64,000 bases of DNA from Candidatus Poribacteria bacterium (GTDB lineage Bacteria; Poribacteria; WGA-4E; GCA-2687025): NCBI GenBank assembly GCA_963665845.2, contig OY762492.1, forward strand, positions 3,886,615 to 3,950,614. Reading direction: 5' to 3'. This document shows positions 1-64,000 of this stretch, in pieces. The first letter of the stretch is position 1. Every line of letters starts with the position of its first letter. A program made the position numbers and the translations under genes. The notes under the pieces are model-generated. The model had not been told where the DNA came from, made no database searches, and worked only from the letters and a program-made list of their open reading frames with translations.

Positions 1-135
1 ACCGCATGGGACGGATCGCATGCCATCTTTGACCATGTCGTGTTCCATCAGGAAGAGGACGACCCGCTCGCCGATCTATCGGTCGATCCGAGAGAGAAAG
101 CGGCGGCCGTCTGGGCGGAGCTGAAGACTCGATAA
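1..135 (+). CDS. 3' end of a gene truncated by the window edge; carries VDPxxKxxxxWAxLK C-terminal motif
   Basis: Frame 1 reads TAWDGSHAIFDHVVFHQEEDDPLADLSVDPREKAAAVWAELKTR* with TAA at 133-135. Confidence 0.8.
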   Translation, partial: TAWDGSHAIFDHVVFHQEEDDPLADLSVDPREKAAAVWAELKTR

Positions 136-144
136 ACTTCAACC

Positions 145-180
145 GAGAGCGGGCAGCTTTGACGGCAGCCCGCTCTCTTA
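145..180 (+). terminator. Probable intrinsic terminator hairpin
   Basis: GAGAGCGGGC...GCCCGCTCTC 10-bp stem 10 nt after the stop; only a short T tail. Confidence 0.6.
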
Positions 181-251
181 ACCTAACCTTATTGAAACAA
201 AAGCAAGCAGCAATATTAAAAGCAAAAAGCAGTTAGAACGGAGCATGTACG

Positions 252-3200
252 ATGTCATGCGTTGATCATTTGTTTTGGAAACGCCGTTTAGGTACCGCCC
301 TTGCCGCCGCCGCGATCCTCTCAACCGCCGTTATGGGCTGGGCGCAGGAGTCGGCAAACGAAGCGCCCGATTTTAACAACGTCATTCGACCGATCCTCTC
401 CGAAAACTGCTTTGTCTGCCATGGTCCGGATGAAACGCAGCGCAAGGCGAATCTGCGTCTCGACCTGAAAGCAGATGTGTTCTCCGACGCGCGCGGCTAC
501 TCGATTGTGACGCCGGGCAAGCCGGACGAAAGCCCGCTTTACACGCGCATCGCCGAAGAAAACGAACATTACCGCATGCCGCCCATCGCCTCCGGGAAAA
601 AGCTGGAGCCTGAGCAGATTGAAGCGATACGCCGATGGATCGAAGCGGGCGCCGAATGGAAAGAGCATTGGGCGTTCATTCCGCCGACGCGCCCCGAACC
701 GCCCGCGGACCTGGGCGACGCGCGCCTTTACAACGCCATTGACGCCTTCATTCAGAAGCGGCTTCAAAAAGAGGGTTTGAGCATGTCGCCCGAAGCGGAT
801 CGGCGCGTTCTGGCGCGGCGCGTCTCGCTTGACCTGACAGGGCTGCCGCCTTCTATTGAGGAGGTGGAGACGTTTCTCGCCGACGAAAACGCCGACGCTT
901 ACGACCGCTATGTGTCGCGGCTCATGGCGAAGCCGGCATACGGCGAACATATGGCGCGCTACTGGCTGGACGCGGCGCGCTACGCCGACACGCACGGCTT
1001 GCATCTCGACAACTACCGCGAAATGTGGCCCTACCGCGACTGGGTCATCAACGCCTTCAACGCGAACATGCCGTTTGACCAGTTCACCATCGAACAGCTG
1101 GCGGGCGACCTCCTGCCGGAGCCGACGCTGCAGCAGCAGATTGCGACCGGCTTCAACCGCTGCAACGTGACAACCAGCGAGGGCGGCTCCATCAACGACG
1201 AGGTTTATGTGCGCTACGCGGTTGACCGCGCCGGCGCCGCTTCGACCGTCTGGATGGGTCTTACGGTCGGATGCGCGCAGTGCCATGACCATAAATACGA
1301 TCCGATTTCCCAGAAAGAGTTTTATCAGCTGTTCGCTTATTTCAACAACGTCGCCGAGCCGGCGATGGACGGAAACCGAAAAGACACCCCGCCCATTGTG
1401 AAGGTGCCGACGGCGGATCAGGACGCGCGGCTCGCCCAGCTGACCGAGCAGATCCAAACGTTCGCGGCGCGTATCAAGGATGAGGCGGTTCCTGAAGTGG
1501 ACGCGGCGCAGGCGGAATGGGAGGCGCGTCAAGCGCGCTGGACGCCGCTGCGCCCGCATGCGTTCACCTCTCAAGGCAAGGCGGCGCTGAAGCTGCTGGA
1601 CGACCATTCGCTGCTCGCAAGCGGCGAGAACCCCGATAAAGAGGTATACGAAGTCGCCGCCGAAATGCCCGCGGGGAGCTTTCACGCGATACGTCTAGAG
1701 GCGATTCCTGACCCGTCGCTGCCGAAGAAAACCTCCGGCAGAAGCGACAACGGCAACAGCGTTCTGACCGGATTTGAGGCGGAGATTGCGACAGCTGAAA
1801 AGCCGGACGAATGGAAGCGCATCGCCTTTTCGGAGGCATGGGCGGATTATGAGCAGGCGCGCGAGTTTGCTGTAGTCAACGCCGTTGACGGCAAGCCTGA
1901 AACGGGCTGGGGGCTTTCAGGCCGGCAGAGCCGCAATGTCCATGCCGTTTTCCTTGCCGACAAGCCGTTTTCGGTCAGCGCGGGGCGCATCCGTTTTCGG
2001 CTGAAGTATGAATCGCCGCATGCGAAGCATCAGCATGGGCGGTTCCGCCTCTCGGTCACCGACGCGCCGTTTTTGGAGCCTGTCGGTTCCTACGCCGTGT
2101 TTGAGGATTGGCATCTGATCGGCCCGTTTGAAGCGGAGAATGCAAGCGCCGCGCTGCGCCGCGCCTTCGCCCTTGAAAACGAAAACGTGAACCTCGGCAA
2201 AAATTACAAGGTGAACGGCAAAGATTACAAGTGGCAAAAAAAGGCGGAATGGGAACATGAGCTGACCGCCGCCGCGTCAGAAAAGCCCGCCGTCTCCTAC
2301 TTCTACCGCAACATCCGTTCGGACGCGAGCCAGCGCGCCGTGATTCAACTGGAAACGGACGGGCATTTCAAGGTTTTCCTGAACCGCGAGGAGCTGTATG
2401 AGTCGCCGTTCGGCTCCGTGTCAACGGCGTCCGTTCACCGATTCCAATTGCCGCTGCGTCCTGGGAACAATCAGCTGGTCGTCAAACATCTCCATACGAA
2501 CGCGGACGCGGTCGTCAAGATCGAGGCGGCGACCGAGGAGCCGATCGTCCCCGCCGAGATTGTGGACGCCATCGCGGTCGCGTCCGCGGAACGGGACGAG
2601 GCGGCGGCGCAGAAAATACAGCGCCACTACCGCGAATTCATCACTAAGGATGAGCAGGTGCGCGGCTGGTTCGCGCAGAGCGCCGACCTTCAAAAACAGA
2701 AAACGGACCTAGAGAACGGCTTTGCGACGACGCTTGTCATGCGCGAATTGGAGAAACCGCGCGGCGCCTATGTGCTGGAACGCGGCGCCTACGACAAGCG
2801 CGGCGAAGAGGTGCAGCCGAACACCCCCGCCGTACTTCCGCCGCTGCCGGACGGCTCCCCGCCGAACCGCATGGGGTTCGCGCAGTGGCTCATGGATCCA
2901 GGGCATCCGCTGACGGCGCGCGTCACGGTGAACCGCATGTGGCAGCAGGTGTTCGGAACCGGCATCGCGCGGACAGCGGAAGATTTTGGCAGCCAAGGCG
3001 AACCGCCGACCCATCCTGAACTGCTTGACTGGCTCGCCATCGAGTTCATCGAATCGGGATGGGATGTGCAGCATATGATGCGGCTGATTGTGTCGTCGGC
3101 GGCGTATCGTCAAAGCTCGCAGGCGACGCCGGAACTGCTGGCGGCCGACCCTGAAAACAGGCTTTACGCGCGCGGTCCCCGCTTCCGTCTGGACGCCGAG

Positions 3201-3827
3201 ACGATACGGGATCAGGCGCTGGCGTTGAGCGGTCTTCTCCATGAACAGCTGGGCGGTCCGAGCGTCAAACCGCCGCAGCCTGCAGGTCTCTGGAAGGCGG
3301 TCGGGTATGTCGGCTCCAACACGGATACGTTTGTCGCCGACAAGGATCCAAGCCAGATCTACAGGCGAAGCCTGTACACGTTCTGGAAACGCACCGCGCC
3401 GCCGCCGCAGATGAACCTGTTCGACGCGCCGTCGCGGGAGGAGTGCGTCGTCCGGCGGGAGCGCACCAACACGCCGATGCAGGCGCTCGCGTTGATGAAC
3501 GACGCGCAGTATTTCACCGCGGCGAAGGCGTTTGCGGCGCGTATGATGAACGGAAACGAGGCGAACAGCGACGCCGAACGTCTGCGGCGCGGGTTCTTGA
3601 CGGCTGCAGCCCGTCCGCCGTCTGAACAGGAGGCGGCGATCCTGCTGGAGACGCTGGAGGCGCAGCGGGTCGAGTTTCAAGCGGACATCGAATCTGCCGC
3701 CAAGATTGTCGGACCCATCCCGGAAGGCGAGGCGCAAATGTCAGACGAAGAGCAAGTTGAGCTTGCCGCGTGGACGATGCTCGCCAACCTGATCATGAAC
3801 CTGGACGAGATTTTAAACAAAGGATAA
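252..3827 (+). CDS. Planctomycete-type cytochrome c / DUF1549 / DUF1553 (PSCyt1-PSCyt2-PSD1) protein
   Basis: Signal peptide, CFVCHG and CAQCHDHKYDP heme-binding motifs, WLDAARYADT, HPLTARVTVNRMW, HPELLDWLA, TNTPMQALALMN; a beta-rich insert in the middle. Confidence 0.93.
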   Translation: MSCVDHLFWKRRLGTALAAAAILSTAVMGWAQESANEAPDFNNVIRPILSENCFVCHGPDETQRKANLRLDLKADVFSDARGYSIVTPGKPDESPLYTRIAEENEHYRMPPIASGKKLEPEQIEAIRRWIEAGAEWKEHWAFIPPTRPEPPADLGDARLYNAIDAFIQKRLQKEGLSMSPEADRRVLARRVSLDLTGLPPSIEEVETFLADENADAYDRYVSRLMAKPAYGEHMARYWLDAARYADTHGLHLDNYREMWPYRDWVINAFNANMPFDQFTIEQLAGDLLPEPTLQQQIATGFNRCNVTTSEGGSINDEVYVRYAVDRAGAASTVWMGLTVGCAQCHDHKYDPISQKEFYQLFAYFNNVAEPAMDGNRKDTPPIVKVPTADQDARLAQLTEQIQTFAARIKDEAVPEVDAAQAEWEARQARWTPLRPHAFTSQGKAALKLLDDHSLLASGENPDKEVYEVAAEMPAGSFHAIRLEAIPDPSLPKKTSGRSDNGNSVLTGFEAEIATAEKPDEWKRIAFSEAWADYEQAREFAVVNAVDGKPETGWGLSGRQSRNVHAVFLADKPFSVSAGRIRFRLKYESPHAKHQHGRFRLSVTDAPFLEPVGSYAVFEDWHLIGPFEAENASAALRRAFALENENVNLGKNYKVNGKDYKWQKKAEWEHELTAAASEKPAVSYFYRNIRSDASQRAVIQLETDGHFKVFLNREELYESPFGSVSTASVHRFQLPLRPGNNQLVVKHLHTNADAVVKIEAATEEPIVPAEIVDAIAVASAERDEAAAQKIQRHYREFITKDEQVRGWFAQSADLQKQKTDLENGFATTLVMRELEKPRGAYVLERGAYDKRGEEVQPNTPAVLPPLPDGSPPNRMGFAQWLMDPGHPLTARVTVNRMWQQVFGTGIARTAEDFGSQGEPPTHPELLDWLAIEFIESGWDVQHMMRLIVSSAAYRQSSQATPELLAADPENRLYARGPRFRLDAETIRDQALALSGLLHEQLGGPSVKPPQPAGLWKAVGYVGSNTDTFVADKDPSQIYRRSLYTFWKRTAPPPQMNLFDAPSREECVVRRERTNTPMQALALMNDAQYFTAAKAFAARMMNGNEANSDAERLRRGFLTAAARPPSEQEAAILLETLEAQRVEFQADIESAAKIVGPIPEGEAQMSDEEQVELAAWTMLANLIMNLDEILNKG

Positions 3828-3846
3828 GAGAATGAACGCGATCAAA
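3804..3846 (+). repeat. Left copy of degenerate 43-bp direct repeat bracketing the array
   Basis: gacgagattttaaacaaaggataagagaatgaacgcgatcaaa; 34/43 identical, ungapped, to 26099-26141. Confidence 0.8.
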
Positions 3847-6552
3847 ACGCCCCAATGGACGACTCGAAACCGCAAAGGGATTCGTATGAAAAAGACCGCC
3901 TCTCTGCTTCGCATGTTCGCGTTGGCCGTCTGCCTCCACGCCGTTCTTCTGACGGGCGCCGCCGCTCAAGTCGGCGATGGACCCAGCGTCGGATCGGTCA
4001 GTGACGACTACACCTTTGAAACGATCGATGTTCCGGGCGTGGATTTCTTGTCGCTGACAGCGAGCAGCGATTTTGAAGATTACGCCGGCTACACGCTCAA
4101 CGCGGACGGCAAAGAGGTCGGGTTCACGCTCATCAAGGGCGTCTTCAAGACATACGATTTCCCCGGCTCGAAGAAAACCCGTTTCTTTGCGTTCGGCAAC
4201 AACGGAAACGCCGCCGGCTACTACGAGGACAGCGAAGGCCGTCACCGCGGCGTCGTCTTGGAGAACGGCGAGATGCGGACATACGATTTTCCAAATTCCG
4301 TTGAAACGGAGATATACGGCATCAGCGACGCGACGGGGGTTATGACCGGCAACTGGACAGACGCTTCCGGCGTTCGCCGCGGATTTACAGGGGACACGGT
4401 CCTTGAGTTCCCTGGGGCGACAGCGACATTCGTCGATTTTGTCAATTCTGAAGGCAATTTGTTCGCCAGCTACATAGACACGGACGGGGTGTTTCAAGAA
4501 TTCGCATACTCCTCTGACGGCAGGTATATTGCGTTCGATCTCGCAAACGCAGAAAACCTCGAATTCTTTTATGTGCATGGCTATAACGATGCAAAAGTAA
4601 GGGTCGCGCGGGGCAAAGCGTTCGGCGATGTCGTACGCACTTACATTGGCACCTTTGTGGACGGTCTGCGCGAATTGAAGGTTCCGGACAGCGTCAGCAC
4701 GGAGGGCTGGAACATCAATCAGGACGGCTCTGTTGTCGGGTACTACGACACAGCAGATGGACGCCGACACGGGTTTAATGCCAAACCCGTTGAAGCCGTT
4801 GATGAGCCTGTTTTTCAAGCCGACGGCTTCAACTACACTTATGAGAATATTGATGTCCCGGGCGTCGATTATTTAGCGTTGACCGCAAGCAGCGACTTTG
4901 GGGATTACGCCGGCTACACGAAAAACGCCGACGGAAAAGAGGTTGCCTTCACGCTCATCAACGGCGTCTTCAAAACGTACGATTTTCCCGGTTCGCGGAA
5001 CACGTATTTCTACGCCCTCGGCAATAACGGCGACGCCGCCGGATACTACGAGGACAGCGAGGGCCGCCACCGCGGCATCGTCTTAGAGAACGGCCAACTG
5101 CGCCCATACGATTTTCCTGGCTCCGTTGAAACAGAAATATTCGGCATTTCGGACGCGACGGGAAATCTGACGGGAAATTGGACAGACGCTTCCGGCATTC
5201 GGCGCGGATTCACAGGGGACCTCGTCGTTGAGTACCCGGGAGCAGTGGAAACATTCGCCGACTTCATCAATTCGTCGGGCGGCATGGTCGGCAGCTACGT
5301 AGATGAGAACGGCGCCTACACGCCGTACCTACGCGCTGCGGACGGCAGGTTTGTATCGTTCACCCTTCCAACCGATGAAACGTATGAATTCTTTTTTGTG
5401 CATGGTCAAACCGACACAAAGATTTCCGTTGCGCGAGGCAAAGTGGTCGGCGAGGTTCCCCGAACCTATGTCGGTTCATTCCTTGGCGGGCTTCATGAAT
5501 TGAAAGTTCCGGGCAGCGTTTCAACGGAGGGCTACAATATCAATCAGGACGCTTCGGTCGTCGGAAATTATCTTTCAGCGGACGGACGCCGGCACGGCTT
5601 TATTGCCAGACTCGATACCGAGGAAGTGAGCGGCGCTTTCAGCAACGCCTACACCGTCACATTGACAAAAGGTCTCAACATGATCTCGGTACCGCTGAAG
5701 CCGTCAACGCCCATGAACGCAAAGGCGCTCGCAGGGCTGGCAGGGTCGACAACCGTCATCAAACTGGACGAGGCGAAACAGCGTTTCGTCGGATGGACGC
5801 CTGCAGCCCCGAACGGCGGCTTCGACATCGAAGGCGGCAAGGGGTATATCGTCAATGTGCCGACAGCGCGCCGCTTTGCCTTCGTCGGCGCGGCATGGAC
5901 AGACCCTGCCGACACAGCCCAGGGCGCGCCGCCCCTCTTCACAGAGACGCCCCAGGAAACATGGGCGTTCGTTGTGAGCGGGCATCTGAAAGGCAAGCGC
6001 GCGTCGGACGGGTATCAGGTCATCGTCCGCAACCGCAGAACGAACGAAACGATCACGGCGCCTGTGCTGGACGGTTACTTTGCCGCGGCGACAGCCGACC
6101 TGTCCCGCCGAAGCGTTGTGGAAGCTGGAGACGCGATGGAGCTGCGCGTCGTCGGTCCGGACGGCAATATCGAATCGCAAACCTTCCGCTTTGACGTGAC
6201 TTCAGAGCATCTTGCCAACGCGGTTCTGTCGGTCAGGCTGTATGGAATCGGCATGCCTTCGCAAAGTCGGCTGCTGCAGAATTACCCGAACCCGTTCAAC
6301 CCAGAAACCTGGATTCCGTATCAGCTCGCCGAAGACAGCGAGGTCTCGATTGAGATTTACGATGCATCGGGCAGGCTGATTCGCTCCCTCTCGCTCGGCT
6401 ATCAGTCCGCGGGCTTTTACAACAGCCGCGGCAGAGCCGCTTACTGGGACGGACGCAACGCGGTCGGAGAGCAGGTTGCCAGCGGCGTCTATTTTTACCA
6501 GCTGAAAACGCCCACATTCCGCCAAACGCGGCGGCTTCTGATTTTGAAATGA
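3832..6552 (+). CDS. Array paralog 1: secreted protein, 2 propeller-like modules + conserved tail with FlgD-Ig/T9SS type-A-like domain
   Basis: Signal peptide (likely start MKKTAS at 3886 after AAAGGGA); 2x YT[FY]ExIDVPG...RHGF module; tail LLQNYPNPFNPETWIPYQL...SGVYFY...LLILK. Confidence 0.9.
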   Translation: MNAIKTPQWTTRNRKGIRMKKTASLLRMFALAVCLHAVLLTGAAAQVGDGPSVGSVSDDYTFETIDVPGVDFLSLTASSDFEDYAGYTLNADGKEVGFTLIKGVFKTYDFPGSKKTRFFAFGNNGNAAGYYEDSEGRHRGVVLENGEMRTYDFPNSVETEIYGISDATGVMTGNWTDASGVRRGFTGDTVLEFPGATATFVDFVNSEGNLFASYIDTDGVFQEFAYSSDGRYIAFDLANAENLEFFYVHGYNDAKVRVARGKAFGDVVRTYIGTFVDGLRELKVPDSVSTEGWNINQDGSVVGYYDTADGRRHGFNAKPVEAVDEPVFQADGFNYTYENIDVPGVDYLALTASSDFGDYAGYTKNADGKEVAFTLINGVFKTYDFPGSRNTYFYALGNNGDAAGYYEDSEGRHRGIVLENGQLRPYDFPGSVETEIFGISDATGNLTGNWTDASGIRRGFTGDLVVEYPGAVETFADFINSSGGMVGSYVDENGAYTPYLRAADGRFVSFTLPTDETYEFFFVHGQTDTKISVARGKVVGEVPRTYVGSFLGGLHELKVPGSVSTEGYNINQDASVVGNYLSADGRRHGFIARLDTEEVSGAFSNAYTVTLTKGLNMISVPLKPSTPMNAKALAGLAGSTTVIKLDEAKQRFVGWTPAAPNGGFDIEGGKGYIVNVPTARRFAFVGAAWTDPADTAQGAPPLFTETPQETWAFVVSGHLKGKRASDGYQVIVRNRRTNETITAPVLDGYFAAATADLSRRSVVEAGDAMELRVVGPDGNIESQTFRFDVTSEHLANAVLSVRLYGIGMPSQSRLLQNYPNPFNPETWIPYQLAEDSEVSIEIYDASGRLIRSLSLGYQSAGFYNSRGRAAYWDGRNAVGEQVASGVYFYQLKTPTFRQTRRLLILK

Positions 6553-6559
6553 AAACTGA

Positions 6560-9274
6560 ATGGCGAAAGGCAAACGCATGAACTTGATCAAAACGCGCCG
6601 CCAATGGACGACTCGAAACCGCAAAGGGATTCGCATGAAAAAGACCGCCTCTCTGCTTCACATGTTCGCGCTTCTCGTCTGCTCCAGCTTCGTTCTTCTG
6701 ACAGGCGCCTCCGCGCAAGAAAACGCCGGCGACAACTACACCTTTGAGACAATCGACGTTCCGGGCGTCGATTTCTTGTCCCTGACCGCAAGCAGCGACT
6801 TTGAAGATTACGCCGGTTACACGCTCAACGCAGACGGCAAAGAGGTCGCTTTCACGCTCATTGACGGCGTCTTCGAAACGTACGATTTCCCCGGCTCGCA
6901 GAAAACCCGTTTCTATGCCTTCGGCAATGACGGCCGCGCCGCGGGATACTACGAGGATGGCGAGGGGCTGTCCCGCGGCATCGTCTTAGAAAACGGCGAA
7001 CTGCGGCAATACGATTTTCCAAACTCGGTCCAGACGGAGATCTACGGCATCAGCGATGCAACGGGGGTATTGACAGGGAATTTTATAGACGCTTCAGGCG
7101 TTCGCCGCGGGTTCTCAGGCAACACAATCATTGAAGTCCCCGAGGCATTGGAAACATATGCCGAATTTGTGATAGGGAGCTATGTCCTCGGCAGCTACAT
7201 AGACGCTGCAGGCGTATACCGTGGATACACGTTTGCGCCAGATGGTCGTTTTTCATTTCTCGACCTTCCGGATGCGGCAACTTTGGACTACTTCTTTGTG
7301 CATGGCGCAAACGCCTCTAGGATTGCCGTTATCACCGCCAAAGCCGTAGGGGATGTCCCACGCACCTACGTCGGCACATTCTACAATTTGCAGGAGTTGC
7401 AGTTTCCGGGCAGCGCGATCACCCAAGGCTACAATATCAATCGGGACGGTTCCGTTGTCGGACACTACGATTCAGCGGACGGCAAACGGCATGGCTTCAT
7501 CGCCAAGCCCATTGATGGCGACGAGCCGCCCGTTTCCATACCCTCCGAATTTCACTACGTTTTTGAGAGCATTGATGTTCCCGGCGTGGAGTATCTGGAG
7601 TTGACTGCAAGCAGCGACTTTGGCGATTACGCCGGCAATACGAAAAGCGCCGATGGCAAAAAGACGGTCGCCTTCACTCTCATCAATGGCGTTTTTAAGA
7701 CCCACGATGTTCCCGGTTCGCAGAACACGTATTTCTACGCCCTCGGCAATAACGGCGATGCTGCCGGGCATTACGAGGACAGCGAGGGGCTTCACCGCGG
7801 CATCGTCTTAAAAAACGGCGAACTGCGCCCATACGATTTTCCTGGCTCCGTTGAAACAGAGATATACGGCATTTCGGATGCGACGGGAAATCTGACGGGC
7901 AACTGGACAGACGCTGACGGCGTCCGCCGCGGATTCACAGGGGACATCGTCGTTGAAGTCCCCGGAGCATTGGAAACGTATACCGATTTTGTGAACGCAG
8001 AGGGGAGTATGGTCGGCAGTTATGTAGACGCTGAAGGCGCCTACCATGCATATCTGCGCGCCCCGGACAGCAGGTTTGGTTCGCTCACACTTTCAGGCGC
8101 GCCTACGCTGGAATACTTTTTTGTGCATGGCGTCACCGATACAAGGATTGCCGTTGCCCGCGCTAAAGCCGTGGGGGATGTCCCGCGCACCTACGTCGGC
8201 ACCATCTATGAAATGTATGAGCTGCGGTTCCCGGGCAGCGTCAGCACGGAGGGGTACAATATCAATCAGGACGGCTCCGTCGTCGGCAACTATGCTTCAG
8301 CGGACGGGCGCAGGCACGGGTTCATCGCCAGACCTGCCGACGAGGAGGTGAGCGATCGTTTTGGCAACGCCTACACCGTCACATTGACAAAAGGTCTCAA
8401 CATGATCTCGGTTCCGTTGAAACCGTCAACGCCCATGAACGCAAAGGCGCTCGCCGGGCTGGCAGGATCGACAACCGTCATCAAACTGGACGAGGCGAAG
8501 CAGCGTTTCGTCGGATGGACGCCTGCAGCCCCGAACGGCGGCTTCGACATCGAAGGCGGCAAGGGGTATATCGTCAATGTGCCGACAGCGCGCCATTTTG
8601 CCTTCGTCGGCGCGGCATGGACAGACCCTGTCGAGACAGCCCAGGGCGCGCCGCCCCTCTTCACAGAGACGCCCCAAGAAACATGGGCGTTCGTTGTGAG
8701 CGGGCATCTGAAAGGCAAGCGCGCGTCGGACGGGTATCAGGTCATCGTCCGCAACCGCAGAACGAACGAAACGATCGCGGCGCCTGTGCAGGACGGTTAC
8801 TTCGCCGCCGCGACGGCTGATCTGTCCCGCCGAAGCGTTGTTGAAATCGGCGACTCGATGGAGCTGCGCGTCGTCGGTCCGGACGGCAATATCGAATCGC
8901 AAACCTTCCGCTTTGACGTGACTTCAGAGCATCTTGCCAACGCGGTTCTGTCGGTCAGGCTGTATGGAATCGGCATGCCTTCGCAAAGTCGGCTGCTGCA
9001 GAATTATCCGAACCCGTTCAACCCTGAAACGTGGATTCCGTACCAGCTCGCCGAGGACAGCGAGGTCTCGATTGCGATCTACGACGCTTCAGGCAGGCTG
9101 ATTCGCTCCCTCTCGCTCGGCTATCAGTCCGCGGGCTTTTACAACAGCCGCGGCAGAGCCGCTTACTGGGACGGACGCAACGCGGTCGGAGAGCAGGTTG
9201 CCAGCGGCGTCTACTTTTACCAGCTGAAGACGCCCACATTCCGCCAAACGCGGCGGCTTCTGATTTTGAAATGA
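6560..9274 (+). CDS. Array paralog 2: secreted protein, 2 modules + FlgD/T9SS-like tail
   Basis: Same architecture; tail nearly identical in DNA to paralog 1. Confidence 0.9.
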   Translation: MAKGKRMNLIKTRRQWTTRNRKGIRMKKTASLLHMFALLVCSSFVLLTGASAQENAGDNYTFETIDVPGVDFLSLTASSDFEDYAGYTLNADGKEVAFTLIDGVFETYDFPGSQKTRFYAFGNDGRAAGYYEDGEGLSRGIVLENGELRQYDFPNSVQTEIYGISDATGVLTGNFIDASGVRRGFSGNTIIEVPEALETYAEFVIGSYVLGSYIDAAGVYRGYTFAPDGRFSFLDLPDAATLDYFFVHGANASRIAVITAKAVGDVPRTYVGTFYNLQELQFPGSAITQGYNINRDGSVVGHYDSADGKRHGFIAKPIDGDEPPVSIPSEFHYVFESIDVPGVEYLELTASSDFGDYAGNTKSADGKKTVAFTLINGVFKTHDVPGSQNTYFYALGNNGDAAGHYEDSEGLHRGIVLKNGELRPYDFPGSVETEIYGISDATGNLTGNWTDADGVRRGFTGDIVVEVPGALETYTDFVNAEGSMVGSYVDAEGAYHAYLRAPDSRFGSLTLSGAPTLEYFFVHGVTDTRIAVARAKAVGDVPRTYVGTIYEMYELRFPGSVSTEGYNINQDGSVVGNYASADGRRHGFIARPADEEVSDRFGNAYTVTLTKGLNMISVPLKPSTPMNAKALAGLAGSTTVIKLDEAKQRFVGWTPAAPNGGFDIEGGKGYIVNVPTARHFAFVGAAWTDPVETAQGAPPLFTETPQETWAFVVSGHLKGKRASDGYQVIVRNRRTNETIAAPVQDGYFAAATADLSRRSVVEIGDSMELRVVGPDGNIESQTFRFDVTSEHLANAVLSVRLYGIGMPSQSRLLQNYPNPFNPETWIPYQLAEDSEVSIAIYDASGRLIRSLSLGYQSAGFYNSRGRAAYWDGRNAVGEQVASGVYFYQLKTPTFRQTRRLLILK

Positions 9275-9281
9275 AAACTGA

Positions 9282-12200
9282 ATGGCGAAAGGCAAACGCA
9301 TGAACTTGATCAAAACGCGCCGCCAATGGACGACTCGAAACCGCAAAGGAATTTCCATGATGTTCGCTCCGAAAAAGACCGCCTCTCTGCTTCACATGTT
9401 CGCGCTTCTGGTCTGCTCCAGCTTCGTTCTCCTGACAGGCGCCTCCGCGCAAGAAAACGCCGGCGCCGACTACACATTTGAGACGATTGAGGTTCCGGGC
9501 GTCGATTTCTTGTCGCTGACAGCGAGCAGCGACTTTGAAGATTACGCCGGCTACACGCTGAACGCGGACGGCAAAGAGGTCGCTTTCACGCTCATCGACG
9601 GCAACTTCAAAACGTACGATTTCCCCGGCTCGCAGAGTACCCGTTTCTTTGCGCTCGGCAACAACGGAAACGCCGCCGGCTACTACGTGGACAGCGAAGG
9701 CCTTCACAAGGGCGTCGTCCTGTTGAACGGCGAGCTGCAGTCGTACGATTTTCCAAACTCCGTCCAGACGGAGATATACGGCATCAGCGACGCGACGGGA
9801 GCCTTGACCGGCAATTTCACGGACGCTGACGGCATTCGCCGCGGGTTCTCTGGGGAAAAGATCATTGAGTATCCCGGCGCGCTGGAAACTTTTTCCGACT
9901 TCGTGAATGCGAGAGGGCTTCTGGTCGGCAGCTATGTAGACGCTGACGGGATATACCATGCCTACGGCCTTCTTCCAAACGGGCGGTTTGTTCCGATCAA
10001 CCTTGAAGACGCAGCCACTCTGGAATACTTCTTTGTGCATGGCATCAACGACGCCGGGGCGATCGTCGCCCGCGCCAAACGGACGGGAGCTGTTCCGCTG
10101 ACCTATATCGGCAGCGCGTCTGAAGGGCTGCAAGAATTCAAGGTTCCGGGCAGCGTTAGCACCGAGGGGTACAATATCAATCAGGACGGCTCCATCGTCG
10201 GACACTACGAATCCGAGGACGGGCGGCGATACGGGTTTATCGCCAAACCCGCAGAGGACGATGATCCCATTGACCGCCCCGACGTTCTCGCCTACACTTT
10301 TGAAAGTATCGATGTCCCGGGCGTCGATTATTTGGCGTTGACGGCGAGCAGCGATTTTGAGGATTACGCCGGCTACGCGAAAAGCGCCGACGGTGAAAAA
10401 ATGGTCGCCTTCACGCTCATGGACGGCGTCTTCAAAACGTACGATTTTCCAGGGTCGAAGAACACGTACTTCTACGCGCTCGCGAACAACGGGACCGCCG
10501 CCGGATATTACGAGGATAGCGATGGGTTGAGCCGCGGCGTCCTCTTGGTGAACGGCGAACTGCATTCGTTCGATTATCCAAATTCCGTTGAAACGGAGAT
10601 CTACGGCATTAGCGACGTCACCGGCGCGCTGACAGGCAATTTCACGGACGCTTCCGGGGTTCGCCGCGGATTCTCAGGAGAGACCATCGTTGAAGTCCCC
10701 GGCGCCTTGGCAACGTACGCCGATTATGTGAACGCGAGCGGGCGTATTGTGGGCGGCTACATAGACGCTGACGGCATACCTCATGCGTATGTGCGCACTC
10801 CGGACAACAGGTTTGTAACGATCGACGTGGATAACCCTGAAGACCAGGAATACCATTTTCTGCATGGCATCAGCAATGCCGGGATTTTCATCGGCCGCGC
10901 CAAAGCGGTGGACGGGGCTCCGATCACTTATGTCGGCACAGCGCTCCAAGGGGATACGGAGTTGCATTTTCCAGGCAGCGTCAGTACCAACGGATGGAAT
11001 ATCAACCAGGACGGCTCTGTCGTTGGGTACTACGACACAGCGGACGGCCGCAGACGCGGGTTTGTCGCCAGGCTCGCCGGCGACGCCCCCGAACCTCCGC
11101 CCGCCGACGACAACTACACTTATGAGCCGATCTACGTCCCGGGCGTCGATTTCTTGTCGGTGACATCGAGCAGCGATTTTGAAGATTACGCTGGGTACAC
11201 GCTGAACGCCGACGGCAAAGAGGTTGCCTTCACGCTCATCGACGGCGACTTCAAAACGTACGATTTCCCAGGTTCGCAGAGTACCCGTTTCTTTGCGCTC
11301 GGCAACAACGGAAACGCCGCCGGCTACTACGTGGACAGCGAAGGCCGTCACAAGGGCGTCGTCCTGTTGAACGGCGCGCTGCAGCCGTACGATTTTCCAA
11401 ACTCGGTCCAGACCGAGATATGGGGCATCAGCGACTCGACGGGAGCCTTGACCGGCAATTTCATCGACGCATCCGGAATTCGCCGCGGGTTTTCAGGACA
11501 GGAGATCATCGAATATCCTGGCGCGGCTGAAACATACGCCGATTTTGTGAACTCAAACGGCGGCATGGTCGGCAGCTATGTGAATGCGGACGGCGTCTAT
11601 TATCCGTACATACGCACCCCGACCGGCAGATTCACGTCTGTTGAGCTGGCAAGGGCGGCCTTTCTGGAATACTTTTTCGTGCATGGCATCAACGACGCAA
11701 GGACGGTTGTCGCGCGGACGAAACCGAAGGGCGGCGTCCCGCAAACCTATGTCGGCACATTTCAGGGAGGGCTTGAGCCGTTTAAGGTTCCAGGCAGCGC
11801 CAGCACGGAGGGGTATAACATCAATCAGGACGGCTCTATTGTCGGGCATTACGATTCTGCAGACGGCAAACGGTATGGCTTCATCGCCAAACCGATTGAC
11901 GACGCCGAGCCGCCCGTTCCGACGCCCTCCGAGTTTCACTTCGTTTTTGAGACGATTGACGTTCCCGGCGTGGAGTATCTGGAGCTGACTGCAAGCAGCG
12001 ACTTTGAAGATTACGCCGGCAACACGAAAAGCGCCGACGGCAAAAAGACGATCGCCTTCACGCTCATCGACGGCGTCTTCAAAACGTACGATTTTCCTGG
12101 GTCGAAGAACACGTACTTCTACGCCCTCGGCAACAACGGACGCGCCGCTGGACACTACGAAGACAGCGAAGGGCGCCATCATGGCGTCGTCTTGGTGAAC

Positions 12201-13661
12201 GGCAATCTGCATCCGTTCGATTTTCCAAATTCCGTTGAAACGGAAATCTACGGCATCAGCGACGCGACCGGCGCCTTGACCGGCAATTTCACAGACGCCG
12301 CCGGCATTCGCCGCGGATTCACCGGACAGAGAGTTATTCAGGTTCCCGGCGCCCCGCAAACATACGCCGACTTTGTGAACGCAAGCGGGCGTCTGGTCGG
12401 CAGCTATGTAGACGCGGACGGCGTCTATCATCCATACTCGGTCACCGCGGCCGGCAGATTCACATTGCTCGAACTTCCATCAGCGGAGGCGTTTGAGTAC
12501 TACTTTATACACGGCATCAACGACATCGGCGTTCTCGTCGGCCGCGCCAAAAAGTTTGACGATGTTCCGACCACCTATGTCGGCTCGCTCCAGCATGGGC
12601 TGCATAAATTGCGCTTCCCCGGCAGCGTCAGCACGGAGGGCTGGAACATCAATCAGGACGGCTCCATCGTCGGCAACTACGTCTCGCAAGACGGCAGGCG
12701 GCACGGCTTTATCGCCAAACCTGTCGACAAAGAAGTGAGCGACGCGTACAGCAACGCCTACACCGTCAGATTGACAAAAGGCCTCAACATGATCTCGGTA
12801 CCGCTGAAGCCGTCGGCGCCCATGAACGCGAAGGCGCTCGCCGGGCTGACAGGCTCCACTACCGTTATCAGGTTGGACGAGGCGAAGCAGCGTTTCGTCG
12901 GCTGGACGCCCGCCGCCCCGAACGACGGCTTCGACATCGAAGGCGGCAAGGGGTATATCGTCAATGTGCCGACGACGCGCCAATTCGCCTTCGCCGGCGC
13001 GGCTTGGACAGACCCTGTCGAGACAGCGCAGGGCGCGCCGCCTCTCTTCATAGAAACGCCCCAAGAAACATGGGCGTTCGTAGTGAGCGGACATCTGGAA
13101 AGCAAGCGCGCGCTGGACGGATACCGCGTTGTCGTGCGCAACCGCAGAACGAACGAAACGTTCTCGGCGTCAGTGCAGAACGGTTACTTCGCCGCCGCGA
13201 CGGCTGACTTGTCGCGCCGAAGCGTTGTTGAAATGGGAGACGCGATGGAGCTGCGGGTTGTCGGTCCGGACGGCAATATCGAATCGCAAACCTTCCGCTT
13301 TGACGTAACTTCAGAACATCTCGCCAACGCCGTTCTGCCCGTTACGCTGTACGGGATCGGCATGCCCTCGCAGAGTCGGCTGCTGCCGAATTATCCGAAC
13401 CCGTTCAACCCTGAAACCTGGATTCCGTACCAGCTCGCGGAAGACAGCGAGGTCTCGATTGAGATCTACGATTCGTCCGGCAGGCTGATTCGCTCCCTCT
13501 CGCTCGGCTATCAGTCCGCGGGCTTTTACAACAGCCGCGGCAGAGCCGCTTACTGGGACGGACGCAACGCGGTCGGAGAGCAGGTTGCCAGCGGCGTCTA
13601 CTTTTACCAGCTGAAGACGCCCTCATTCCGCCAAACGCGGCGGCTCCTCATTTTGAAATGA
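9282..13661 (+). CDS. Array paralog 3: secreted protein, 4 modules + FlgD/T9SS-like tail
   Basis: Module starts YTFETIEVPG, YTFESIDVPG, YTYEPIYVPG, FVFETIDVPG. Confidence 0.9.
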   Translation: MAKGKRMNLIKTRRQWTTRNRKGISMMFAPKKTASLLHMFALLVCSSFVLLTGASAQENAGADYTFETIEVPGVDFLSLTASSDFEDYAGYTLNADGKEVAFTLIDGNFKTYDFPGSQSTRFFALGNNGNAAGYYVDSEGLHKGVVLLNGELQSYDFPNSVQTEIYGISDATGALTGNFTDADGIRRGFSGEKIIEYPGALETFSDFVNARGLLVGSYVDADGIYHAYGLLPNGRFVPINLEDAATLEYFFVHGINDAGAIVARAKRTGAVPLTYIGSASEGLQEFKVPGSVSTEGYNINQDGSIVGHYESEDGRRYGFIAKPAEDDDPIDRPDVLAYTFESIDVPGVDYLALTASSDFEDYAGYAKSADGEKMVAFTLMDGVFKTYDFPGSKNTYFYALANNGTAAGYYEDSDGLSRGVLLVNGELHSFDYPNSVETEIYGISDVTGALTGNFTDASGVRRGFSGETIVEVPGALATYADYVNASGRIVGGYIDADGIPHAYVRTPDNRFVTIDVDNPEDQEYHFLHGISNAGIFIGRAKAVDGAPITYVGTALQGDTELHFPGSVSTNGWNINQDGSVVGYYDTADGRRRGFVARLAGDAPEPPPADDNYTYEPIYVPGVDFLSVTSSSDFEDYAGYTLNADGKEVAFTLIDGDFKTYDFPGSQSTRFFALGNNGNAAGYYVDSEGRHKGVVLLNGALQPYDFPNSVQTEIWGISDSTGALTGNFIDASGIRRGFSGQEIIEYPGAAETYADFVNSNGGMVGSYVNADGVYYPYIRTPTGRFTSVELARAAFLEYFFVHGINDARTVVARTKPKGGVPQTYVGTFQGGLEPFKVPGSASTEGYNINQDGSIVGHYDSADGKRYGFIAKPIDDAEPPVPTPSEFHFVFETIDVPGVEYLELTASSDFEDYAGNTKSADGKKTIAFTLIDGVFKTYDFPGSKNTYFYALGNNGRAAGHYEDSEGRHHGVVLVNGNLHPFDFPNSVETEIYGISDATGALTGNFTDAAGIRRGFTGQRVIQVPGAPQTYADFVNASGRLVGSYVDADGVYHPYSVTAAGRFTLLELPSAEAFEYYFIHGINDIGVLVGRAKKFDDVPTTYVGSLQHGLHKLRFPGSVSTEGWNINQDGSIVGNYVSQDGRRHGFIAKPVDKEVSDAYSNAYTVRLTKGLNMISVPLKPSAPMNAKALAGLTGSTTVIRLDEAKQRFVGWTPAAPNDGFDIEGGKGYIVNVPTTRQFAFAGAAWTDPVETAQGAPPLFIETPQETWAFVVSGHLESKRALDGYRVVVRNRRTNETFSASVQNGYFAAATADLSRRSVVEMGDAMELRVVGPDGNIESQTFRFDVTSEHLANAVLPVTLYGIGMPSQSRLLPNYPNPFNPETWIPYQLAEDSEVSIEIYDSSGRLIRSLSLGYQSAGFYNSRGRAAYWDGRNAVGEQVASGVYFYQLKTPSFRQTRRLLILK

Positions 13662-13668
13662 AAACAGC

Positions 13669-16374
13669 ATGATGAAAGACAAACGCATGAACCAGATCAA
13701 AACGCTCCGCTCATGGACGACTCGAAACCGCAAAGGGATTCGCATGAAAAAGACCGCCTCTCTGCTTCGCATGTTTGCGCTTCTCGTCTGCTCCAGCTTC
13801 GTTTTCCTGACAGGCGCCGCCGCGCAAGACAACGCCGGCGGCGACTACACGTTTGAAACCATCGAGGTTCCAGGCGTCGATTTCTTGTCGCTGACAGCAA
13901 GCAACGATTTTGAAGATTACGCCGGCTACACGCGCAACGCCGACGGCAAAGAGGTCGCTTTCACGCTCATGGACGGCGTCTTCAAGACGTACGATTTCCC
14001 AGGGTCGCAGAAAACGCATTTCTACGCGCTCAGCAACAACGGAAAAGCCGCCGGCCTCTACGTGGACAGCGGCGGTCTGTACCATGGCGTCGTCTTGGAA
14101 AACGGAGAACTGCGCCAATACGATTTTCCGGATTCTGTTCAGACGGAGATCTACGGCATCAGCGACGCGACGGGCGATTTGACCGGCAATTTCACCGACG
14201 CTTCAGGCGTCCGCCGCGGGTTCACCGGCGCCGCTGTCATTGAAGCGCCTGGGGCGACGGCAACGTTTGCCGATTTCATGAACACGCAAGGCGTCGTATC
14301 GGGCAGCTACATCGACGCCGAAGGCGACTACCGCCCGTACGCGCTTCTCCCCACCGGCGACTTCATCGCCGCTGATTTTTCTATCCCAGGCGCTTCGGGA
14401 GAGGCAGAGTTGGAATACCTGTTTGTGCATGCCATCTCGGAGACGATCGTTGCCGTCGTTAGGGCAAAAGCGGTCGGCGATGTCCCTCGAACCTATATCG
14501 GCACATTGGGAGTGCTGCATGAGCTGCGCGTTCCGGACAGCGTCAGCACGGAGGGCTGGAATATCAATCAGGACGGCTCCGTCGTCGGATACTACGACAC
14601 GGCAGACGGGCGGCGGCATGGGTTCCGCGCCGAACCTGCAGTGGAGGAAGCCGCCGGCGGCTATGTTTTTGAGAGCATCGATGTTCCCGGCGTCAACTTT
14701 TTAGAGATCGCCGCGAGCAGCGATTTCGACGATTACGCCGGCAACACGAAAAGCGCCGACGGCAAAAAGACGATCGGCTTCACGCTCATTGACGGCGTCT
14801 TCAAAACGTACGATTTTCCAGGGTCAAAGAACACGTACTTCTACGCCCTCGGCAACAACGGAAACGCCGCCGGACATTATGAGGACAGCGACGGTCTCTA
14901 CCATGGCGTCGTCTTGGAAAACGGAGAGCTGCGCCAGTACGATTATCCGGGCGCCGTTCAAACGTTCCTGCGGGGAATTAGCGACGCGACGGGAGCCTTG
15001 ACAGGCGATTTCATTGACGAGTCCGGCATTCGCCGCGGATTCTCCGGAGATTTAATCGTTGAAGTTGACGGGGCGACGGCGACGTACGCCGATTTCATCA
15101 ACGCGGACGGCGTCATCGTCGGCAGCTACGTGGACGCGGACGGGATCTACTATCCGTATGTGCGCATTCCGAACGGCAGTTATGTGACGCTTCCAGGCTC
15201 GCCGCATCTGGAATACTTTCATTTTCACGGCATCAACGATGAGGGGCTTTTGGTTGTCCGATACAAAGCGGCGGGCGACGTCCCGCGAACGGCGGTCGGC
15301 ACCTTCACAGACCAAGTCTCCTTGGAGTTTCCAGGCAGCGTCAGCACGGAGGGCTGGAACATCAACCAGGACGGCTCCGTCGTCGGGAACTATGTCTCGC
15401 CCGACGGGCGCCGGCATGGGTTCATCGCTAGACCTGCCGCCAAGGAGATGAGCGACGCGTACAACAACGCTTACACCGTCACATTGGCGAAGGGTCTCAA
15501 CATGATCTCGGTACCGTTGAAACCGTCGGCGCCGATGAACGCAAAAGCGCTCGCAGGGCTGACAGGCTCCACTACCGTTATCAGGTTGGACGAGGCGAAA
15601 CAGCGTTTCGTCGGCTGGACGCCCGGCGCTCCGAACGACGGCTTCGACATCGAAGGCGGCAAGGGGTATATCGTCAATGTTCCGACAGCGCGCCATTTTG
15701 CCTTCGCCGGCGCGGCTTGGACAGACCCTGTCGAGACAGCGCAGGGCGCGCCTCCGCTCTTCATAGAAACGCCCCAAGAAACATGGGCGTTCGTTGTGAG
15801 CGGATACCTGGAAAGCAAGCGCGCCTTGGACGGGTACAAAGTTCTCGTCAGGAACCGCAGAACGAACGAAACGATCACGGCGTCAGTGCGGGACGGTTAC
15901 TTCGCCGCCGCGGCGGCCGACCTGTCGCGCCGAAGCGTTGTGGAAGCGGGAGACGCGATGGAGCTGCGGGTCGTCGGTCCGGACGGCAATATCGAATCGC
16001 AAACCTTCCGCTTCGACGTGACTTCAGAGCATCTTGCAAAAGCGGTTCTACCGGTCAGGCTGTACGGCGTCGGCATGCCTTCGCAGAGTCGACTGCTGCA
16101 GAACTATCCGAACCCGTTCAACCCTGAAACGTGGATTCCGTATCAACTCGCGGAAGACAGCGAGGTCTCGATAGAGATATACGACGCTTCAGGGAGGCTG
16201 ATTCGTTCGCTCTCGCTTGGTCGTCAATCCGCGGGCTTTTACAACAGCCGCGGCAGAGCCGCTTACTGGGACGGACGCAACGCGGTCGGTGAGCAGGTCG
16301 CCAGCGGCGTCTACTTTTACCAGCTGAAGACGCCCTCATTCCGCCAAACGCGCCGGCTTCTCATTTTGAAATGA
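13669..16374 (+). CDS. Array paralog 4: secreted protein, 2 modules + FlgD/T9SS-like tail
   Basis: Same architecture. Confidence 0.9.
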   Translation: MMKDKRMNQIKTLRSWTTRNRKGIRMKKTASLLRMFALLVCSSFVFLTGAAAQDNAGGDYTFETIEVPGVDFLSLTASNDFEDYAGYTRNADGKEVAFTLMDGVFKTYDFPGSQKTHFYALSNNGKAAGLYVDSGGLYHGVVLENGELRQYDFPDSVQTEIYGISDATGDLTGNFTDASGVRRGFTGAAVIEAPGATATFADFMNTQGVVSGSYIDAEGDYRPYALLPTGDFIAADFSIPGASGEAELEYLFVHAISETIVAVVRAKAVGDVPRTYIGTLGVLHELRVPDSVSTEGWNINQDGSVVGYYDTADGRRHGFRAEPAVEEAAGGYVFESIDVPGVNFLEIAASSDFDDYAGNTKSADGKKTIGFTLIDGVFKTYDFPGSKNTYFYALGNNGNAAGHYEDSDGLYHGVVLENGELRQYDYPGAVQTFLRGISDATGALTGDFIDESGIRRGFSGDLIVEVDGATATYADFINADGVIVGSYVDADGIYYPYVRIPNGSYVTLPGSPHLEYFHFHGINDEGLLVVRYKAAGDVPRTAVGTFTDQVSLEFPGSVSTEGWNINQDGSVVGNYVSPDGRRHGFIARPAAKEMSDAYNNAYTVTLAKGLNMISVPLKPSAPMNAKALAGLTGSTTVIRLDEAKQRFVGWTPGAPNDGFDIEGGKGYIVNVPTARHFAFAGAAWTDPVETAQGAPPLFIETPQETWAFVVSGYLESKRALDGYKVLVRNRRTNETITASVRDGYFAAAAADLSRRSVVEAGDAMELRVVGPDGNIESQTFRFDVTSEHLAKAVLPVRLYGVGMPSQSRLLQNYPNPFNPETWIPYQLAEDSEVSIEIYDASGRLIRSLSLGRQSAGFYNSRGRAAYWDGRNAVGEQVASGVYFYQLKTPSFRQTRRLLILK

Positions 16375-16381
16375 GAACTGC

Positions 16382-19300
16382 ATGATGAAAGGGAAACGCA
16401 TGAACCTGATCAAAACGCTTCGCATGTCGGCGCTGTTCGTCTGTCTCAACGCCGTTCTTTTGACGGGCGCCGCCGCCCAAGACAACGGCGCCCTCGAGTA
16501 CACTTTTGAGACGATCTCCGTTCCAGGCGTCGATTTCCTATCGCTGACGGCAAGCAGCGATTATGAAGATTACGCCGGCTACACGCGCAACGCGGACGGC
16601 AAAGAGGTCGGTTTCACTCTAATTGACGGCGTCTTCAAGACGTACGATTTTCCCGGCTCGAAGAAAACCCGTTTCTTTGCGCTCGGCAACAACGGAAACG
16701 CCGCCGGCTACTACGAAGACAGCGAAGGCCGCCACCGCGGCGTCGTCTTGGAGAACGGCGAGCTGCGCCAATACGATTTTCCTGGCTCCATCGAAACGGA
16801 GATCTACGGCATCAGCGACGCGACAGGCGCGATGACAGGACAGTTCGTCGGCGAGGATGGCGTTCGCCGCGGTTTCACTGGAGAGAGAGTCGTTGAGATT
16901 CCTGGAGCGACCGCGACATACGCCGATTTTATCAATTCGCACGGCGTATTGGTAGGCTCCTACACTGATGAGAACGGCATATTTCACCTATACATAGAGT
17001 ACATGGGCGAATGGTCTTCATACCCCATTCAAAATGCGGAACAATTCGAATACGCGTTTGTGCATGGGGTCACTGACCTATTTACCGCCATCTTCCGCGC
17101 TAAAAAGCTGGGCGATGTGCCGCGCACCTTTGTCGGCCAGATCGCCCCCGAATCAGAATTGCGCGTTCCGGGCGCTGTTGTCACAGAAGGCTGGAACATC
17201 AATCAGGACCACTCCGTCGTCGGATACTATGAAACGGCAGACGGAAAACGGCATGGGTTTGCCGCCAACCCGGTCGACGAGCTCGACTATGTTTACGAGA
17301 CGATTGAGGTTCCGGGCGTCGACTTTTTAGCGGTGGCGGCGAGCAGCGACTTTCAAGATTACGCCGGCTTCACGCGGAACGCGGACGGCAAAGAAGTCGC
17401 CTTCACGCTCATTGACGGCGTCTTCGAGATGTACGATTTTCCCGGCTCGCAGAAAATGCATTTCTACGCGCTCGGCAACAACGGAAACGCCGCCGGCTAC
17501 TATGTGGACAGCGAAGGCAAACATCGAGGCGTCGTCTTAGAAAACGGCGACTTGCGTCCGTACGATTTTCCGGGGTCTGTCGAAACCGAGATATGGGGCA
17601 TCAGCGATACGACAGGCGGCTTGACCGGCAATTTCGTAGGCGCCGACGGCGTACGGCGCGGATTCACACACGATGAAATCGTTGAAGTTCCTGGAGCCGT
17701 AGCAACTTATGCCGATTTCGTGAGTCCAGAAGGTGTAATGGTCGGCAGCTACATAGACGCTGACGGGGTGTACCATCCGTACCGGAGCGATCTTAACGAC
17801 GGAAATATCGTCACCTTTGACCTCCAAGCCGCAGAGTCTTTTGAGTACTATTTTGTGCATGGGGCCGCGGACCTCGCCCCGCATCTGAGGCAATCCCAAA
17901 TGCATCTGATGCGATCCAAAAAGATCGGCGATGTACCGCGCACGCATGTCGGGGATGTGTTCGGAAAGCGGCAAGAGCTGCAATTTCCGGGCAGCGTTTG
18001 GACGCAAGGTTACAATATCAACGCGGACCTGTCGGTGGTCGGATATTATGAAGCAGCCGACGGCAGCTTGCATAGTTTTGTCGCCAGGCTCGTCCGCGAA
18101 GCCCCTGAACCTCCGCCCGACGACGACAACTACACGTTTGAGCCGATCCACGTTCCAGGCGTCGATTTCTTGTCGGTGACAGCGAGCAGCGACTTTGAAG
18201 ATTACGCCGGCTACACGCGCAACGCCATCGGAAAAGAGATCGCCTTCACGCTCATCGACGGCGTCTTCACAACCTACGATTTCCCAGGGTCGCAAAAAAC
18301 GCATTTCTACGCGCTCGGCAACAACGGAACCGCCGCCGGCCATTATATGGACAGCGGCGGTCTGTACCATGGCGTCGTTTTGGAGAACGGCGAACTGCGC
18401 CAATACGATTTTCCAAACTCGGTACAGACGGAGATATACGGCATCAGCGACTCGACGGGAGCGATGACAGGAAATTTCGTCGGCGAGGATGGCGTTCGCC
18501 GCGGATTTTCAGGCGACACCATCGTTGAATTCCCAGGGGCGGCGGAAACATACGCCGATTTTGTGAGCGGGCTGGGCAATGTCGTCGGCAGTTATGTTGA
18601 CGCCGACGGCGGCTACAACGCCTACCTGCGCGGCCCTGGAGGCAGTTTTGCGACACTGGATATTCCAGCGGTGTCCAATCTGGAATACTTTTATCTGCAT
18701 GGAATCAACGATGCGCTGGTCGCCGTTGGCCGCGCCAAAGCGGTCGGCGATGTGCCGCGCACCTATGTCGGCAACCCGCTCAATCTCAAAGAATTGCGTG
18801 TCCCGTACAGCGTCACGGAGGGCTGGAATATCAATCAGGACGGCTCCGTCGTCGGACACTACGACTCGGACGGACGCCGACTTGGGTTTATCGCTCGACC
18901 AAAAGAGGCGTCCCCGCCCGGCGTCCCGCATCCGAAACTGACCTACAGATTTGAGACGATAGAGGTTCCGGGCGTCGATTTTTTAGCGGTGACCGCCAGC
19001 AGCGACTTTGAAGATTATGCGGGCAACACGCCGGGTCCTGACGGCAAAATGGTCGGCTTTACGCTGATTGACGGCGTTTTCACCACCTATGATTTCCCCG
19101 GCTCGCAAGGCGTCTATTTCTATGCGCTCGGCAACGACGGAAAAGCCGCTGGACACTACTTAGACAGCGATGGTCTGTACCACGGCGTGATCTTAGAAAA
19201 CGGCGAACTGCGGCAGTACGATTTTCCGGGCGCCGTTCAAACGGAGATATACGGTCTCAGCGATTCGACCGGCGCCTTGACAGGGAATTTCATAGACGCT

Positions 19301-21487
19301 TCCGGCGTTCGCCGCGGGTTCTCCGGGGACGCCATCGTTGAGGCGCCCGGCGCCTCGGCGACATACGCCGATTTTGTGAGCTGGACAGGGCATATTGTCG
19401 GCAGCTATGTGGACGCCGACGGCGTCTACCATGCGTACATGCGCAGCTCGCTGGGCAGGTTTCTCTCCATTGACCTTCCGAATGCGGCCAATCTAGAATA
19501 CTTTTTTCTGCACGGTCTCAACAATGCAAGGTTTGTCGTTGGACGAGCCAAAGCGGTCGGCGATGTCCCGCGAACCTATGTCGGCAGCCCGCTCAACCTC
19601 AAAGAATTGCATGTTCCGGACAGCGTCAGCACGGAGGGATGGAATATCAACCAAGACGGCTCCGTCGTCGGACATTACGACTCGGCGGACGGGCGGCGGC
19701 ATGGGTTCATCGCCCGACCCGTCCCTGCCGACCCGGAACCTGAACCGCCTTCCATCGAAGGCTATTACACTTTTGAAAGCATTGATGTCCCCGGCATCGA
19801 CTTTCTGGAAGTGGCGGCAAGCAACGACTTTGGCGGCGTCGCCGGCAACACCCGCATTCCTGGCAGTCGGAAGACCGTCGGCTTCACATTGATCGACGGC
19901 GTTTTCAAAACCTACGATTTTCCTGGCTCGCAGCGAATCTATTTCTACGCCCTCGGCAACGACGGAAGAGCCGCCGGACACTACAGGGACAGCGACGGAA
20001 TTTACCATGGCGTTGTCTTGGAGAACGGCGAACTGCGGCAATACGATTTTCCCGGCGCTGTCGAAACCCACATCTACGGCATCAGCGATGCAACAGGGGC
20101 TTTCAGCGGCAACATTGTCGATGAAGCGGGAGTTTCCCGCGCTTTCTCAGGGGATCTGGTCATTTCAGTCCCTGGCGCCATCAACACTTACGGAGATTTT
20201 GTCAATGCAGAAGGAGCTGTCGTCGGCAGCTATATTGATGCCGATGGAATGTTCCATGGGTTCATCCGCGACCCCGACGGCAGCTTCACCAATATAGACC
20301 TTCCAGAAATGCAGAATCTGCAGTATCTGTTTGTGAACACCATCACGGACGCCGGCGTTGTAGGTTTCAGAGCCAAAGCGGCGAACGATATTCTACGGTC
20401 GTATATCCTTCTGCCCAACGGCTCCCTCCATGAAATACGATTCCCAGGCAGCGTTATCACTGCCGTCCGAAACGTTAACCAGGATGGTAGCATTGTCGGT
20501 TTTTACGACACGCCGGACGGACGCCGGCACGGCTTTTTCGGCAGACCTGTCAACAAGGAATTGAGCGATCTTTTTGGCAACGCCTACACCGTCGCGTTGG
20601 CAAAGGGTCTCAACATGATCACGGTACCGTTGAAACCGCCGGCGCCGATGAACGCAAAGGCGCTCGCAGGGTTGGCAGGATCGACAACCGTCATCAAACT
20701 GGACGAGGCGAAACAGCGATTCGTCGGATGGACGCCCGGCGCCACGAACGACGGCTTCGCCATCGAAGGCGGAAAGGGGTATATCGTCAATGTGCCGACA
20801 GCGCGTCATTTCGCTTTCGCCGGCGCTCCATGGACAGACCCTGCCGATACAGCGCAGGGCGCGCCGCCCCTCTCCACAGACAATATCCAGAGCGCATGGG
20901 CGTTCGTTGTGAGCGGTCGACTGGAAGGCAAGCGCGCGCTGGACGGTTACCATGTTGTCGTCCGCAACCGCAGAACGAACGAAACGTTCTCGGCGCCGGT
21001 ACAGGACGGTTACTTCGCCGCCGCGACGGCTGATCTGTCGCGCCAAAGCGTTGTGGAAGCGGGAGACGCGATGGAGCTGCGGGTCGTCGGTCCGGACGGC
21101 AATATCGAATCGCAGACCTTCCGCTTCGACGTGACTTCTGAGCATCTTGCAAACGCGGTTCTGCCGGTCAGGCTATACGGCGTCGGCAAGCCCTCTCAAA
21201 ATCGGCTGCTGCAGAATTACCCGAACCCGTTCAACCCTGAAACCTGGATTCCGTACCAGCTCGCGGAAGACAGCGACGTCACGATTCAGATATACGACGC
21301 TTCTGGACGGCTGATTCGTTCGCTCGCGCTTGGTTATCAACCCGCGGGCTTTTACAACAGCCGCGGCAGAGCGGCGTATTGGGACGGGCGCAACGCGGTC
21401 GGAGAGTTGGTCGCCAGCGGCGTCTATTTTTACCATCTGAAAACGCCCGCATTCCGCCAAACGCGGCGGCTCCTCATTTTGAAATGA
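16382..21487 (+). CDS. Array paralog 5: secreted protein, 5 modules + FlgD/T9SS-like tail
   Basis: Module starts YTFETISVPG, YVYETIEVPG, YTFEPIHVPG, YRFETIEVPG, YTFESIDVPG. Confidence 0.9.
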   Translation: MMKGKRMNLIKTLRMSALFVCLNAVLLTGAAAQDNGALEYTFETISVPGVDFLSLTASSDYEDYAGYTRNADGKEVGFTLIDGVFKTYDFPGSKKTRFFALGNNGNAAGYYEDSEGRHRGVVLENGELRQYDFPGSIETEIYGISDATGAMTGQFVGEDGVRRGFTGERVVEIPGATATYADFINSHGVLVGSYTDENGIFHLYIEYMGEWSSYPIQNAEQFEYAFVHGVTDLFTAIFRAKKLGDVPRTFVGQIAPESELRVPGAVVTEGWNINQDHSVVGYYETADGKRHGFAANPVDELDYVYETIEVPGVDFLAVAASSDFQDYAGFTRNADGKEVAFTLIDGVFEMYDFPGSQKMHFYALGNNGNAAGYYVDSEGKHRGVVLENGDLRPYDFPGSVETEIWGISDTTGGLTGNFVGADGVRRGFTHDEIVEVPGAVATYADFVSPEGVMVGSYIDADGVYHPYRSDLNDGNIVTFDLQAAESFEYYFVHGAADLAPHLRQSQMHLMRSKKIGDVPRTHVGDVFGKRQELQFPGSVWTQGYNINADLSVVGYYEAADGSLHSFVARLVREAPEPPPDDDNYTFEPIHVPGVDFLSVTASSDFEDYAGYTRNAIGKEIAFTLIDGVFTTYDFPGSQKTHFYALGNNGTAAGHYMDSGGLYHGVVLENGELRQYDFPNSVQTEIYGISDSTGAMTGNFVGEDGVRRGFSGDTIVEFPGAAETYADFVSGLGNVVGSYVDADGGYNAYLRGPGGSFATLDIPAVSNLEYFYLHGINDALVAVGRAKAVGDVPRTYVGNPLNLKELRVPYSVTEGWNINQDGSVVGHYDSDGRRLGFIARPKEASPPGVPHPKLTYRFETIEVPGVDFLAVTASSDFEDYAGNTPGPDGKMVGFTLIDGVFTTYDFPGSQGVYFYALGNDGKAAGHYLDSDGLYHGVILENGELRQYDFPGAVQTEIYGLSDSTGALTGNFIDASGVRRGFSGDAIVEAPGASATYADFVSWTGHIVGSYVDADGVYHAYMRSSLGRFLSIDLPNAANLEYFFLHGLNNARFVVGRAKAVGDVPRTYVGSPLNLKELHVPDSVSTEGWNINQDGSVVGHYDSADGRRHGFIARPVPADPEPEPPSIEGYYTFESIDVPGIDFLEVAASNDFGGVAGNTRIPGSRKTVGFTLIDGVFKTYDFPGSQRIYFYALGNDGRAAGHYRDSDGIYHGVVLENGELRQYDFPGAVETHIYGISDATGAFSGNIVDEAGVSRAFSGDLVISVPGAINTYGDFVNAEGAVVGSYIDADGMFHGFIRDPDGSFTNIDLPEMQNLQYLFVNTITDAGVVGFRAKAANDILRSYILLPNGSLHEIRFPGSVITAVRNVNQDGSIVGFYDTPDGRRHGFFGRPVNKELSDLFGNAYTVALAKGLNMITVPLKPPAPMNAKALAGLAGSTTVIKLDEAKQRFVGWTPGATNDGFAIEGGKGYIVNVPTARHFAFAGAPWTDPADTAQGAPPLSTDNIQSAWAFVVSGRLEGKRALDGYHVVVRNRRTNETFSAPVQDGYFAAATADLSRQSVVEAGDAMELRVVGPDGNIESQTFRFDVTSEHLANAVLPVRLYGVGKPSQNRLLQNYPNPFNPETWIPYQLAEDSDVTIQIYDASGRLIRSLALGYQPAGFYNSRGRAAYWDGRNAVGELVASGVYFYHLKTPAFRQTRRLLILK

Positions 21488-21494
21488 AAACAGC

Positions 21495-23336
21495 ATGACG
21501 AAAGGCAAACGCATGAACCTGATCAAAACGCTTCGCATGTTCGCCCTGTACGTCGGTCTCAACGCCGTTCTTCTGACAGGCGCCGCCGCCCAAAACATCG
21601 TCGGCGTCAACTACATCTTTGAGTCGATCAACGTTCCGGGCGTCGATTTTTTGGTGTTGACCGCAAGCAGCGACTTTGAAGATTACGCCGGCTACACGCT
21701 CAGCGCTGACGGCGAGAAGGTCGTTGGCTTCACCTTGATCGACGGCGTCTTCAAAACCCACGATTTTCCTGGCTCGCAGGGTACCTATTTCGACGCCCTC
21801 GGCAATAACGGTACCGCTGCGGGACACTACGTGGACAGCGAGGATCTTTACCATGGCGTCATCTTAGACAAAAACGGCGAGTGGACCCAGTACGATTTTC
21901 CAGGCGCCGTCGAGACGTCCATCTTCGGCATCAGCGATGAAACGGGGGCGTTGAGCGGCGACATCGTCGATGCCGACGGAGTGACCCATGGATTTTCAGG
22001 AGATACGGTGATCACATTCCCCGGCGCTGCCAACACATATGCGGACTTTGTCAATGCTGACGGCGTTATTGTCGGCAGCTACGTAGACGAAGACGGCGTG
22101 TTTCAAGGGTTCATTCGCGACCCCGACGGCAGTTTTACGACGATCGACATTCCCGAAATGCCAGATTTGTGGTATCTCTTTGTGAAGGGGATCAACAATG
22201 ACGGCGTTGTGATCTTTAGAGCCAGAGCCGAAGGCGATATTCCGCGTTCCTATATCCTCCTGCCAGGCGGCGACCCTCAGGAATTGCGGTTCCCAGGCAG
22301 CATCAACACCGTGGTGCGAAATATCAATCAGGACGGCTCCATTGTCGGACACTATACTTCAGAGGACAGGCGCATACACGGCTTCATCGCTAGACCCGCC
22401 AGCAAGGAATTGAGCGATCATTTTGGCAACGCCTACACCGTCGCGTTGGCGAAGGGTCTCAACATGATCACGGTTCCGCTGAAGCCGCCGGCGCCGATGA
22501 ACGCCAAGGCGCTCGCGGGGCTGACAGGCTCCACAACCGTCATCAAACTGGACGGAACAAAGCAGCGTTTCGTCGGCTGGACGGCGGGCGCTCCAAACGA
22601 CGGCTTCGACATCGAAGGCGGCAAGGGGTATATCGTCAATGTCCCGACAGACCGCCATTTTGCCTTCGCCGGCGCGGCATGGACAGACCCTGACGATACA
22701 GCGCAGGGCGCGCCGCCTCTCGCGGCGGAAAATATCCAGAGCGCATGGGCGTTCGTTGTGAGCGGACATCTGGAAAGCAGGCGCGCTTTGGACGGGTACG
22801 AGGTTCTCGTACGCAACCGCAGAACCAATGAGATCATCTCGGCTCCTGTGCAGGACGGTTACTTCGCCGCGGCGACGGCCGACTTGTCGCGCCGAAGCGT
22901 TGTTGAAATCGGCGACGCGATGGAGCTGCGCGTTGTCGGTCCGGACGGCAATGTTGAATCGCAAACCTTCCGCTTTGACGTGACTTCCGAACATCTCGCC
23001 AACGCGGTTTTGCCGGTCAGGCTGTATGGAATCGGCAAACCCTCTCAAAATCGGCTGCTGCAGAATTATCCGAACCCGTTCAACCCAGAAACCTGGATAC
23101 CGTATCAGCTCGCGGAAGACAGCGACGTCTCGATTCAGATATACGACGCATCGGGCAGGCAGATTCGTTCCCTCTCGCTCGGTTATCAGTCCGCGGGCTT
23201 TTACAACAGCCGCGGCAGAGCGGCTTACTGGGACGGGCGCAACGCGGTCGGGGAACAGGTTTCCAGCGGCGTCTACTTTTACCATCTGAAAACGCCCACA
23301 TTCCGTCAAACGCGGCGGCTCCTCATTTTGAAATGA
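21495..23336 (+). CDS. Array paralog 6: secreted protein, 1 module + FlgD/T9SS-like tail
   Basis: Minimal form of the family (613 aa). Confidence 0.9.
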   Translation: MTKGKRMNLIKTLRMFALYVGLNAVLLTGAAAQNIVGVNYIFESINVPGVDFLVLTASSDFEDYAGYTLSADGEKVVGFTLIDGVFKTHDFPGSQGTYFDALGNNGTAAGHYVDSEDLYHGVILDKNGEWTQYDFPGAVETSIFGISDETGALSGDIVDADGVTHGFSGDTVITFPGAANTYADFVNADGVIVGSYVDEDGVFQGFIRDPDGSFTTIDIPEMPDLWYLFVKGINNDGVVIFRARAEGDIPRSYILLPGGDPQELRFPGSINTVVRNINQDGSIVGHYTSEDRRIHGFIARPASKELSDHFGNAYTVALAKGLNMITVPLKPPAPMNAKALAGLTGSTTVIKLDGTKQRFVGWTAGAPNDGFDIEGGKGYIVNVPTDRHFAFAGAAWTDPDDTAQGAPPLAAENIQSAWAFVVSGHLESRRALDGYEVLVRNRRTNEIISAPVQDGYFAAATADLSRRSVVEIGDAMELRVVGPDGNVESQTFRFDVTSEHLANAVLPVRLYGIGKPSQNRLLQNYPNPFNPETWIPYQLAEDSDVSIQIYDASGRQIRSLSLGYQSAGFYNSRGRAAYWDGRNAVGEQVSSGVYFYHLKTPTFRQTRRLLILK

Positions 23337-23343
23337 AAACTGC

Positions 23344-26100
23344 ATGAAGAAAGACAAACGCATGAACTTGATCAAAACGCTCCGCCAATGGACGACGCGT
23401 CCGATTCAAACCGCAAAGGGTATTCGCATGATGTTCGCACAGAAAAAGACCGCCTCTCTGCTTGGCATGTTGGCGCTGTTCGTCTGCCTCAACTCCGTTC
23501 TTCCGATGGAAGCCGCCGCGCAACTTCAAGAGCTTCGCGCGAATTACTTCTACACCCACGAGACGATCGACGTTCCGGATGTCAATTTTTTAGCGTTGAC
23601 GGCGAGCAGCGATTTTGAGGATTACGCCGGGTACACGCGGAACGCCGACGGCAAAGAGGTCGCTTTCACGCTCATGGACGGCGTCTTCAAAACCTACGAT
23701 TTCCCCGGCTCGCAGAAAACCCATTTCTACGCGCTGGGGAATGATGGTACCGCCGCCGGCCACTACGAGGACAGCGAAGGGCAGTTTCACGGGATCATTC
23801 TCGAAAATGGGGAGTTTCGGGAATACAATTTTCCGGGTTCCGTCGAAACGGAGATCTACGGCATCAGCGACGCGACAGGAGCCTTGACCGGCAATTTCAC
23901 AGACGCTGACGGCATTCGCCGCGGCTTCACAGGGGACGAGATCATTGAGTTCCCTGGCGCTGTGGAAACGTTTGCCGATTTTATCAACTCAAGCGGCGGC
24001 ATGGTTGGGAGCTACATTGACGCTGACGGGCTGTATCACTCTTATCAGCGGACCCCAGGTGGGATTTTTATCAATCTCCGATCTCCAGGGCCGCTGGAAT
24101 ACATGTTTGTGCAGGGCATCAACGACGCATGGACTGTTATTGTGCGAGCCAAAGCGTTCGGCCGCGTTCCGCAAACCTTTGTCGGCACATTTCAAGACGG
24201 ACTGATAAGATTTGAATTTCCGGGCGCCGTTTTCACGGAGGGCTGGAACATCAATCAGGACGGGTCTATCGTCGGGCATTACGACACCGCCGACGGCCGC
24301 CGACACGGGTTCATCTCAAGACCCATACCAGGCACCCCCGCCGAACCCGTAGAGTACCCCGCCGTCCCCGGCTATACTTTTGAGAGCATTGATGTGCCGG
24401 GCGTGGATTACTTAGCGGTGACAGCAAGTTCCGATTTTGAGGATTACGCAGGAAACACGTTGAGCTCCGACGGTCAAAAAATGGTCGGCTTTACGCTCAT
24501 GGACGGCGTTTTCAAAACGTACGATTTTCCTGGATCAAAGAACACGTACTTCTATGCGCTCGGCAATGATGGAAGAGCAGCCGGACATTACGAGGATAGC
24601 GGCGGGCAGTTCCACGGGATCATTCTCGAAAATGGCGAGCTGCGGCAATTCAATTATCCCGGCGCCGTTCAAACAGAGATTTACGGCATCAGCGACTCAA
24701 CAGGCGACCTGACAGGCAATTTCATTGACGCCGACGGCGTTCGCAAGGGATTCACAGGCGGGCGATTCCCGATCGTTGAGTTCCCCAAGGCGGTGGAAAC
24801 ATATGCCGAGTTCATGAACGGGCAAGGCAGTGTGGTCGGCAGCTATGTGGACGCTATGGGGCTGCGCCATGCCTATCTGCGCAACCAGTTTCGCCTCTTT
24901 GTATCTTTCGTGCATCCAGAAGCGGCAAAACTGGAGGTCTTTTCTTTGAGCGGTCTCAACGATGCGCGGGTTGCCGTTATCCGATCGAAACTGAAGGATG
25001 ATGTCTCGCGCACTTATGTCGGCACATTCATACACGGACTGAACGAATTGCGCGTCCCCGGCAGCGTCGGCACAGAGGGCTGGAATATCAATCAGGACGG
25101 CTCTGTCGTCGGACACTATGATTCACCCGATGGACGCCGACACGGGTTCATCGCCCGACCCGCCGCCAAGGAAGTGAGCGATCGTTACGACAATGCTTAC
25201 ACCGTCGCGTTGATGAAGGGTCTCAACATGATCTCGGTTCCGCTGAAGCCGCCGGCGCCGATGAACGCAAAGGCGCTCGCGGGGTTGACAGGCTCCACAA
25301 CCGTGATCAAACTGGACGAGGCAAAGCAGCGTTTCGTCGGATGGACGCCTGGCGCTCCTAACGACGGCTTCGACATCGAAGGCGGAAAAGGGTATATCGT
25401 CAATGTGCCGACAGCGCGCCATTTTGCCTTCGCCGGCGCGGCATGGACCGATCCTGTCGATACGGCGCAGGGCGCGCCTCCTCTCTTCACCGAAAATATC
25501 CAGAGCGCATGGGCGTTCGTTGTGAGCGGACATCTGGAAGGCAAGCGCGCCTTGGAAGGCTATAAGGTACTCGTCCGCAACCTCAGAACAAACGAAACGA
25601 TTGCGGCTCCAGTACAGGACGGTTACTTCGCCGCCGCGACGGCCGACCTGTCCCGCCGAAGCGTTGTCGAAGCTGGGGACGCCATGGATCTGCAGGTCGT
25701 CGGTCCGGACGGGAATATCGAATCGCAAACCTTCCGCTTCGACGTGACTTCAGAGCATCTCGCCAACGCCGTTCTGCCCGTTACGCTGTACGGCATCGGC
25801 ATGCCGTCGCAGAGTCGGCTTCTGCAGAATTATCCGAACCCGTTCAACCCTGAAACCTGGATTCCGTACCAGCTGGCGGAAGACAGCGACGTCTCGATTG
25901 AGATATACGACGCTTCTGGACGACTGATTCGCTCCCTGTCGCTCGGCCATCAACCCGCGGGCTTTTACAACAGCCGCGGCAGAGCCGCCTATTGGGACGG
26001 GCGCAACGCGGTCGGGGAGCAGGTTGCCAGCGGCGTCTACTTTTACCATCTGAAAACGCCCACATTCCGCCAAACGCGGCGGCTTCTGATTCTGAAATGA
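23344..26100 (+). CDS. Array paralog 7: secreted protein, 2 modules + FlgD/T9SS-like tail
   Basis: Same architecture. Confidence 0.9.
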   Translation: MKKDKRMNLIKTLRQWTTRPIQTAKGIRMMFAQKKTASLLGMLALFVCLNSVLPMEAAAQLQELRANYFYTHETIDVPDVNFLALTASSDFEDYAGYTRNADGKEVAFTLMDGVFKTYDFPGSQKTHFYALGNDGTAAGHYEDSEGQFHGIILENGEFREYNFPGSVETEIYGISDATGALTGNFTDADGIRRGFTGDEIIEFPGAVETFADFINSSGGMVGSYIDADGLYHSYQRTPGGIFINLRSPGPLEYMFVQGINDAWTVIVRAKAFGRVPQTFVGTFQDGLIRFEFPGAVFTEGWNINQDGSIVGHYDTADGRRHGFISRPIPGTPAEPVEYPAVPGYTFESIDVPGVDYLAVTASSDFEDYAGNTLSSDGQKMVGFTLMDGVFKTYDFPGSKNTYFYALGNDGRAAGHYEDSGGQFHGIILENGELRQFNYPGAVQTEIYGISDSTGDLTGNFIDADGVRKGFTGGRFPIVEFPKAVETYAEFMNGQGSVVGSYVDAMGLRHAYLRNQFRLFVSFVHPEAAKLEVFSLSGLNDARVAVIRSKLKDDVSRTYVGTFIHGLNELRVPGSVGTEGWNINQDGSVVGHYDSPDGRRHGFIARPAAKEVSDRYDNAYTVALMKGLNMISVPLKPPAPMNAKALAGLTGSTTVIKLDEAKQRFVGWTPGAPNDGFDIEGGKGYIVNVPTARHFAFAGAAWTDPVDTAQGAPPLFTENIQSAWAFVVSGHLEGKRALEGYKVLVRNLRTNETIAAPVQDGYFAAATADLSRRSVVEAGDAMDLQVVGPDGNIESQTFRFDVTSEHLANAVLPVTLYGIGMPSQSRLLQNYPNPFNPETWIPYQLAEDSDVSIEIYDASGRLIRSLSLGHQPAGFYNSRGRAAYWDGRNAVGEQVASGVYFYHLKTPTFRQTRRLLILK

Positions 26101-26141
26101 TGAGGTTCTAAACAAAGGACAAGCGCATGGATCCGATCAAA
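26099..26141 (+). repeat. Right copy of degenerate 43-bp direct repeat bracketing the array
   Basis: gatgaggttctaaacaaaggacaagcgcatggatccgatcaaa; the ATG sits at the same offset in both copies. Confidence 0.8.
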
Positions 26142-27593
26142 GAACATCGAAAATTGATGACGCGGCGCCATTTCTTTGGACAAACCGCCGTCAGCATCGG
26201 CGCGGCGGCTCTGTCGTCAATGCTGCCAGGACACGCTTTAGCGCAGGAGGCGGCGCGAAAAGGCGGGCTGCCCGGCATTCCGCACTTTGCGCCAAAAGCG
26301 AAACGCGCCATCTATCTGTTCATGGCGGGCGCCCCCGCGCAGATGGACCTTCTCGACTACAAGCCCGAAATGGAGAAACATTACGACGAAGACCTGCCGG
26401 AATCGATACGCAAAGGTCAGCGGCTCACGACGATGACCTCTGGACAGAAGCGGTTTCCCGTCGCGCCGTCCATCTACCCGTTTCAACAATACGACAACGG
26501 CGGCGACGGCGCCTGGGTGAGCGACCTGCTCCCCTACACCGCCAAGATGGTCAAGGACATCGCCATCGTCCGCTCAATGCATACTGAAGCGATCAACCAT
26601 GACCCGGCGATCACCTACATCACCACCGGGAATGAGCGCCCCGGCAAACCGAGCCTAGGGGCGTGGCTCAGTTACGGACTCGGCAGCGAGAACGAAAACC
26701 TGCCCTCCTTCATCGTCATGACGCCCTCATGGACGGGTCGGCGGTCGGCGCAGGCGCTGTATCATCGGTTGTGGGGCGCGGGCTTTTTGCCGTCTGAAAT
26801 GCAGGGCGCGCTTCTCCGCAGCGAGGGCGACCCCGTTCTCTTCTTGTCGAACCCAGAAGGGGTCACCCCGAAGGCGCGCAAAAAGATGCTGGACGCGCTC
26901 GTCAAACTGAACCAGCAGCATTACGATCAGGTCGGCGACCCTGAAACGCAGGCGCGCATCTCTCAATACGAGATGGCGTTTCGCATGCAGTCCTCCGTCC
27001 CAGAGCTGATGGACATCTCCGACGAACCTGACCATGTGTTTGAGCTGTACGGACCCGATTCGCGCAAACCTGGAACCTTCGCCTACAGCTGCATACTCGC
27101 GCGGCGCATGGCGGAAAAGGGCGTTCGGTTCGTTCAAATGTTCCACCGCGGATGGGATCAGCACGGCAACCTGACAGGCGACCTGCCGAAGCAATGCAAA
27201 GACATTGACCAGCCGTCATGGGCGTTGGTGGAAGACTTAAAACAGCGCGGCATGCTGGAGGACACGCTCGTGCTGTGGGGCGGCGAGTTTGGGCGGACGA
27301 TCTACTGCCAAGGCGCGCTCTCGCGCGAAAACTACGGGCGCGACCATCACCCGCGCTGCTTCTCCATCTGGGCTGCCGGCGGGGGCGTTCAAGGCGGCGT
27401 CGTGTACGGCGAAACGGACGACTACAGCTACAATGTCGTCAAAGACCCTGTCCATATCCGCGACCTGAACGCGACGATCCTGCATCAGCTCGGCATCGAC
27501 CATACGCGGCTCACGTATCGATACCAGGGGCTGGATCATCGGCTCACGGGAGTGGAGGCGCCGGCGCGCGTCGTCCAAGAGATACTGGCGTAA
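26127..27593 (+). CDS. DUF1501 domain protein (sulfatase-like fold, Tat-like leader)
   Basis: TRRHFF leader, [49 protein letters not shown]. Confidence 0.93.
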
Positions 27594-27599
27594 AACCGC

Positions 27600-28766
27600 A
27601 TGCGCAGCCGCCTGTCGCATCTGGAATGCGCCGCCTGCGGGCATACGCTTTCCGCGGACGCCCTGCGGACGCTCTGCCCCAAATGCGGGCTTGTCCTGTT
27701 CGCGCGGTACGACATGGCGGCGTTGCGGCGGACGAAGCGGGACGACCTCTCCGCGCGGAAGGGTCGCATGTGGCGCTGGTTTGAGGCGCTGCCGGTCCTG
27801 GACCCGAACAACATTGTCTCGCTGGGCGAAGGCGCCACGCCGCTGCTTCACGCCGAACGGCTCGGCGAACGAATCGGCGCGCCCCGTCTTTTTATTAAAG
27901 ACGAATCGGGCAACCCGACCGGCAGTTTCAAGGCGCGGGGGCTGTCTGTAGCCGTTTCAAAGGCGAAGGAGCTGGGCGTCCGCTCGCTGACAATACCGAC
28001 CGCCGGGAACGCCGGCGGCGCGCTTGCGGCGTATGCGGCGCGCGCGGGCATTTCCGCCGATGTGTTCATGCCGGCCGACGCCCCAGAAACGATGCGCCGA
28101 GAAGCCGCCTACTACGGCGCGCGGCTTCATCTTGTTGACGGCTCCATCGCCGACGCGGGAAAAGCGGCGCGGCAAGCCGCCCAAGAAACCGGCGCCTTTG
28201 ATGTCTCCACGCTGAAAGAGCCGTACCGAGTCGAAGGCAAAAAAACGATGGGCATCGAACTGGCGGAGCAGTTTGGATGGGAATTGCCGGACGCGGTCGT
28301 CTATCCGACAGGCGGCGGAACGGGAATCGTCGGCATGTGGAAAGCGTTTGAAGAGATGGAAGCGCTGGGATGGATCGGGGAAAAACGGCCGAAGATGATT
28401 GTCGTTCAGGCGGAAGGGTGCGCGCCCATCGTCCGCGCCTATGAAGAAGGCAAGCCGCGCGCCGAGGCGTGGGTCAACCCGCAGACGAACGCGCCAGGTC
28501 TGCGCGTGCCTTCAGCCGTCGGCGATTTTTTGATCTTGAACGCGGTGCGGGAAAGCGGCGGATGCGCTGTCGCCGTCTCTGAAGAAGCGATCGTGGAGGC
28601 GGAGCGGACGATGGGGCGTTATGAAGGGATCTGCGCGGCGCCGGAAGGCGCGGCAACGCTTGCGGGCTATCTCCAGTTGGTTCATAATGGAGTCGTTGAC
28701 AAGCAGGAAAGCGTCGTCCTATTCAATACAGGTTCTGGATTAAAAACGCCCGAACGGCTCGAATAA
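27600..28766 (+). CDS. thrC: Threonine synthase family PLP enzyme
   Basis: N-terminal CxxC...CxxC, SLGEGATPL, NPTGSFKARG (PLP lysine), TAGNAG, EGKKT, PTGGG, NTGSGLK. Confidence 0.85.
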   Translation: MRSRLSHLECAACGHTLSADALRTLCPKCGLVLFARYDMAALRRTKRDDLSARKGRMWRWFEALPVLDPNNIVSLGEGATPLLHAERLGERIGAPRLFIKDESGNPTGSFKARGLSVAVSKAKELGVRSLTIPTAGNAGGALAAYAARAGISADVFMPADAPETMRREAAYYGARLHLVDGSIADAGKAARQAAQETGAFDVSTLKEPYRVEGKKTMGIELAEQFGWELPDAVVYPTGGGTGIVGMWKAFEEMEALGWIGEKRPKMIVVQAEGCAPIVRAYEEGKPRAEAWVNPQTNAPGLRVPSAVGDFLILNAVRESGGCAVAVSEEAIVEAERTMGRYEGICAAPEGAATLAGYLQLVHNGVVDKQESVVLFNTGSGLKTPERLE

Positions 28767-28800
28767 GGCGCAGCGTCCGCAGAGGCAGAAAGGGAGAGAC

Positions 28801-29313
28801 ATGGCGTACATAAAACGGGACGGCATTTTCAGATTTGAAACAAAAGACAGGGAGTTCAAATGGAAAGGGACGTGGGGCAACTGGAGCCGTACAAAAACGG
28901 TTTTTGGACTTGCAAAAGACGGATACAGCGGCTCAACGACCTTTAAATTCAAAAATACGGACGGGATCCAGAAAATCGAGATTCGCGCGCCGTTTCTTTC
29001 CGCGTACGGCGGTCCCATCCGCGGAGACGTTCATATCGAGCGGCATGAAAGCCGCGATGTCCGAATTGCCATGAAGGGCTTTATCGAGTCTGACAGCGAA
29101 GAAGAGGGCAAGAAGTTCCTTGAACAGATGGTTCCGGAAGTGGAGGCGGACGGCAGCGGCGCGGCGCTCCGTCATGCGTTCCCCGATCTGGACGCGCTTC
29201 CTGGACATATCCGTTCCGCGAGTATGGAGTATGAGGTGATCGCGCCTGAAGACGCGGCGATCATCCTTTCTGAAAAAGATTCAGGCGCAGGAAAAATAAC
29301 CGAACGGAACTGA
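28801..29313 (+). CDS. Hypothetical protein, homologous to the C-terminal domain of the next gene
   Basis: RBS GGGAGAG; IEIRAPFLSAYGGPIRGDVHIER matches IKLPASFLSAYGGPVEGDVHVAR in 29316-30098. Confidence 0.7.
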   Translation: MAYIKRDGIFRFETKDREFKWKGTWGNWSRTKTVFGLAKDGYSGSTTFKFKNTDGIQKIEIRAPFLSAYGGPIRGDVHIERHESRDVRIAMKGFIESDSEEEGKKFLEQMVPEVEADGSGAALRHAFPDLDALPGHIRSASMEYEVIAPEDAAIILSEKDSGAGKITERN

Positions 29314-29315
29314 TC

Positions 29316-30098
29316 ATGCAGTACAGCATTGTGAGAGAGGGCAGCATGGGGGAGCGATTTAAAAAAAAGCGGCGCGAGATTCTTGTCAAAGTCTCCTGCG
29401 GACGACTAACGCCGGAGGAGGCGGAAGAGGCGCTGATGCTGCTGGAAGAGGAGCAGCTCAGCTCCAACGGCGAAACGGCGTATGTTGAAATGAGGCGCGA
29501 AATGCGCAGCATGGAGCGGAAGACAGACGACGCAAAAAAACGGATGGATCAAACGCTGGAGTATATGGCAACCGTCGAAGAGCGGATGGAGGGGTACCAA
29601 AAATGGATGGGCGACGCGTCGGAAAAAATGGAAAACGCCCAAGAAGCGGTCAGCTACGCGATGGACAAACTGGCGTCCGCCGGCGCGGAGCATTCGTCCA
29701 AAACAACCTATGAGATCGTCGAAGACGGCTGTAACGGAACGGCGGAATACCAACTTGACAAGTCCGGCGGCGGCATCAACAAGATCAAATTGCCGGCGTC
29801 CTTTCTATCCGCATACGGCGGACCTGTTGAGGGCGATGTGCATGTCGCCCGCACGGACGGGCCCGGAATTCTCATCTATATGTGCGGATATTTTAAAGCG
29901 AACGAGAAAAAGAAGGGCAAATCGTTCATCGACAAAATGCTGCCGACCGTCTCCATTGAAGACGGGGTAGCGATCGTGGCGCATCCGCTCGCCAATCTGA
30001 AAACGCTGCCGGACGGGATCGAGCTTGTTTTCTTGGAAATTTTCATCAATGCGTCTGAAGAGGTGAAAATGGAGTTTGGAGCGCGGAAGAAGTCTTAG
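29316..30098 (+). CDS. Hypothetical protein: SHOCT-like N-terminal motif, coiled coil, C-terminal domain shared with the upstream gene
   Basis: RREILVKVSCGRLTPEEAEEAL motif; Met/Glu/Lys-rich helical middle. Confidence 0.7.
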   Translation: MQYSIVREGSMGERFKKKRREILVKVSCGRLTPEEAEEALMLLEEEQLSSNGETAYVEMRREMRSMERKTDDAKKRMDQTLEYMATVEERMEGYQKWMGDASEKMENAQEAVSYAMDKLASAGAEHSSKTTYEIVEDGCNGTAEYQLDKSGGGINKIKLPASFLSAYGGPVEGDVHVARTDGPGILIYMCGYFKANEKKKGKSFIDKMLPTVSIEDGVAIVAHPLANLKTLPDGIELVFLEIFINASEEVKMEFGARKKS

Positions 30099-30925
30099 CG
30101 TATCCGATCCGCGCCGGAGTAGATGTTGAACCGCCCGCCGCGCAGAAAGCCGACCAGCGTCATGCCGAACTCCAGCGCCGCGTCCACCGCGAGCGTTGAC
30201 GGCGCGCCGACCGCGGCGAGCAGCGGCAAACCGGCGCGAACGCTTTTCTGCGCGATCTCAAAACCTGCCCGCCCGCTTGTCAACCCGACGCAGTCGGAGA
30301 GCGGCGTTTCCCCGTCCAGAAAGCGGCGCCCAACCGCCTTGTCGACCGCGTTGTGCCGTCCGACATCCTCCCGCAGCGTCTGCAAATTGCCGGACAGGTC
30401 GAACAGCCCGAACGCATGCAGCCCGCCTGTCTGTTCAAAAACGGACTGCGCCTTCCGCAGCGCCGCCGGCAGCCCGTTTAAAAAATCGGGGGAGACCGCC
30501 CAGCGCGGCTCCATCGACGAGAGCCGCTCCCGCAGATCGTCGATGGTTTGCCGTCCGCAAACGCCGCAGGCGGAGTTGGCGCCGCGCTGAAATCCGCCGC
30601 TGGACGGAAACCGCGCTTCCTCTGACAGCTCCGCAACCGCTCGGTTTTCGCGCCTGTCCCTCGGCAGAGTCGGATCGGACGCATGCGCAATCGCGGCGAT
30701 CTGGTCTGGAGACGCGACGACGCCCTCGGCAAACAGAAGACCCGCCGTCAGCTCGGCGTCATGCCCCGGCGTCCGCATCGTCGTTAGATAAACCGTTTCC
30801 CGTCCGCCTTGGCGCAGGACGATTTCAAACGGCTCCTCCGTTGCGATCCAGTCTTCCCGCGCCGAGCGCTGTCCGTCAATCCACTTGATCAGGTCGGTCG
30901 TTTCGGAGCGGAGGTCGCGCGTCAT
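30095..30925 (-). CDS. fdhD: Formate dehydrogenase accessory sulfurtransferase
   Basis: EEPFEI, TMRTPGHD, SACGVCG, FEQTGGLH, REDVGRHNAVDKAVG, SGRAGFE. Confidence 0.95.
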   Translation of the reverse strand: MTRDLRSETTDLIKWIDGQRSAREDWIATEEPFEIVLRQGGRETVYLTTMRTPGHDAELTAGLLFAEGVVASPDQIAAIAHASDPTLPRDRRENRAVAELSEEARFPSSGGFQRGANSACGVCGRQTIDDLRERLSSMEPRWAVSPDFLNGLPAALRKAQSVFEQTGGLHAFGLFDLSGNLQTLREDVGRHNAVDKAVGRRFLDGETPLSDCVGLTSGRAGFEIAQKSVRAGLPLLAAVGAPSTLAVDAALEFGMTLVGFLRGGRFNIYSGADRIR

Positions 30926-33120
30926 CCGCCGTCGTCCAGCGAAACAATCTGAACGGTCGCGTTGTAGTCGGGGACGCCCGATTCAGGGTCGCCGATCTCG
31001 CGCGGCAACAGAACGTTGCATTCGGGCCAATGCGCCTGCAGGTTGCGCGGGAGGATCGGCGCCGTCTTGACGCGCGCTTTCATTTCGCCCTGCTCATTCT
31101 TCAACAGAATCGGCGCGCCGTCCGTCAAACCGAGCGCGTCCGCGTCCTCTTTTGAAATGAGAACATCGTTGCGCGCCGCCCCCGTCAACGGGTCGATTTC
31201 CCGCTGCTTCATCGAGTTGAACTGCTTGCCGCGGCGCGAACTCAAAAAATAACGCCCCTCCGCCAGACTCTTTTCAGGCGTCTCCAAGACGGCGAACTGC
31301 GCCTTTCCGTTCGGCGTGTTGAACCGCTCCCCGCCAAGCCGCGCCCCGCCCCATTGGACGGCGTCCCCCTTCTTCGACAGCGTTTCAATCCCCGCATACG
31401 GCTCCACGACGCGCGCGATCTCCTCCCGTATCGCCTGCGCGCTCTCAAAATGGATGAGCCGCTTGCGTTCCGGAAACGCGGTTTGCGCAATCAGCAGCGG
31501 TATCTCCCACTCCGACTTCGCCTCGCCGATTGTCTGCCCAGAGATATGGGGCGAGAAGTAGATGCGCCGTTCTGTGCTGGTTTCGGTTCCGCCGCCGTCC
31601 TGCTCATACCGCGTCTTGCCGGGCAGGAGGATCAGCTCCTCCGCCGGCGGCGTCAAGATCTGTTTGGAAAGGACGATGTCTTGATGAATGCGCGTCGGAA
31701 TTCGGGCTAGCCCCTGCTCAACATAGTCAGGGTCGGGCATCGTTTCTAAGAAGTTGCCGCCGACGGAGTAGAGAAGGTCGATCTCGCCGCGCGCCGCCGC
31801 CGAGAGCGTTTGAACCGCGTTCAAACCGGTTTCCGCCGATGGTTTGAAACCCCATATCTCGGACAGCGCCTCCGCCTGCTCCTCGTTGACGGCGCGCCCC
31901 ATCGCGTAAGCGTTCGGAACGGCGCCGACTTCAGCCCCGCCCTGAACGCCGCTGTGTCCGCGTATCGGCACAAGACCGCATTTCTCCCGCCCGACGAAAC
32001 CGCGGCTCAACGCAAGGTTGGCAATGGCGCGCACATTGTCGGTTCCGTTGCGATGCTGCGTGATTCCCATGCTCCACACAAAGACAGCTGAATTTGCCTT
32101 GCCGACAATCTCTCCAAACCGCTCCATGTCGGCGCGGGAGGCGCCGGAGCCGCGCTCAAGGCTCTCCCACGTTTGCGATTCCACATGGGCGCGCATTTCG
32201 TCGAACCTGTCGGTCCGCTGCGCGATAAAGTCGGCGTCCTGCATGTTTTCCGCCAGAACATATTTGAGCGCGCCTGTCAAAAAAGCGAGATCGCCGCCCG
32301 TATGAACGCGGAAAAAATCATCCGCCATCTTCGTTCCAGCCAGCGCGCTTCCCGCCGAAGAGGGTATCCAGTAACGCTTGAACCCTGGCTCCTCATACGG
32401 ATTCACAACGAGGACGCGCGTACCCTTCTTTTTCGCCTCATGGATATATTTCAACGTGACAGGCTGGTTGTTCGGCGTGTTGCTGCCGAAGAAAACGAGC
32501 AGGTCGGTTCCGATCCAGTCGCTGTAGGAGCAGGTGGAGGCGGCGTATCCGAGCGCCGATTTGAGAGCGGCGGCGCTGGGCGCATGGCAGATGCGCGCCG
32601 AAGTGTCCACATTGTTGGTACCGAGAAAACGGGTCGCTTTCTGCGCGGCGTAGTAGGTTTCGTTCGTCAAGCCGCGCGAGGTGAGATAGACCGCCAGCCG
32701 GCGCGGGTCATGCTCAACCGCCGAGCGAACCGCCCGCCCCGCCCGCTCCAGCGCCTCCTCCCAAGAGACGCGGCGGAATCCTTGATCGCCCTTTTCCCTG
32801 ACAAATGGGTACGGGATGCGTCCAAGGGCGCGCAGCTCCTTCCCGCTCAACCGCTGCAGAGGCTCCGCGTCTTTTAAAAGGTCGGGATCGAAAGCGGCTT
32901 GCGTGTTCAACTTCAGCAGCTCCAACCTGACCATGCAGAGATGGATGCCGGGCAGGGTGAAATCGCGGACGCCGGTCGTCCCAAGGGCGCACCCGTCGCA
33001 GACGCCTTGGGACAAAATGCGGCGGGCGTAACCCCATCGTCCGCGGTTCTCCCAGGCGACGCGCGCCATCTCTCGAAAATGTTTCGGCTTCTGTCGACCT
33101 AATCCGAACGGCGCTTGCAT
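30922..33120 (-). CDS. FdhF/YdeP-family molybdopterin oxidoreductase
   Basis: CDGCALG, YLTSRG, NNVDTSARICHAPS, WSMGITQH, PIRGHSGVQG, RRGKQFNS, PESGVPDYNA. Confidence 0.92.
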   Translation of the reverse strand: MQAPFGLGRQKPKHFREMARVAWENRGRWGYARRILSQGVCDGCALGTTGVRDFTLPGIHLCMVRLELLKLNTQAAFDPDLLKDAEPLQRLSGKELRALGRIPYPFVREKGDQGFRRVSWEEALERAGRAVRSAVEHDPRRLAVYLTSRGLTNETYYAAQKATRFLGTNNVDTSARICHAPSAAALKSALGYAASTCSYSDWIGTDLLVFFGSNTPNNQPVTLKYIHEAKKKGTRVLVVNPYEEPGFKRYWIPSSAGSALAGTKMADDFFRVHTGGDLAFLTGALKYVLAENMQDADFIAQRTDRFDEMRAHVESQTWESLERGSGASRADMERFGEIVGKANSAVFVWSMGITQHRNGTDNVRAIANLALSRGFVGREKCGLVPIRGHSGVQGGAEVGAVPNAYAMGRAVNEEQAEALSEIWGFKPSAETGLNAVQTLSAAARGEIDLLYSVGGNFLETMPDPDYVEQGLARIPTRIHQDIVLSKQILTPPAEELILLPGKTRYEQDGGGTETSTERRIYFSPHISGQTIGEAKSEWEIPLLIAQTAFPERKRLIHFESAQAIREEIARVVEPYAGIETLSKKGDAVQWGGARLGGERFNTPNGKAQFAVLETPEKSLAEGRYFLSSRRGKQFNSMKQREIDPLTGAARNDVLISKEDADALGLTDGAPILLKNEQGEMKARVKTAPILPRNLQAHWPECNVLLPREIGDPESGVPDYNATVQIVSLDDGG

Positions 33121-33126
33121 GACAGG

Positions 33127-34059
33127 TTAAAACGCCGCGCCGGCTTCGCGCCAGCCCTGTTGCGCGGGATAACGCTCATGCGGCTTGAAACGCATCATGA
33201 CATCCTCCAACCGGTCGCCGCGTATCTCCATCGCTTCAGGATCCACGACGCCCCATCCGCGCTTGGACGCATACTCAAAGACGCCCAGATCAAGCGGATC
33301 GAACCCCATCGCCTTTGTGCAGAGCGCGTCCACCGACCAGACATTCACGCCCGCAAAGACGCAGCGAAACGGCGCCGCGTCGGTTCCGCCCGGTCCGTTG
33401 CCCTGCAGACCCTCAATGCCGTCGATGACGGAGATGTCGGGCGTCAGATATTCCGCCAGCCGTATCAGGTTTCGGTTCAGTATCTGCGCCTCGCGCGGTA
33501 TTTCGCGCTCCGCGTGCGTCATGAACCCGTGCATTTTGACGCGGTCGTCCTTGCGTATCGTTCCCATGATCATGTTTTTGAGCGCCAGCGTCGTGTAAAG
33601 AACGTCATGCGTTTTGGCGACGGCGACGCTCATGGTTGAGGGGCAGTCCAGAACCGTCTTCGGCATGCCGACTTTCCATGCGCCGCCGTCCGCCAGTTCG
33701 CATTCCGTTTCAATCCACTCCGTTTCTTGGTGCAGGTCGATGAGGCGAATCGGGACGGCGTATTCGGACTGCAGTTCGTTGTATCCGAAGTTTTGAAACG
33801 CTTCGCCGCTGTATTTTTCGTTGCCGCCCTCGGCGATCCAGATTTCATCCGGCGCGTTCGGCAGCGTCAGCAGGAAATCGATGACTCCCCGCGCGGCGTC
33901 CGCCCGCGTGGACGCCAGCGGATTGACGTTGGATAAAAAGTTTGGCTTCAATAAGATCGGCGATTTCACCTTCGGGGCGATCTCGTCTCTCACCAGCTCC
34001 AAGGCTTCGCGCACCGTTTTTCGGCGGTCGTCTCCGCGCTTCAAGGCGACAGCGGACAT
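33127..34059 (-). CDS. DUF362 domain protein
   Basis: ILLKPN, IAEG, KTH...TLALKNM, VIDGIEGLQGNGP, VDA...MGFDP. Confidence 0.85.
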   Translation of the reverse strand: MSAVALKRGDDRRKTVREALELVRDEIAPKVKSPILLKPNFLSNVNPLASTRADAARGVIDFLLTLPNAPDEIWIAEGGNEKYSGEAFQNFGYNELQSEYAVPIRLIDLHQETEWIETECELADGGAWKVGMPKTVLDCPSTMSVAVAKTHDVLYTTLALKNMIMGTIRKDDRVKMHGFMTHAEREIPREAQILNRNLIRLAEYLTPDISVIDGIEGLQGNGPGGTDAAPFRCVFAGVNVWSVDALCTKAMGFDPLDLGVFEYASKRGWGVVDPEAMEIRGDRLEDVMMRFKPHERYPAQQGWREAGAAF

Positions 34060-34230
34060 GTTGATTCTCCTTACGCTTTACTCGTCTTTAATACCTTCAA
34101 CGGCGCGGCGTGTCAACCGGCAGAGTTTCCAGCCGCTGTTCACGCGTCAAGCGGGAATCTAGAGGCGGCGCAGAAACCGCCCGCGTCTATTTGCCGGTAC
34201 GGCTTCTTAAGAACGGCGCTTGAAAAAATG

Positions 34231-34260
34231 TTGACGCTATGTCCCGCCGTATATTATGAT
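34231..34260 (+). promoter_or_regulatory. Putative sigma70 promoter
   Basis: TTGACG-N18-TATGAT; a divergent TTGACA-N17-TATTAA lies on the minus strand at 34088-34116. Confidence 0.5.
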
Positions 34261-34350
34261 GTTTTTGTAGCATGGGTTTGCTTGCGTTGAAATCTGTTGC
34301 AGCGCGGCGATACGCATTGCTAAAATTTAAATGCGACAGGAGAACATACG

Positions 34351-34577
34351 ATGAACAAACGCATGATCAAGCGAACGATCCAGCATGGCGCTACTACCTA
34401 AAAGGAGAGACGCGCCTTGAAAACGCAAGCCTGGACCCTCTTGATCAAGATCCAAACATCAACAAGGCGCATTGGAAAGATACGCCGGCCGCTGCGTACA
34501 AAACGGAAACGCGGGAATTCCAACCTGACGAGGCACCTGGTCAGTTCTGGGTGGAAGGCTGGAACGACACTCCCTGA
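34351..34577 (+). pseudogene. Possible internally deleted gene remnant
   Basis: RBS AGGAGA + ATG opens only MNKRMIKRTIQHGATT* (34351-34401); a protein-like out-of-frame segment (DPAWRYYLKG...QFWVEGWNDTP*) ends at 34577. Confidence 0.4.
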
Positions 34578-34665
34578 ACCGTTAAGACGGCTGAACCGCT
34601 CCGCGTCCGCGCCGAGACATGCGTTCTCGGCGCGGACGCCCCCCTTCTGCAGAAAGGAACATGAC

Positions 34666-35784
34666 ATGATTTTCTTGACATTCTCAAAACGCTTGACGGT
34701 TCTCGCGGCGTTCAGTTTCTCGCTTCTGCTGTGCGCGTCCGCGCCGGCGGAAGATTATGTCCCGCTGGAAGATGTGACGAAACTGGAACGACCGACCATT
34801 TGTATAAAGCGAGATGGAAATCTTCGCCTCATAGACTGGGACGGCCAAAACGAGCGGCTCTGGATGACAGGCGACTTCGGATCCGCTAGATTTAGCCGAG
34901 ACGGCAAATACGCTTCCTTCTTCGTCGGCGACTACAAGCATTACATTCTGGAGCTGGAAACAGGGCGGCTCATCAATATGGAGGAATGGCGGGAAAACAA
35001 CGGGTACGAACATCTCTACATATCAGGCGACGCCTGGTGGTTCCCAGACGGAAGGCGGCTCGCATGCCGCGGAAATGTCAAAGGAGGGCAGGCATTTGGG
35101 GATGATATTTACGTGTTGGATCTCGATCGCAAGAGAATGATCAGGCTCACCAAAACGCCGCACAGGGACGAGTACTGGGCGACCGTTTCTCCAGACGGCA
35201 AGACGATCGCCTTCAACAGTTATCCGCCCAGCGAAGAAGAGAGAGCGGCGCTGGGCATCGAACACTTCCCCACCCATCTCTATACGATGAGGAGTTCGGA
35301 CGGGCGCCGGGTCGTCAATCTAACGAACAGCGGCGCGTCCTATAAGTATCCTGCGTGGTCGCCGGACGGCAAGAAGATCGCGTTTGCAGGCTCCGGCCGT
35401 CCGGTGAAAGAAGAAGACGAGCCAAACGGCCCTCACATCTTTATTATCAACCCGGACGGCTCCAACCTAGAGCGCCTCACTTTTCCCAAAGATGGCGTAT
35501 GGGCGCTGCCTCAGGACTGGTCGGCGGACAGCAAGTGGGTTCTTTATACAATGAAAGACGAAGAAGCGCCGGGTTCGCCCAGGAGCCTTTACCGCATCCA
35601 CATAGACACGCGGGAGATTGTTCGCATCAGAACGCCCAGCGCTGTCGCCAGTTGGGTTCATGCGGGCAAGAGCCGCTTCCTCGCCGTTGATCCTGCGGGC
35701 AAGAAGCATGACCAGTGGGGCGAAATGAAGGCGGCGGACGCTGAAGAAACGCGGACGGAAGAGAACGCCCCTGCCGAAGAATGA
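34666..35784 (+). CDS. Secreted TolB-like / PD40-repeat beta-propeller protein with AVDPAGKxxxxWGxMK tail
   Basis: RBS AAAGGA before ATG 34666; signal peptide; FSRDGK, WFPDGR, VSPDGKTIAF, PAWSPDGKKIAF. Confidence 0.88.
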   Translation: MIFLTFSKRLTVLAAFSFSLLLCASAPAEDYVPLEDVTKLERPTICIKRDGNLRLIDWDGQNERLWMTGDFGSARFSRDGKYASFFVGDYKHYILELETGRLINMEEWRENNGYEHLYISGDAWWFPDGRRLACRGNVKGGQAFGDDIYVLDLDRKRMIRLTKTPHRDEYWATVSPDGKTIAFNSYPPSEEERAALGIEHFPTHLYTMRSSDGRRVVNLTNSGASYKYPAWSPDGKKIAFAGSGRPVKEEDEPNGPHIFIINPDGSNLERLTFPKDGVWALPQDWSADSKWVLYTMKDEEAPGSPRSLYRIHIDTREIVRIRTPSAVASWVHAGKSRFLAVDPAGKKHDQWGEMKAADAEETRTEENAPAEE

Positions 35785-35822
35785 CGTCCGCCCGCGCGCC
35801 TTCATCTTGAAAGGAGCATGAC

Positions 35823-36926
35823 ATGGCCTTCTCCGCTTTTACAAAACCCTTGGCGGCGTTCGCAGCCGTTGTCGTCTTGCTTCTGCTGTGCGCGTCCGCG
35901 CCGGCGGAAGATTATGTCCCGCTGGAAGATGTGACGAAACTGGAGCGGCCGACCCTCTGTCTAAGTCTAGGAAACGCGCTGACGCTCATGGACTGGGACG
36001 GCCAGAACGAACGGCTCTGGATGACAGGCGACTTCGGCCTGCCCGCTAGATTTAGCCGCGACGGCAAATACGCTTCCTTCTTCGCCGGCGACTACAACCA
36101 TTACATTCTGGAGCTGGAAACAGGGCGTCTCATCGATATGGGGGAATGGCGGGAAAACAACGGGTACGAACATCTCTACATCTCAGGCGGCGCCTGGTGG
36201 TTCCCAGACGGAAGGCGGCTCGCATGCCGCGGAAATGTCAAAGGAGGGCAGGCATTTGGGGATGATATTTACGTGTTGGATCTCGATCGCAAGAGAATGA
36301 TCAAGCTCACCCAAACGCCGCTCAGGGACGAGTACTGGGCGACCGTTTCTCCAGACGGCAAGACGATCGCCTTCAACAGTTATCCGCCCAGCGAAGAAGA
36401 GAGAGCGGCGCTGGGCATCGAACACTTCCCCACCCATCTCTATACGATGAGGAGTTCGGACGGGCGCCGGGTCGTCAATCTAACGAACAGCGGGTCGTCC
36501 TATGAGTATCCAGCGTGGTCGCCGGACGGCAAGAAGATCGCGTTCCAAGGCTCCGGCCGTGAGCTGCAAGAAGAAGGGATCGCCGACATACAAATCTATA
36601 TCATCAACCCGGACGGCTCCAACCTAGAGCGTCTCACCGTTGCCAAAGACGGCGCGTTGGTAGCTCTTGAGGATTGGTCGGCGGACAGCATGTGGGTTCT
36701 GTATAGTATGCGTCAAGGCGAGCGTTTGCCCTGGAGCCTTTACCGCATTCATATAAAGACGCGGGAGATTGTTCGCATCAGAACGCCAAGCGCCACCGCA
36801 AGTTGGGTTCATGCGGGCAAGAGCCGCTTCCTCTCCGTCGATCCTGCCGGTAAAAAAAAAGCGCGATGGGGGGCGTTGAAAGCGGCGGAGCCGACGACGG
36901 CAGAGAACGCCCCCGCTGAAGAATAA
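35823..36926 (+). CDS. Tandem paralog of the TolB-like/PD40 protein
   Basis: Long stretches identical in DNA to 34666-35784; tail SVDPAGKKKARWGALK. Confidence 0.88.
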   Translation: MAFSAFTKPLAAFAAVVVLLLLCASAPAEDYVPLEDVTKLERPTLCLSLGNALTLMDWDGQNERLWMTGDFGLPARFSRDGKYASFFAGDYNHYILELETGRLIDMGEWRENNGYEHLYISGGAWWFPDGRRLACRGNVKGGQAFGDDIYVLDLDRKRMIKLTQTPLRDEYWATVSPDGKTIAFNSYPPSEEERAALGIEHFPTHLYTMRSSDGRRVVNLTNSGSSYEYPAWSPDGKKIAFQGSGRELQEEGIADIQIYIINPDGSNLERLTVAKDGALVALEDWSADSMWVLYSMRQGERLPWSLYRIHIKTREIVRIRTPSATASWVHAGKSRFLSVDPAGKKKARWGALKAAEPTTAENAPAEE

Positions 36927-37021
36927 CGGCGGGAATATCTTGTACTGCCAAGCTCTCTGTCCCAACTTTAAGCATGAGGTCAGAGGATGCAATCCATGCC
37001 GCGATCGTGTATCATGAGCAT

Positions 37022-37627
37022 ATGAAACAGATCATTTTTCCGATATGCGCATGCGTTTGCGCCGCGTTGTTTGCCGGGTGCGGGGGCGTCTATAGCGGAC
37101 ATCTGTTCGGCGTGGAGGGTCCGGGCGCTTCTTTGATGCCCAACTCCAAGGGGGTGTACTCCGTCAAGAACAACGTCGGGGTCGCCGCGGCGGCGGCAAA
37201 CGAGGTGAAAGAGGGGGACGCCTTTTACATTCTCATTTTTAATAACTCGCCCATGTTCATTGAGTACGACATGGCTGCCGTGACGCTGATAGACCAGGAC
37301 GGCAAGGAGCATAAACAGCTGTCGCGCTCCCGCGTACGCCAACTGCGGCGGCGGTATAAGAACCTGAAACCGCCCATCGGCTTCAAGGGGGACGTCTTCT
37401 CGCAGCGCGGCTATCGACTGGACCGCGGCGACAGGGTCAGCCCGCTCAACCCGGCGGATGTGATGTCGTCCAAAGTGATGCCGAAGAGCCGTTTTGAGTT
37501 TTTCGTCTTTTTCCCTCGAAAAAGCGCCGCCTCCGACGTTCTTCATCTCAAAATCCCTCAGGTGACCATGGGAAACACTGATGAAGAGCTTGTCTATATT
37601 TTTCGCTTTGAAAAGCAGACCGAGTAG
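37022..37627 (+). CDS. Hypothetical lipoprotein
   Basis: MKQIIF...LFAGC lipobox. Confidence 0.7.
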   Translation: MKQIIFPICACVCAALFAGCGGVYSGHLFGVEGPGASLMPNSKGVYSVKNNVGVAAAAANEVKEGDAFYILIFNNSPMFIEYDMAAVTLIDQDGKEHKQLSRSRVRQLRRRYKNLKPPIGFKGDVFSQRGYRLDRGDRVSPLNPADVMSSKVMPKSRFEFFVFFPRKSAASDVLHLKIPQVTMGNTDEELVYIFRFEKQTE

Positions 37628-38567
37628 GCGAGCCTGCTGGATGGCTGCGCTTGCCGCTTTATGCGTCTCCGCTTGCGCCCCTGTCCCGGCGCCTCCGCCT
37701 CCGCTTGAGTCGGCGCCTGTTCTGCAGGCGCGCTACCTCGGCGCGTTCGGCGGACAAGGCGCTCAAGAGGGGCAATTCAACAAGCCCGCCGGCATCGCGT
37801 TCTCAAGCGGCGGGACGCTTTATGTTGCCGACGCCGGCAACCACCGCGTTCAAGCGTTCGATCTGAACGGCGCCTTTCTCCGCGCTTACGGACGCTTCGG
37901 GCGCGACGCGGGAGAGATGGACCAGCCGGTTGATGTGGCGGTTCGGCGTCAAGCGCGGACGCTGCTGTACATCGCCGAGCGCGGAAACGCGCGCGTTCAG
38001 GCGCTGGACATGCGCGATGAGCGGTACTGGACGCTCATTCAGGACGACGGCTCCGGCAGTTTTGAGCCGTCCGGGGTCGCGGTCGCGCGGGCGGGGGATC
38101 TGTATATTGCGAATGCGGCGGCGCGGTCGATCATGCGCGTGTCGCCGCAGGGGCAGATTCAATGGACGCGCGGGATGCCGCTGATGGCGCTGCGCATGCC
38201 GTCGCGTCTGCGCGTCGGGCTGGACGGCGCCGCCGTTGTGGCCGATCCGCTCGGCGGGCGGGTCGCGCGCGTCGATTTTGCCGGCAGCCCGATGGAATCG
38301 TGGGAAGACGCGCGGATAGGCGCGCCCGCCGCCGCCGCGGTGGACGCCGAGGGGCGCTGGTATGTGTGCGACCTGCGCAAGAAACGGATCGCCGCGCTAG
38401 ACCCGCAGGGGCGTTTGACCGGTTTTTTCGGCGAAGGAGTACTGTCAGAACCTGTCGGCGCCGCCGTCTCCAAAAAGAATGTTCTTTATGTCGCTGATCA
38501 GGGCGAACATAACGTTAAACGTTTTCAACTGCTGAACCGCAACCGCGCAAAGGGCTTATTGCCATGA
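37581..38567 (+). CDS. NHL-repeat (lipo)protein
   Basis: GQFNKPAGIA...LYVADAGNHRVQAFD, GEMDQPVDVAV, LYVADQGEHNVKRF; VSAC lipobox-like; start uncertain. Confidence 0.85.
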   Translation: MKSLSIFFALKSRPSRRACWMAALAALCVSACAPVPAPPPPLESAPVLQARYLGAFGGQGAQEGQFNKPAGIAFSSGGTLYVADAGNHRVQAFDLNGAFLRAYGRFGRDAGEMDQPVDVAVRRQARTLLYIAERGNARVQALDMRDERYWTLIQDDGSGSFEPSGVAVARAGDLYIANAAARSIMRVSPQGQIQWTRGMPLMALRMPSRLRVGLDGAAVVADPLGGRVARVDFAGSPMESWEDARIGAPAAAAVDAEGRWYVCDLRKKRIAALDPQGRLTGFFGEGVLSEPVGAAVSKKNVLYVADQGEHNVKRFQLLNRNRAKGLLP

Positions 38568-38767
38568 AACCGCATGAAGAGCCGACCGTCATCGCGCCGA
38601 CCGACGAGGACAGGCATGTATTGGAAAAAACGCTGCTGGACGCGGCGGAAAAACTGTTCGCCCAGCTGACCGACGACGAATGGGAACTGCTGCGCAAGAG
38701 GCTGGACGAGATTCGCCGGCGCAAGCGTCCGTTTCAATTTGACCAACGCATCGGGTATTTTGTATAA
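38564..38767 (+). CDS. Small hypothetical protein
   Basis: ATGA overlap with the upstream gene and abuts the next start; helical composition. Confidence 0.65.
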   Translation: MKPHEEPTVIAPTDEDRHVLEKTLLDAAEKLFAQLTDDEWELLRKRLDEIRRRKRPFQFDQRIGYFV

Positions 38768-40159
38768 ATGAAAATGAACGTTCTGCGCCGTTTCTTCGTT
38801 GTTGCCGCTCTGCTGCTGTGCGCCGCGTCGGTTGCCGCCAACCCGTTTGTTCGCTTGGCGCCTTTAAATGAGGCGGAAGCGGAGGCGGTTCAGGAAATTG
38901 CCGGCGGATTTAACTTGGATGCATGGTTTGATGCGTTAAATGATTTGGCTTATGGAGCCGCAAGTCGATACTCTTTTCGCGTCAGGGGCGCGGAGATTTT
39001 AGACGGCTCGCCGCAGCCGGACGGCGCCGCTGACCGCGCCGCGGACTGGATCATCGAGCATCTTGAGATATTCGGATACGAGCCGACGGAGGATCCGTTC
39101 AAGCACACCTTATATAGTACGTTGACCGAAAAAGTGGGCGAGTTCACGATGCGCAACATCGTCGCAGAGAAGCGCGGGTCGGGTCCCAACGCGGATCAGG
39201 TCATCTTGTTGACGGCGCATTACGATTCCATCGCTTCCAGAACGGAGAGCTGGCGGCACAACTGGCGCGGACATCCCGCGCCCGGCGCCGTCGACAACGC
39301 GACAGGCGTCGCGGCGGTTTTAGAAGCGGCGCGCCTCTTCGCCTATACAGACTTCGACTTCACCGTTCGGTTCGTTTTCTTCACAGGAGAGGAACAGGGT
39401 CTGTTCGGAAGCAAGCATTACGCCGAAAACGCCCGGCTCAACGGCGACAAGATCGCCGGCGTTCTGAATGTGGACATGATCGGATTCGACGCCGAAGGTC
39501 CGCTGGATCTGCATATCGTCGCCGACCGAAACAGCGAATGGCTGCTTCAAACGGCGCATGCAGGGGCGCAAGCTATCCAGCCCGACTTGAACCTGCATCT
39601 GCATCGAAACCCAGAATATGTGTACAGCGACCATGCGGCGTTCTGGGCGGAGGGGTATAGCGCCATTCTGTTCATTCAAGATGTGAATTCCGACTCCTAC
39701 CCGTATTTCCATACCATCGAGGACACGGTCGACAAGGTTCAGAAATGGTACGCGGACGAGGCGGTACCGGCGTATATCGCCGCGGCGGCCGCGGCGGCGA
39801 GACCGCTCATCAACGGCGCGCCGCCCGCGCAGGAACCGGGGCGCCTGATTGATGTCTCTGTCTATCCGAACCCGTTTCGGTTGAACGGCAGGCGGCCCTT
39901 GACCGTCCATTGCCAGCTGAACGAGCCGGCGCGCATCGCGCTCCGCCTCTACGATTCGGCGGGGAGCGTTCTGTATCAAACCAGCGCGGACGGGCAGATC
40001 GGACTCAACCGCCTCATCGAATGGGACGGGCGCACTATGAACGGCGAATTTGCCGCCCCAGGCGTCTACTTTATTAACGTGACGACGGAGCTGGCGGACG
40101 GGGCGGCGTCGCGGCGAACGGTCCGCCTGCTCATATTTCCGAGCCGAGAGCCTTGGTGA
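38768..40159 (+). CDS. Secreted M28-family metallopeptidase with C-terminal YPNP/FlgD-like domain
   Basis: AHYDS, GAVDNATG, GEEQGL, NVDMIG, SDH, YFHTIED; VYPNPF...WDGR...GVYF. Confidence 0.9.
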   Translation: MKMNVLRRFFVVAALLLCAASVAANPFVRLAPLNEAEAEAVQEIAGGFNLDAWFDALNDLAYGAASRYSFRVRGAEILDGSPQPDGAADRAADWIIEHLEIFGYEPTEDPFKHTLYSTLTEKVGEFTMRNIVAEKRGSGPNADQVILLTAHYDSIASRTESWRHNWRGHPAPGAVDNATGVAAVLEAARLFAYTDFDFTVRFVFFTGEEQGLFGSKHYAENARLNGDKIAGVLNVDMIGFDAEGPLDLHIVADRNSEWLLQTAHAGAQAIQPDLNLHLHRNPEYVYSDHAAFWAEGYSAILFIQDVNSDSYPYFHTIEDTVDKVQKWYADEAVPAYIAAAAAAARPLINGAPPAQEPGRLIDVSVYPNPFRLNGRRPLTVHCQLNEPARIALRLYDSAGSVLYQTSADGQIGLNRLIEWDGRTMNGEFAAPGVYFINVTTELADGAASRRTVRLLIFPSREPW

Positions 40160-41535
40160 AAATGAAAGCTCTGCGCCGTTTTTGGATATGCGCCGTTTTG
40201 TTGTGCGCCGGCTCTGCGCTGGCTGCGCCCTTAAACCAAGAGCAGATAAACGCCGCCCGCCAGATTGCAAGCGGGTTCGACGCGGACCGCTGGCATCGCA
40301 TCGTGGAAGAGCTGACCGACAACCATGGACTCAAAAGCCGATTCTGCCTTCGGGTTCGAGGCGCGGAGATAGTTGACGGATCCGATCCGCCGGACGACGC
40401 GGCAGACCGCGCCGCCGACTGGATCATGGAGCAGTTAAGAGCGTATGGGTACGAGCCGACGGAGCATCCGTTCAAATATACATTGTACTCTATGTTCGCA
40501 TCGGAGGTCGGCAATTTTACGATGCGCAACATCGCCGCCGAGAAAAGAGGGTCTGGGCATAACGCGCGCCGCGTCATACTTCTGACAGCGCATTACGATT
40601 CCGTCGTTGCAAGTCCGCGCGGAAGGAACTCGAACTGGCGCGAAAGCCCCGCTCCAGGCGCCATTGACAACGCGACGGGCGTCGCGGCGGTTCTAGAAGC
40701 GGCGCGCCTTTTTGCGGAGGTGGAATACGACCTCACGGTACGGTTCGTTCTCTTTTCCGGCGAAGAGATGGGGCTGTCCGGAAGCCGCAATTACGCTCGA
40801 GACGCGCAGCGCAGCGGCGACAGCATCGCCGGCGTTTTGAATGTGGACATGATCGGATTCGACGCCGAGGGACCGTTCGACCTGCATATCGCCGCCGACC
40901 GAAACAGCGAATGGCTTCTCCAAACGGCGCATGAAGCGGCGAATGACCCGCAGTTCAACCTGGCGTTAACGCTGCATCGCGGCAACGGCGGCTTCGACTT
41001 TGGCGACCATACGCCGTTTTGGTATGAAGGATTCAGCGCGGTTGCGTTCACTCAAGATGTCTGCCCCTTCTTCTATCCGCATTACCACACCGTCGAGGAC
41101 ACGATCGACAAGGTACAGATCGACTATGCGTCCGAGGCGGTTCCGGCGTATATCGCCGCGGCGGCCGCGGCGGCGAGACCGCTTATCAACGGCGAGCCGC
41201 CCGCGCAGGAACCGGGGCGCCTGATCGATGTCTCTGTCTATCCGAACCCGTTTCGGTTGAACGGCAGCCGGCCCTTGACCGTCCATTGCCAGCTAGACGA
41301 GCCGGCGCGCATCGCGCTCCGCCTCTACGATTCGGCGGGGAGGGTTCTGTATGAAACGAGCGCGGACGGGCAGATCGGACTCAACCGCCTCATCGAATGG
41401 GACGGGCGCACTATGAACGGCGAATTTGCCGCCCCAGGCGTCTACTTTATTAACGTGACGACGGAGCTGGCGGACGGGGCGGTGTCGCGGCGAACGGCGC
41501 GCCTGCTCATATTTCCCAGCCGAGAGCCTTGGTGA
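40153..41535 (+). CDS. Tandem paralog M28-family metallopeptidase with YPNP/FlgD-like domain
   Basis: Same catalytic motifs; last ~400 bp nearly identical to the first copy. Confidence 0.9.
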   Translation: MVKMKALRRFWICAVLLCAGSALAAPLNQEQINAARQIASGFDADRWHRIVEELTDNHGLKSRFCLRVRGAEIVDGSDPPDDAADRAADWIMEQLRAYGYEPTEHPFKYTLYSMFASEVGNFTMRNIAAEKRGSGHNARRVILLTAHYDSVVASPRGRNSNWRESPAPGAIDNATGVAAVLEAARLFAEVEYDLTVRFVLFSGEEMGLSGSRNYARDAQRSGDSIAGVLNVDMIGFDAEGPFDLHIAADRNSEWLLQTAHEAANDPQFNLALTLHRGNGGFDFGDHTPFWYEGFSAVAFTQDVCPFFYPHYHTVEDTIDKVQIDYASEAVPAYIAAAAAAARPLINGEPPAQEPGRLIDVSVYPNPFRLNGSRPLTVHCQLDEPARIALRLYDSAGRVLYETSADGQIGLNRLIEWDGRTMNGEFAAPGVYFINVTTELADGAVSRRTARLLIFPSREPW

Positions 41536-43520
41536 AGATGTCCAAAACGCGCGCGAACGCAATTCGGCTGACAATTCTTTTTGCGCTTTTGACCGCTCCG
41601 TTGCATGCATTCGGCTCGTTGCCTTCAGCCTTTCTAAAAGAGACGGCGAACCATGTTCACCTCGGACCGCGCTTAAATGTTCAGCTCCAAGAGGACGGCA
41701 TCGAGACGCTGCTGGTTCTTCGCGTCGATTTCGCCGACCAGCCAGGACAACGCCCGCGGCATGAGATCGATGAGCGGCTCTTTGACAAAAACATCGTCTC
41801 GCTCGCCTCCTATATGGAGGAGGTCTCCTACGGGCAGATGTCCGTTCAGCCCGGGCCGGACGGCGGCAGTTATCCGCTGAACGACGCATGGTACCGCGCT
41901 CCCAGAAGCATGCGCTATTACGGGCAAGGAGATATATCGACGCATCGATACCGCGAGCTGATCGAAGACGCGCTGGACGCGGCGCTTCCCGATCTGCGCC
42001 TGTCCGATTTTGATCGGAACGGCGACGGCGTTTTAGATCATCTTGTCATTCTCCACTCGGGCAACGATCAGGCGTCCACAGGCGTTGAGCCAGACATCTG
42101 GTCGGCGCTGCTGTCGGGGCAAAACATTCAGCGGCAGGGGATACAGATCGAAGCGGCGATGATCATTGCGGAAGACCCTGACCGGACGCATCCGAACGTC
42201 GGCATCTGGTGCCACGAGTTCATGCACGATCTCGGCGCGCCCGAAATGTACGGGAGCCTCAAGAGCGTCACGCCGAACGACAACCAGTTTAGCCTCATGG
42301 GCAGAAGCGGCGCCTATCAAGGCGAGGGTCTTCAACCCTCCCACATCAGCGGCTATCTGAAATGGGACATCGACGGCAAGCCTGAAAACGGGCGCAACGG
42401 ATGGATAGAGCCGATGGAAATTCGCGCCGGGGGGCTGATCGAAATCGGCGCGCTCTCCAGCCCCAACGGGAAGCCTGCGCTGTATAAGATCGATGTTCCA
42501 AACACAGACGGGCGCGAATTTTTTCTGATCGAAAACAGGTCAAAAGGCGGGCGATACGACTCCGCCCTGCCGGACGAGGGGCTGCTCATCTGGCATATCG
42601 ACGAGAAGATTCCGATCGGGGAAAGAGAGCTGACCATCGCGCGGCGCGCCTGGCTTGAAGACCCTGGCGACCCGGCGCATGAGCGGCTTGTAGATGAGGA
42701 TAGGAATATTGTCGTCACACAGGGCGCCGCCTACGCCGAAGAAGACCGCCAAACCGCCTTCATGCCATGGACGGCGCCGAACTCAAGCGGGAACGGCGGC
42801 GAAGCGACCGGCATTTCCATCGTCGGCGTTTCTGAATCGGGTCTGGTCATGACCTTCTATGTCTTTTTTGGAGAAACGTTTGAGCCGAACGACACGCCCA
42901 TAGAAGCGTACCCCGTTCCGTTGAACCGAACGATTCACTCCGAGACGCAGGACGGCGATGTCGATCATTTCAGGTTAAACGCGCCGGCAGGGTCGCGGCT
43001 CTTGGCGTCCGCATCGATTCCTCTCAGGACGCCGATTTCGATGTCGCTGCTGAACGCGGCGGGGCGGACCGTCTCATCGGCAACGCGCATCGCCGGCGGC
43101 GAGAGCGACCAGCTCCAGCTGCGTTATTTTAGTCGAAGCGGGGAAACGTTGACGCTGCGCATCGCGCCGACAGGTCCGTTGACCGAAACGGCGCCGTATC
43201 AGTTCAGGGCGCAGGCGGAGACGGCGTCGGACTTTCCGCTTGAGTTCGTATCGCTGCGCATTTATCCGAATCCCGCGCCGATGGGCGTTCCGATACGCGC
43301 CCATGCCGCGCTCTCGCAGGCGCCCATCGACAGGGCGGAGGCGTCTGTCTTTGACGCGCGGGGGTCCAGGGCGATGCGGATGGAGCTGACCGGTCTCTCG
43401 TCGGGAGACGCGCTTTTTCAGTTCAACAACGCGCTCGCCCCCGGCGTCTATTTTATGGTCATATCGGTTGAGCGGAATGAGCGGAAACTGCAGCGGGTCG
43501 GCAAATTCGCCGTCAAATAA
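41529..43520 (+). CDS. Secreted M6-family (immune inhibitor A-like) metalloprotease with PPC-like and YPNP C-terminal domains
   Basis: LRVDFAD, EVSYGQ, DRNGDGVLDHLVILHSG, HEFMHDLG, EFFLIENR, GLLIWHIDE, FEPNDT, IYPNP...GVYF. Confidence 0.88.
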   Translation: MVKMSKTRANAIRLTILFALLTAPLHAFGSLPSAFLKETANHVHLGPRLNVQLQEDGIETLLVLRVDFADQPGQRPRHEIDERLFDKNIVSLASYMEEVSYGQMSVQPGPDGGSYPLNDAWYRAPRSMRYYGQGDISTHRYRELIEDALDAALPDLRLSDFDRNGDGVLDHLVILHSGNDQASTGVEPDIWSALLSGQNIQRQGIQIEAAMIIAEDPDRTHPNVGIWCHEFMHDLGAPEMYGSLKSVTPNDNQFSLMGRSGAYQGEGLQPSHISGYLKWDIDGKPENGRNGWIEPMEIRAGGLIEIGALSSPNGKPALYKIDVPNTDGREFFLIENRSKGGRYDSALPDEGLLIWHIDEKIPIGERELTIARRAWLEDPGDPAHERLVDEDRNIVVTQGAAYAEEDRQTAFMPWTAPNSSGNGGEATGISIVGVSESGLVMTFYVFFGETFEPNDTPIEAYPVPLNRTIHSETQDGDVDHFRLNAPAGSRLLASASIPLRTPISMSLLNAAGRTVSSATRIAGGESDQLQLRYFSRSGETLTLRIAPTGPLTETAPYQFRAQAETASDFPLEFVSLRIYPNPAPMGVPIRAHAALSQAPIDRAEASVFDARGSRAMRMELTGLSSGDALFQFNNALAPGVYFMVISVERNERKLQRVGKFAVK

Positions 43521-43555
43521 ATCTTAGGCATCGCAGCCGCCGCGCCCGCGCTTTA

Positions 43556-43652
43556 AACCCCCCAGCCCCCCTTTTCAAGGGGGAAGTCCAGAAACCGCGC
43601 TCCAACCGCTGTTATTGGGCTATTCGTCATTCCCGCGTAAGCGGGAATCCAG
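43556..43652. repeat. Intergenic REP-like cluster (two palindrome families)
   Basis: CCCCCAGCCCCCCTTTTCAAGGGGGAAGT (43556-43594) and CGTCATTCCCGCGTAAGCGGGAATCCAG (43625-43652). Confidence 0.85.
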
Positions 43653-43739
43653 AGTTTTTCCTGACAGCCTCCGCATTCCAAAAACGACTCTCTAAAATCA
43701 AGATCATCGCCTATAGAGACTGCCTCAGAAACGGCAAGG

Positions 43740-43768
43740 TTGACACGCTCTGCAACTCGGCGTATAAT
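43740..43768 (+). promoter_or_regulatory. Consensus sigma70 promoter
   Basis: TTGACA-N17-TATAAT. Confidence 0.85.
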
Positions 43769-43850
43769 TATCGGCAGCGAATATCATGTGAGCCGCTTGC
43801 GCGGCAGACGACAGATGAAGAGACGACCGAAATAACGCAAGGAGCTTCCA

Positions 43851-44714
43851 ATGCAGAAACGACACAGCGTATTCACCGCCGCGCTGGCTGTCTTTACCGC
43901 CGCGGCGCTGTTGAGCGGCTGCAACCCGACGCCTGAACTGACCGGCATTTCGCCTGACAGCGGACCGGAAACAGGCGGGCAAACGGTCACCATCAGCGGC
44001 GAGAAATTCAGAGAGGGGCTGACCGTCAATTTCGGCGGCAAAAATGTAACGCCGACCAGCGTAACAAAAACCGCCGTCACGCTCACAACGCCCGCCGGCA
44101 ATGTCGGCAGTGTGCAGGTTGAGGTTACGAACCCGAAAGAAAAAAAGGCTGAAACGGTCCTCACCTACGCCTACAAAGACACAACGGCGCCGACACTGAC
44201 GACCTTAACCCCCGCCGACGGACACGCCTACGCGCAGGGAACCGACTACGAAGACGCCATCAACACCGGCATACGGCAGATCTCCGCCGTCTTCAGCGAG
44301 CCGATTTCAACCGGCAGCGTCGCCGTCTCCTTTGACTCGCATGAGAACGCGATCATGTCTGGGCATACGGGAACGGTCGAAGGCGACACGGTCGTTCAGG
44401 ACAACCAGATCACCTTCACCGCGGCGGGCGACCTGCTCTCCTCCCGCAAATATATGGTGACGGTCAAAGCGGCGGACGCGGCGGGAAATGAGTCGGCTGA
44501 AACGAGCGCGGCCTTCGCCATCGAACCGCCGGAGCGCGTTCACCGCTACGTCGTCCAAGAGGGCGACACGCTCCAGTCGATTGCGGCGCGCCCCGACACG
44601 TACGACGACATGGAGCAGTGGAAAAAGATCGCCATCGTGAACGCGGACTACCATGAGTTGAACGCGCAGAAACCGCAGCCGGGGCTGCGCCTCTACCTTC
44701 ACTGGAACGAATAA
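43851..44714 (+). CDS. Lipoprotein with IPT/TIG, Ig-like and LysM domains
   Basis: LLSGC lipobox; PELTGISPDSGPETGGQTVTISG; DTTAPT...DAAGN; YVVQEGDTLQSIA. Confidence 0.85.
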   Translation: MQKRHSVFTAALAVFTAAALLSGCNPTPELTGISPDSGPETGGQTVTISGEKFREGLTVNFGGKNVTPTSVTKTAVTLTTPAGNVGSVQVEVTNPKEKKAETVLTYAYKDTTAPTLTTLTPADGHAYAQGTDYEDAINTGIRQISAVFSEPISTGSVAVSFDSHENAIMSGHTGTVEGDTVVQDNQITFTAAGDLLSSRKYMVTVKAADAAGNESAETSAAFAIEPPERVHRYVVQEGDTLQSIAARPDTYDDMEQWKKIAIVNADYHELNAQKPQPGLRLYLHWNE

Positions 44715-44740
44715 ACGCCCTATCGGAAAGGATTCACGGA

Positions 44741-46438
44741 TTGGAGATGGAGGACCCGCTTAGCGAACAACAACGGGAACAGATTGACGCTCTCGCCGCC
44801 CAGATCGGACATGAGTTTGATCCCGATCTCATGTACGCTCTCGCATTGGAAGCCGCGATGGAGTTGACAAGCGCCCCGGCAGGTTCGCTATGCATTGTGG
44901 ATGAGGAGCGCGGAATCCTTGAGATACCGATCACGCGGGGATTCAACCGTCTTTTTGTATCGAATCTAAACCTGCAGATCGGGCAGGGGCTGATCGGATG
45001 GGCGGTGAAACATGCGCAGTCGGTGAACGTGCCGGACACGCGCAAGGAGAGCCGATTCATCCCTGGCGACATCCAGGCGCTGTCGGAGCTGGCGGCGCCG
45101 ATTGCGCTGGACGGGCGCGTCATCGGCGCGATAGACGTTGCCGCGCCGTATCTGAGCGCGTTTAGCCGAGAGGATGAAGCGGCGCTGCAGTATTTCGCGG
45201 ACCGCCTCGCCCCCAGCATTGAGCATGCGCGTCGGTACGACGCGGCGCGTCAGCGGGCGGCGGCTCTCCATTCGCTTTTCAAGATCGGGAATTACATCTC
45301 GCAGACGCTCAACCTTGAGGAGCTGCTCAAAAGCGTGGTGGAGCATGCGGCGGATCTGATGCAGGCGCGCATTGCGGCGTTGAGCCTACTGGACGAGAAC
45401 GGCGAGATGCTGGTCACAAAAGCGGTGAAAGAGAAAACAAGCGGCGAGTACTCCTCCAAGCCGCCGCTGGCGGTCAACAAGAGCCTTATCGGCGAGGCGA
45501 TCCTCTCTAAAAAGCCGCTTTCGGTGGAGGATGTTCAAAAAGACCCGCGCTATCAGTTCAAGGACCTTGCCCAAAAAGCGGACCTGCGCGGGATGCTGGC
45601 GGTTCCGCTCACCATCGACGACATGCCGCTGGGCGCGTTGAGCGTCTATAAAACGCATCGGCATATTTTCAAGGCGGATGAGATCGCGCTCACGAAGGGG
45701 CTGGCTGATCAAGCGGCGATCGCCATTCGCAACGCGCATTTATATAAAGAGATGTCGATGCTGGACGATCAGGTTCGCCAGGCGGAAAAAATCGGAATGA
45801 TGGGTCAAATGGCGGCGGAGTTTGCCCATGAGCTTCGCAACCCGCTCACGATACTTGTCATGCTGCTGGACATAGAGGCGCCGGGGGAGGATGTGCGTCA
45901 AAAGATACAGGATCAGGTGAAGCGCATGTCCGGCATCGCGCAGAAGTATCTGGACTTTGCGAAGCCGAGCGGGGGGGAATTCAGCGCGACGAATGTGAAA
46001 CAGGTTGTTCGAAATGTGTTGAACATGGTCAAGCACCGGGCAGCGCAGCAAAATGTGCGCGTCCATGAAGAGTTCCCGCGCGAGCGCATCCTTGTGAGCG
46101 CCGACCAGAACCAGCTGGAGCAGGTCTTTTTGAACCTCTTTTTGAACGCGCTGGACGCGATGCCGGTTGGGGGTCGTTTGAGCGTCAAGGCGGAGACGCG
46201 CTGCAATCAGGCCCGGATCGCCGTCTCCGACACGGGCGGCGGCGTGCCTGAACATGTGCAGGCGGAGCTGTTCAAGCCGTTCAACACCTCCAAGCCGTCC
46301 GGAACGGGGCTTGGGCTGTCCATCGTCAAGCGAATCCTCCTTGACCATCAGGGAGACATACGGCATGAGAACGCCGCTGAGGGGGCGCGTTTCATCTTGT
46401 CGCTCCCGCTGCTGAACGAAGGCGGGCATCATGGATAA
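44741..46438 (+). CDS. Cytoplasmic sensor histidine kinase with two GAF domains
   Basis: GQGLIGW...SELAAPI; FAHELRNPL; QVFLNLFLNA, DTGGG, GTGLGL. Confidence 0.93.
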   Translation: MEMEDPLSEQQREQIDALAAQIGHEFDPDLMYALALEAAMELTSAPAGSLCIVDEERGILEIPITRGFNRLFVSNLNLQIGQGLIGWAVKHAQSVNVPDTRKESRFIPGDIQALSELAAPIALDGRVIGAIDVAAPYLSAFSREDEAALQYFADRLAPSIEHARRYDAARQRAAALHSLFKIGNYISQTLNLEELLKSVVEHAADLMQARIAALSLLDENGEMLVTKAVKEKTSGEYSSKPPLAVNKSLIGEAILSKKPLSVEDVQKDPRYQFKDLAQKADLRGMLAVPLTIDDMPLGALSVYKTHRHIFKADEIALTKGLADQAAIAIRNAHLYKEMSMLDDQVRQAEKIGMMGQMAAEFAHELRNPLTILVMLLDIEAPGEDVRQKIQDQVKRMSGIAQKYLDFAKPSGGEFSATNVKQVVRNVLNMVKHRAAQQNVRVHEEFPRERILVSADQNQLEQVFLNLFLNALDAMPVGGRLSVKAETRCNQARIAVSDTGGGVPEHVQAELFKPFNTSKPSGTGLGLSIVKRILLDHQGDIRHENAAEGARFILSLPLLNEGGHHG

Positions 46439-47891
46439 ACCGAAAATACTTGTGATCGACGACGAAGAGGACATCCATTTTGCGCTCAACAGGTCGCTTG
46501 GGCGCGATTACGATCTGCTGAAGGCGCTGGACGCCGAGACGGGGCTTGAGATCGCCGCGGCGGCGGCGCCGGACCTGGTCATCACCGACATCCAGCTGCC
46601 GGGCATCAGCGGCATTGAGGCGCTGAACACGCTCAAAAGCGAATATCCGAATGTGAGCGTCATTGTCATGACAGCGCATTCGACCACCTCGCGCACGATT
46701 GAATCGACGAAGCTGGGCGCGTATGAGTATTTTATCAAGCCGCCCAACACGAACGAGCTGCGCGGCGCCATCGACCGCGCGTTGAAAGACGCTGAACATC
46801 AGAAACAGGCGGAGAACGTCCAGACGGACCGATCCGACGTACTGGTCGGCTCGTCGCAGGCGATGCAGAATATCCGCAAGCTGATCGGAAGAATGGCGGA
46901 TCGCATGTCGATGCCCATCGAAGCGTACGACGCGAACGGGATGAAATATGAGAAGTATCCGATCATACTCATCACGGGCGAGACGGGCGTCGGCAAGGAG
47001 CTGGTGGCGCGGCTGCTTCATCAGCATAGCAACCGAAGCCGCAAACGGCTGATTGTGGTGAATGTGGCGGCGGTGCCGGCGAACATCTTTGAAAGCGAGC
47101 TGTTTGGGCATGAACGCGGCGCTTTCACGGGAGCGGAAAAGGCGCGCATCGGGCGGTTTGAAGAGGCGCAGAACGGAACGCTTTTTTTGGATGAGATCGG
47201 CGAAATACAGAACGAACTTCAAACCAAAATGCTGCGCGTTTTGGACGACTGGGAATTCAGCCGCGTCGGCGGAAACGAGCTGATACGCATCAACACGCAG
47301 GTGATCGCCGCGACGAACAAGGACCTGTCCAAGGAGGTGAGCGAGGGGCGGTTCCGCAACGACCTGTATTATCGGCTCAAAAACTTGACGATCCATGTTC
47401 CGCCGCTGCGGGAGCGGAAAGAGGATATTGAGGAGCTGACGAATTATTTTCTAGACAACCTGCGCAAAGCGACCGGTAAATCGAGCCTGCGAGTCAACCG
47501 GCGGACGATGCAGACGCTGAAACGGTATATGTGGCCGGGCAATGTGCGGGAGCTTAAAAATGTGCTGGAGGGGGCGGCGGCGCAAACGGACGGAGAGATC
47601 GCGTCCGAAGACCTGGCTCTGGAAGCGGACCCGGCGGTGTCGACGGCGTTGAGCGCGGACGAGAGCCTGAACAGCGGCATCAACCTGCTGCTAGACAATC
47701 CGCCGACCGAAGGCGCGCATCAGTATATCGACCGCATTTTGACCTTGAACGCTTTGGAAAAAGCGAACGGAAATCAGCAGGAGGCGGCGCGGCTCCTGGG
47801 CGTCTCGCGCAACACGATCGCCGCCAAGCTGAAAAAATACGGCATCACAAAAGAGGTCGCCATCGCCTCCGCAAAACGCGGCGGCGCATAA
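46431..47891 (+). CDS. Sigma54-dependent response regulator (NtrC family)
   Basis: REC domain, [29 protein letters not shown], Fis-type HTH. Confidence 0.94.
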
Positions 47892-47904
47892 GACAGCGCG
47901 CCTC

Positions 47905-48073
47905 ATCCCGTCATTCCCGCAGCCCCATCCCGTCATTCCCGCGTAAGCGGGAATCCAGAGGCGAACCCAAAACTGTCCGCGTTCGGCTGTCATGCCCGCG
48001 TCCGCGGGAAACCCCCCCAGCCCCCCTTTTCAAGGGGGGAGTCCAGAAAACCCTTTTCAAGGGGAGTCTAGAG
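47905..48073. repeat. Composite REP-like cluster
   Basis: Partial plus full CGTCATTCCCGCGTAAGCGGGAATCCAG, a degenerate third copy, and two CCCTTTTCAAGGGG hairpins. Confidence 0.85.
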
Positions 48074-48106
48074 TCGCCGTTCGCATTGAGGTCAGTGCAG
48101 TTTTTC

Positions 48107-48135
48107 TTGACGCTTCGCCTTCCGCGCGGTATGAT
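48107..48135 (+). promoter_or_regulatory. Sigma70 promoter of tRNA-Trp
   Basis: TTGACG-N17-TATGAT. Confidence 0.75.
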
Positions 48136-48146
48136 CATTATCGCGT

Positions 48147-48223
<77 letters not shown>

Positions 48224-48319
48224 CCTTCTTTTGACCAAGGCTTAAAACAAGCCTCTCCCTTCAGGGCGGGTTGCATCCTCGGCGCGGCAAGCGTAAAATA
48301 TCCAAAAGGGGAAAAGAGC

Positions 48320-49189
48320 ATGGGTCGACTAAAGCAAGAACACTGGGATCACTTCAACGAATACGGCTACATGGTCATCGAAGACGCCGTGCCGCATCGG
48401 TTGTGCGCGGGGACAGCGCGCGCCATCTGGGATTTTTTGGAGATGGACCCTGACGATCCGGACGACTGGTACCGCGCCCCGCACCGCCCCGGACCCGGCA
48501 TGGTGGAGATGTATCAGCATCAGGCGATCTGGGATGTTTATCAGCATCCGCCCGTGTATGAAATCTACAAGGAGCTTTACGGAACGCACCGCATCTGGGC
48601 GCATCTGGACCGCGTCAACATGAAGCCGCCTTACCGAGCCGACCGCCCCGAATGGGATCATAAAGGCATGTACCATTGGGACATCGACACGACGAAACTG
48701 CCGGTGCGTTTCTGCGTTCAGGGGGTGTTGTATTTGACCGACACCGCCGACAATCAAGGCTCTTTCGTCTGCTGGCCGGGGGCGCATAAATCGCTCATCG
48801 ACCCTGACAACCCATGGGCGCCGGAGCTGGAGATCGACAAGTTTGTTCAGGTGCCGGGCAAGGCGGGGTCGCTGCTCATCTGGCATTCGGCGCTGCCGCA
48901 TGGCAACGGGCGGAACACATCGGACAAGCCGCGTCTGGCGCAGTATATGAACTTTTTCCCTGCGCCGCATTCGTCGCTTCGTACCGACTGGACGGCTCCC
49001 TCCGCCTTTAAAATGAGCGAACCGGAGGAGGCGCGCCGACAGGAGCGGATCGCGCTCTGGCGCGAACGGCGCGCCCTCGGACGCTCTCCCTACCCCGGCG
49101 ATCCAAGGGGCTGGGAGGCGAAGAATTACGGACCGGCGAAGCTGACCCCGCTCGGTCGAAAACTGCTCGGACTGGATCCCTGGGACTGA
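48320..49189 (+). CDS. Phytanoyl-CoA dioxygenase (PhyH) family protein
   Basis: FNEYGYMVIEDAV, HWD, GSLLIWHSALPHGNGRN...R. Confidence 0.9.
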   Translation: MGRLKQEHWDHFNEYGYMVIEDAVPHRLCAGTARAIWDFLEMDPDDPDDWYRAPHRPGPGMVEMYQHQAIWDVYQHPPVYEIYKELYGTHRIWAHLDRVNMKPPYRADRPEWDHKGMYHWDIDTTKLPVRFCVQGVLYLTDTADNQGSFVCWPGAHKSLIDPDNPWAPELEIDKFVQVPGKAGSLLIWHSALPHGNGRNTSDKPRLAQYMNFFPAPHSSLRTDWTAPSAFKMSEPEEARRQERIALWRERRALGRSPYPGDPRGWEAKNYGPAKLTPLGRKLLGLDPWD

Positions 49190-49207
49190 ACGAAACGAGC
49201 ATAGAGC

Positions 49208-51004
49208 ATGCCGATACGGATATTGCCCGAAGATGTCGCCAACAAGATCGCCGCGGGGGAGGTGGTGGAGCGGCCCGCCTCCGCCGTCAAGGAGCTGATC
49301 GAAAACGCGCTGGACGCCGAAGCGGACGCGGTGCGCGTCGAACTGTCGGAAGGCGGCAAACGGCGCATCGTTGTGCGCGACAACGGATGCGGAATGGAAC
49401 CCGAAGACGCCGCCCTCGCCGTTCGCCGGCATGCCACCAGCAAGCTGGCTTCCGCTAAAGACCTTGAGCAAATATCCACGCTCGGCTTTCGCGGCGAGGC
49501 GCTCCCGTCCATCGCCTCGGTCTCGAAGTTTGAAATGCTGACGAGACCCGCCGGCGCGATGGAGGGAACGCGCGTTGTCGTTGAAGGCGGAAAGCAGCTG
49601 GACGCCTCCCCCGTCGGATGCGCGCCCGGGACGCGCGTCTCGGTCTCTAACCTGTTCTACAACGTCCCTGCGCGGTTGAAATTTTTGAAAACGGATCGGA
49701 CGGAGCTGAACCGATCCAGCGCGCATCTTCAATGGGCGGCGTTGTCGCGTCCGGATGTTCGTTTCACGCTGCTTCACAACGGGCGCGAGCTGATCGATGC
49801 GCCTCAATGCGCCGAGCGGATCGAACGCATACAGGCGCTGTACGGGAAGCAATTTGTGGAGCGGCTGATACCGTTCACCAAAACCTTCGAACGCTTTGAG
49901 ATCGAGTGTTATATCGGCGATCCGAACCTGACGAAGCCGAACCGCGCCCATCAGCTTTTTTTCTTGAACGGGCGTCCGATACGGGATAAAACGGTCTCCG
50001 CGGCTGTAGGCAGGGCGCTTCAAGAGACGACGCCGAAGGGGCGTTACCCGGTCGCGTTTCTGTTTATGACGCTTCCGCCGTCGGAGGTGGATGTGAATGT
50101 TCATCCCGCGAAGTCGGAGGCGCGTTTTAAAGAGGAGCGCGCCCTGTTTCGCAACATTGTTCAGGCGATTGCGCAGGGCATCGGCTCCAGCGCGTACATT
50201 CCTGTTGTGGATACGTCCGCGTCTTCCGCGTCGTCTTCGCCGCCGGGCGAATTTTCAACAGCGGGGCGGCGGTCGGATCAGGAGTCGGCGTTTCGTTCCG
50301 GCGGATTTTCGCGTCCGTCAAGGTCGGTTTACCGGTCGGCGAGTCGACGCGCCGAGCCGGTGTTTGAAGCCGCCGCCGCGTTTGAAAAATCGGCGGACAG
50401 CGAGAATGTGGAGCTGCTGGGCATGCCGAACATTGATCTGGTCGGCGTCCTGTACAACACGTACATCCTCGCCGCCGACGAGCGAAATATGTATCTGATT
50501 GACCAGCATGTGGCGTCGGAGCGGGTTCATTATGAGCGGATCATGACGGAAATGCAGACCGGAAAGGCGCAGTCGCAGGGGCTGCTGAAGCCTGTTGTGG
50601 CGGAGTTGAGCGCGTCGCAGGCGTCCGCGTTTGAAGGCGGGCGGGAATGGCTTGCGCAGTTCGGCATCGAGGCGGAGGCGTTCGGCGGGCGCGCCGTGTC
50701 GATTCAGGCGGTTCCGTCCATGCTAAACCCGTCCCAAGCCGCGCAGATGTTATGCGACCTGCTGGACGCGCTGGAGGAGCAGATCGATCCTGAACGCAGC
50801 TGGGAGGCGCTGCAGGAGAAAGCGGCGGCGACGGTCGCATGCCATTCCGCCGTTCGCGCGGGCGATCCGCTTCCCGAAGAGGCGGTGAAACAGCTTTTAA
50901 AGGACCTGTCCGCATGCAAGCTTCCGTTCAACTGCCCGCATGGGCGCCCTGTTGTGATACAGATGCCGCGCTCGGAGATTGAAGCGCGCTTTCAGCGGCG
51001 GTGA
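49208..51004 (+). CDS. mutL: DNA mismatch repair endonuclease MutL
   Basis: IAAGEVVERPASAVKELIENALDA, GFRGEAL, VDVNVHPAK, DQHVASER, ACH, CPHGRP. Confidence 0.97.
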   Translation: MPIRILPEDVANKIAAGEVVERPASAVKELIENALDAEADAVRVELSEGGKRRIVVRDNGCGMEPEDAALAVRRHATSKLASAKDLEQISTLGFRGEALPSIASVSKFEMLTRPAGAMEGTRVVVEGGKQLDASPVGCAPGTRVSVSNLFYNVPARLKFLKTDRTELNRSSAHLQWAALSRPDVRFTLLHNGRELIDAPQCAERIERIQALYGKQFVERLIPFTKTFERFEIECYIGDPNLTKPNRAHQLFFLNGRPIRDKTVSAAVGRALQETTPKGRYPVAFLFMTLPPSEVDVNVHPAKSEARFKEERALFRNIVQAIAQGIGSSAYIPVVDTSASSASSSPPGEFSTAGRRSDQESAFRSGGFSRPSRSVYRSASRRAEPVFEAAAAFEKSADSENVELLGMPNIDLVGVLYNTYILAADERNMYLIDQHVASERVHYERIMTEMQTGKAQSQGLLKPVVAELSASQASAFEGGREWLAQFGIEAEAFGGRAVSIQAVPSMLNPSQAAQMLCDLLDALEEQIDPERSWEALQEKAAATVACHSAVRAGDPLPEEAVKQLLKDLSACKLPFNCPHGRPVVIQMPRSEIEARFQRR

Positions 51005-51079
51005 CGGCGTTTCCATAAACGAACGCTTTCTGTTAAAATGTAGATCCACTTTTCCGAAAGGCAGTCAGCGGAGAAAGAG

Positions 51080-51598
51080 ATGAATGAAAAACGCGCCAGC
51101 GCAAAAGCGATCGCGGCAGGCAGCTTGACCGCTTTCTTCAGCAGCTGCATTGCCAGTTGCATTTTTATCGTCATCGCATCCTTCATGGCTCTCGGACCTG
51201 AAATGTCGGGCTGGGACTGGGAAGCGTTAGGCGACCCTGAAAATACGGAGATGCTGGAAGAGAACATAGAGAGGCTGGGCGAGAATATAGAGATGCCGGT
51301 CTTTTTCATCACCGTCATGATGTTTCTCATATGGGGCGGTTTCGCGCTCTTGGGCGGGTATATCGCAGGGCGCATGGGGAAGGAAGAGCCGATGTTGAAC
51401 GCCATGTGGGTCGGCGGCATCCTCGCCGGGATCCTTTTGTTGGGCGTCCTATTGAGTCTCGTAGGAGGACTCGGAACCTTTGCGACGCTCCAGGGCATCG
51501 TTGGGATGTTTGGCAGAATCGCGATGGCGGGGGCGGTTTTCTTCATGGCATGGGTGGGCGGCCATCTGGCAAGAGGCCGCGGCGCGGAAGAAGCATAA
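51080..51598 (+). CDS. Integral membrane protein (~4 TM)
   Basis: Hydrophobic helices; GGYIAGRMGKEEPMLNA motif. Confidence 0.75.
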   Translation: MNEKRASAKAIAAGSLTAFFSSCIASCIFIVIASFMALGPEMSGWDWEALGDPENTEMLEENIERLGENIEMPVFFITVMMFLIWGGFALLGGYIAGRMGKEEPMLNAMWVGGILAGILLLGVLLSLVGGLGTFATLQGIVGMFGRIAMAGAVFFMAWVGGHLARGRGAEEA

Positions 51599-51619
51599 TC
51601 GCAGCGACAGGAAACGTCC

Positions 51620-52609
51620 ATGAGCGGCGCCGAACCGAATGAGCCGACCAACGAAAAAGTACTGAGCTGGGCGGCGGTCGCCGCGGGGATCGGCGTCGGG
51701 TGCGTCGGCGCGCTGCTTTGCATTACAACCGCATTTCTCCTCTATGCGACTCTTAGACTTCAGGTCGATTTCGCCGATTTCGCCAATCCAGAGGATACGG
51801 CAGACTTGCTCGAGACGTTAGAGCGGGAGTTCTCACAGGATCGATTTGGGCTTGCCGCCGCCTTCTTTTCGATAGCGGGGCTTTTCTCGTTCATCGGCGG
51901 ATACGTCGCCGGCAAAATCGGCAAAAACGCGCCTGTCCTGAACGCGGCTGTCATGGCGGGCATACCCTCCGCGCTCATGGGGCTGTTTTCGCTGCAGGAC
52001 CTGTTTGTCGTTGGGTTTTCTAGCGTTTGGGGGCTGTATCTCTATCTATTCGGCTGCGGCGCGGCGGCGCTCTTGGGCGGATACGCGGCAAGCAAGCGCA
52101 GGTCGAGATCGCGCATCGCGGCGGCGCTCAAGGAAAGACGGCTGAGCCTAAAAGCGATGGCGCTCGGATGGCTGACCGCGTTTCTTAGCCCGCTCTTTTT
52201 GTTTATGATTGTCGGCGGCGTCTATCTGATCATTGATCTCCATGATCATCCGTCCGGCTGGGCGGCGCTTCAAGACCCTGACTATGCGGACAGATTCGAT
52301 ATAGGCGTAGGCGCGTTCACGCTCGCTTCGCTGGCGCTCTTTGCGCTTTTCGCATTGATCGATTTTCTGTTTGCGGCGCTTGGGGGTTATCTTGCGGGGC
52401 GCATCGGACGCGAGAATCCTGTTGGGAATGCGCAATATGTCGGCGCCATGTTGACGGGGGTAAGCCTACTGTTTCTGGCGGGTTCCGTTCCCTTCTCCGG
52501 CTTCACCGGCTGGATGTTTCTCTCGGCGCTAACGGCTGCCGCGCATTACTGGATGGCGGCTCTCGGCGGGCGGTTTGCGCTTCGACGTTCTACCGCGCAG
52601 GGCGTTTAG
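51620..52609 (+). CDS. Integral membrane protein with two copies of the same ~4-TM domain
   Basis: GGYVAGKIGKNAPVLNA and GGYLAGRIGRENPVGNA. Confidence 0.75.
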   Translation: MSGAEPNEPTNEKVLSWAAVAAGIGVGCVGALLCITTAFLLYATLRLQVDFADFANPEDTADLLETLEREFSQDRFGLAAAFFSIAGLFSFIGGYVAGKIGKNAPVLNAAVMAGIPSALMGLFSLQDLFVVGFSSVWGLYLYLFGCGAAALLGGYAASKRRSRSRIAAALKERRLSLKAMALGWLTAFLSPLFLFMIVGGVYLIIDLHDHPSGWAALQDPDYADRFDIGVGAFTLASLALFALFALIDFLFAALGGYLAGRIGRENPVGNAQYVGAMLTGVSLLFLAGSVPFSGFTGWMFLSALTAAAHYWMAALGGRFALRRSTAQGV

Positions 52610-52901
52610 ACTTCCCCCGAAAACAGAGCGCCACTTTTCCGATCACATCCTCTTCGGGTATCAGCCCCAGCGTCCGCGTTTCCGAACTGAGCGGATGCAG
52701 CCCGCGCACCGCATAACGCCCGTCCGCGCCGCGCGAGACGACCTGCTTCACCATCAAACCATGCCGCGCGTGCTTGAAGAGAATGGCGTCGCCGGCTTTC
52801 GGCTTGAAAAGCCGTTTGAGCGTCCATACCAGCAGATAATCTCCGCTGCGGTATTTCGGCTCCATGCTTTCGCCGGCGACGCGCACGATTTGGAACGCCA
52901 T
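52590..52901 (-). CDS. sodX: Nickel-SOD maturation protease (S24/S26 family)
   Basis: RVAGESMEP, GDYLLV, LMVKQV, directly downstream of sodN. Confidence 0.85.
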   Translation of the reverse strand: MAFQIVRVAGESMEPKYRSGDYLLVWTLKRLFKPKAGDAILFKHARHGLMVKQVVSRGADGRYAVRGLHPLSSETRTLGLIPEEDVIGKVALCFRGKSKRPAR

Positions 52902-52913
52902 CGCGTTCAGGAA

Positions 52914-53399
52914 TTATAGAACAGGGTAGACCGTCTCCAGCTTCGGCTCGTAGGGGCAAACGGCGCGCGTGGTTTCGACGCCCTTCGCTTCCCAGAACAG
53001 CTCGGCGAACTCGTTCACCAGCTCCACCAGCTCCACCGCGTCGTCGCGGTTGACGCCCTGACGGCATGCGGACGCTTTCAGCATGATGCGGTGCGTCAGG
53101 TCATGCGCCCCTTCCGCCGCGGCGCCTTTCAAGAAATCGCCCCAGATGATGCGCACCTCTTTCTTCACATCTTCGGCGTGTTCCTCTTTTTGGGCGATGC
53201 AGCGGATCACCTTATTGGCGGCGGCGTTGTCCGCCGTGCAACCTTCCTCAGCCTCAATCAGATCGACCATGCGAACGACGGTCAGCGCCGAAATGAGCGC
53301 CGTACTCGGATCGTAGATGCCGCACGGGACATCGCAGTGGGCTTTCGCTTTTTGAAAGCGTACCTTGGAATCTAGTTTGGACAGCAGCGAATGAATCAT
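52914..53399 (-). CDS. sodN: Nickel superoxide dismutase
   Basis: Propeptide then Ni-hook HCDVPCGIYDP; RBS AGGAG before ATG 53399. Confidence 0.96.
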   Translation of the reverse strand: MIHSLLSKLDSKVRFQKAKAHCDVPCGIYDPSTALISALTVVRMVDLIEAEEGCTADNAAANKVIRCIAQKEEHAEDVKKEVRIIWGDFLKGAAAEGAHDLTHRIMLKASACRQGVNRDDAVELVELVNEFAELFWEAKGVETTRAVCPYEPKLETVYPVL

Positions 53400-53478
53400 C
53401 CTAATCTCCTGTTGAGATACGGCGGCGCAACGCTTCGGCAACAACGCCGCCGTCTCCTGTATTTGCCGAAGCGCTTTT

Positions 53479-53507
53479 ATTATATGCGAAGCCGCCCCGC
53501 ATGTCAA
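53479..53507 (-). promoter_or_regulatory. Consensus sigma70 promoter of sodN
   Basis: TTGACA-N17-TATAAT on the minus strand. Confidence 0.85.
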
Positions 53508-54379
53508 CGAGTCAAGCTGTCGTAAAGCGAACCGACCCACCGCTCCGCCGAAATAAAACCGCTCCCCCACTGTTCGTCCATGTCCGCGTTCGGCTTCGCC
53601 GCGACCGCCTCCTCGCGCGTTTTGCCGTCTTCAATCAGCTTCAGAACCCGCTGCCGCGATGTGATGAGCATCTGCCGATACTCTTTTAAATCGTTGAGCG
53701 TTGAGAGCGGACCGTGACCTGGAATCAGCTTCGTTTCTTCAGTGACGATGTTGAGCGCGGCGTCGACCGCCTTGATGACGCCGTCGATGGAGCCGCCGCT
53801 GTTGATGTCGATATACGGATACCGCCCGCTGAAAAATGTGTCGCCCATATGCAGGACGTTCGCTTTTTTGAAGTGAACCATCATGTCGCCGTCGGTGTGG
53901 GCGTTCGGGGCATGAAAGACGCGCACTTCGTCGCCGTTCCAATGAAAAACGGCGGCGTCTTCGAAGGTGAGAACGGGCAAGCCCGCGCTGCCGGATTGGG
54001 CGAGCCGCTTTCGCACATTCACATGCGAGACGATATGCGCGCCCGCTTTTGCCATGTTCTCATTGCCGCCGGTATGGTCGCCGTGGTGGTGCGTGTTGAC
54101 GACAAACTCAACCGACTTGTCCGTAACGGACTGGACGGCGGCGAGTATCGGCTCTGTCATCGGCGCAAATTGATCGTCGATCAGAAACGCGCCCGAATCG
54201 CCGACCGACAAGCCGAGATTGCCGCCCCTCCCGATCATCATATAGACGTTGTCGGCAACCTTGTCGAGCTGTATCGTTCCGCTTTGACCTCTCTGCGCCT
54301 CGCCGCGCGTTCCCAGCGCAATCAGGGCGGCTGCAAGCAAAGCCGCGAGAACGGCGCCGACGATCCGCTTCCGTTTCAT
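53504..54379 (-). CDS. Secreted MBL-fold metallo-hydrolase (cyclase-like)
   Basis: Signal peptide, NTHHHGDHTGGN, AHTDGD, HMGD, IPGHG. Confidence 0.9.
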   Translation of the reverse strand: MKRKRIVGAVLAALLAAALIALGTRGEAQRGQSGTIQLDKVADNVYMMIGRGGNLGLSVGDSGAFLIDDQFAPMTEPILAAVQSVTDKSVEFVVNTHHHGDHTGGNENMAKAGAHIVSHVNVRKRLAQSGSAGLPVLTFEDAAVFHWNGDEVRVFHAPNAHTDGDMMVHFKKANVLHMGDTFFSGRYPYIDINSGGSIDGVIKAVDAALNIVTEETKLIPGHGPLSTLNDLKEYRQMLITSRQRVLKLIEDGKTREEAVAAKPNADMDEQWGSGFISAERWVGSLYDSLTR

Positions 54380-54520
54380 ATTGAGCCTTCCTTTCCCTTC
54401 GACATTCCTAGGACGGGTCATGTTATCATGCGCCGCGGTTTGGATGAAGAGGCGCGGCCGGCCGGTAGTACGCTCATGCGATCAACTTCATTTTGACCCT
54501 AAAGCGTTGGCTCCGCCTGA

Positions 54521-54730
54521 CGTCATTCCCGCGCAAGCGGGAATCTAGAGACGCCGCAGGAGACGTCCGCGTCCCTTAAAACCCTCCTAGCCCCCCTTTC
54601 AAGGGGGGAATCGGATGCGCCCCCCTAATCCCTTTTCAAGGGGGGAATCGGATGCGCCCCCCTAATCCCTTTTCAAGGGGGAATCGGATGCGCCCCCCTA
54701 ATCCCTTTTCAAGGGGGAATCGGACGCGCC
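54521..54730. repeat. REP palindrome plus four tandem ~36-bp hairpin units
   Basis: CGTCATTCCCGCGCAAGCGGGAATCTAG (54521-54548); 4x CCCCCCTAATCCCTTTTCAAGGGGGAATCGGATGCG-like (about 54581-54730). Confidence 0.9.
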
Positions 54731-54826
54731 GCGAATATCCCTGTATGAGCGTACTGCCAGGCTGTCCGCCTTTCTATTTTGAAAAGAGCGTCAAGGCGGG
54801 GTATCATAAGAGAAAAGGAGCATGCT

Positions 54827-55072
54827 ATGCCCAACGAAAAGCGAACCGTCCGCGCCGTCCGCCGAGAAAAAGAGATCACGCTCCAGCAGCTTGCCGAAAA
54901 AACAGGCATACCGCTGCGGACGCTCACGATGATCGACCGAAAGCATTACTTCGCCTCGCCCGAACAGGTGCGGCGCATCTGCGACGCGCTGGATGTTCCG
55001 CCGGAAGAGCTGGACATCGGCGCGCCGGAAACGAAGCCCGGCACATGGGGAACCGGCGGGACGTACTCATAA
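54827..55072 (+). CDS. XRE-family helix-turn-helix protein
   Basis: RBS AAGGAG; VRAVRREKEITLQQLAEKTGI...ICDALDVPPEEL. Confidence 0.85.
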   Translation: MPNEKRTVRAVRREKEITLQQLAEKTGIPLRTLTMIDRKHYFASPEQVRRICDALDVPPEELDIGAPETKPGTWGTGGTYS

Positions 55073-55090
55073 TCCCGCCCGATGATCTTG

Positions 55091-56515
55091 CTATAATGCG
55101 TCGGCTTTTAACATGTTCGTTGTGCCGCGCGCGTCTAGGGGCGTCCCTGCGACGATGACGACGCTGTCCCCTTTTTGACCGGCGCCCGCCGCCAGCGCCG
55201 CCGCCTTCGCCTTCTCAATGATGTCGTCCGTGTCGATCGGCTCCTGTATCAAGAGCGGATCCACGCCCCAGGAGACCTGAAGCCGCCGAAGAACCCTCTC
55301 GTCTGAACTGACGCCGATGATCCGCATTTCGGGGCGAAACCGCGCCACCGCGCGCGCCGTCTGCCCAGAACGGGTGCAGCAGACAATCATCTTGGCGCCG
55401 ATGACCGTCGCCAAATCGCGCGCCGCTTGGCTCACCGCGTCCTTCACATTCGCGCTCGCTTCCATATGCCGCTCCGCCATGAGCGCCGCGTAATGAAACC
55501 GCTCGCGCGCCGTGTCCGCGATTCGCTTCATGATGTTCACCGCCGCGGTCGGATGCTTGCCGACAGCCGTTTCGCCCGACAGCATCAGGGCGTCTGTTCC
55601 GTCCAAAATGGCGTTTGCCACATCGGTCAATTCCGCCCGCGTCGGCCGCGCGTTTTCGATCATGGACTCCAGCATCTGCGTCGCCGTGACGACCGGCAAA
55701 CCCCGCCGGTTCGCCTCCTGTATGATCTGCTTCTGCGCCCATGGAATCTCATGCATCGGTATTTCGACGCCGAGGTCGCCCCGCGCGACCATCGCGCCGT
55801 CGGACGCCTCCAAAATCGGGATCAGGTTTTCCAGCGCCGCCCGCTTCTCGATTTTGGCGATGATCGGAATGTTCGACCCCTCCTCCCGTATGAGAGCGCG
55901 CGCCGCGCGGATGTCAGCCGCCGTCCGCACAAAGGAGAGCGCGATCCAGTCCGCCCGCCGCTCCACGCCGAAGCGCAGGTCCGCTTTGTCCTTCGCCGTC
56001 ATGGAGGGCAGGCGCAGCGTCTTCTCCGGGACATTGATGCCCTTGTGCGCGCCCAGTTCGCCGCCATGAACAACCTCGCAGACGGCGTCTGTCGAGGTTG
56101 CGGACTCGACGCGCAGTTCCAGCATGCCGTCCGACATGAGAATGCGGTCGCCCTGTTCCAGCTCGCCGATCAGCTCTGGATAGTTGACGCTCGCCTCGTC
56201 GGCTCCGCCGGGCGTTTTGCGCGTTGTCAAGACGAAGCGGCTGCCGGGCGTCAACTCAACCGCTCCCGGCGCCATCGGGCCGGTGCGTATCTTGGGTCCG
56301 GACAGGTCTTGTATAACAGCGGTATGCTTGCCCGTTTCTTTTCCCGCTCTTCTGATCATGCGGATATAGGCGAGATGTTCATGGCGCGAGCCGTGGGAGA
56401 AGTTGAGCCGCGCCGCGTCCATTCCCGCCTCAACCAGCTCTAGTATCGACTCATACGAGGCGGTGGAGGGTCCGATGGTGCAGACGATTTTCGCTTTGGC
56501 GCTGGCGCCGTTCAT
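55091..56515 (-). CDS. pyk: Pyruvate kinase
   Basis: KIVCTIGP, ARLNFSHG, DLSGPKIRTG, IIAKIE, MVARGDLGVE, ATQMLESM, MLSGETA. Confidence 0.97.
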   Translation of the reverse strand: MNGASAKAKIVCTIGPSTASYESILELVEAGMDAARLNFSHGSRHEHLAYIRMIRRAGKETGKHTAVIQDLSGPKIRTGPMAPGAVELTPGSRFVLTTRKTPGGADEASVNYPELIGELEQGDRILMSDGMLELRVESATSTDAVCEVVHGGELGAHKGINVPEKTLRLPSMTAKDKADLRFGVERRADWIALSFVRTAADIRAARALIREEGSNIPIIAKIEKRAALENLIPILEASDGAMVARGDLGVEIPMHEIPWAQKQIIQEANRRGLPVVTATQMLESMIENARPTRAELTDVANAILDGTDALMLSGETAVGKHPTAAVNIMKRIADTARERFHYAALMAERHMEASANVKDAVSQAARDLATVIGAKMIVCCTRSGQTARAVARFRPEMRIIGVSSDERVLRRLQVSWGVDPLLIQEPIDTDDIIEKAKAAALAAGAGQKGDSVVIVAGTPLDARGTTNMLKADAL

Positions 56516-57939
56516 TTGCCTCTTCCCTTCGCGCGCGGCGATACGGGTATGGACAGCTCCTCAATGCGCCGCCGCAGCGTCGTTCGGCTGATGCCGAGCC
56601 AATGCGCCGCTTTCACCTGGTTGCCTTCATGCGTCTTGAGCGCGTTTGCGATGAGCGCGCGCTCCATTTCGTTCAGCGCCGCCTGGTACACCTCGCCATG
56701 CTCCGCATCCTCGACTAAATTATCAACCGCTCGGCGCATCAGCCGCGCGGTTGGCGGCTCTTGTCCGTCTGGAAGCTGTTCAGGGTTCAGGACTCCCGCC
56801 GGCAGATGTTCTTTTAAAAGGACTCCGCTTCGGGCGAAGACGGCGGCATGCTGTATCGCGTTTTCCAGTTCGCGCACATTTCCATGCCAAGGGCATTCTT
56901 GAAGCGCCTGCGCCGCCGCTTCGTCCACCGCGAGGGAGGGGCGCCCCAGCTCCGTTGCCGTTTTTGCCAAAAAATGCTCCGTCAAGAGAGGGATGTCCTC
57001 CTTCCGCTCGCGCAGCGGCGGCAGCTGAACAGAGACCACCTTCAAGCGGTAGTATAAATCCCAACGGAACGAGCCGTCGCGCGCCGCCTCCTCCAGCGGA
57101 TAATTGGTCGCGGCGATGACGCGCGCTCGGACCGGCAGGCTCTCCGTTCCGCCGACGCGCTGATATTCCCGCTCCTGCAGGACGCGCAGCAGACGCGTCT
57201 GAACGCCGGGCGACGCGCTGGCGATCTCGTCCAAAAAAAGCGTCCCGTCCTCCGCCGCGCCGATAACGCCGCTTGTCTGTCTGTCGGCGCCGGTGAAGGA
57301 GCCTTTTTCATGTCCAAACAGCTCCGACTCCAGCAGGTCTTCGGCAAAAGCGGCGCAGTTCACCGGCATAAACGGCTTGTCTCGGCTGGGGCTGTTGTAA
57401 TGAATGGCGCGGGCGGCGTTCTCTTTTCCGACGCCGCTTTCGCCCTCAATCAAGACCGTGACGCGATTCACCGTCAACGCTCCGATCAGTTTATACACCT
57501 CCTGCATGGCGGGGCTTTCGCCGATAAGGGCGGGCATGCGCCCCTTCGGCTCGGCGGAGGCGGAGGAGGCTTGCGTCGACCCGATGCGCTCCATGCGCGC
57601 CAGCAGCGCTTTCAGGCGGTTCAGGTCCAGCGGCTTCGTTAGATAGTCGATGGCGCCGCGCTGAATCGCCTCGATGACCGTCTGCGGATCGCCGTAGGCG
57701 GTCATGACGATCACATCGGCGTTGGGGCTTGCTTTTTTTAAAAGGGGAAGCGCGTCCAGTCCGCTCATTCCCGGCAGTTTGACGTCGCAGATGACGACGG
57801 AGGGGCGCTCCGCCTTCGCGATTTCAATTCCGCGTTCCGCCGTTTCAGCGAGAAGGGGGGCGTAGCCGGCGCCTTTCAGAAACTGCTCAAACGCCCAGCG
57901 CGCCTTTTCTTCATCTTCAATCACAAGCGCTTTTTTCAT
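56512..57939 (-). CDS. Sigma54-dependent response regulator (NtrC family)
   Basis: REC domain, GESGVGKE, GSFTGA, LFLDEI, WHGNVREL, HTH. Confidence 0.93.
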   Translation of the reverse strand: MKKALVIEDEEKARWAFEQFLKGAGYAPLLAETAERGIEIAKAERPSVVICDVKLPGMSGLDALPLLKKASPNADVIVMTAYGDPQTVIEAIQRGAIDYLTKPLDLNRLKALLARMERIGSTQASSASAEPKGRMPALIGESPAMQEVYKLIGALTVNRVTVLIEGESGVGKENAARAIHYNSPSRDKPFMPVNCAAFAEDLLESELFGHEKGSFTGADRQTSGVIGAAEDGTLFLDEIASASPGVQTRLLRVLQEREYQRVGGTESLPVRARVIAATNYPLEEAARDGSFRWDLYYRLKVVSVQLPPLRERKEDIPLLTEHFLAKTATELGRPSLAVDEAAAQALQECPWHGNVRELENAIQHAAVFARSGVLLKEHLPAGVLNPEQLPDGQEPPTARLMRRAVDNLVEDAEHGEVYQAALNEMERALIANALKTHEGNQVKAAHWLGISRTTLRRRIEELSIPVSPRAKGRGK

Positions 57940-58109
57940 GGCGATTCTCCTTCCAGTGGAAAGCTCAACAGAACGCGCGCCCCGCCTCTATCAAATCGTC
58001 CCCCGCTTCCGCGAGGACATGCATTCCCGCGTAAGCGGGAATCTACAAGCGCTTTTTTCATGGCGATTCTCCTTCCATTGGAAAGCTCAACAGGACGCGC
58101 GCGCCGCCT
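57923..58109. repeat. 65-bp direct repeat (62/65) flanking a 57-bp palindromic insert
   Basis: 57923-57987 vs 58045-58109; insert 57988-58044 contains ATTCCCGCGTAAGCGGGAAT. Confidence 0.9.
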
Positions 58110-59473
58110 TCCGCTCTGTTTTCAATGCGCGCATACCCCCCATGCTGCTCCATAATGCGCTTGACGACGGTCAACCCAAGCCCGCTTCCCCGCGTCTTCG
58201 TTGTAAAGAACGGGTTGAACAGCTCCTCCAAAGCCTCCTCCGAAAAACCAGGACCGCCGTCCTCCACAACAAACTGCGCCTCATTGTCGACCGTCCGAAG
58301 CGACGCCGCAATCTCGCCTCCGTCCGGCTGCGCCTGCGCCGCGTTCAACAGCACATTCAGCAGCGCCTGCTTCAAAGCGGCTTCGTCCGCGTTCAAGATC
58401 GGTTCATCGACAATGTTGAGCCGCGCCTGAATCCTTTGCTGGCGGAAATTGGCGGACAACAGATCCAGCGCGCCGCGCAGAACCTCCGCCGCGTTGATCG
58501 GCTGAAAATGAAGGCGGGGCGGACGCGCGCTGTCGACCGCAAAGGCGAGCGTCCGCTCCACAATCTGATTCAGACGGTCGATCTCTTCAACGCCGTTTTC
58601 GATGTAGGTCAAGATTTCCTCCTGGCGCGTTTTTTCAGCTGCAAGCTGCAGCGTCAACCGAATCGACGAGAGCGGGTTGCGTATCTCATGGGCGAAGGTT
58701 GCCGCCATCTGTCCAGCCGCCGCGAGACGTTCCTGCTGCGCGAGCTGTTCGCGCGAGCGCAGCAGCTGATCCGTCATCTCGTTGAACGCCTCGGCGAGCT
58801 GTCCGACCTCGTCTTCGGAGCGCGCCTGAACCCTGCGCGTCAGGTCGCCGTCCGCGATGCCGCGGGCGCCTTCAGCCAGCTCCTCAATCGGCGCGGTGAT
58901 CGCGCGCGCGATGAGCCGACCTGTCAACGCGGCAAACGCGGCGCCGCCCATCGCCGCCGCCGCCACCAGCCATGCGATCCAGCGGCGCGCCGCCTCCACA
59001 TCGTCGAACGGCAGCGTCATCGTCAGCAGCTCCACGTTCCGGTCGAACGGTATCCGCGCATGCGCCATCCGATAGGAGCGCCCCTGCGCGTTGAACCATC
59101 TCGGCGCGGACGGGTTTTGATACGCCGTTTTCAACGCCGCTTCCAGACGCGCATGGTCGTCTTGTTCAAAATTGGTTCGGTCCAGCGTCGCTCCCATGAC
59201 AAGCCCGTTGCGGTTCGATCCGATCAGATCGACGCCGAACGCCGTTTTCGCTTTTTCATATTCGCGCCAGTTGCTGAGATCCAGCAGCTCGGAAGCCGCG
59301 ACAGCGTTCAAATAACGGCGCATGGAGGCGTCCACATCGCGCTCTGTGTACCGGTTGAAAACATAAAGCGAGGCTGCCGCCGACACGCCGACCGCGGACA
59401 TCACCAGCGCCGTGAACGGAACCGCCATTTTCCAGCGTATGCGCCAACCTTTCACCCATAAACGAATCCGCAT
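58058..59473 (-). CDS. Membrane sensor histidine kinase with HAMP domain
   Basis: 2 TM, DEVGQLAEAFNEM, FAHEIRNPL, FFTTK.GSGLGL. Confidence 0.93.
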   Translation of the reverse strand: MRIRLWVKGWRIRWKMAVPFTALVMSAVGVSAAASLYVFNRYTERDVDASMRRYLNAVAASELLDLSNWREYEKAKTAFGVDLIGSNRNGLVMGATLDRTNFEQDDHARLEAALKTAYQNPSAPRWFNAQGRSYRMAHARIPFDRNVELLTMTLPFDDVEAARRWIAWLVAAAAMGGAAFAALTGRLIARAITAPIEELAEGARGIADGDLTRRVQARSEDEVGQLAEAFNEMTDQLLRSREQLAQQERLAAAGQMAATFAHEIRNPLSSIRLTLQLAAEKTRQEEILTYIENGVEEIDRLNQIVERTLAFAVDSARPPRLHFQPINAAEVLRGALDLLSANFRQQRIQARLNIVDEPILNADEAALKQALLNVLLNAAQAQPDGGEIAASLRTVDNEAQFVVEDGGPGFSEEALEELFNPFFTTKTRGSGLGLTVVKRIMEQHGGYARIENRAEGGARVLLSFPMEGESP

Positions 59474-59483
59474 GGCGCGCCTC

Positions 59484-60269
59484 CTAAACTGACAATGCCG
59501 CCTGCCAGACGCCGTCCGCCTTTACAAAACGCGCCTGGACGCCGTAGGTTTCTTGGATGAGGCGCGGATCGCGCAGCTCCTCCGCGCGCCCAAACGCCAG
59601 CGCCTTCCCCTCCCGCAAAAACATGAGCCTGTCGCAGTATCGATAGGCGAGGTTCAGGTCATGCAAAGCGGCGGCGACCGTCCATCCGCGCTCATCCGCG
59701 AGCGAGCGCGCCGCCTGCATCGTCTCCATCTGATACTTGATGTCCAAGTGCGCCGTCGGTTCATCCAGCAACACAACGCTCGGTTCCTGCGCCCAGATCT
59801 GCGCCAGAAACATTCGCTGCCGCTCCCCGCCGCTCAATTCGCTGGAGCGGCGATGTTGAAGTTCCGACAGCTGCGCCGCCTCCAGCGCCGCGTTGACCGC
59901 CTCCACGTCGCGCTTGCTCATGGAGGCAAAGACGGAGCGGTGAGCGAACCGCCCCATGGAGACGATGTCGCGCGGGGTGAGGTCGGCGACTCCTTCGGTA
60001 TGCTGCGCCATGACGCCGAGTATCTGCGCCCGTTCCCGTTTAGAATACCGCTCTATTGGACGCCCTTCCAGCAGGACGCTTCCCTCCGCAAGGGGCAGCG
60101 CCCCGGCGAGAGCGCGCAGCAGGGTCGTTTTGCCGGCTCCGTTTGCCCCCAGTATGCCGGTCGTTTCCCCGCGCTGAAACGCGCCGCTGACGCCGTCCAG
60201 GATGCGCACCGAGCCGATCTGTACCGACACATTCAACGCAGCCAGCGGAGCGTCTTGATCAACCTTCAT
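59484..60269 (-). CDS. ABC transporter ATPase, iron-chelate/cobalamin type
   Basis: GANGAGKT, LSGGERQR, LLDEPTAHLD, LHDLNLA. Confidence 0.92.
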   Translation of the reverse strand: MKVDQDAPLAALNVSVQIGSVRILDGVSGAFQRGETTGILGANGAGKTTLLRALAGALPLAEGSVLLEGRPIERYSKRERAQILGVMAQHTEGVADLTPRDIVSMGRFAHRSVFASMSKRDVEAVNAALEAAQLSELQHRRSSELSGGERQRMFLAQIWAQEPSVVLLDEPTAHLDIKYQMETMQAARSLADERGWTVAAALHDLNLAYRYCDRLMFLREGKALAFGRAEELRDPRLIQETYGVQARFVKADGVWQAALSV

Positions 60270-60281
60270 GGCAGGCGCCTT

Positions 60282-60935
60282 TCAGACCATGATCGGCGGC
60301 GCGGCGGGAGCGAGCAGCTGTATCAACCCCAGCGCAAAAGCGAACGCGGCAAACGCCGCCAGCGCCAACAGCAAGCCCCATGCGAGCGCCGCCGCCAGAA
60401 AGGCGCGAAAGGCGCTGGTCTCATGGGCGGCTTGAAGGCCGGCGACCGTTAAATAAAACCCCCAGAACGGGTACAACAAGACGCCGATGCAGGGCGTCCA
60501 CGCGAGCATTATGAGCGCGCCGTTCATATACAAAAACGCGCGGACGGAGACGCCCAGCCCGTTTCTCCCCGCCCCTAGAATCGCTGCAAACAGATGCTGA
60601 TAACATGCGAGCGCGACGACGCCGAAGGTGGAGCAGATCATGCCCATCAGAAGCATGTAGGCGCCGTCCATCCACCCTGTCGGACCCGCCGCCATGCCAA
60701 ACGGAGATGGAAAGACCGACCGAATCAACGCGCTCAACAAAAACGACAGCGCGGCGGCGATGATCCAAAAAAGGAGCGCCGAGCCGATTTTCGCGGGCTT
60801 CCCGTTGGCCGCATAGGCGAGATGCGGACGAAACAGCGCCGCGCCGAAGACGCCAAAAAACGCCCGTATCCGCCCTTGCCCCGTTCTGCCTTCCCATGCG
60901 TCCAGAGGGCTGCGCCCGTCAACCGTTTTTTCCAT
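60282..60935 (-). CDS. YIP1-like membrane protein
   Basis: About 5 TM helices; WE...F...LFRP N-terminus; GLQAAH motif. Confidence 0.65.
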   Translation of the reverse strand: MEKTVDGRSPLDAWEGRTGQGRIRAFFGVFGAALFRPHLAYAANGKPAKIGSALLFWIIAAALSFLLSALIRSVFPSPFGMAAGPTGWMDGAYMLLMGMICSTFGVVALACYQHLFAAILGAGRNGLGVSVRAFLYMNGALIMLAWTPCIGVLLYPFWGFYLTVAGLQAAHETSAFRAFLAAALAWGLLLALAAFAAFAFALGLIQLLAPAAPPIMV

Positions 60936-61143
60936 ACCCTCCGCCTTGAGTGGATCTCATTGTCATGGCTGGGGTCATTGTGCCACATTGACGCAAAAAT
61001 TCAACCGCTGCGCGTCTGACCTCGCGTCTTTAGTTGGGACATGACGAGGTAAAAGAGGTAAAACGCGCGGAAATCTTAGCTATTGTCTGAACTCAATTTT
61101 TCAGGTTTGAAAAGAGCGATAGGGCGGTTTTGGGGCGCGCTGT

Positions 61144-61560
61144 TCATTTTCCCCTGCGCTCCTCCAACTTCCGCCGTATGCGGTTCAAGGCGGCTGTCGG
61201 CTTGCGCATGTCATGCTCCCACACGCGCAGTACCGACCAACCTTTGCGCCGCAGCGCGGCTCGGTTTCGACGGTCGCGCCGCACGTTCCGGTCGATCTTG
61301 GCGTTCCAGTACTCCTGGTTGCTGCTCGGCCGGCGCAGATGTTTTGGGCAGCCATGCCAAAAGCAGCTGTCGATGAACAACGCGATCTTCGCCTCTTTAA
61401 AGACGGCGTCCGGATTGCCCGTCATTCCCTCCGGATGCGTCTCAAAGCCTGTCATGCCCGCTTCGCGCATGAGCTGAAAGAACCGCCGCTCTAGACTTGT
61501 GCCGCGGCTCTTCACAGCGCGCATGATCTCGGAGCGCCGCTCTGGGCTGACATGGTCCAA
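61144..61560 (-). CDS. vsr: Very-short-patch repair endonuclease
   Basis: RSEIMRAVKSRGTSLE, GNPD, FIDSCFWHGCP, YWNAKIDRNVRRD, GWSVLRVWEH. Confidence 0.93.
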   Translation of the reverse strand: MDHVSPERRSEIMRAVKSRGTSLERRFFQLMREAGMTGFETHPEGMTGNPDAVFKEAKIALFIDSCFWHGCPKHLRRPSSNQEYWNAKIDRNVRRDRRNRAALRRKGWSVLRVWEHDMRKPTAALNRIRRKLEERRGK

Positions 61561-61602
61561 GAGCGATTCCTTTCAGCTCATGCGTTCAACGTCAAAAGAA
61601 GC

Positions 61603-62844
61603 TTACTCGGTTCCCCCCTCTTCCGACATTTCGGTTTCTGTCGGGGCTTCCGTTTCGTCGGGGAGCTGCACAGAAGCCGGTTCAAACTCGCCGTTCTCGA
61701 CGATCGCGACATACGCCTTCTTCGGGCAGTCGCCATGCTCGTCAAAGTAGGTGAGACCCGTCACGCCTTCAAACGCAGCCTCCGGCGACATGACCGACGC
61801 GAAATGGTCTCGGACAGCGGTCCGGTCGGTTCCAACCTTCTTGATCGCATCGGCGACCATGTTGACCGCGTCGTAGGTGAGCGCCGCCCAGGTGTCGGGG
61901 TCGTGTTCATATTTTGTTTGAAACGCTTTCAGAAACTCCTGCGCCATTTTTCCGCCGATGGTCGGATGGACGATGAACGGCGTCGTCAGGAGCATTCCCT
62001 CCACCGCGTCCCCGCCGAGCTTGATGAGTTCAGGCGAGTACAGCCCGTCCCCGCCCAGCAGCGGTATGTTGATGTTCTTGTCCATGGCCTGTTTGGCGAT
62101 GGCGGCTCCCTCATTGTAGAGGCCGGAGACGAAGATGATTTCGGCTCCCCTCGCCTGCGCCTTATCCAGCGCGACCGCGTAGTCGAGCGTCACTTCGCTT
62201 GTGTACGATTCATTGACAACGATTTCGAGACCGATCTTCTCCGCTTCTTCGGCAAACGCATCTCGGAGTCCCTGCCCGTAATCGTCGTCGTCGTAAAAGA
62301 CCGCCGCGGAGTCATGCCCTAGCACATTCTTGATGTATCGGGCGATGGAGATGCCTTGGTACCCGTCATGGTACAGATTTCGGAATGTCCACTCGGACAG
62401 CCGGCAGATGTCGATGTTGGTGGAGCCGGGAGAGAACTGCAGTATTCCCGCCTGCTTGTAGATCTCTCTTCCGGCGGCGGAGCAGGTGGAGTTGAAGTGC
62501 CCGATGACAGCGACAATGGCGTTGTCGTTCGCCAGCGCGTTGGCGACCGTCGTCGCTTGGCTGTCTTTTCCTTCGTCGTCCTCTATTCGGAATTCAATCA
62601 TGCGTCCGTCGATGCCGCCGGCGTCGTTGATCTGGTCGCGCGCGAGCTCCGCGCCTTTCGTGATCTGATCCCCAAAAGCGGCTCCTCTTCCGGTGATCGG
62701 ACACGCAATCCCGATCCGAATCGGGTCTGTTGTGGAGACGCCCTCTTTCGATGACGGTTCCTTGCCCTCGTCCTTAGAGCCGCATCCCAGTGCAAACACG
62801 GCTGCAGCGGCTAAAAGAGCGATCCAGCGCTGTTTTCTGAACAT
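61603..62844 (-). CDS. Branched-chain amino acid (LivJ/K-type) ABC substrate-binding lipoprotein
   Basis: ALGC lipobox, IRIG...GAELARDQINDAGGIDG, VIGHFNS, DDYGQG, YDAV. Confidence 0.9.
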   Translation of the reverse strand: MFRKQRWIALLAAAAVFALGCGSKDEGKEPSSKEGVSTTDPIRIGIACPITGRGAAFGDQITKGAELARDQINDAGGIDGRMIEFRIEDDEGKDSQATTVANALANDNAIVAVIGHFNSTCSAAGREIYKQAGILQFSPGSTNIDICRLSEWTFRNLYHDGYQGISIARYIKNVLGHDSAAVFYDDDDYGQGLRDAFAEEAEKIGLEIVVNESYTSEVTLDYAVALDKAQARGAEIIFVSGLYNEGAAIAKQAMDKNINIPLLGGDGLYSPELIKLGGDAVEGMLLTTPFIVHPTIGGKMAQEFLKAFQTKYEHDPDTWAALTYDAVNMVADAIKKVGTDRTAVRDHFASVMSPEAAFEGVTGLTYFDEHGDCPKKAYVAIVENGEFEPASVQLPDETEAPTETEMSEEGGTE

Positions 62845-62998
62845 CTTAGTCCCTTCAATGTGAGTCGATGAGCAATGACAACTGTCCATATCATACACCG
62901 ATTGCCGCCGTTGAGCAACCAAGCGGCCCTGATCTCATGTCTAAAGTCGAAACGGGTGGATGAACAAAGCCTTTATTCATGGGAAAAAGCGTCGCCAA

Positions 62999-63100
62999 CC
63001 AAATCGTTCCCCGCTTTCCCGTTTTCACGAGGACATGCCCGCGGGGACATGCATTCCCGCCCTTGCGGTAAAACGTGCGGGAATCTAGAGGCGCCGCAGA
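62999..63100. repeat. Nested, expanded copy of the palindromic element at 57988-58044
   Basis: CAAATCGT.CCCCGCTT...GGACATGCATTCCCGC...GCGGGAATCTAGAG. Confidence 0.75.
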
Positions 63101-63127
63101 CGTCTTCATATACCGTCTCCCGCCAAC

Positions 63128-63862
63128 TCAATTCAGGCGGTATGGGGGCGTCCTGTTTTTCTTTTTTTCATCCGCCTCATCGTCCTCGTCTTCGTCCTCA
63201 ATGGGCGTCTCGAACAGATCCGCCTGCTCGCGCGCGGCGAGAACCGCCTTGCATCGGAAATTGTACCGAGCGATCTCATCGATCTCATGGGACAAGAGGC
63301 TGGAAAGGCTGTCCATGGAGAGCAGGCGCTGCTTGTCGCTGCGGCGCATCGGAATCACGGAGGCGACGCTGTACGCAAGCCCGGACGGCTCCATCGGCGG
63401 AACCGCGGTCGGCTTCTCCCACTCAGGATCAATCTGGGCGGAAAGACGCTCAAACGACGCTAGCTCGCGCCGAAGGCTGTTTGCCAGCTCGGTCGTCTCT
63501 TGACCGCTCTCCTTCTCTGTCAATTCCGGCAGCAATTCCACGCGCGCTTTCATGAACGGGCTTTCCTGCGTGATCTCCTCGATTCGAAAACGGGAACCGC
63601 CGACGCAAAGCAGACCGTAGCGCCCGTCGTCAAACTGCTCCGAGCGTTCAATTTCAGCGACGGTCCCGATCTCATGAACCTCGGCAGGACCCCCGACCTC
63701 GTCGCCTTTTCGGATCAGAACGACTCCGAACGGGCGTTTTTGAGACAGGCATTCCCCGATCATGGAGATGTAACGTTCCTCAAAAATATGAAGCGGGAGA
63801 GCCATGCCAGGGTAGAGAACGGTGTTCAACGGAAAAATGCTCATCTGTGTGTTCGATTCCAT
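63128..63862 (-). CDS. Stand-alone Lon substrate-binding (N-terminal) domain protein
   Basis: IFPLNTVLYPGMALPLHIFEERY, FGVVLI, DDGRY, GGSRFRI, KQRLL; ends RLN. Confidence 0.9.
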   Translation of the reverse strand: MESNTQMSIFPLNTVLYPGMALPLHIFEERYISMIGECLSQKRPFGVVLIRKGDEVGGPAEVHEIGTVAEIERSEQFDDGRYGLLCVGGSRFRIEEITQESPFMKARVELLPELTEKESGQETTELANSLRRELASFERLSAQIDPEWEKPTAVPPMEPSGLAYSVASVIPMRRSDKQRLLSMDSLSSLLSHEIDEIARYNFRCKAVLAAREQADLFETPIEDEDEDDEADEKKKNRTPPYRLN

Positions 63863-63901
63863 GCAAAATCTCCCCGCGTCTAACTCCTAATCGTCTCGTT
63901 T

Positions 63902-63930
63902 ATTTTACCGCGCGCCGGCGGCTCTGTCAA
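63902..63930 (-). promoter_or_regulatory. Putative sigma70 promoter
   Basis: TTGACA-N17-TAAAAT on the minus strand. Confidence 0.7.
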
Positions 63931-64000
63931 AGACCGAGCCTGACCGCGCGCAAAGTTGGGACATCGGCATAGAGACCGCCGCCTAAGCGTTCCAGCCCTC

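Follow-up and report, generated by a model that had tools for sequence, protein, structure and literature searches.

A propeller-gene array between decayed copies of a DUF1553/DUF1501 junction in Poribacteria points to a probable insertion with long target duplication

In the window, which is the whole stretch of 64,000 nucleotides of a Candidatus Poribacteria genome (G000) analysed here, an array of seven genes separates a DUF1553 gene from a DUF1501 gene. The array probably arose when a foreign propeller-protein gene entered an ancestor of the genus by insertion with long target duplication, likely followed by tandem amplification; its flanks are two decayed copies, each of about 100 bases, of the host DUF1553/DUF1501 junction. 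This class of event has already been described; the array is an unusually complete fossil, in which entry, borrowed start, amplification, reordering and decay are readable from two species.

Both host genes are intact, as had been claimed: Pfam matches assign DUF1553, DUF1549 and PSCyt1 to the upstream protein (252..3827, plus strand, 1191 aa) and DUF1501 to the downstream one (26127..27593, plus strand, 488 aa), which share 93% and 97% amino acid identity, respectively, with their orthologs in G001, a sister species of the same genus. The left junction copy (3783..3860, plus strand, right edge approximate) consists of the live DUF1553 3′ end, a 4-nt spacer and a decayed DUF1501 start (MNAIK...), and is shorter than its G001 counterpart. 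The right junction copy (26099..26181, plus strand) carries a decayed DUF1553 3′ end followed by the live DUF1501 start. In this DUF1553 ghost (26099-26122, DEVLNKG), which is 35 nt shorter than that of G001, the stop codon has mutated to CAA and AAAGGA is kept, a Shine-Dalgarno-like motif that the terminal DUF1553 codons AAA GGA TAA contain upstream of the next ATG. The left junction is crossed, with zero differences, by contigs from three runs belonging to one study, and no loose end was detected there among the 24 of 167 listed for the assembled contigs.

Recomputation bore out the earlier note's match between 3804-3846 and 26099-26141, which are identical at 34/43 positions, ungapped and with the ATG in register. 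A genome-wide scan of 7,957,350 positions on both strands showed that, for either copy, the partner was the only match above 27/43, the score of the next-best site in the genome. The repeat is unique in the genome, and its shortened derivatives are confined to the internal junctions of the array. The possibility that such likeness is common at gene starts, which the earlier note had raised, was examined by comparing 2,644 ATG-anchored starts, predicted with a crude gene caller, in 3.49 million pairs. Just two non-paralogous pairs reached at least 34/43, both adjacent local duplicates, and the next-best gene start matched the right copy at 24/43 positions and the left copy at 27/43, indicating that the likeness is not generic.

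The junction feature is larger than first stated. In G001, the same site holds a two-gene array, likewise bracketed by two junction copies, and the duplicate is 104 nt long with 74 identical positions, of which 49 nt lie ahead of the DUF1501 ATG and 55 nt follow it. It is centred on the junction and takes in the DUF1553 3′ end including the stop as well as the DUF1501 start; the direct repeat is still alignable over 43 nt in G000. Both remnants proposed from the window, a DUF1553 ghost before DUF1501 and a DUF1501-start ghost on array gene 1, extend further in G001: the former reads ANLMLNQNEVLNKG and its live counterpart ANLIMNLDEILNKG, each followed by a stop, and the latter reads MNAIKTPRQRTMRSRFFE, with a live counterpart of 18 residues. 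The DUF1501-start ghost bears genus-specific residues, unlike YLKLETRRQFF and FVQLETRRHFF in the outgroups, demonstrating that host sequence was copied. The unused halves of the repeat have decayed around a AAACAAAGGA core that is still identical. Differences in the ghosts are spread over the codon positions (4/2/3 and 7/8/4), and those in the live DUF1501 start fall mostly on the third (1/1/6).

The insert comprises seven paralogues only, without other mobile-element genes, all on the plus strand. Array gene 1 (3832..6552, 906 aa), the ortholog of gene 2 in G001, encodes a ghost-derived leader, a signal-peptide-like stretch, two propeller repeats and a TIGR04183/FlgD-Ig tail. The tail recurs in gene 2 (6560..9274, 904 aa, two repeats, a junction-derived leader and the ATG at 6578), gene 3 (9282..13661, 1459 aa, four repeats), gene 4 (13669..16374, 901 aa, two repeats) and gene 5 (16382..21487, 1701 aa, five repeats), the last with a ghost-derived MNLIKTLR immediately before the hydrophobic signal stretch. 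It also ends gene 6 (21495..23336, 613 aa, one repeat), the ortholog of gene 1 in G001, and gene 7 (23344..26100, 918 aa, two repeats), whose TGA extends into the first bases of the right ghost. The products are likely secreted propeller proteins, and the repeat of gene 6 (21603-22409) is predicted to fold into a six-bladed β-propeller with a pLDDT of 94.7; single-sequence fold prediction gave a pLDDT of 41. Pfam searches of all seven genes and NCBIfam searches of three revealed only the FlgD-Ig/TIGR04183 tails and weak repeat matches, with no restriction-modification genes. The propeller repeat itself belongs to no Pfam family, its HAF-repeat matches being weak only, and an ESM Atlas search returned nothing beyond hypothetical clusters.

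The borrowed start is copied at the 5′ end of every array gene, and all six internal junctions carry a shortened junction copy (16-18/22 nt around the ATG). Gene order is permuted between the seven genes of G000 and the two of G001, and the array was likely built in place after entry. The earlier note's entry by a junction-duplicating event is retained, while its entry of the array as a whole does not hold, with two genes in G001 and seven here. In quick trees, all nine tails from this genus group as a single clade with a support of 100, and the propeller repeats are not monophyletic (10 changes, at least 5 forced), so there was more than one import or the original insert already contained several genes. 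Judging from the layout, the array appears to borrow the expression signals of the operon; the contigs of a single RNA run are too patchy to reveal co-transcription. Scans of 3500-23400 found no excess of promoters (6 versus 7.5 expected) or terminators (17 versus 24.5 expected), counts that are compatible with read-through but do not argue for it.

The direct adjacency of the two host genes in relatives, on which the original proposal relied, holds in four outgroup genomes of the same family (G003, G005, G006 and G007), where no gene intervenes, the cargo family is absent, DUF1501 is about 72-77% identical in amino acids and the spacers measure 15-206 nt. In metagenomes, the pair lies within 250 nt in 52 of the 65 loci having enough upstream DNA. 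The cargo family was found in one of the seven other genomes of the family (G001), compared with 122 of the 143 genomes examined from other families. The outgroups show the pair with a single junction and different spacers; an empty site with the exact 4-nt junction was not found within the genus, whose sole other genome, G001, carries the insert. A junction pattern scan of metagenome contigs, in a search that may omit near-identical records, gave no match, and a DUF1501 search of such contigs found the genus absent among 80 loci (best 70%). When contigs were placed on the G001 locus at 80% likeness, none of the joints listed, 15 of 251, skipped the whole array, and no excised circle was found among the assembled contigs; the two junctions of the window lie 22.3 kb apart. 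In family f8, 21 of 28 DUF1553 orthologs precede other genes, mostly leucine-rich-repeat genes from a reading of the sequences. No DUF1553 ghost was found within 1.5 kb at those loci, nor by eye before DUF1501 at four such loci, indicating that the junction also accepts inserts lacking visible duplication. A literature search retrieved no paper naming both DUF1501 and DUF1553.

These results suggested a path for the origin of the array. From the adjacent, cargo-free pair seen in the outgroups, a single integrase-free repair or recombination event would have set the cargo between two target copies of about 104 nt. The insertion may have survived as DUF1553 kept its stop and DUF1501 kept its ribosome-binding site, the latter because it is located in the last codons of DUF1553, and the duplicate would have supplied the cargo with a ready start site. 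Unequal recombination could then have multiplied and reordered the genes, acting initially on the flanking repeats and subsequently on the near-identical tails, and propeller modules may have been swapped with other Poribacteria-type copies, while the repeat halves out of use decayed and the core stayed unchanged.

Three other loci have two repeat copies around cargo in G000 and one copy without cargo in G001; the repeats are 170, 65-69 and 37-38 nt long and the cargo is non-restriction. They are the clean empty sites among 14 hand-picked candidate stretches tested against G001, the remainder comprising two empty sites with a short anchor on one side and nine shared inserts, tandem duplicates or rearrangement breakpoints. 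Two cases were excluded as tandem duplicates, namely a 59-nt one (C1:200.3-200.9 kb) duplicating the end of a gene that is presumably ssb-like from its DDDIPF tail, and a 41-nt one with a partial Lon-like duplicate. Among 23 gene-sized one-sided indels in a 560-kb G001 sample, which is not random as the contig was picked knowing the case, one has a long duplication around foreign cargo. Duplication-flanked gene gain therefore recurs in the lineage, although most gene-sized indels came about differently. Of the 44 unique repeat pairs, 24 reach a gene start or stop versus 16% at random, a figure not counted since the filter favours it. The dRS3-like hairpins (866 in the genome), considered as possible triggers, are absent from the array and from about 800 nt around it; they occur within 150 nt of an inner end in 7/20 other repeat pairs versus 5% of random points, an excess that may merely reflect that both are intergenic. 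ComEC is present, but the same profile also matches in 10/14 controls and says little on competence.

End states alone cannot tell one-step insertion from duplication followed by deletions. The latter, which we regard as rather unlikely, posits an ancestor with the cargo after DUF1501 (A-B-X, with A for DUF1553, B for DUF1501 and X for the cargo), in which duplication of a unit made up of the end of A plus B and X, and then two deletions, gave A-b'-X-a'-B, the ghosts being kept for their start signals. The genome does contain tandem duplications in which the repeated unit takes in the final codons of a neighbour gene (a WD40 array at C1:586-594 kb and a tail-bearing array at 952-964 kb), DUF1501 is tandemly duplicated in family f8, G027 has a DUF1501 3′ remnant downstream of an inserted gene, and duplication plus recombination is named as another way of arriving at this pattern (PMC3457768). 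However, at least three events are required, the A-B-X ancestor was seen in none of the fetched loci, the threonine-synthase-like gene after the f8 cargo arrays is 32% identical to that after DUF1501 here, and in this lineage three cases that look one-step have empty sites.

When an integrative element restores its target gene, imperfect direct repeats are left behind, and the flanks could in principle be attL and attR of an element that has since lost its integrase and whose attP brought a replacement junction. This reading is improbable. The DUF1553 ghost shares L and V with the outgroups at sites that are M and I in the live gene; a donor-borne copy could account for this, but so, equally well, could a change in the live gene after the event. 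As the earlier note had observed, no recombinase gene occurs in the window, none being found by a profile scan of its 34 proteins. The genome, which is 90% complete, has only two PF00589 tyrosine recombinases, both amid housekeeping genes and XerC/XerD-like by context, and no match to PF00239, the serine-recombinase family covered. The DUF1501 ghost is genus-specific host sequence, and the repeat consists of ordinary coding sequence of the host, about 104 nt long, with which the other cases (38-170 nt) share no sequence. Of the two origins once offered, long target duplication fits, whereas attL/attR does not, with no integrase found and unrelated repeats elsewhere.

Chance or convergence between two sites that merely have a strong ribosome-binding context in common can be dismissed: AAAGGA and the ATG do fall within the best-conserved core, but the gene-start comparison refutes it, as do the in-frame likeness in G001 (about 15 codons upstream and 18 downstream) and the 104-nt cross-species matches (61/104 for G001 left versus window right, 60/104 for G001 right versus window left, genome background at most 51).

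Insertion with long target duplication, the preferred reading, was reportedly described by Nobusato et al. in 2000 (Gene 259:99). In the part considered here, Furuta et al. 2010 (PMC2853133) present the same pattern, including repeats across start and stop sites and insertion into operons. As in that account, a unique direct repeat above 30 nt flanks genes without mobile-element genes, the insert was probably below 20 kb at entry (4.8 kb in G001), a repeat across stop and start leaves the host genes of an operon-like cluster intact, and amplification through the repeats follows. In contrast to the cases covered there, the cargo is likely secreted β-propeller genes rather than restriction-modification genes, and therefore cannot supply the break itself; the repeats are old, 71-79% alike versus 92-100% in the tabulated cases considered; and the insert became a 22-kb array, each member with a borrowed start. 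According to PMC3457768, "other DNAs" show the pattern too, so non-restriction cargo is not by itself new. Published models link long target duplications mostly to restriction-enzyme cutting, and a pathway of the host is suggested by the finding, within a single lineage, of several empty sites for cargos without restriction genes. More tentatively, the lineage might have a recurring, cargo-independent and integrase-free mode of gene gain, in which foreign genes enter between 40-170-nt host-junction duplications that supply start signals, seed tandem amplification and give rise to many secreted repeat-protein arrays. Genomic islands with attL/attR likewise have direct repeats at both ends and intact target genes, but here no integrase was found, no core is common to the sites and the repeat is host coding sequence. 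The poribacterial repeat proteins of Kamke et al. 2014 (PMC3909097), an account that in the sections considered is silent on the entry and multiplication of such genes, share the signal-peptide-like start, repeat domains and TIGR04183-type C-terminal domain, and differ in that the repeat here is the predicted six-bladed propeller without a Pfam family.

The array comprises seven genes on one strand, with gaps of 4-7 nt, encoding proteins of 613-1701 aa, each of which starts with a signal-peptide-like segment, carries between one and five ~270-aa repeats (18 in total) and has a ~300-aa tail ending in a FlgD-Ig/TIGR04183-type domain. Structure prediction from a 62-row alignment of the repeat gave a confident all-beta model (pLDDT 94.7), whose best matches among solved structures are six-bladed propellers, Pizza6 and the PknD sensor (TM ~0.6, 14% identity). 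The accessible text of PMC3909097 describes a similar tail type, and this feature, among grounds that include sponge metagenome runs, suggests that the host is a sponge-associated member of the Poribacteria.

Both flanking genes, encoding DUF1553/DUF1549/PSCyt1 (252-3827) and DUF1501 (26127-27593), were found whole, as the earlier note had claimed, and its ungapped match between the left (3804-3846) and right (26099-26141) junction copies was reproduced by direct comparison, with 34 of 43 positions identical and the ATG in register. The significance check was run as a genome scan and a gene-start control. Scanning 7,957,350 positions with each 43-mer returned 34 for the partner and at most 27 for all others, and of 3.49 million ATG-anchored pairs (from 2,644 starts predicted by a crude gene caller) only two non-paralogous ones reached 34/43, both being neighbouring local duplicates. 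Shared ATG anchoring does not account for the match. Three sequencing runs belonging to a single study, which may be the source, yielded contigs that cross the left junction without a difference.

In the sister species G001, whose DUF1501 and DUF1553 proteins are 97% and 93% identical to those of the genome holding the window (G000), the same site holds two array genes and the junction copies show 74 matches over a 104-nt alignment. This duplicate covers 49 nt before the ATG, with a decayed copy (ghost) of the DUF1553 end, ANLMLNQNEVLNKG, stop retained, and 55 nt past it, with the ghost MNAIKTPRQRTMRSRFFE facing the 18-residue live DUF1501 start; the right ghost of G000 is now 35 nt shorter. 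Since the DUF1501 ghost carries residues specific to this genus, the copied DNA was the host's own. Ghost substitutions hit all codon positions, while six of eight differences in the live DUF1501 start fall at third positions. The sole invariant core, AAACAAAGGA, carries a Shine-Dalgarno-like AAAGGA 7 nt upstream of the ATG, within the last DUF1553 codons, and this signal would explain why both copies persisted.

Four same-family outgroups (G003, G005, G006 and G007) have DUF1501 as the very next gene after DUF1553, the two lying 15-206 nt apart, and no close DUF1501 was found in G002 and G004 (61-64% complete). A DUF1553 homolog also ends at most 250 nt before DUF1501 in 52 of the 65 metagenome loci (out of 80) with at least 500 nt upstream, and the cargo is absent from all of these loci. 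The adjacency expected in relatives was thus borne out in the outgroups, but an empty allele, with a single junction and no array, was searched for within the genus and not found. The cargo repeat is present in one of seven other family members (G001) and in 122 of 143 genomes from the class's other families, a distribution that makes its lateral acquisition likely. In another family, f8, genes other than DUF1501 come after 21 of 28 DUF1553 orthologs, and no DUF1553 ghost was seen within 1.5 kb. The f8 junction (L036-L039, L042, L130, L224-L251) is an independent variable insertion site for leucine-rich-repeat-like genes; DUF1501 is tandemly duplicated in this family, and in genome G027 a DUF1501 3' remnant lies downstream of an inserted gene (L036:12675-12746).

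The array probably arose through a single insertion with long target duplication, without an integrase; the junction-duplicating entry proposed earlier is retained, and its attL/attR option is disfavoured. Duplication followed by loss would be an unlikely route to the locus. Site-specific integration is highly improbable, since no recombinase occurs among the window proteins scanned, in line with the earlier claim, and both PF00589 genes of the genome lie in housekeeping surroundings; PF00239 has no match in it. For the favoured long target duplication, the end states would look alike whether the event was staggered-break repair, template switching or the entry of a circle by a single crossover.

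Each of the six junctions inside the array consists of a stop, 25 nt and then ATGAAC..GATCAAAAC, with 16-18 of 22 nt identical to the outer copies, the pattern expected from multiplying a unit with a borrowed start. In genes 5 and 6, ghost-derived MNLIKTLR runs straight into the hydrophobic signal stretch, and in each of the remaining five genes another candidate start lies deeper inside. All nine tails from this genus group in a single clade (nucleotide identity 86-96% and 92% within species, 83-86% between), and its 21 propellers are spread across a tree of 62 rows, which suggests an exchange of modules or more than one import. G001 genes 1 and 2 are orthologous to G000 genes 6 and 1, a permuted order as duplication and loss inside an array would yield.

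Elsewhere in G000, a scan for copies of gene ends gave 73 low-copy, same-strand cases no more than 60 kb away and 252 at other places, and a repeat scan gave 44 unique non-paralogous pairs. Fourteen candidates, hand-picked with high identity favoured, were compared with G001. Three are young inserts with direct repeats 94-100% alike, for which G001 has one copy and no cargo: two genes of unknown kind between 170-nt repeats (G000:C1:2862042-2865072, L137), a TPR gene between 65-69-nt repeats (G000:C1:1238649-1239881, L138) and, between 37-38-nt repeats (G000:C1:360738-362125, L198), a probable PD40-type propeller gene, as read from its paralogues. Two further pairs have one copy in G001 with a one-side anchor of just 30 or 7 nt, and the other nine proved to be shared inserts, tandem duplicates or breakpoints. 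Across 560 kb of G001 (three contigs, two picked with cases known; the 69-nt case lay inside but was lost to the block filter), 193 block junctions gave 63 synteny breaks, along with 23 one-sided indels of gene size. Among these indels, foreign cargo flanked by a long duplication occurred once, a gene end had been duplicated in another, and four reflected changes in paralogue number. Long-duplication insertion recurs in the lineage yet is a minority route, and no common motif among the repeats was seen by eye.

At ~90% nucleotide identity, the breaks in G001 contigs C13, C21 and C32 amount to a very high rearrangement rate, and several coincide exactly with the edge of a repeat copy. The insert with 170-nt repeats lies ~1.6 kb from the sole ComEC match, and a MotA-like/OmpA-like gene pair (G000:C1:1316798-1318853), which may resemble ZorA/ZorB, stands near an 82-nt repeat pair. 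In a WD40 array (G000:C1:586498-593800), whose copy number differs in G001, and a tail-bearing array (952-964 kb), the repeat unit takes in the last codons of an unrelated neighbour gene. Within the window, two mutually similar genes without Pfam matches (28801-30098; 35% in G001) have a relative between 99-nt repeats at C1:1720036, and tandem paralogue pairs encode PD40 propellers (34417-36926) and M28 peptidases with FlgD-Ig tails (38768-41535).

Insertion with long target duplication was reportedly treated by Nobusato (2000). In its available text, PMC2853133 defines this class for restriction-modification genes, points out that the repeats frequently extend across a start or stop site so that target genes stay intact, reports an insertion in an operon-like structure and mentions repeat-mediated amplification. 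The consulted portion of PMC3457768 also recognises the pattern for 'other DNAs' and offers a duplication-plus-recombination alternative, and PMC1643837 and PMC4978471, in the parts available, merely cite it. The literature searched, with most subscription papers outside it, held no report of the locus or process in Poribacteria. The array locus is a real, well-supported instance of an already described insertion class; compared with the restriction-modification cases in the accessible sections of PMC2853133, it is notable for its non-restriction cargo, its age and its expansion into a 22-kb array.
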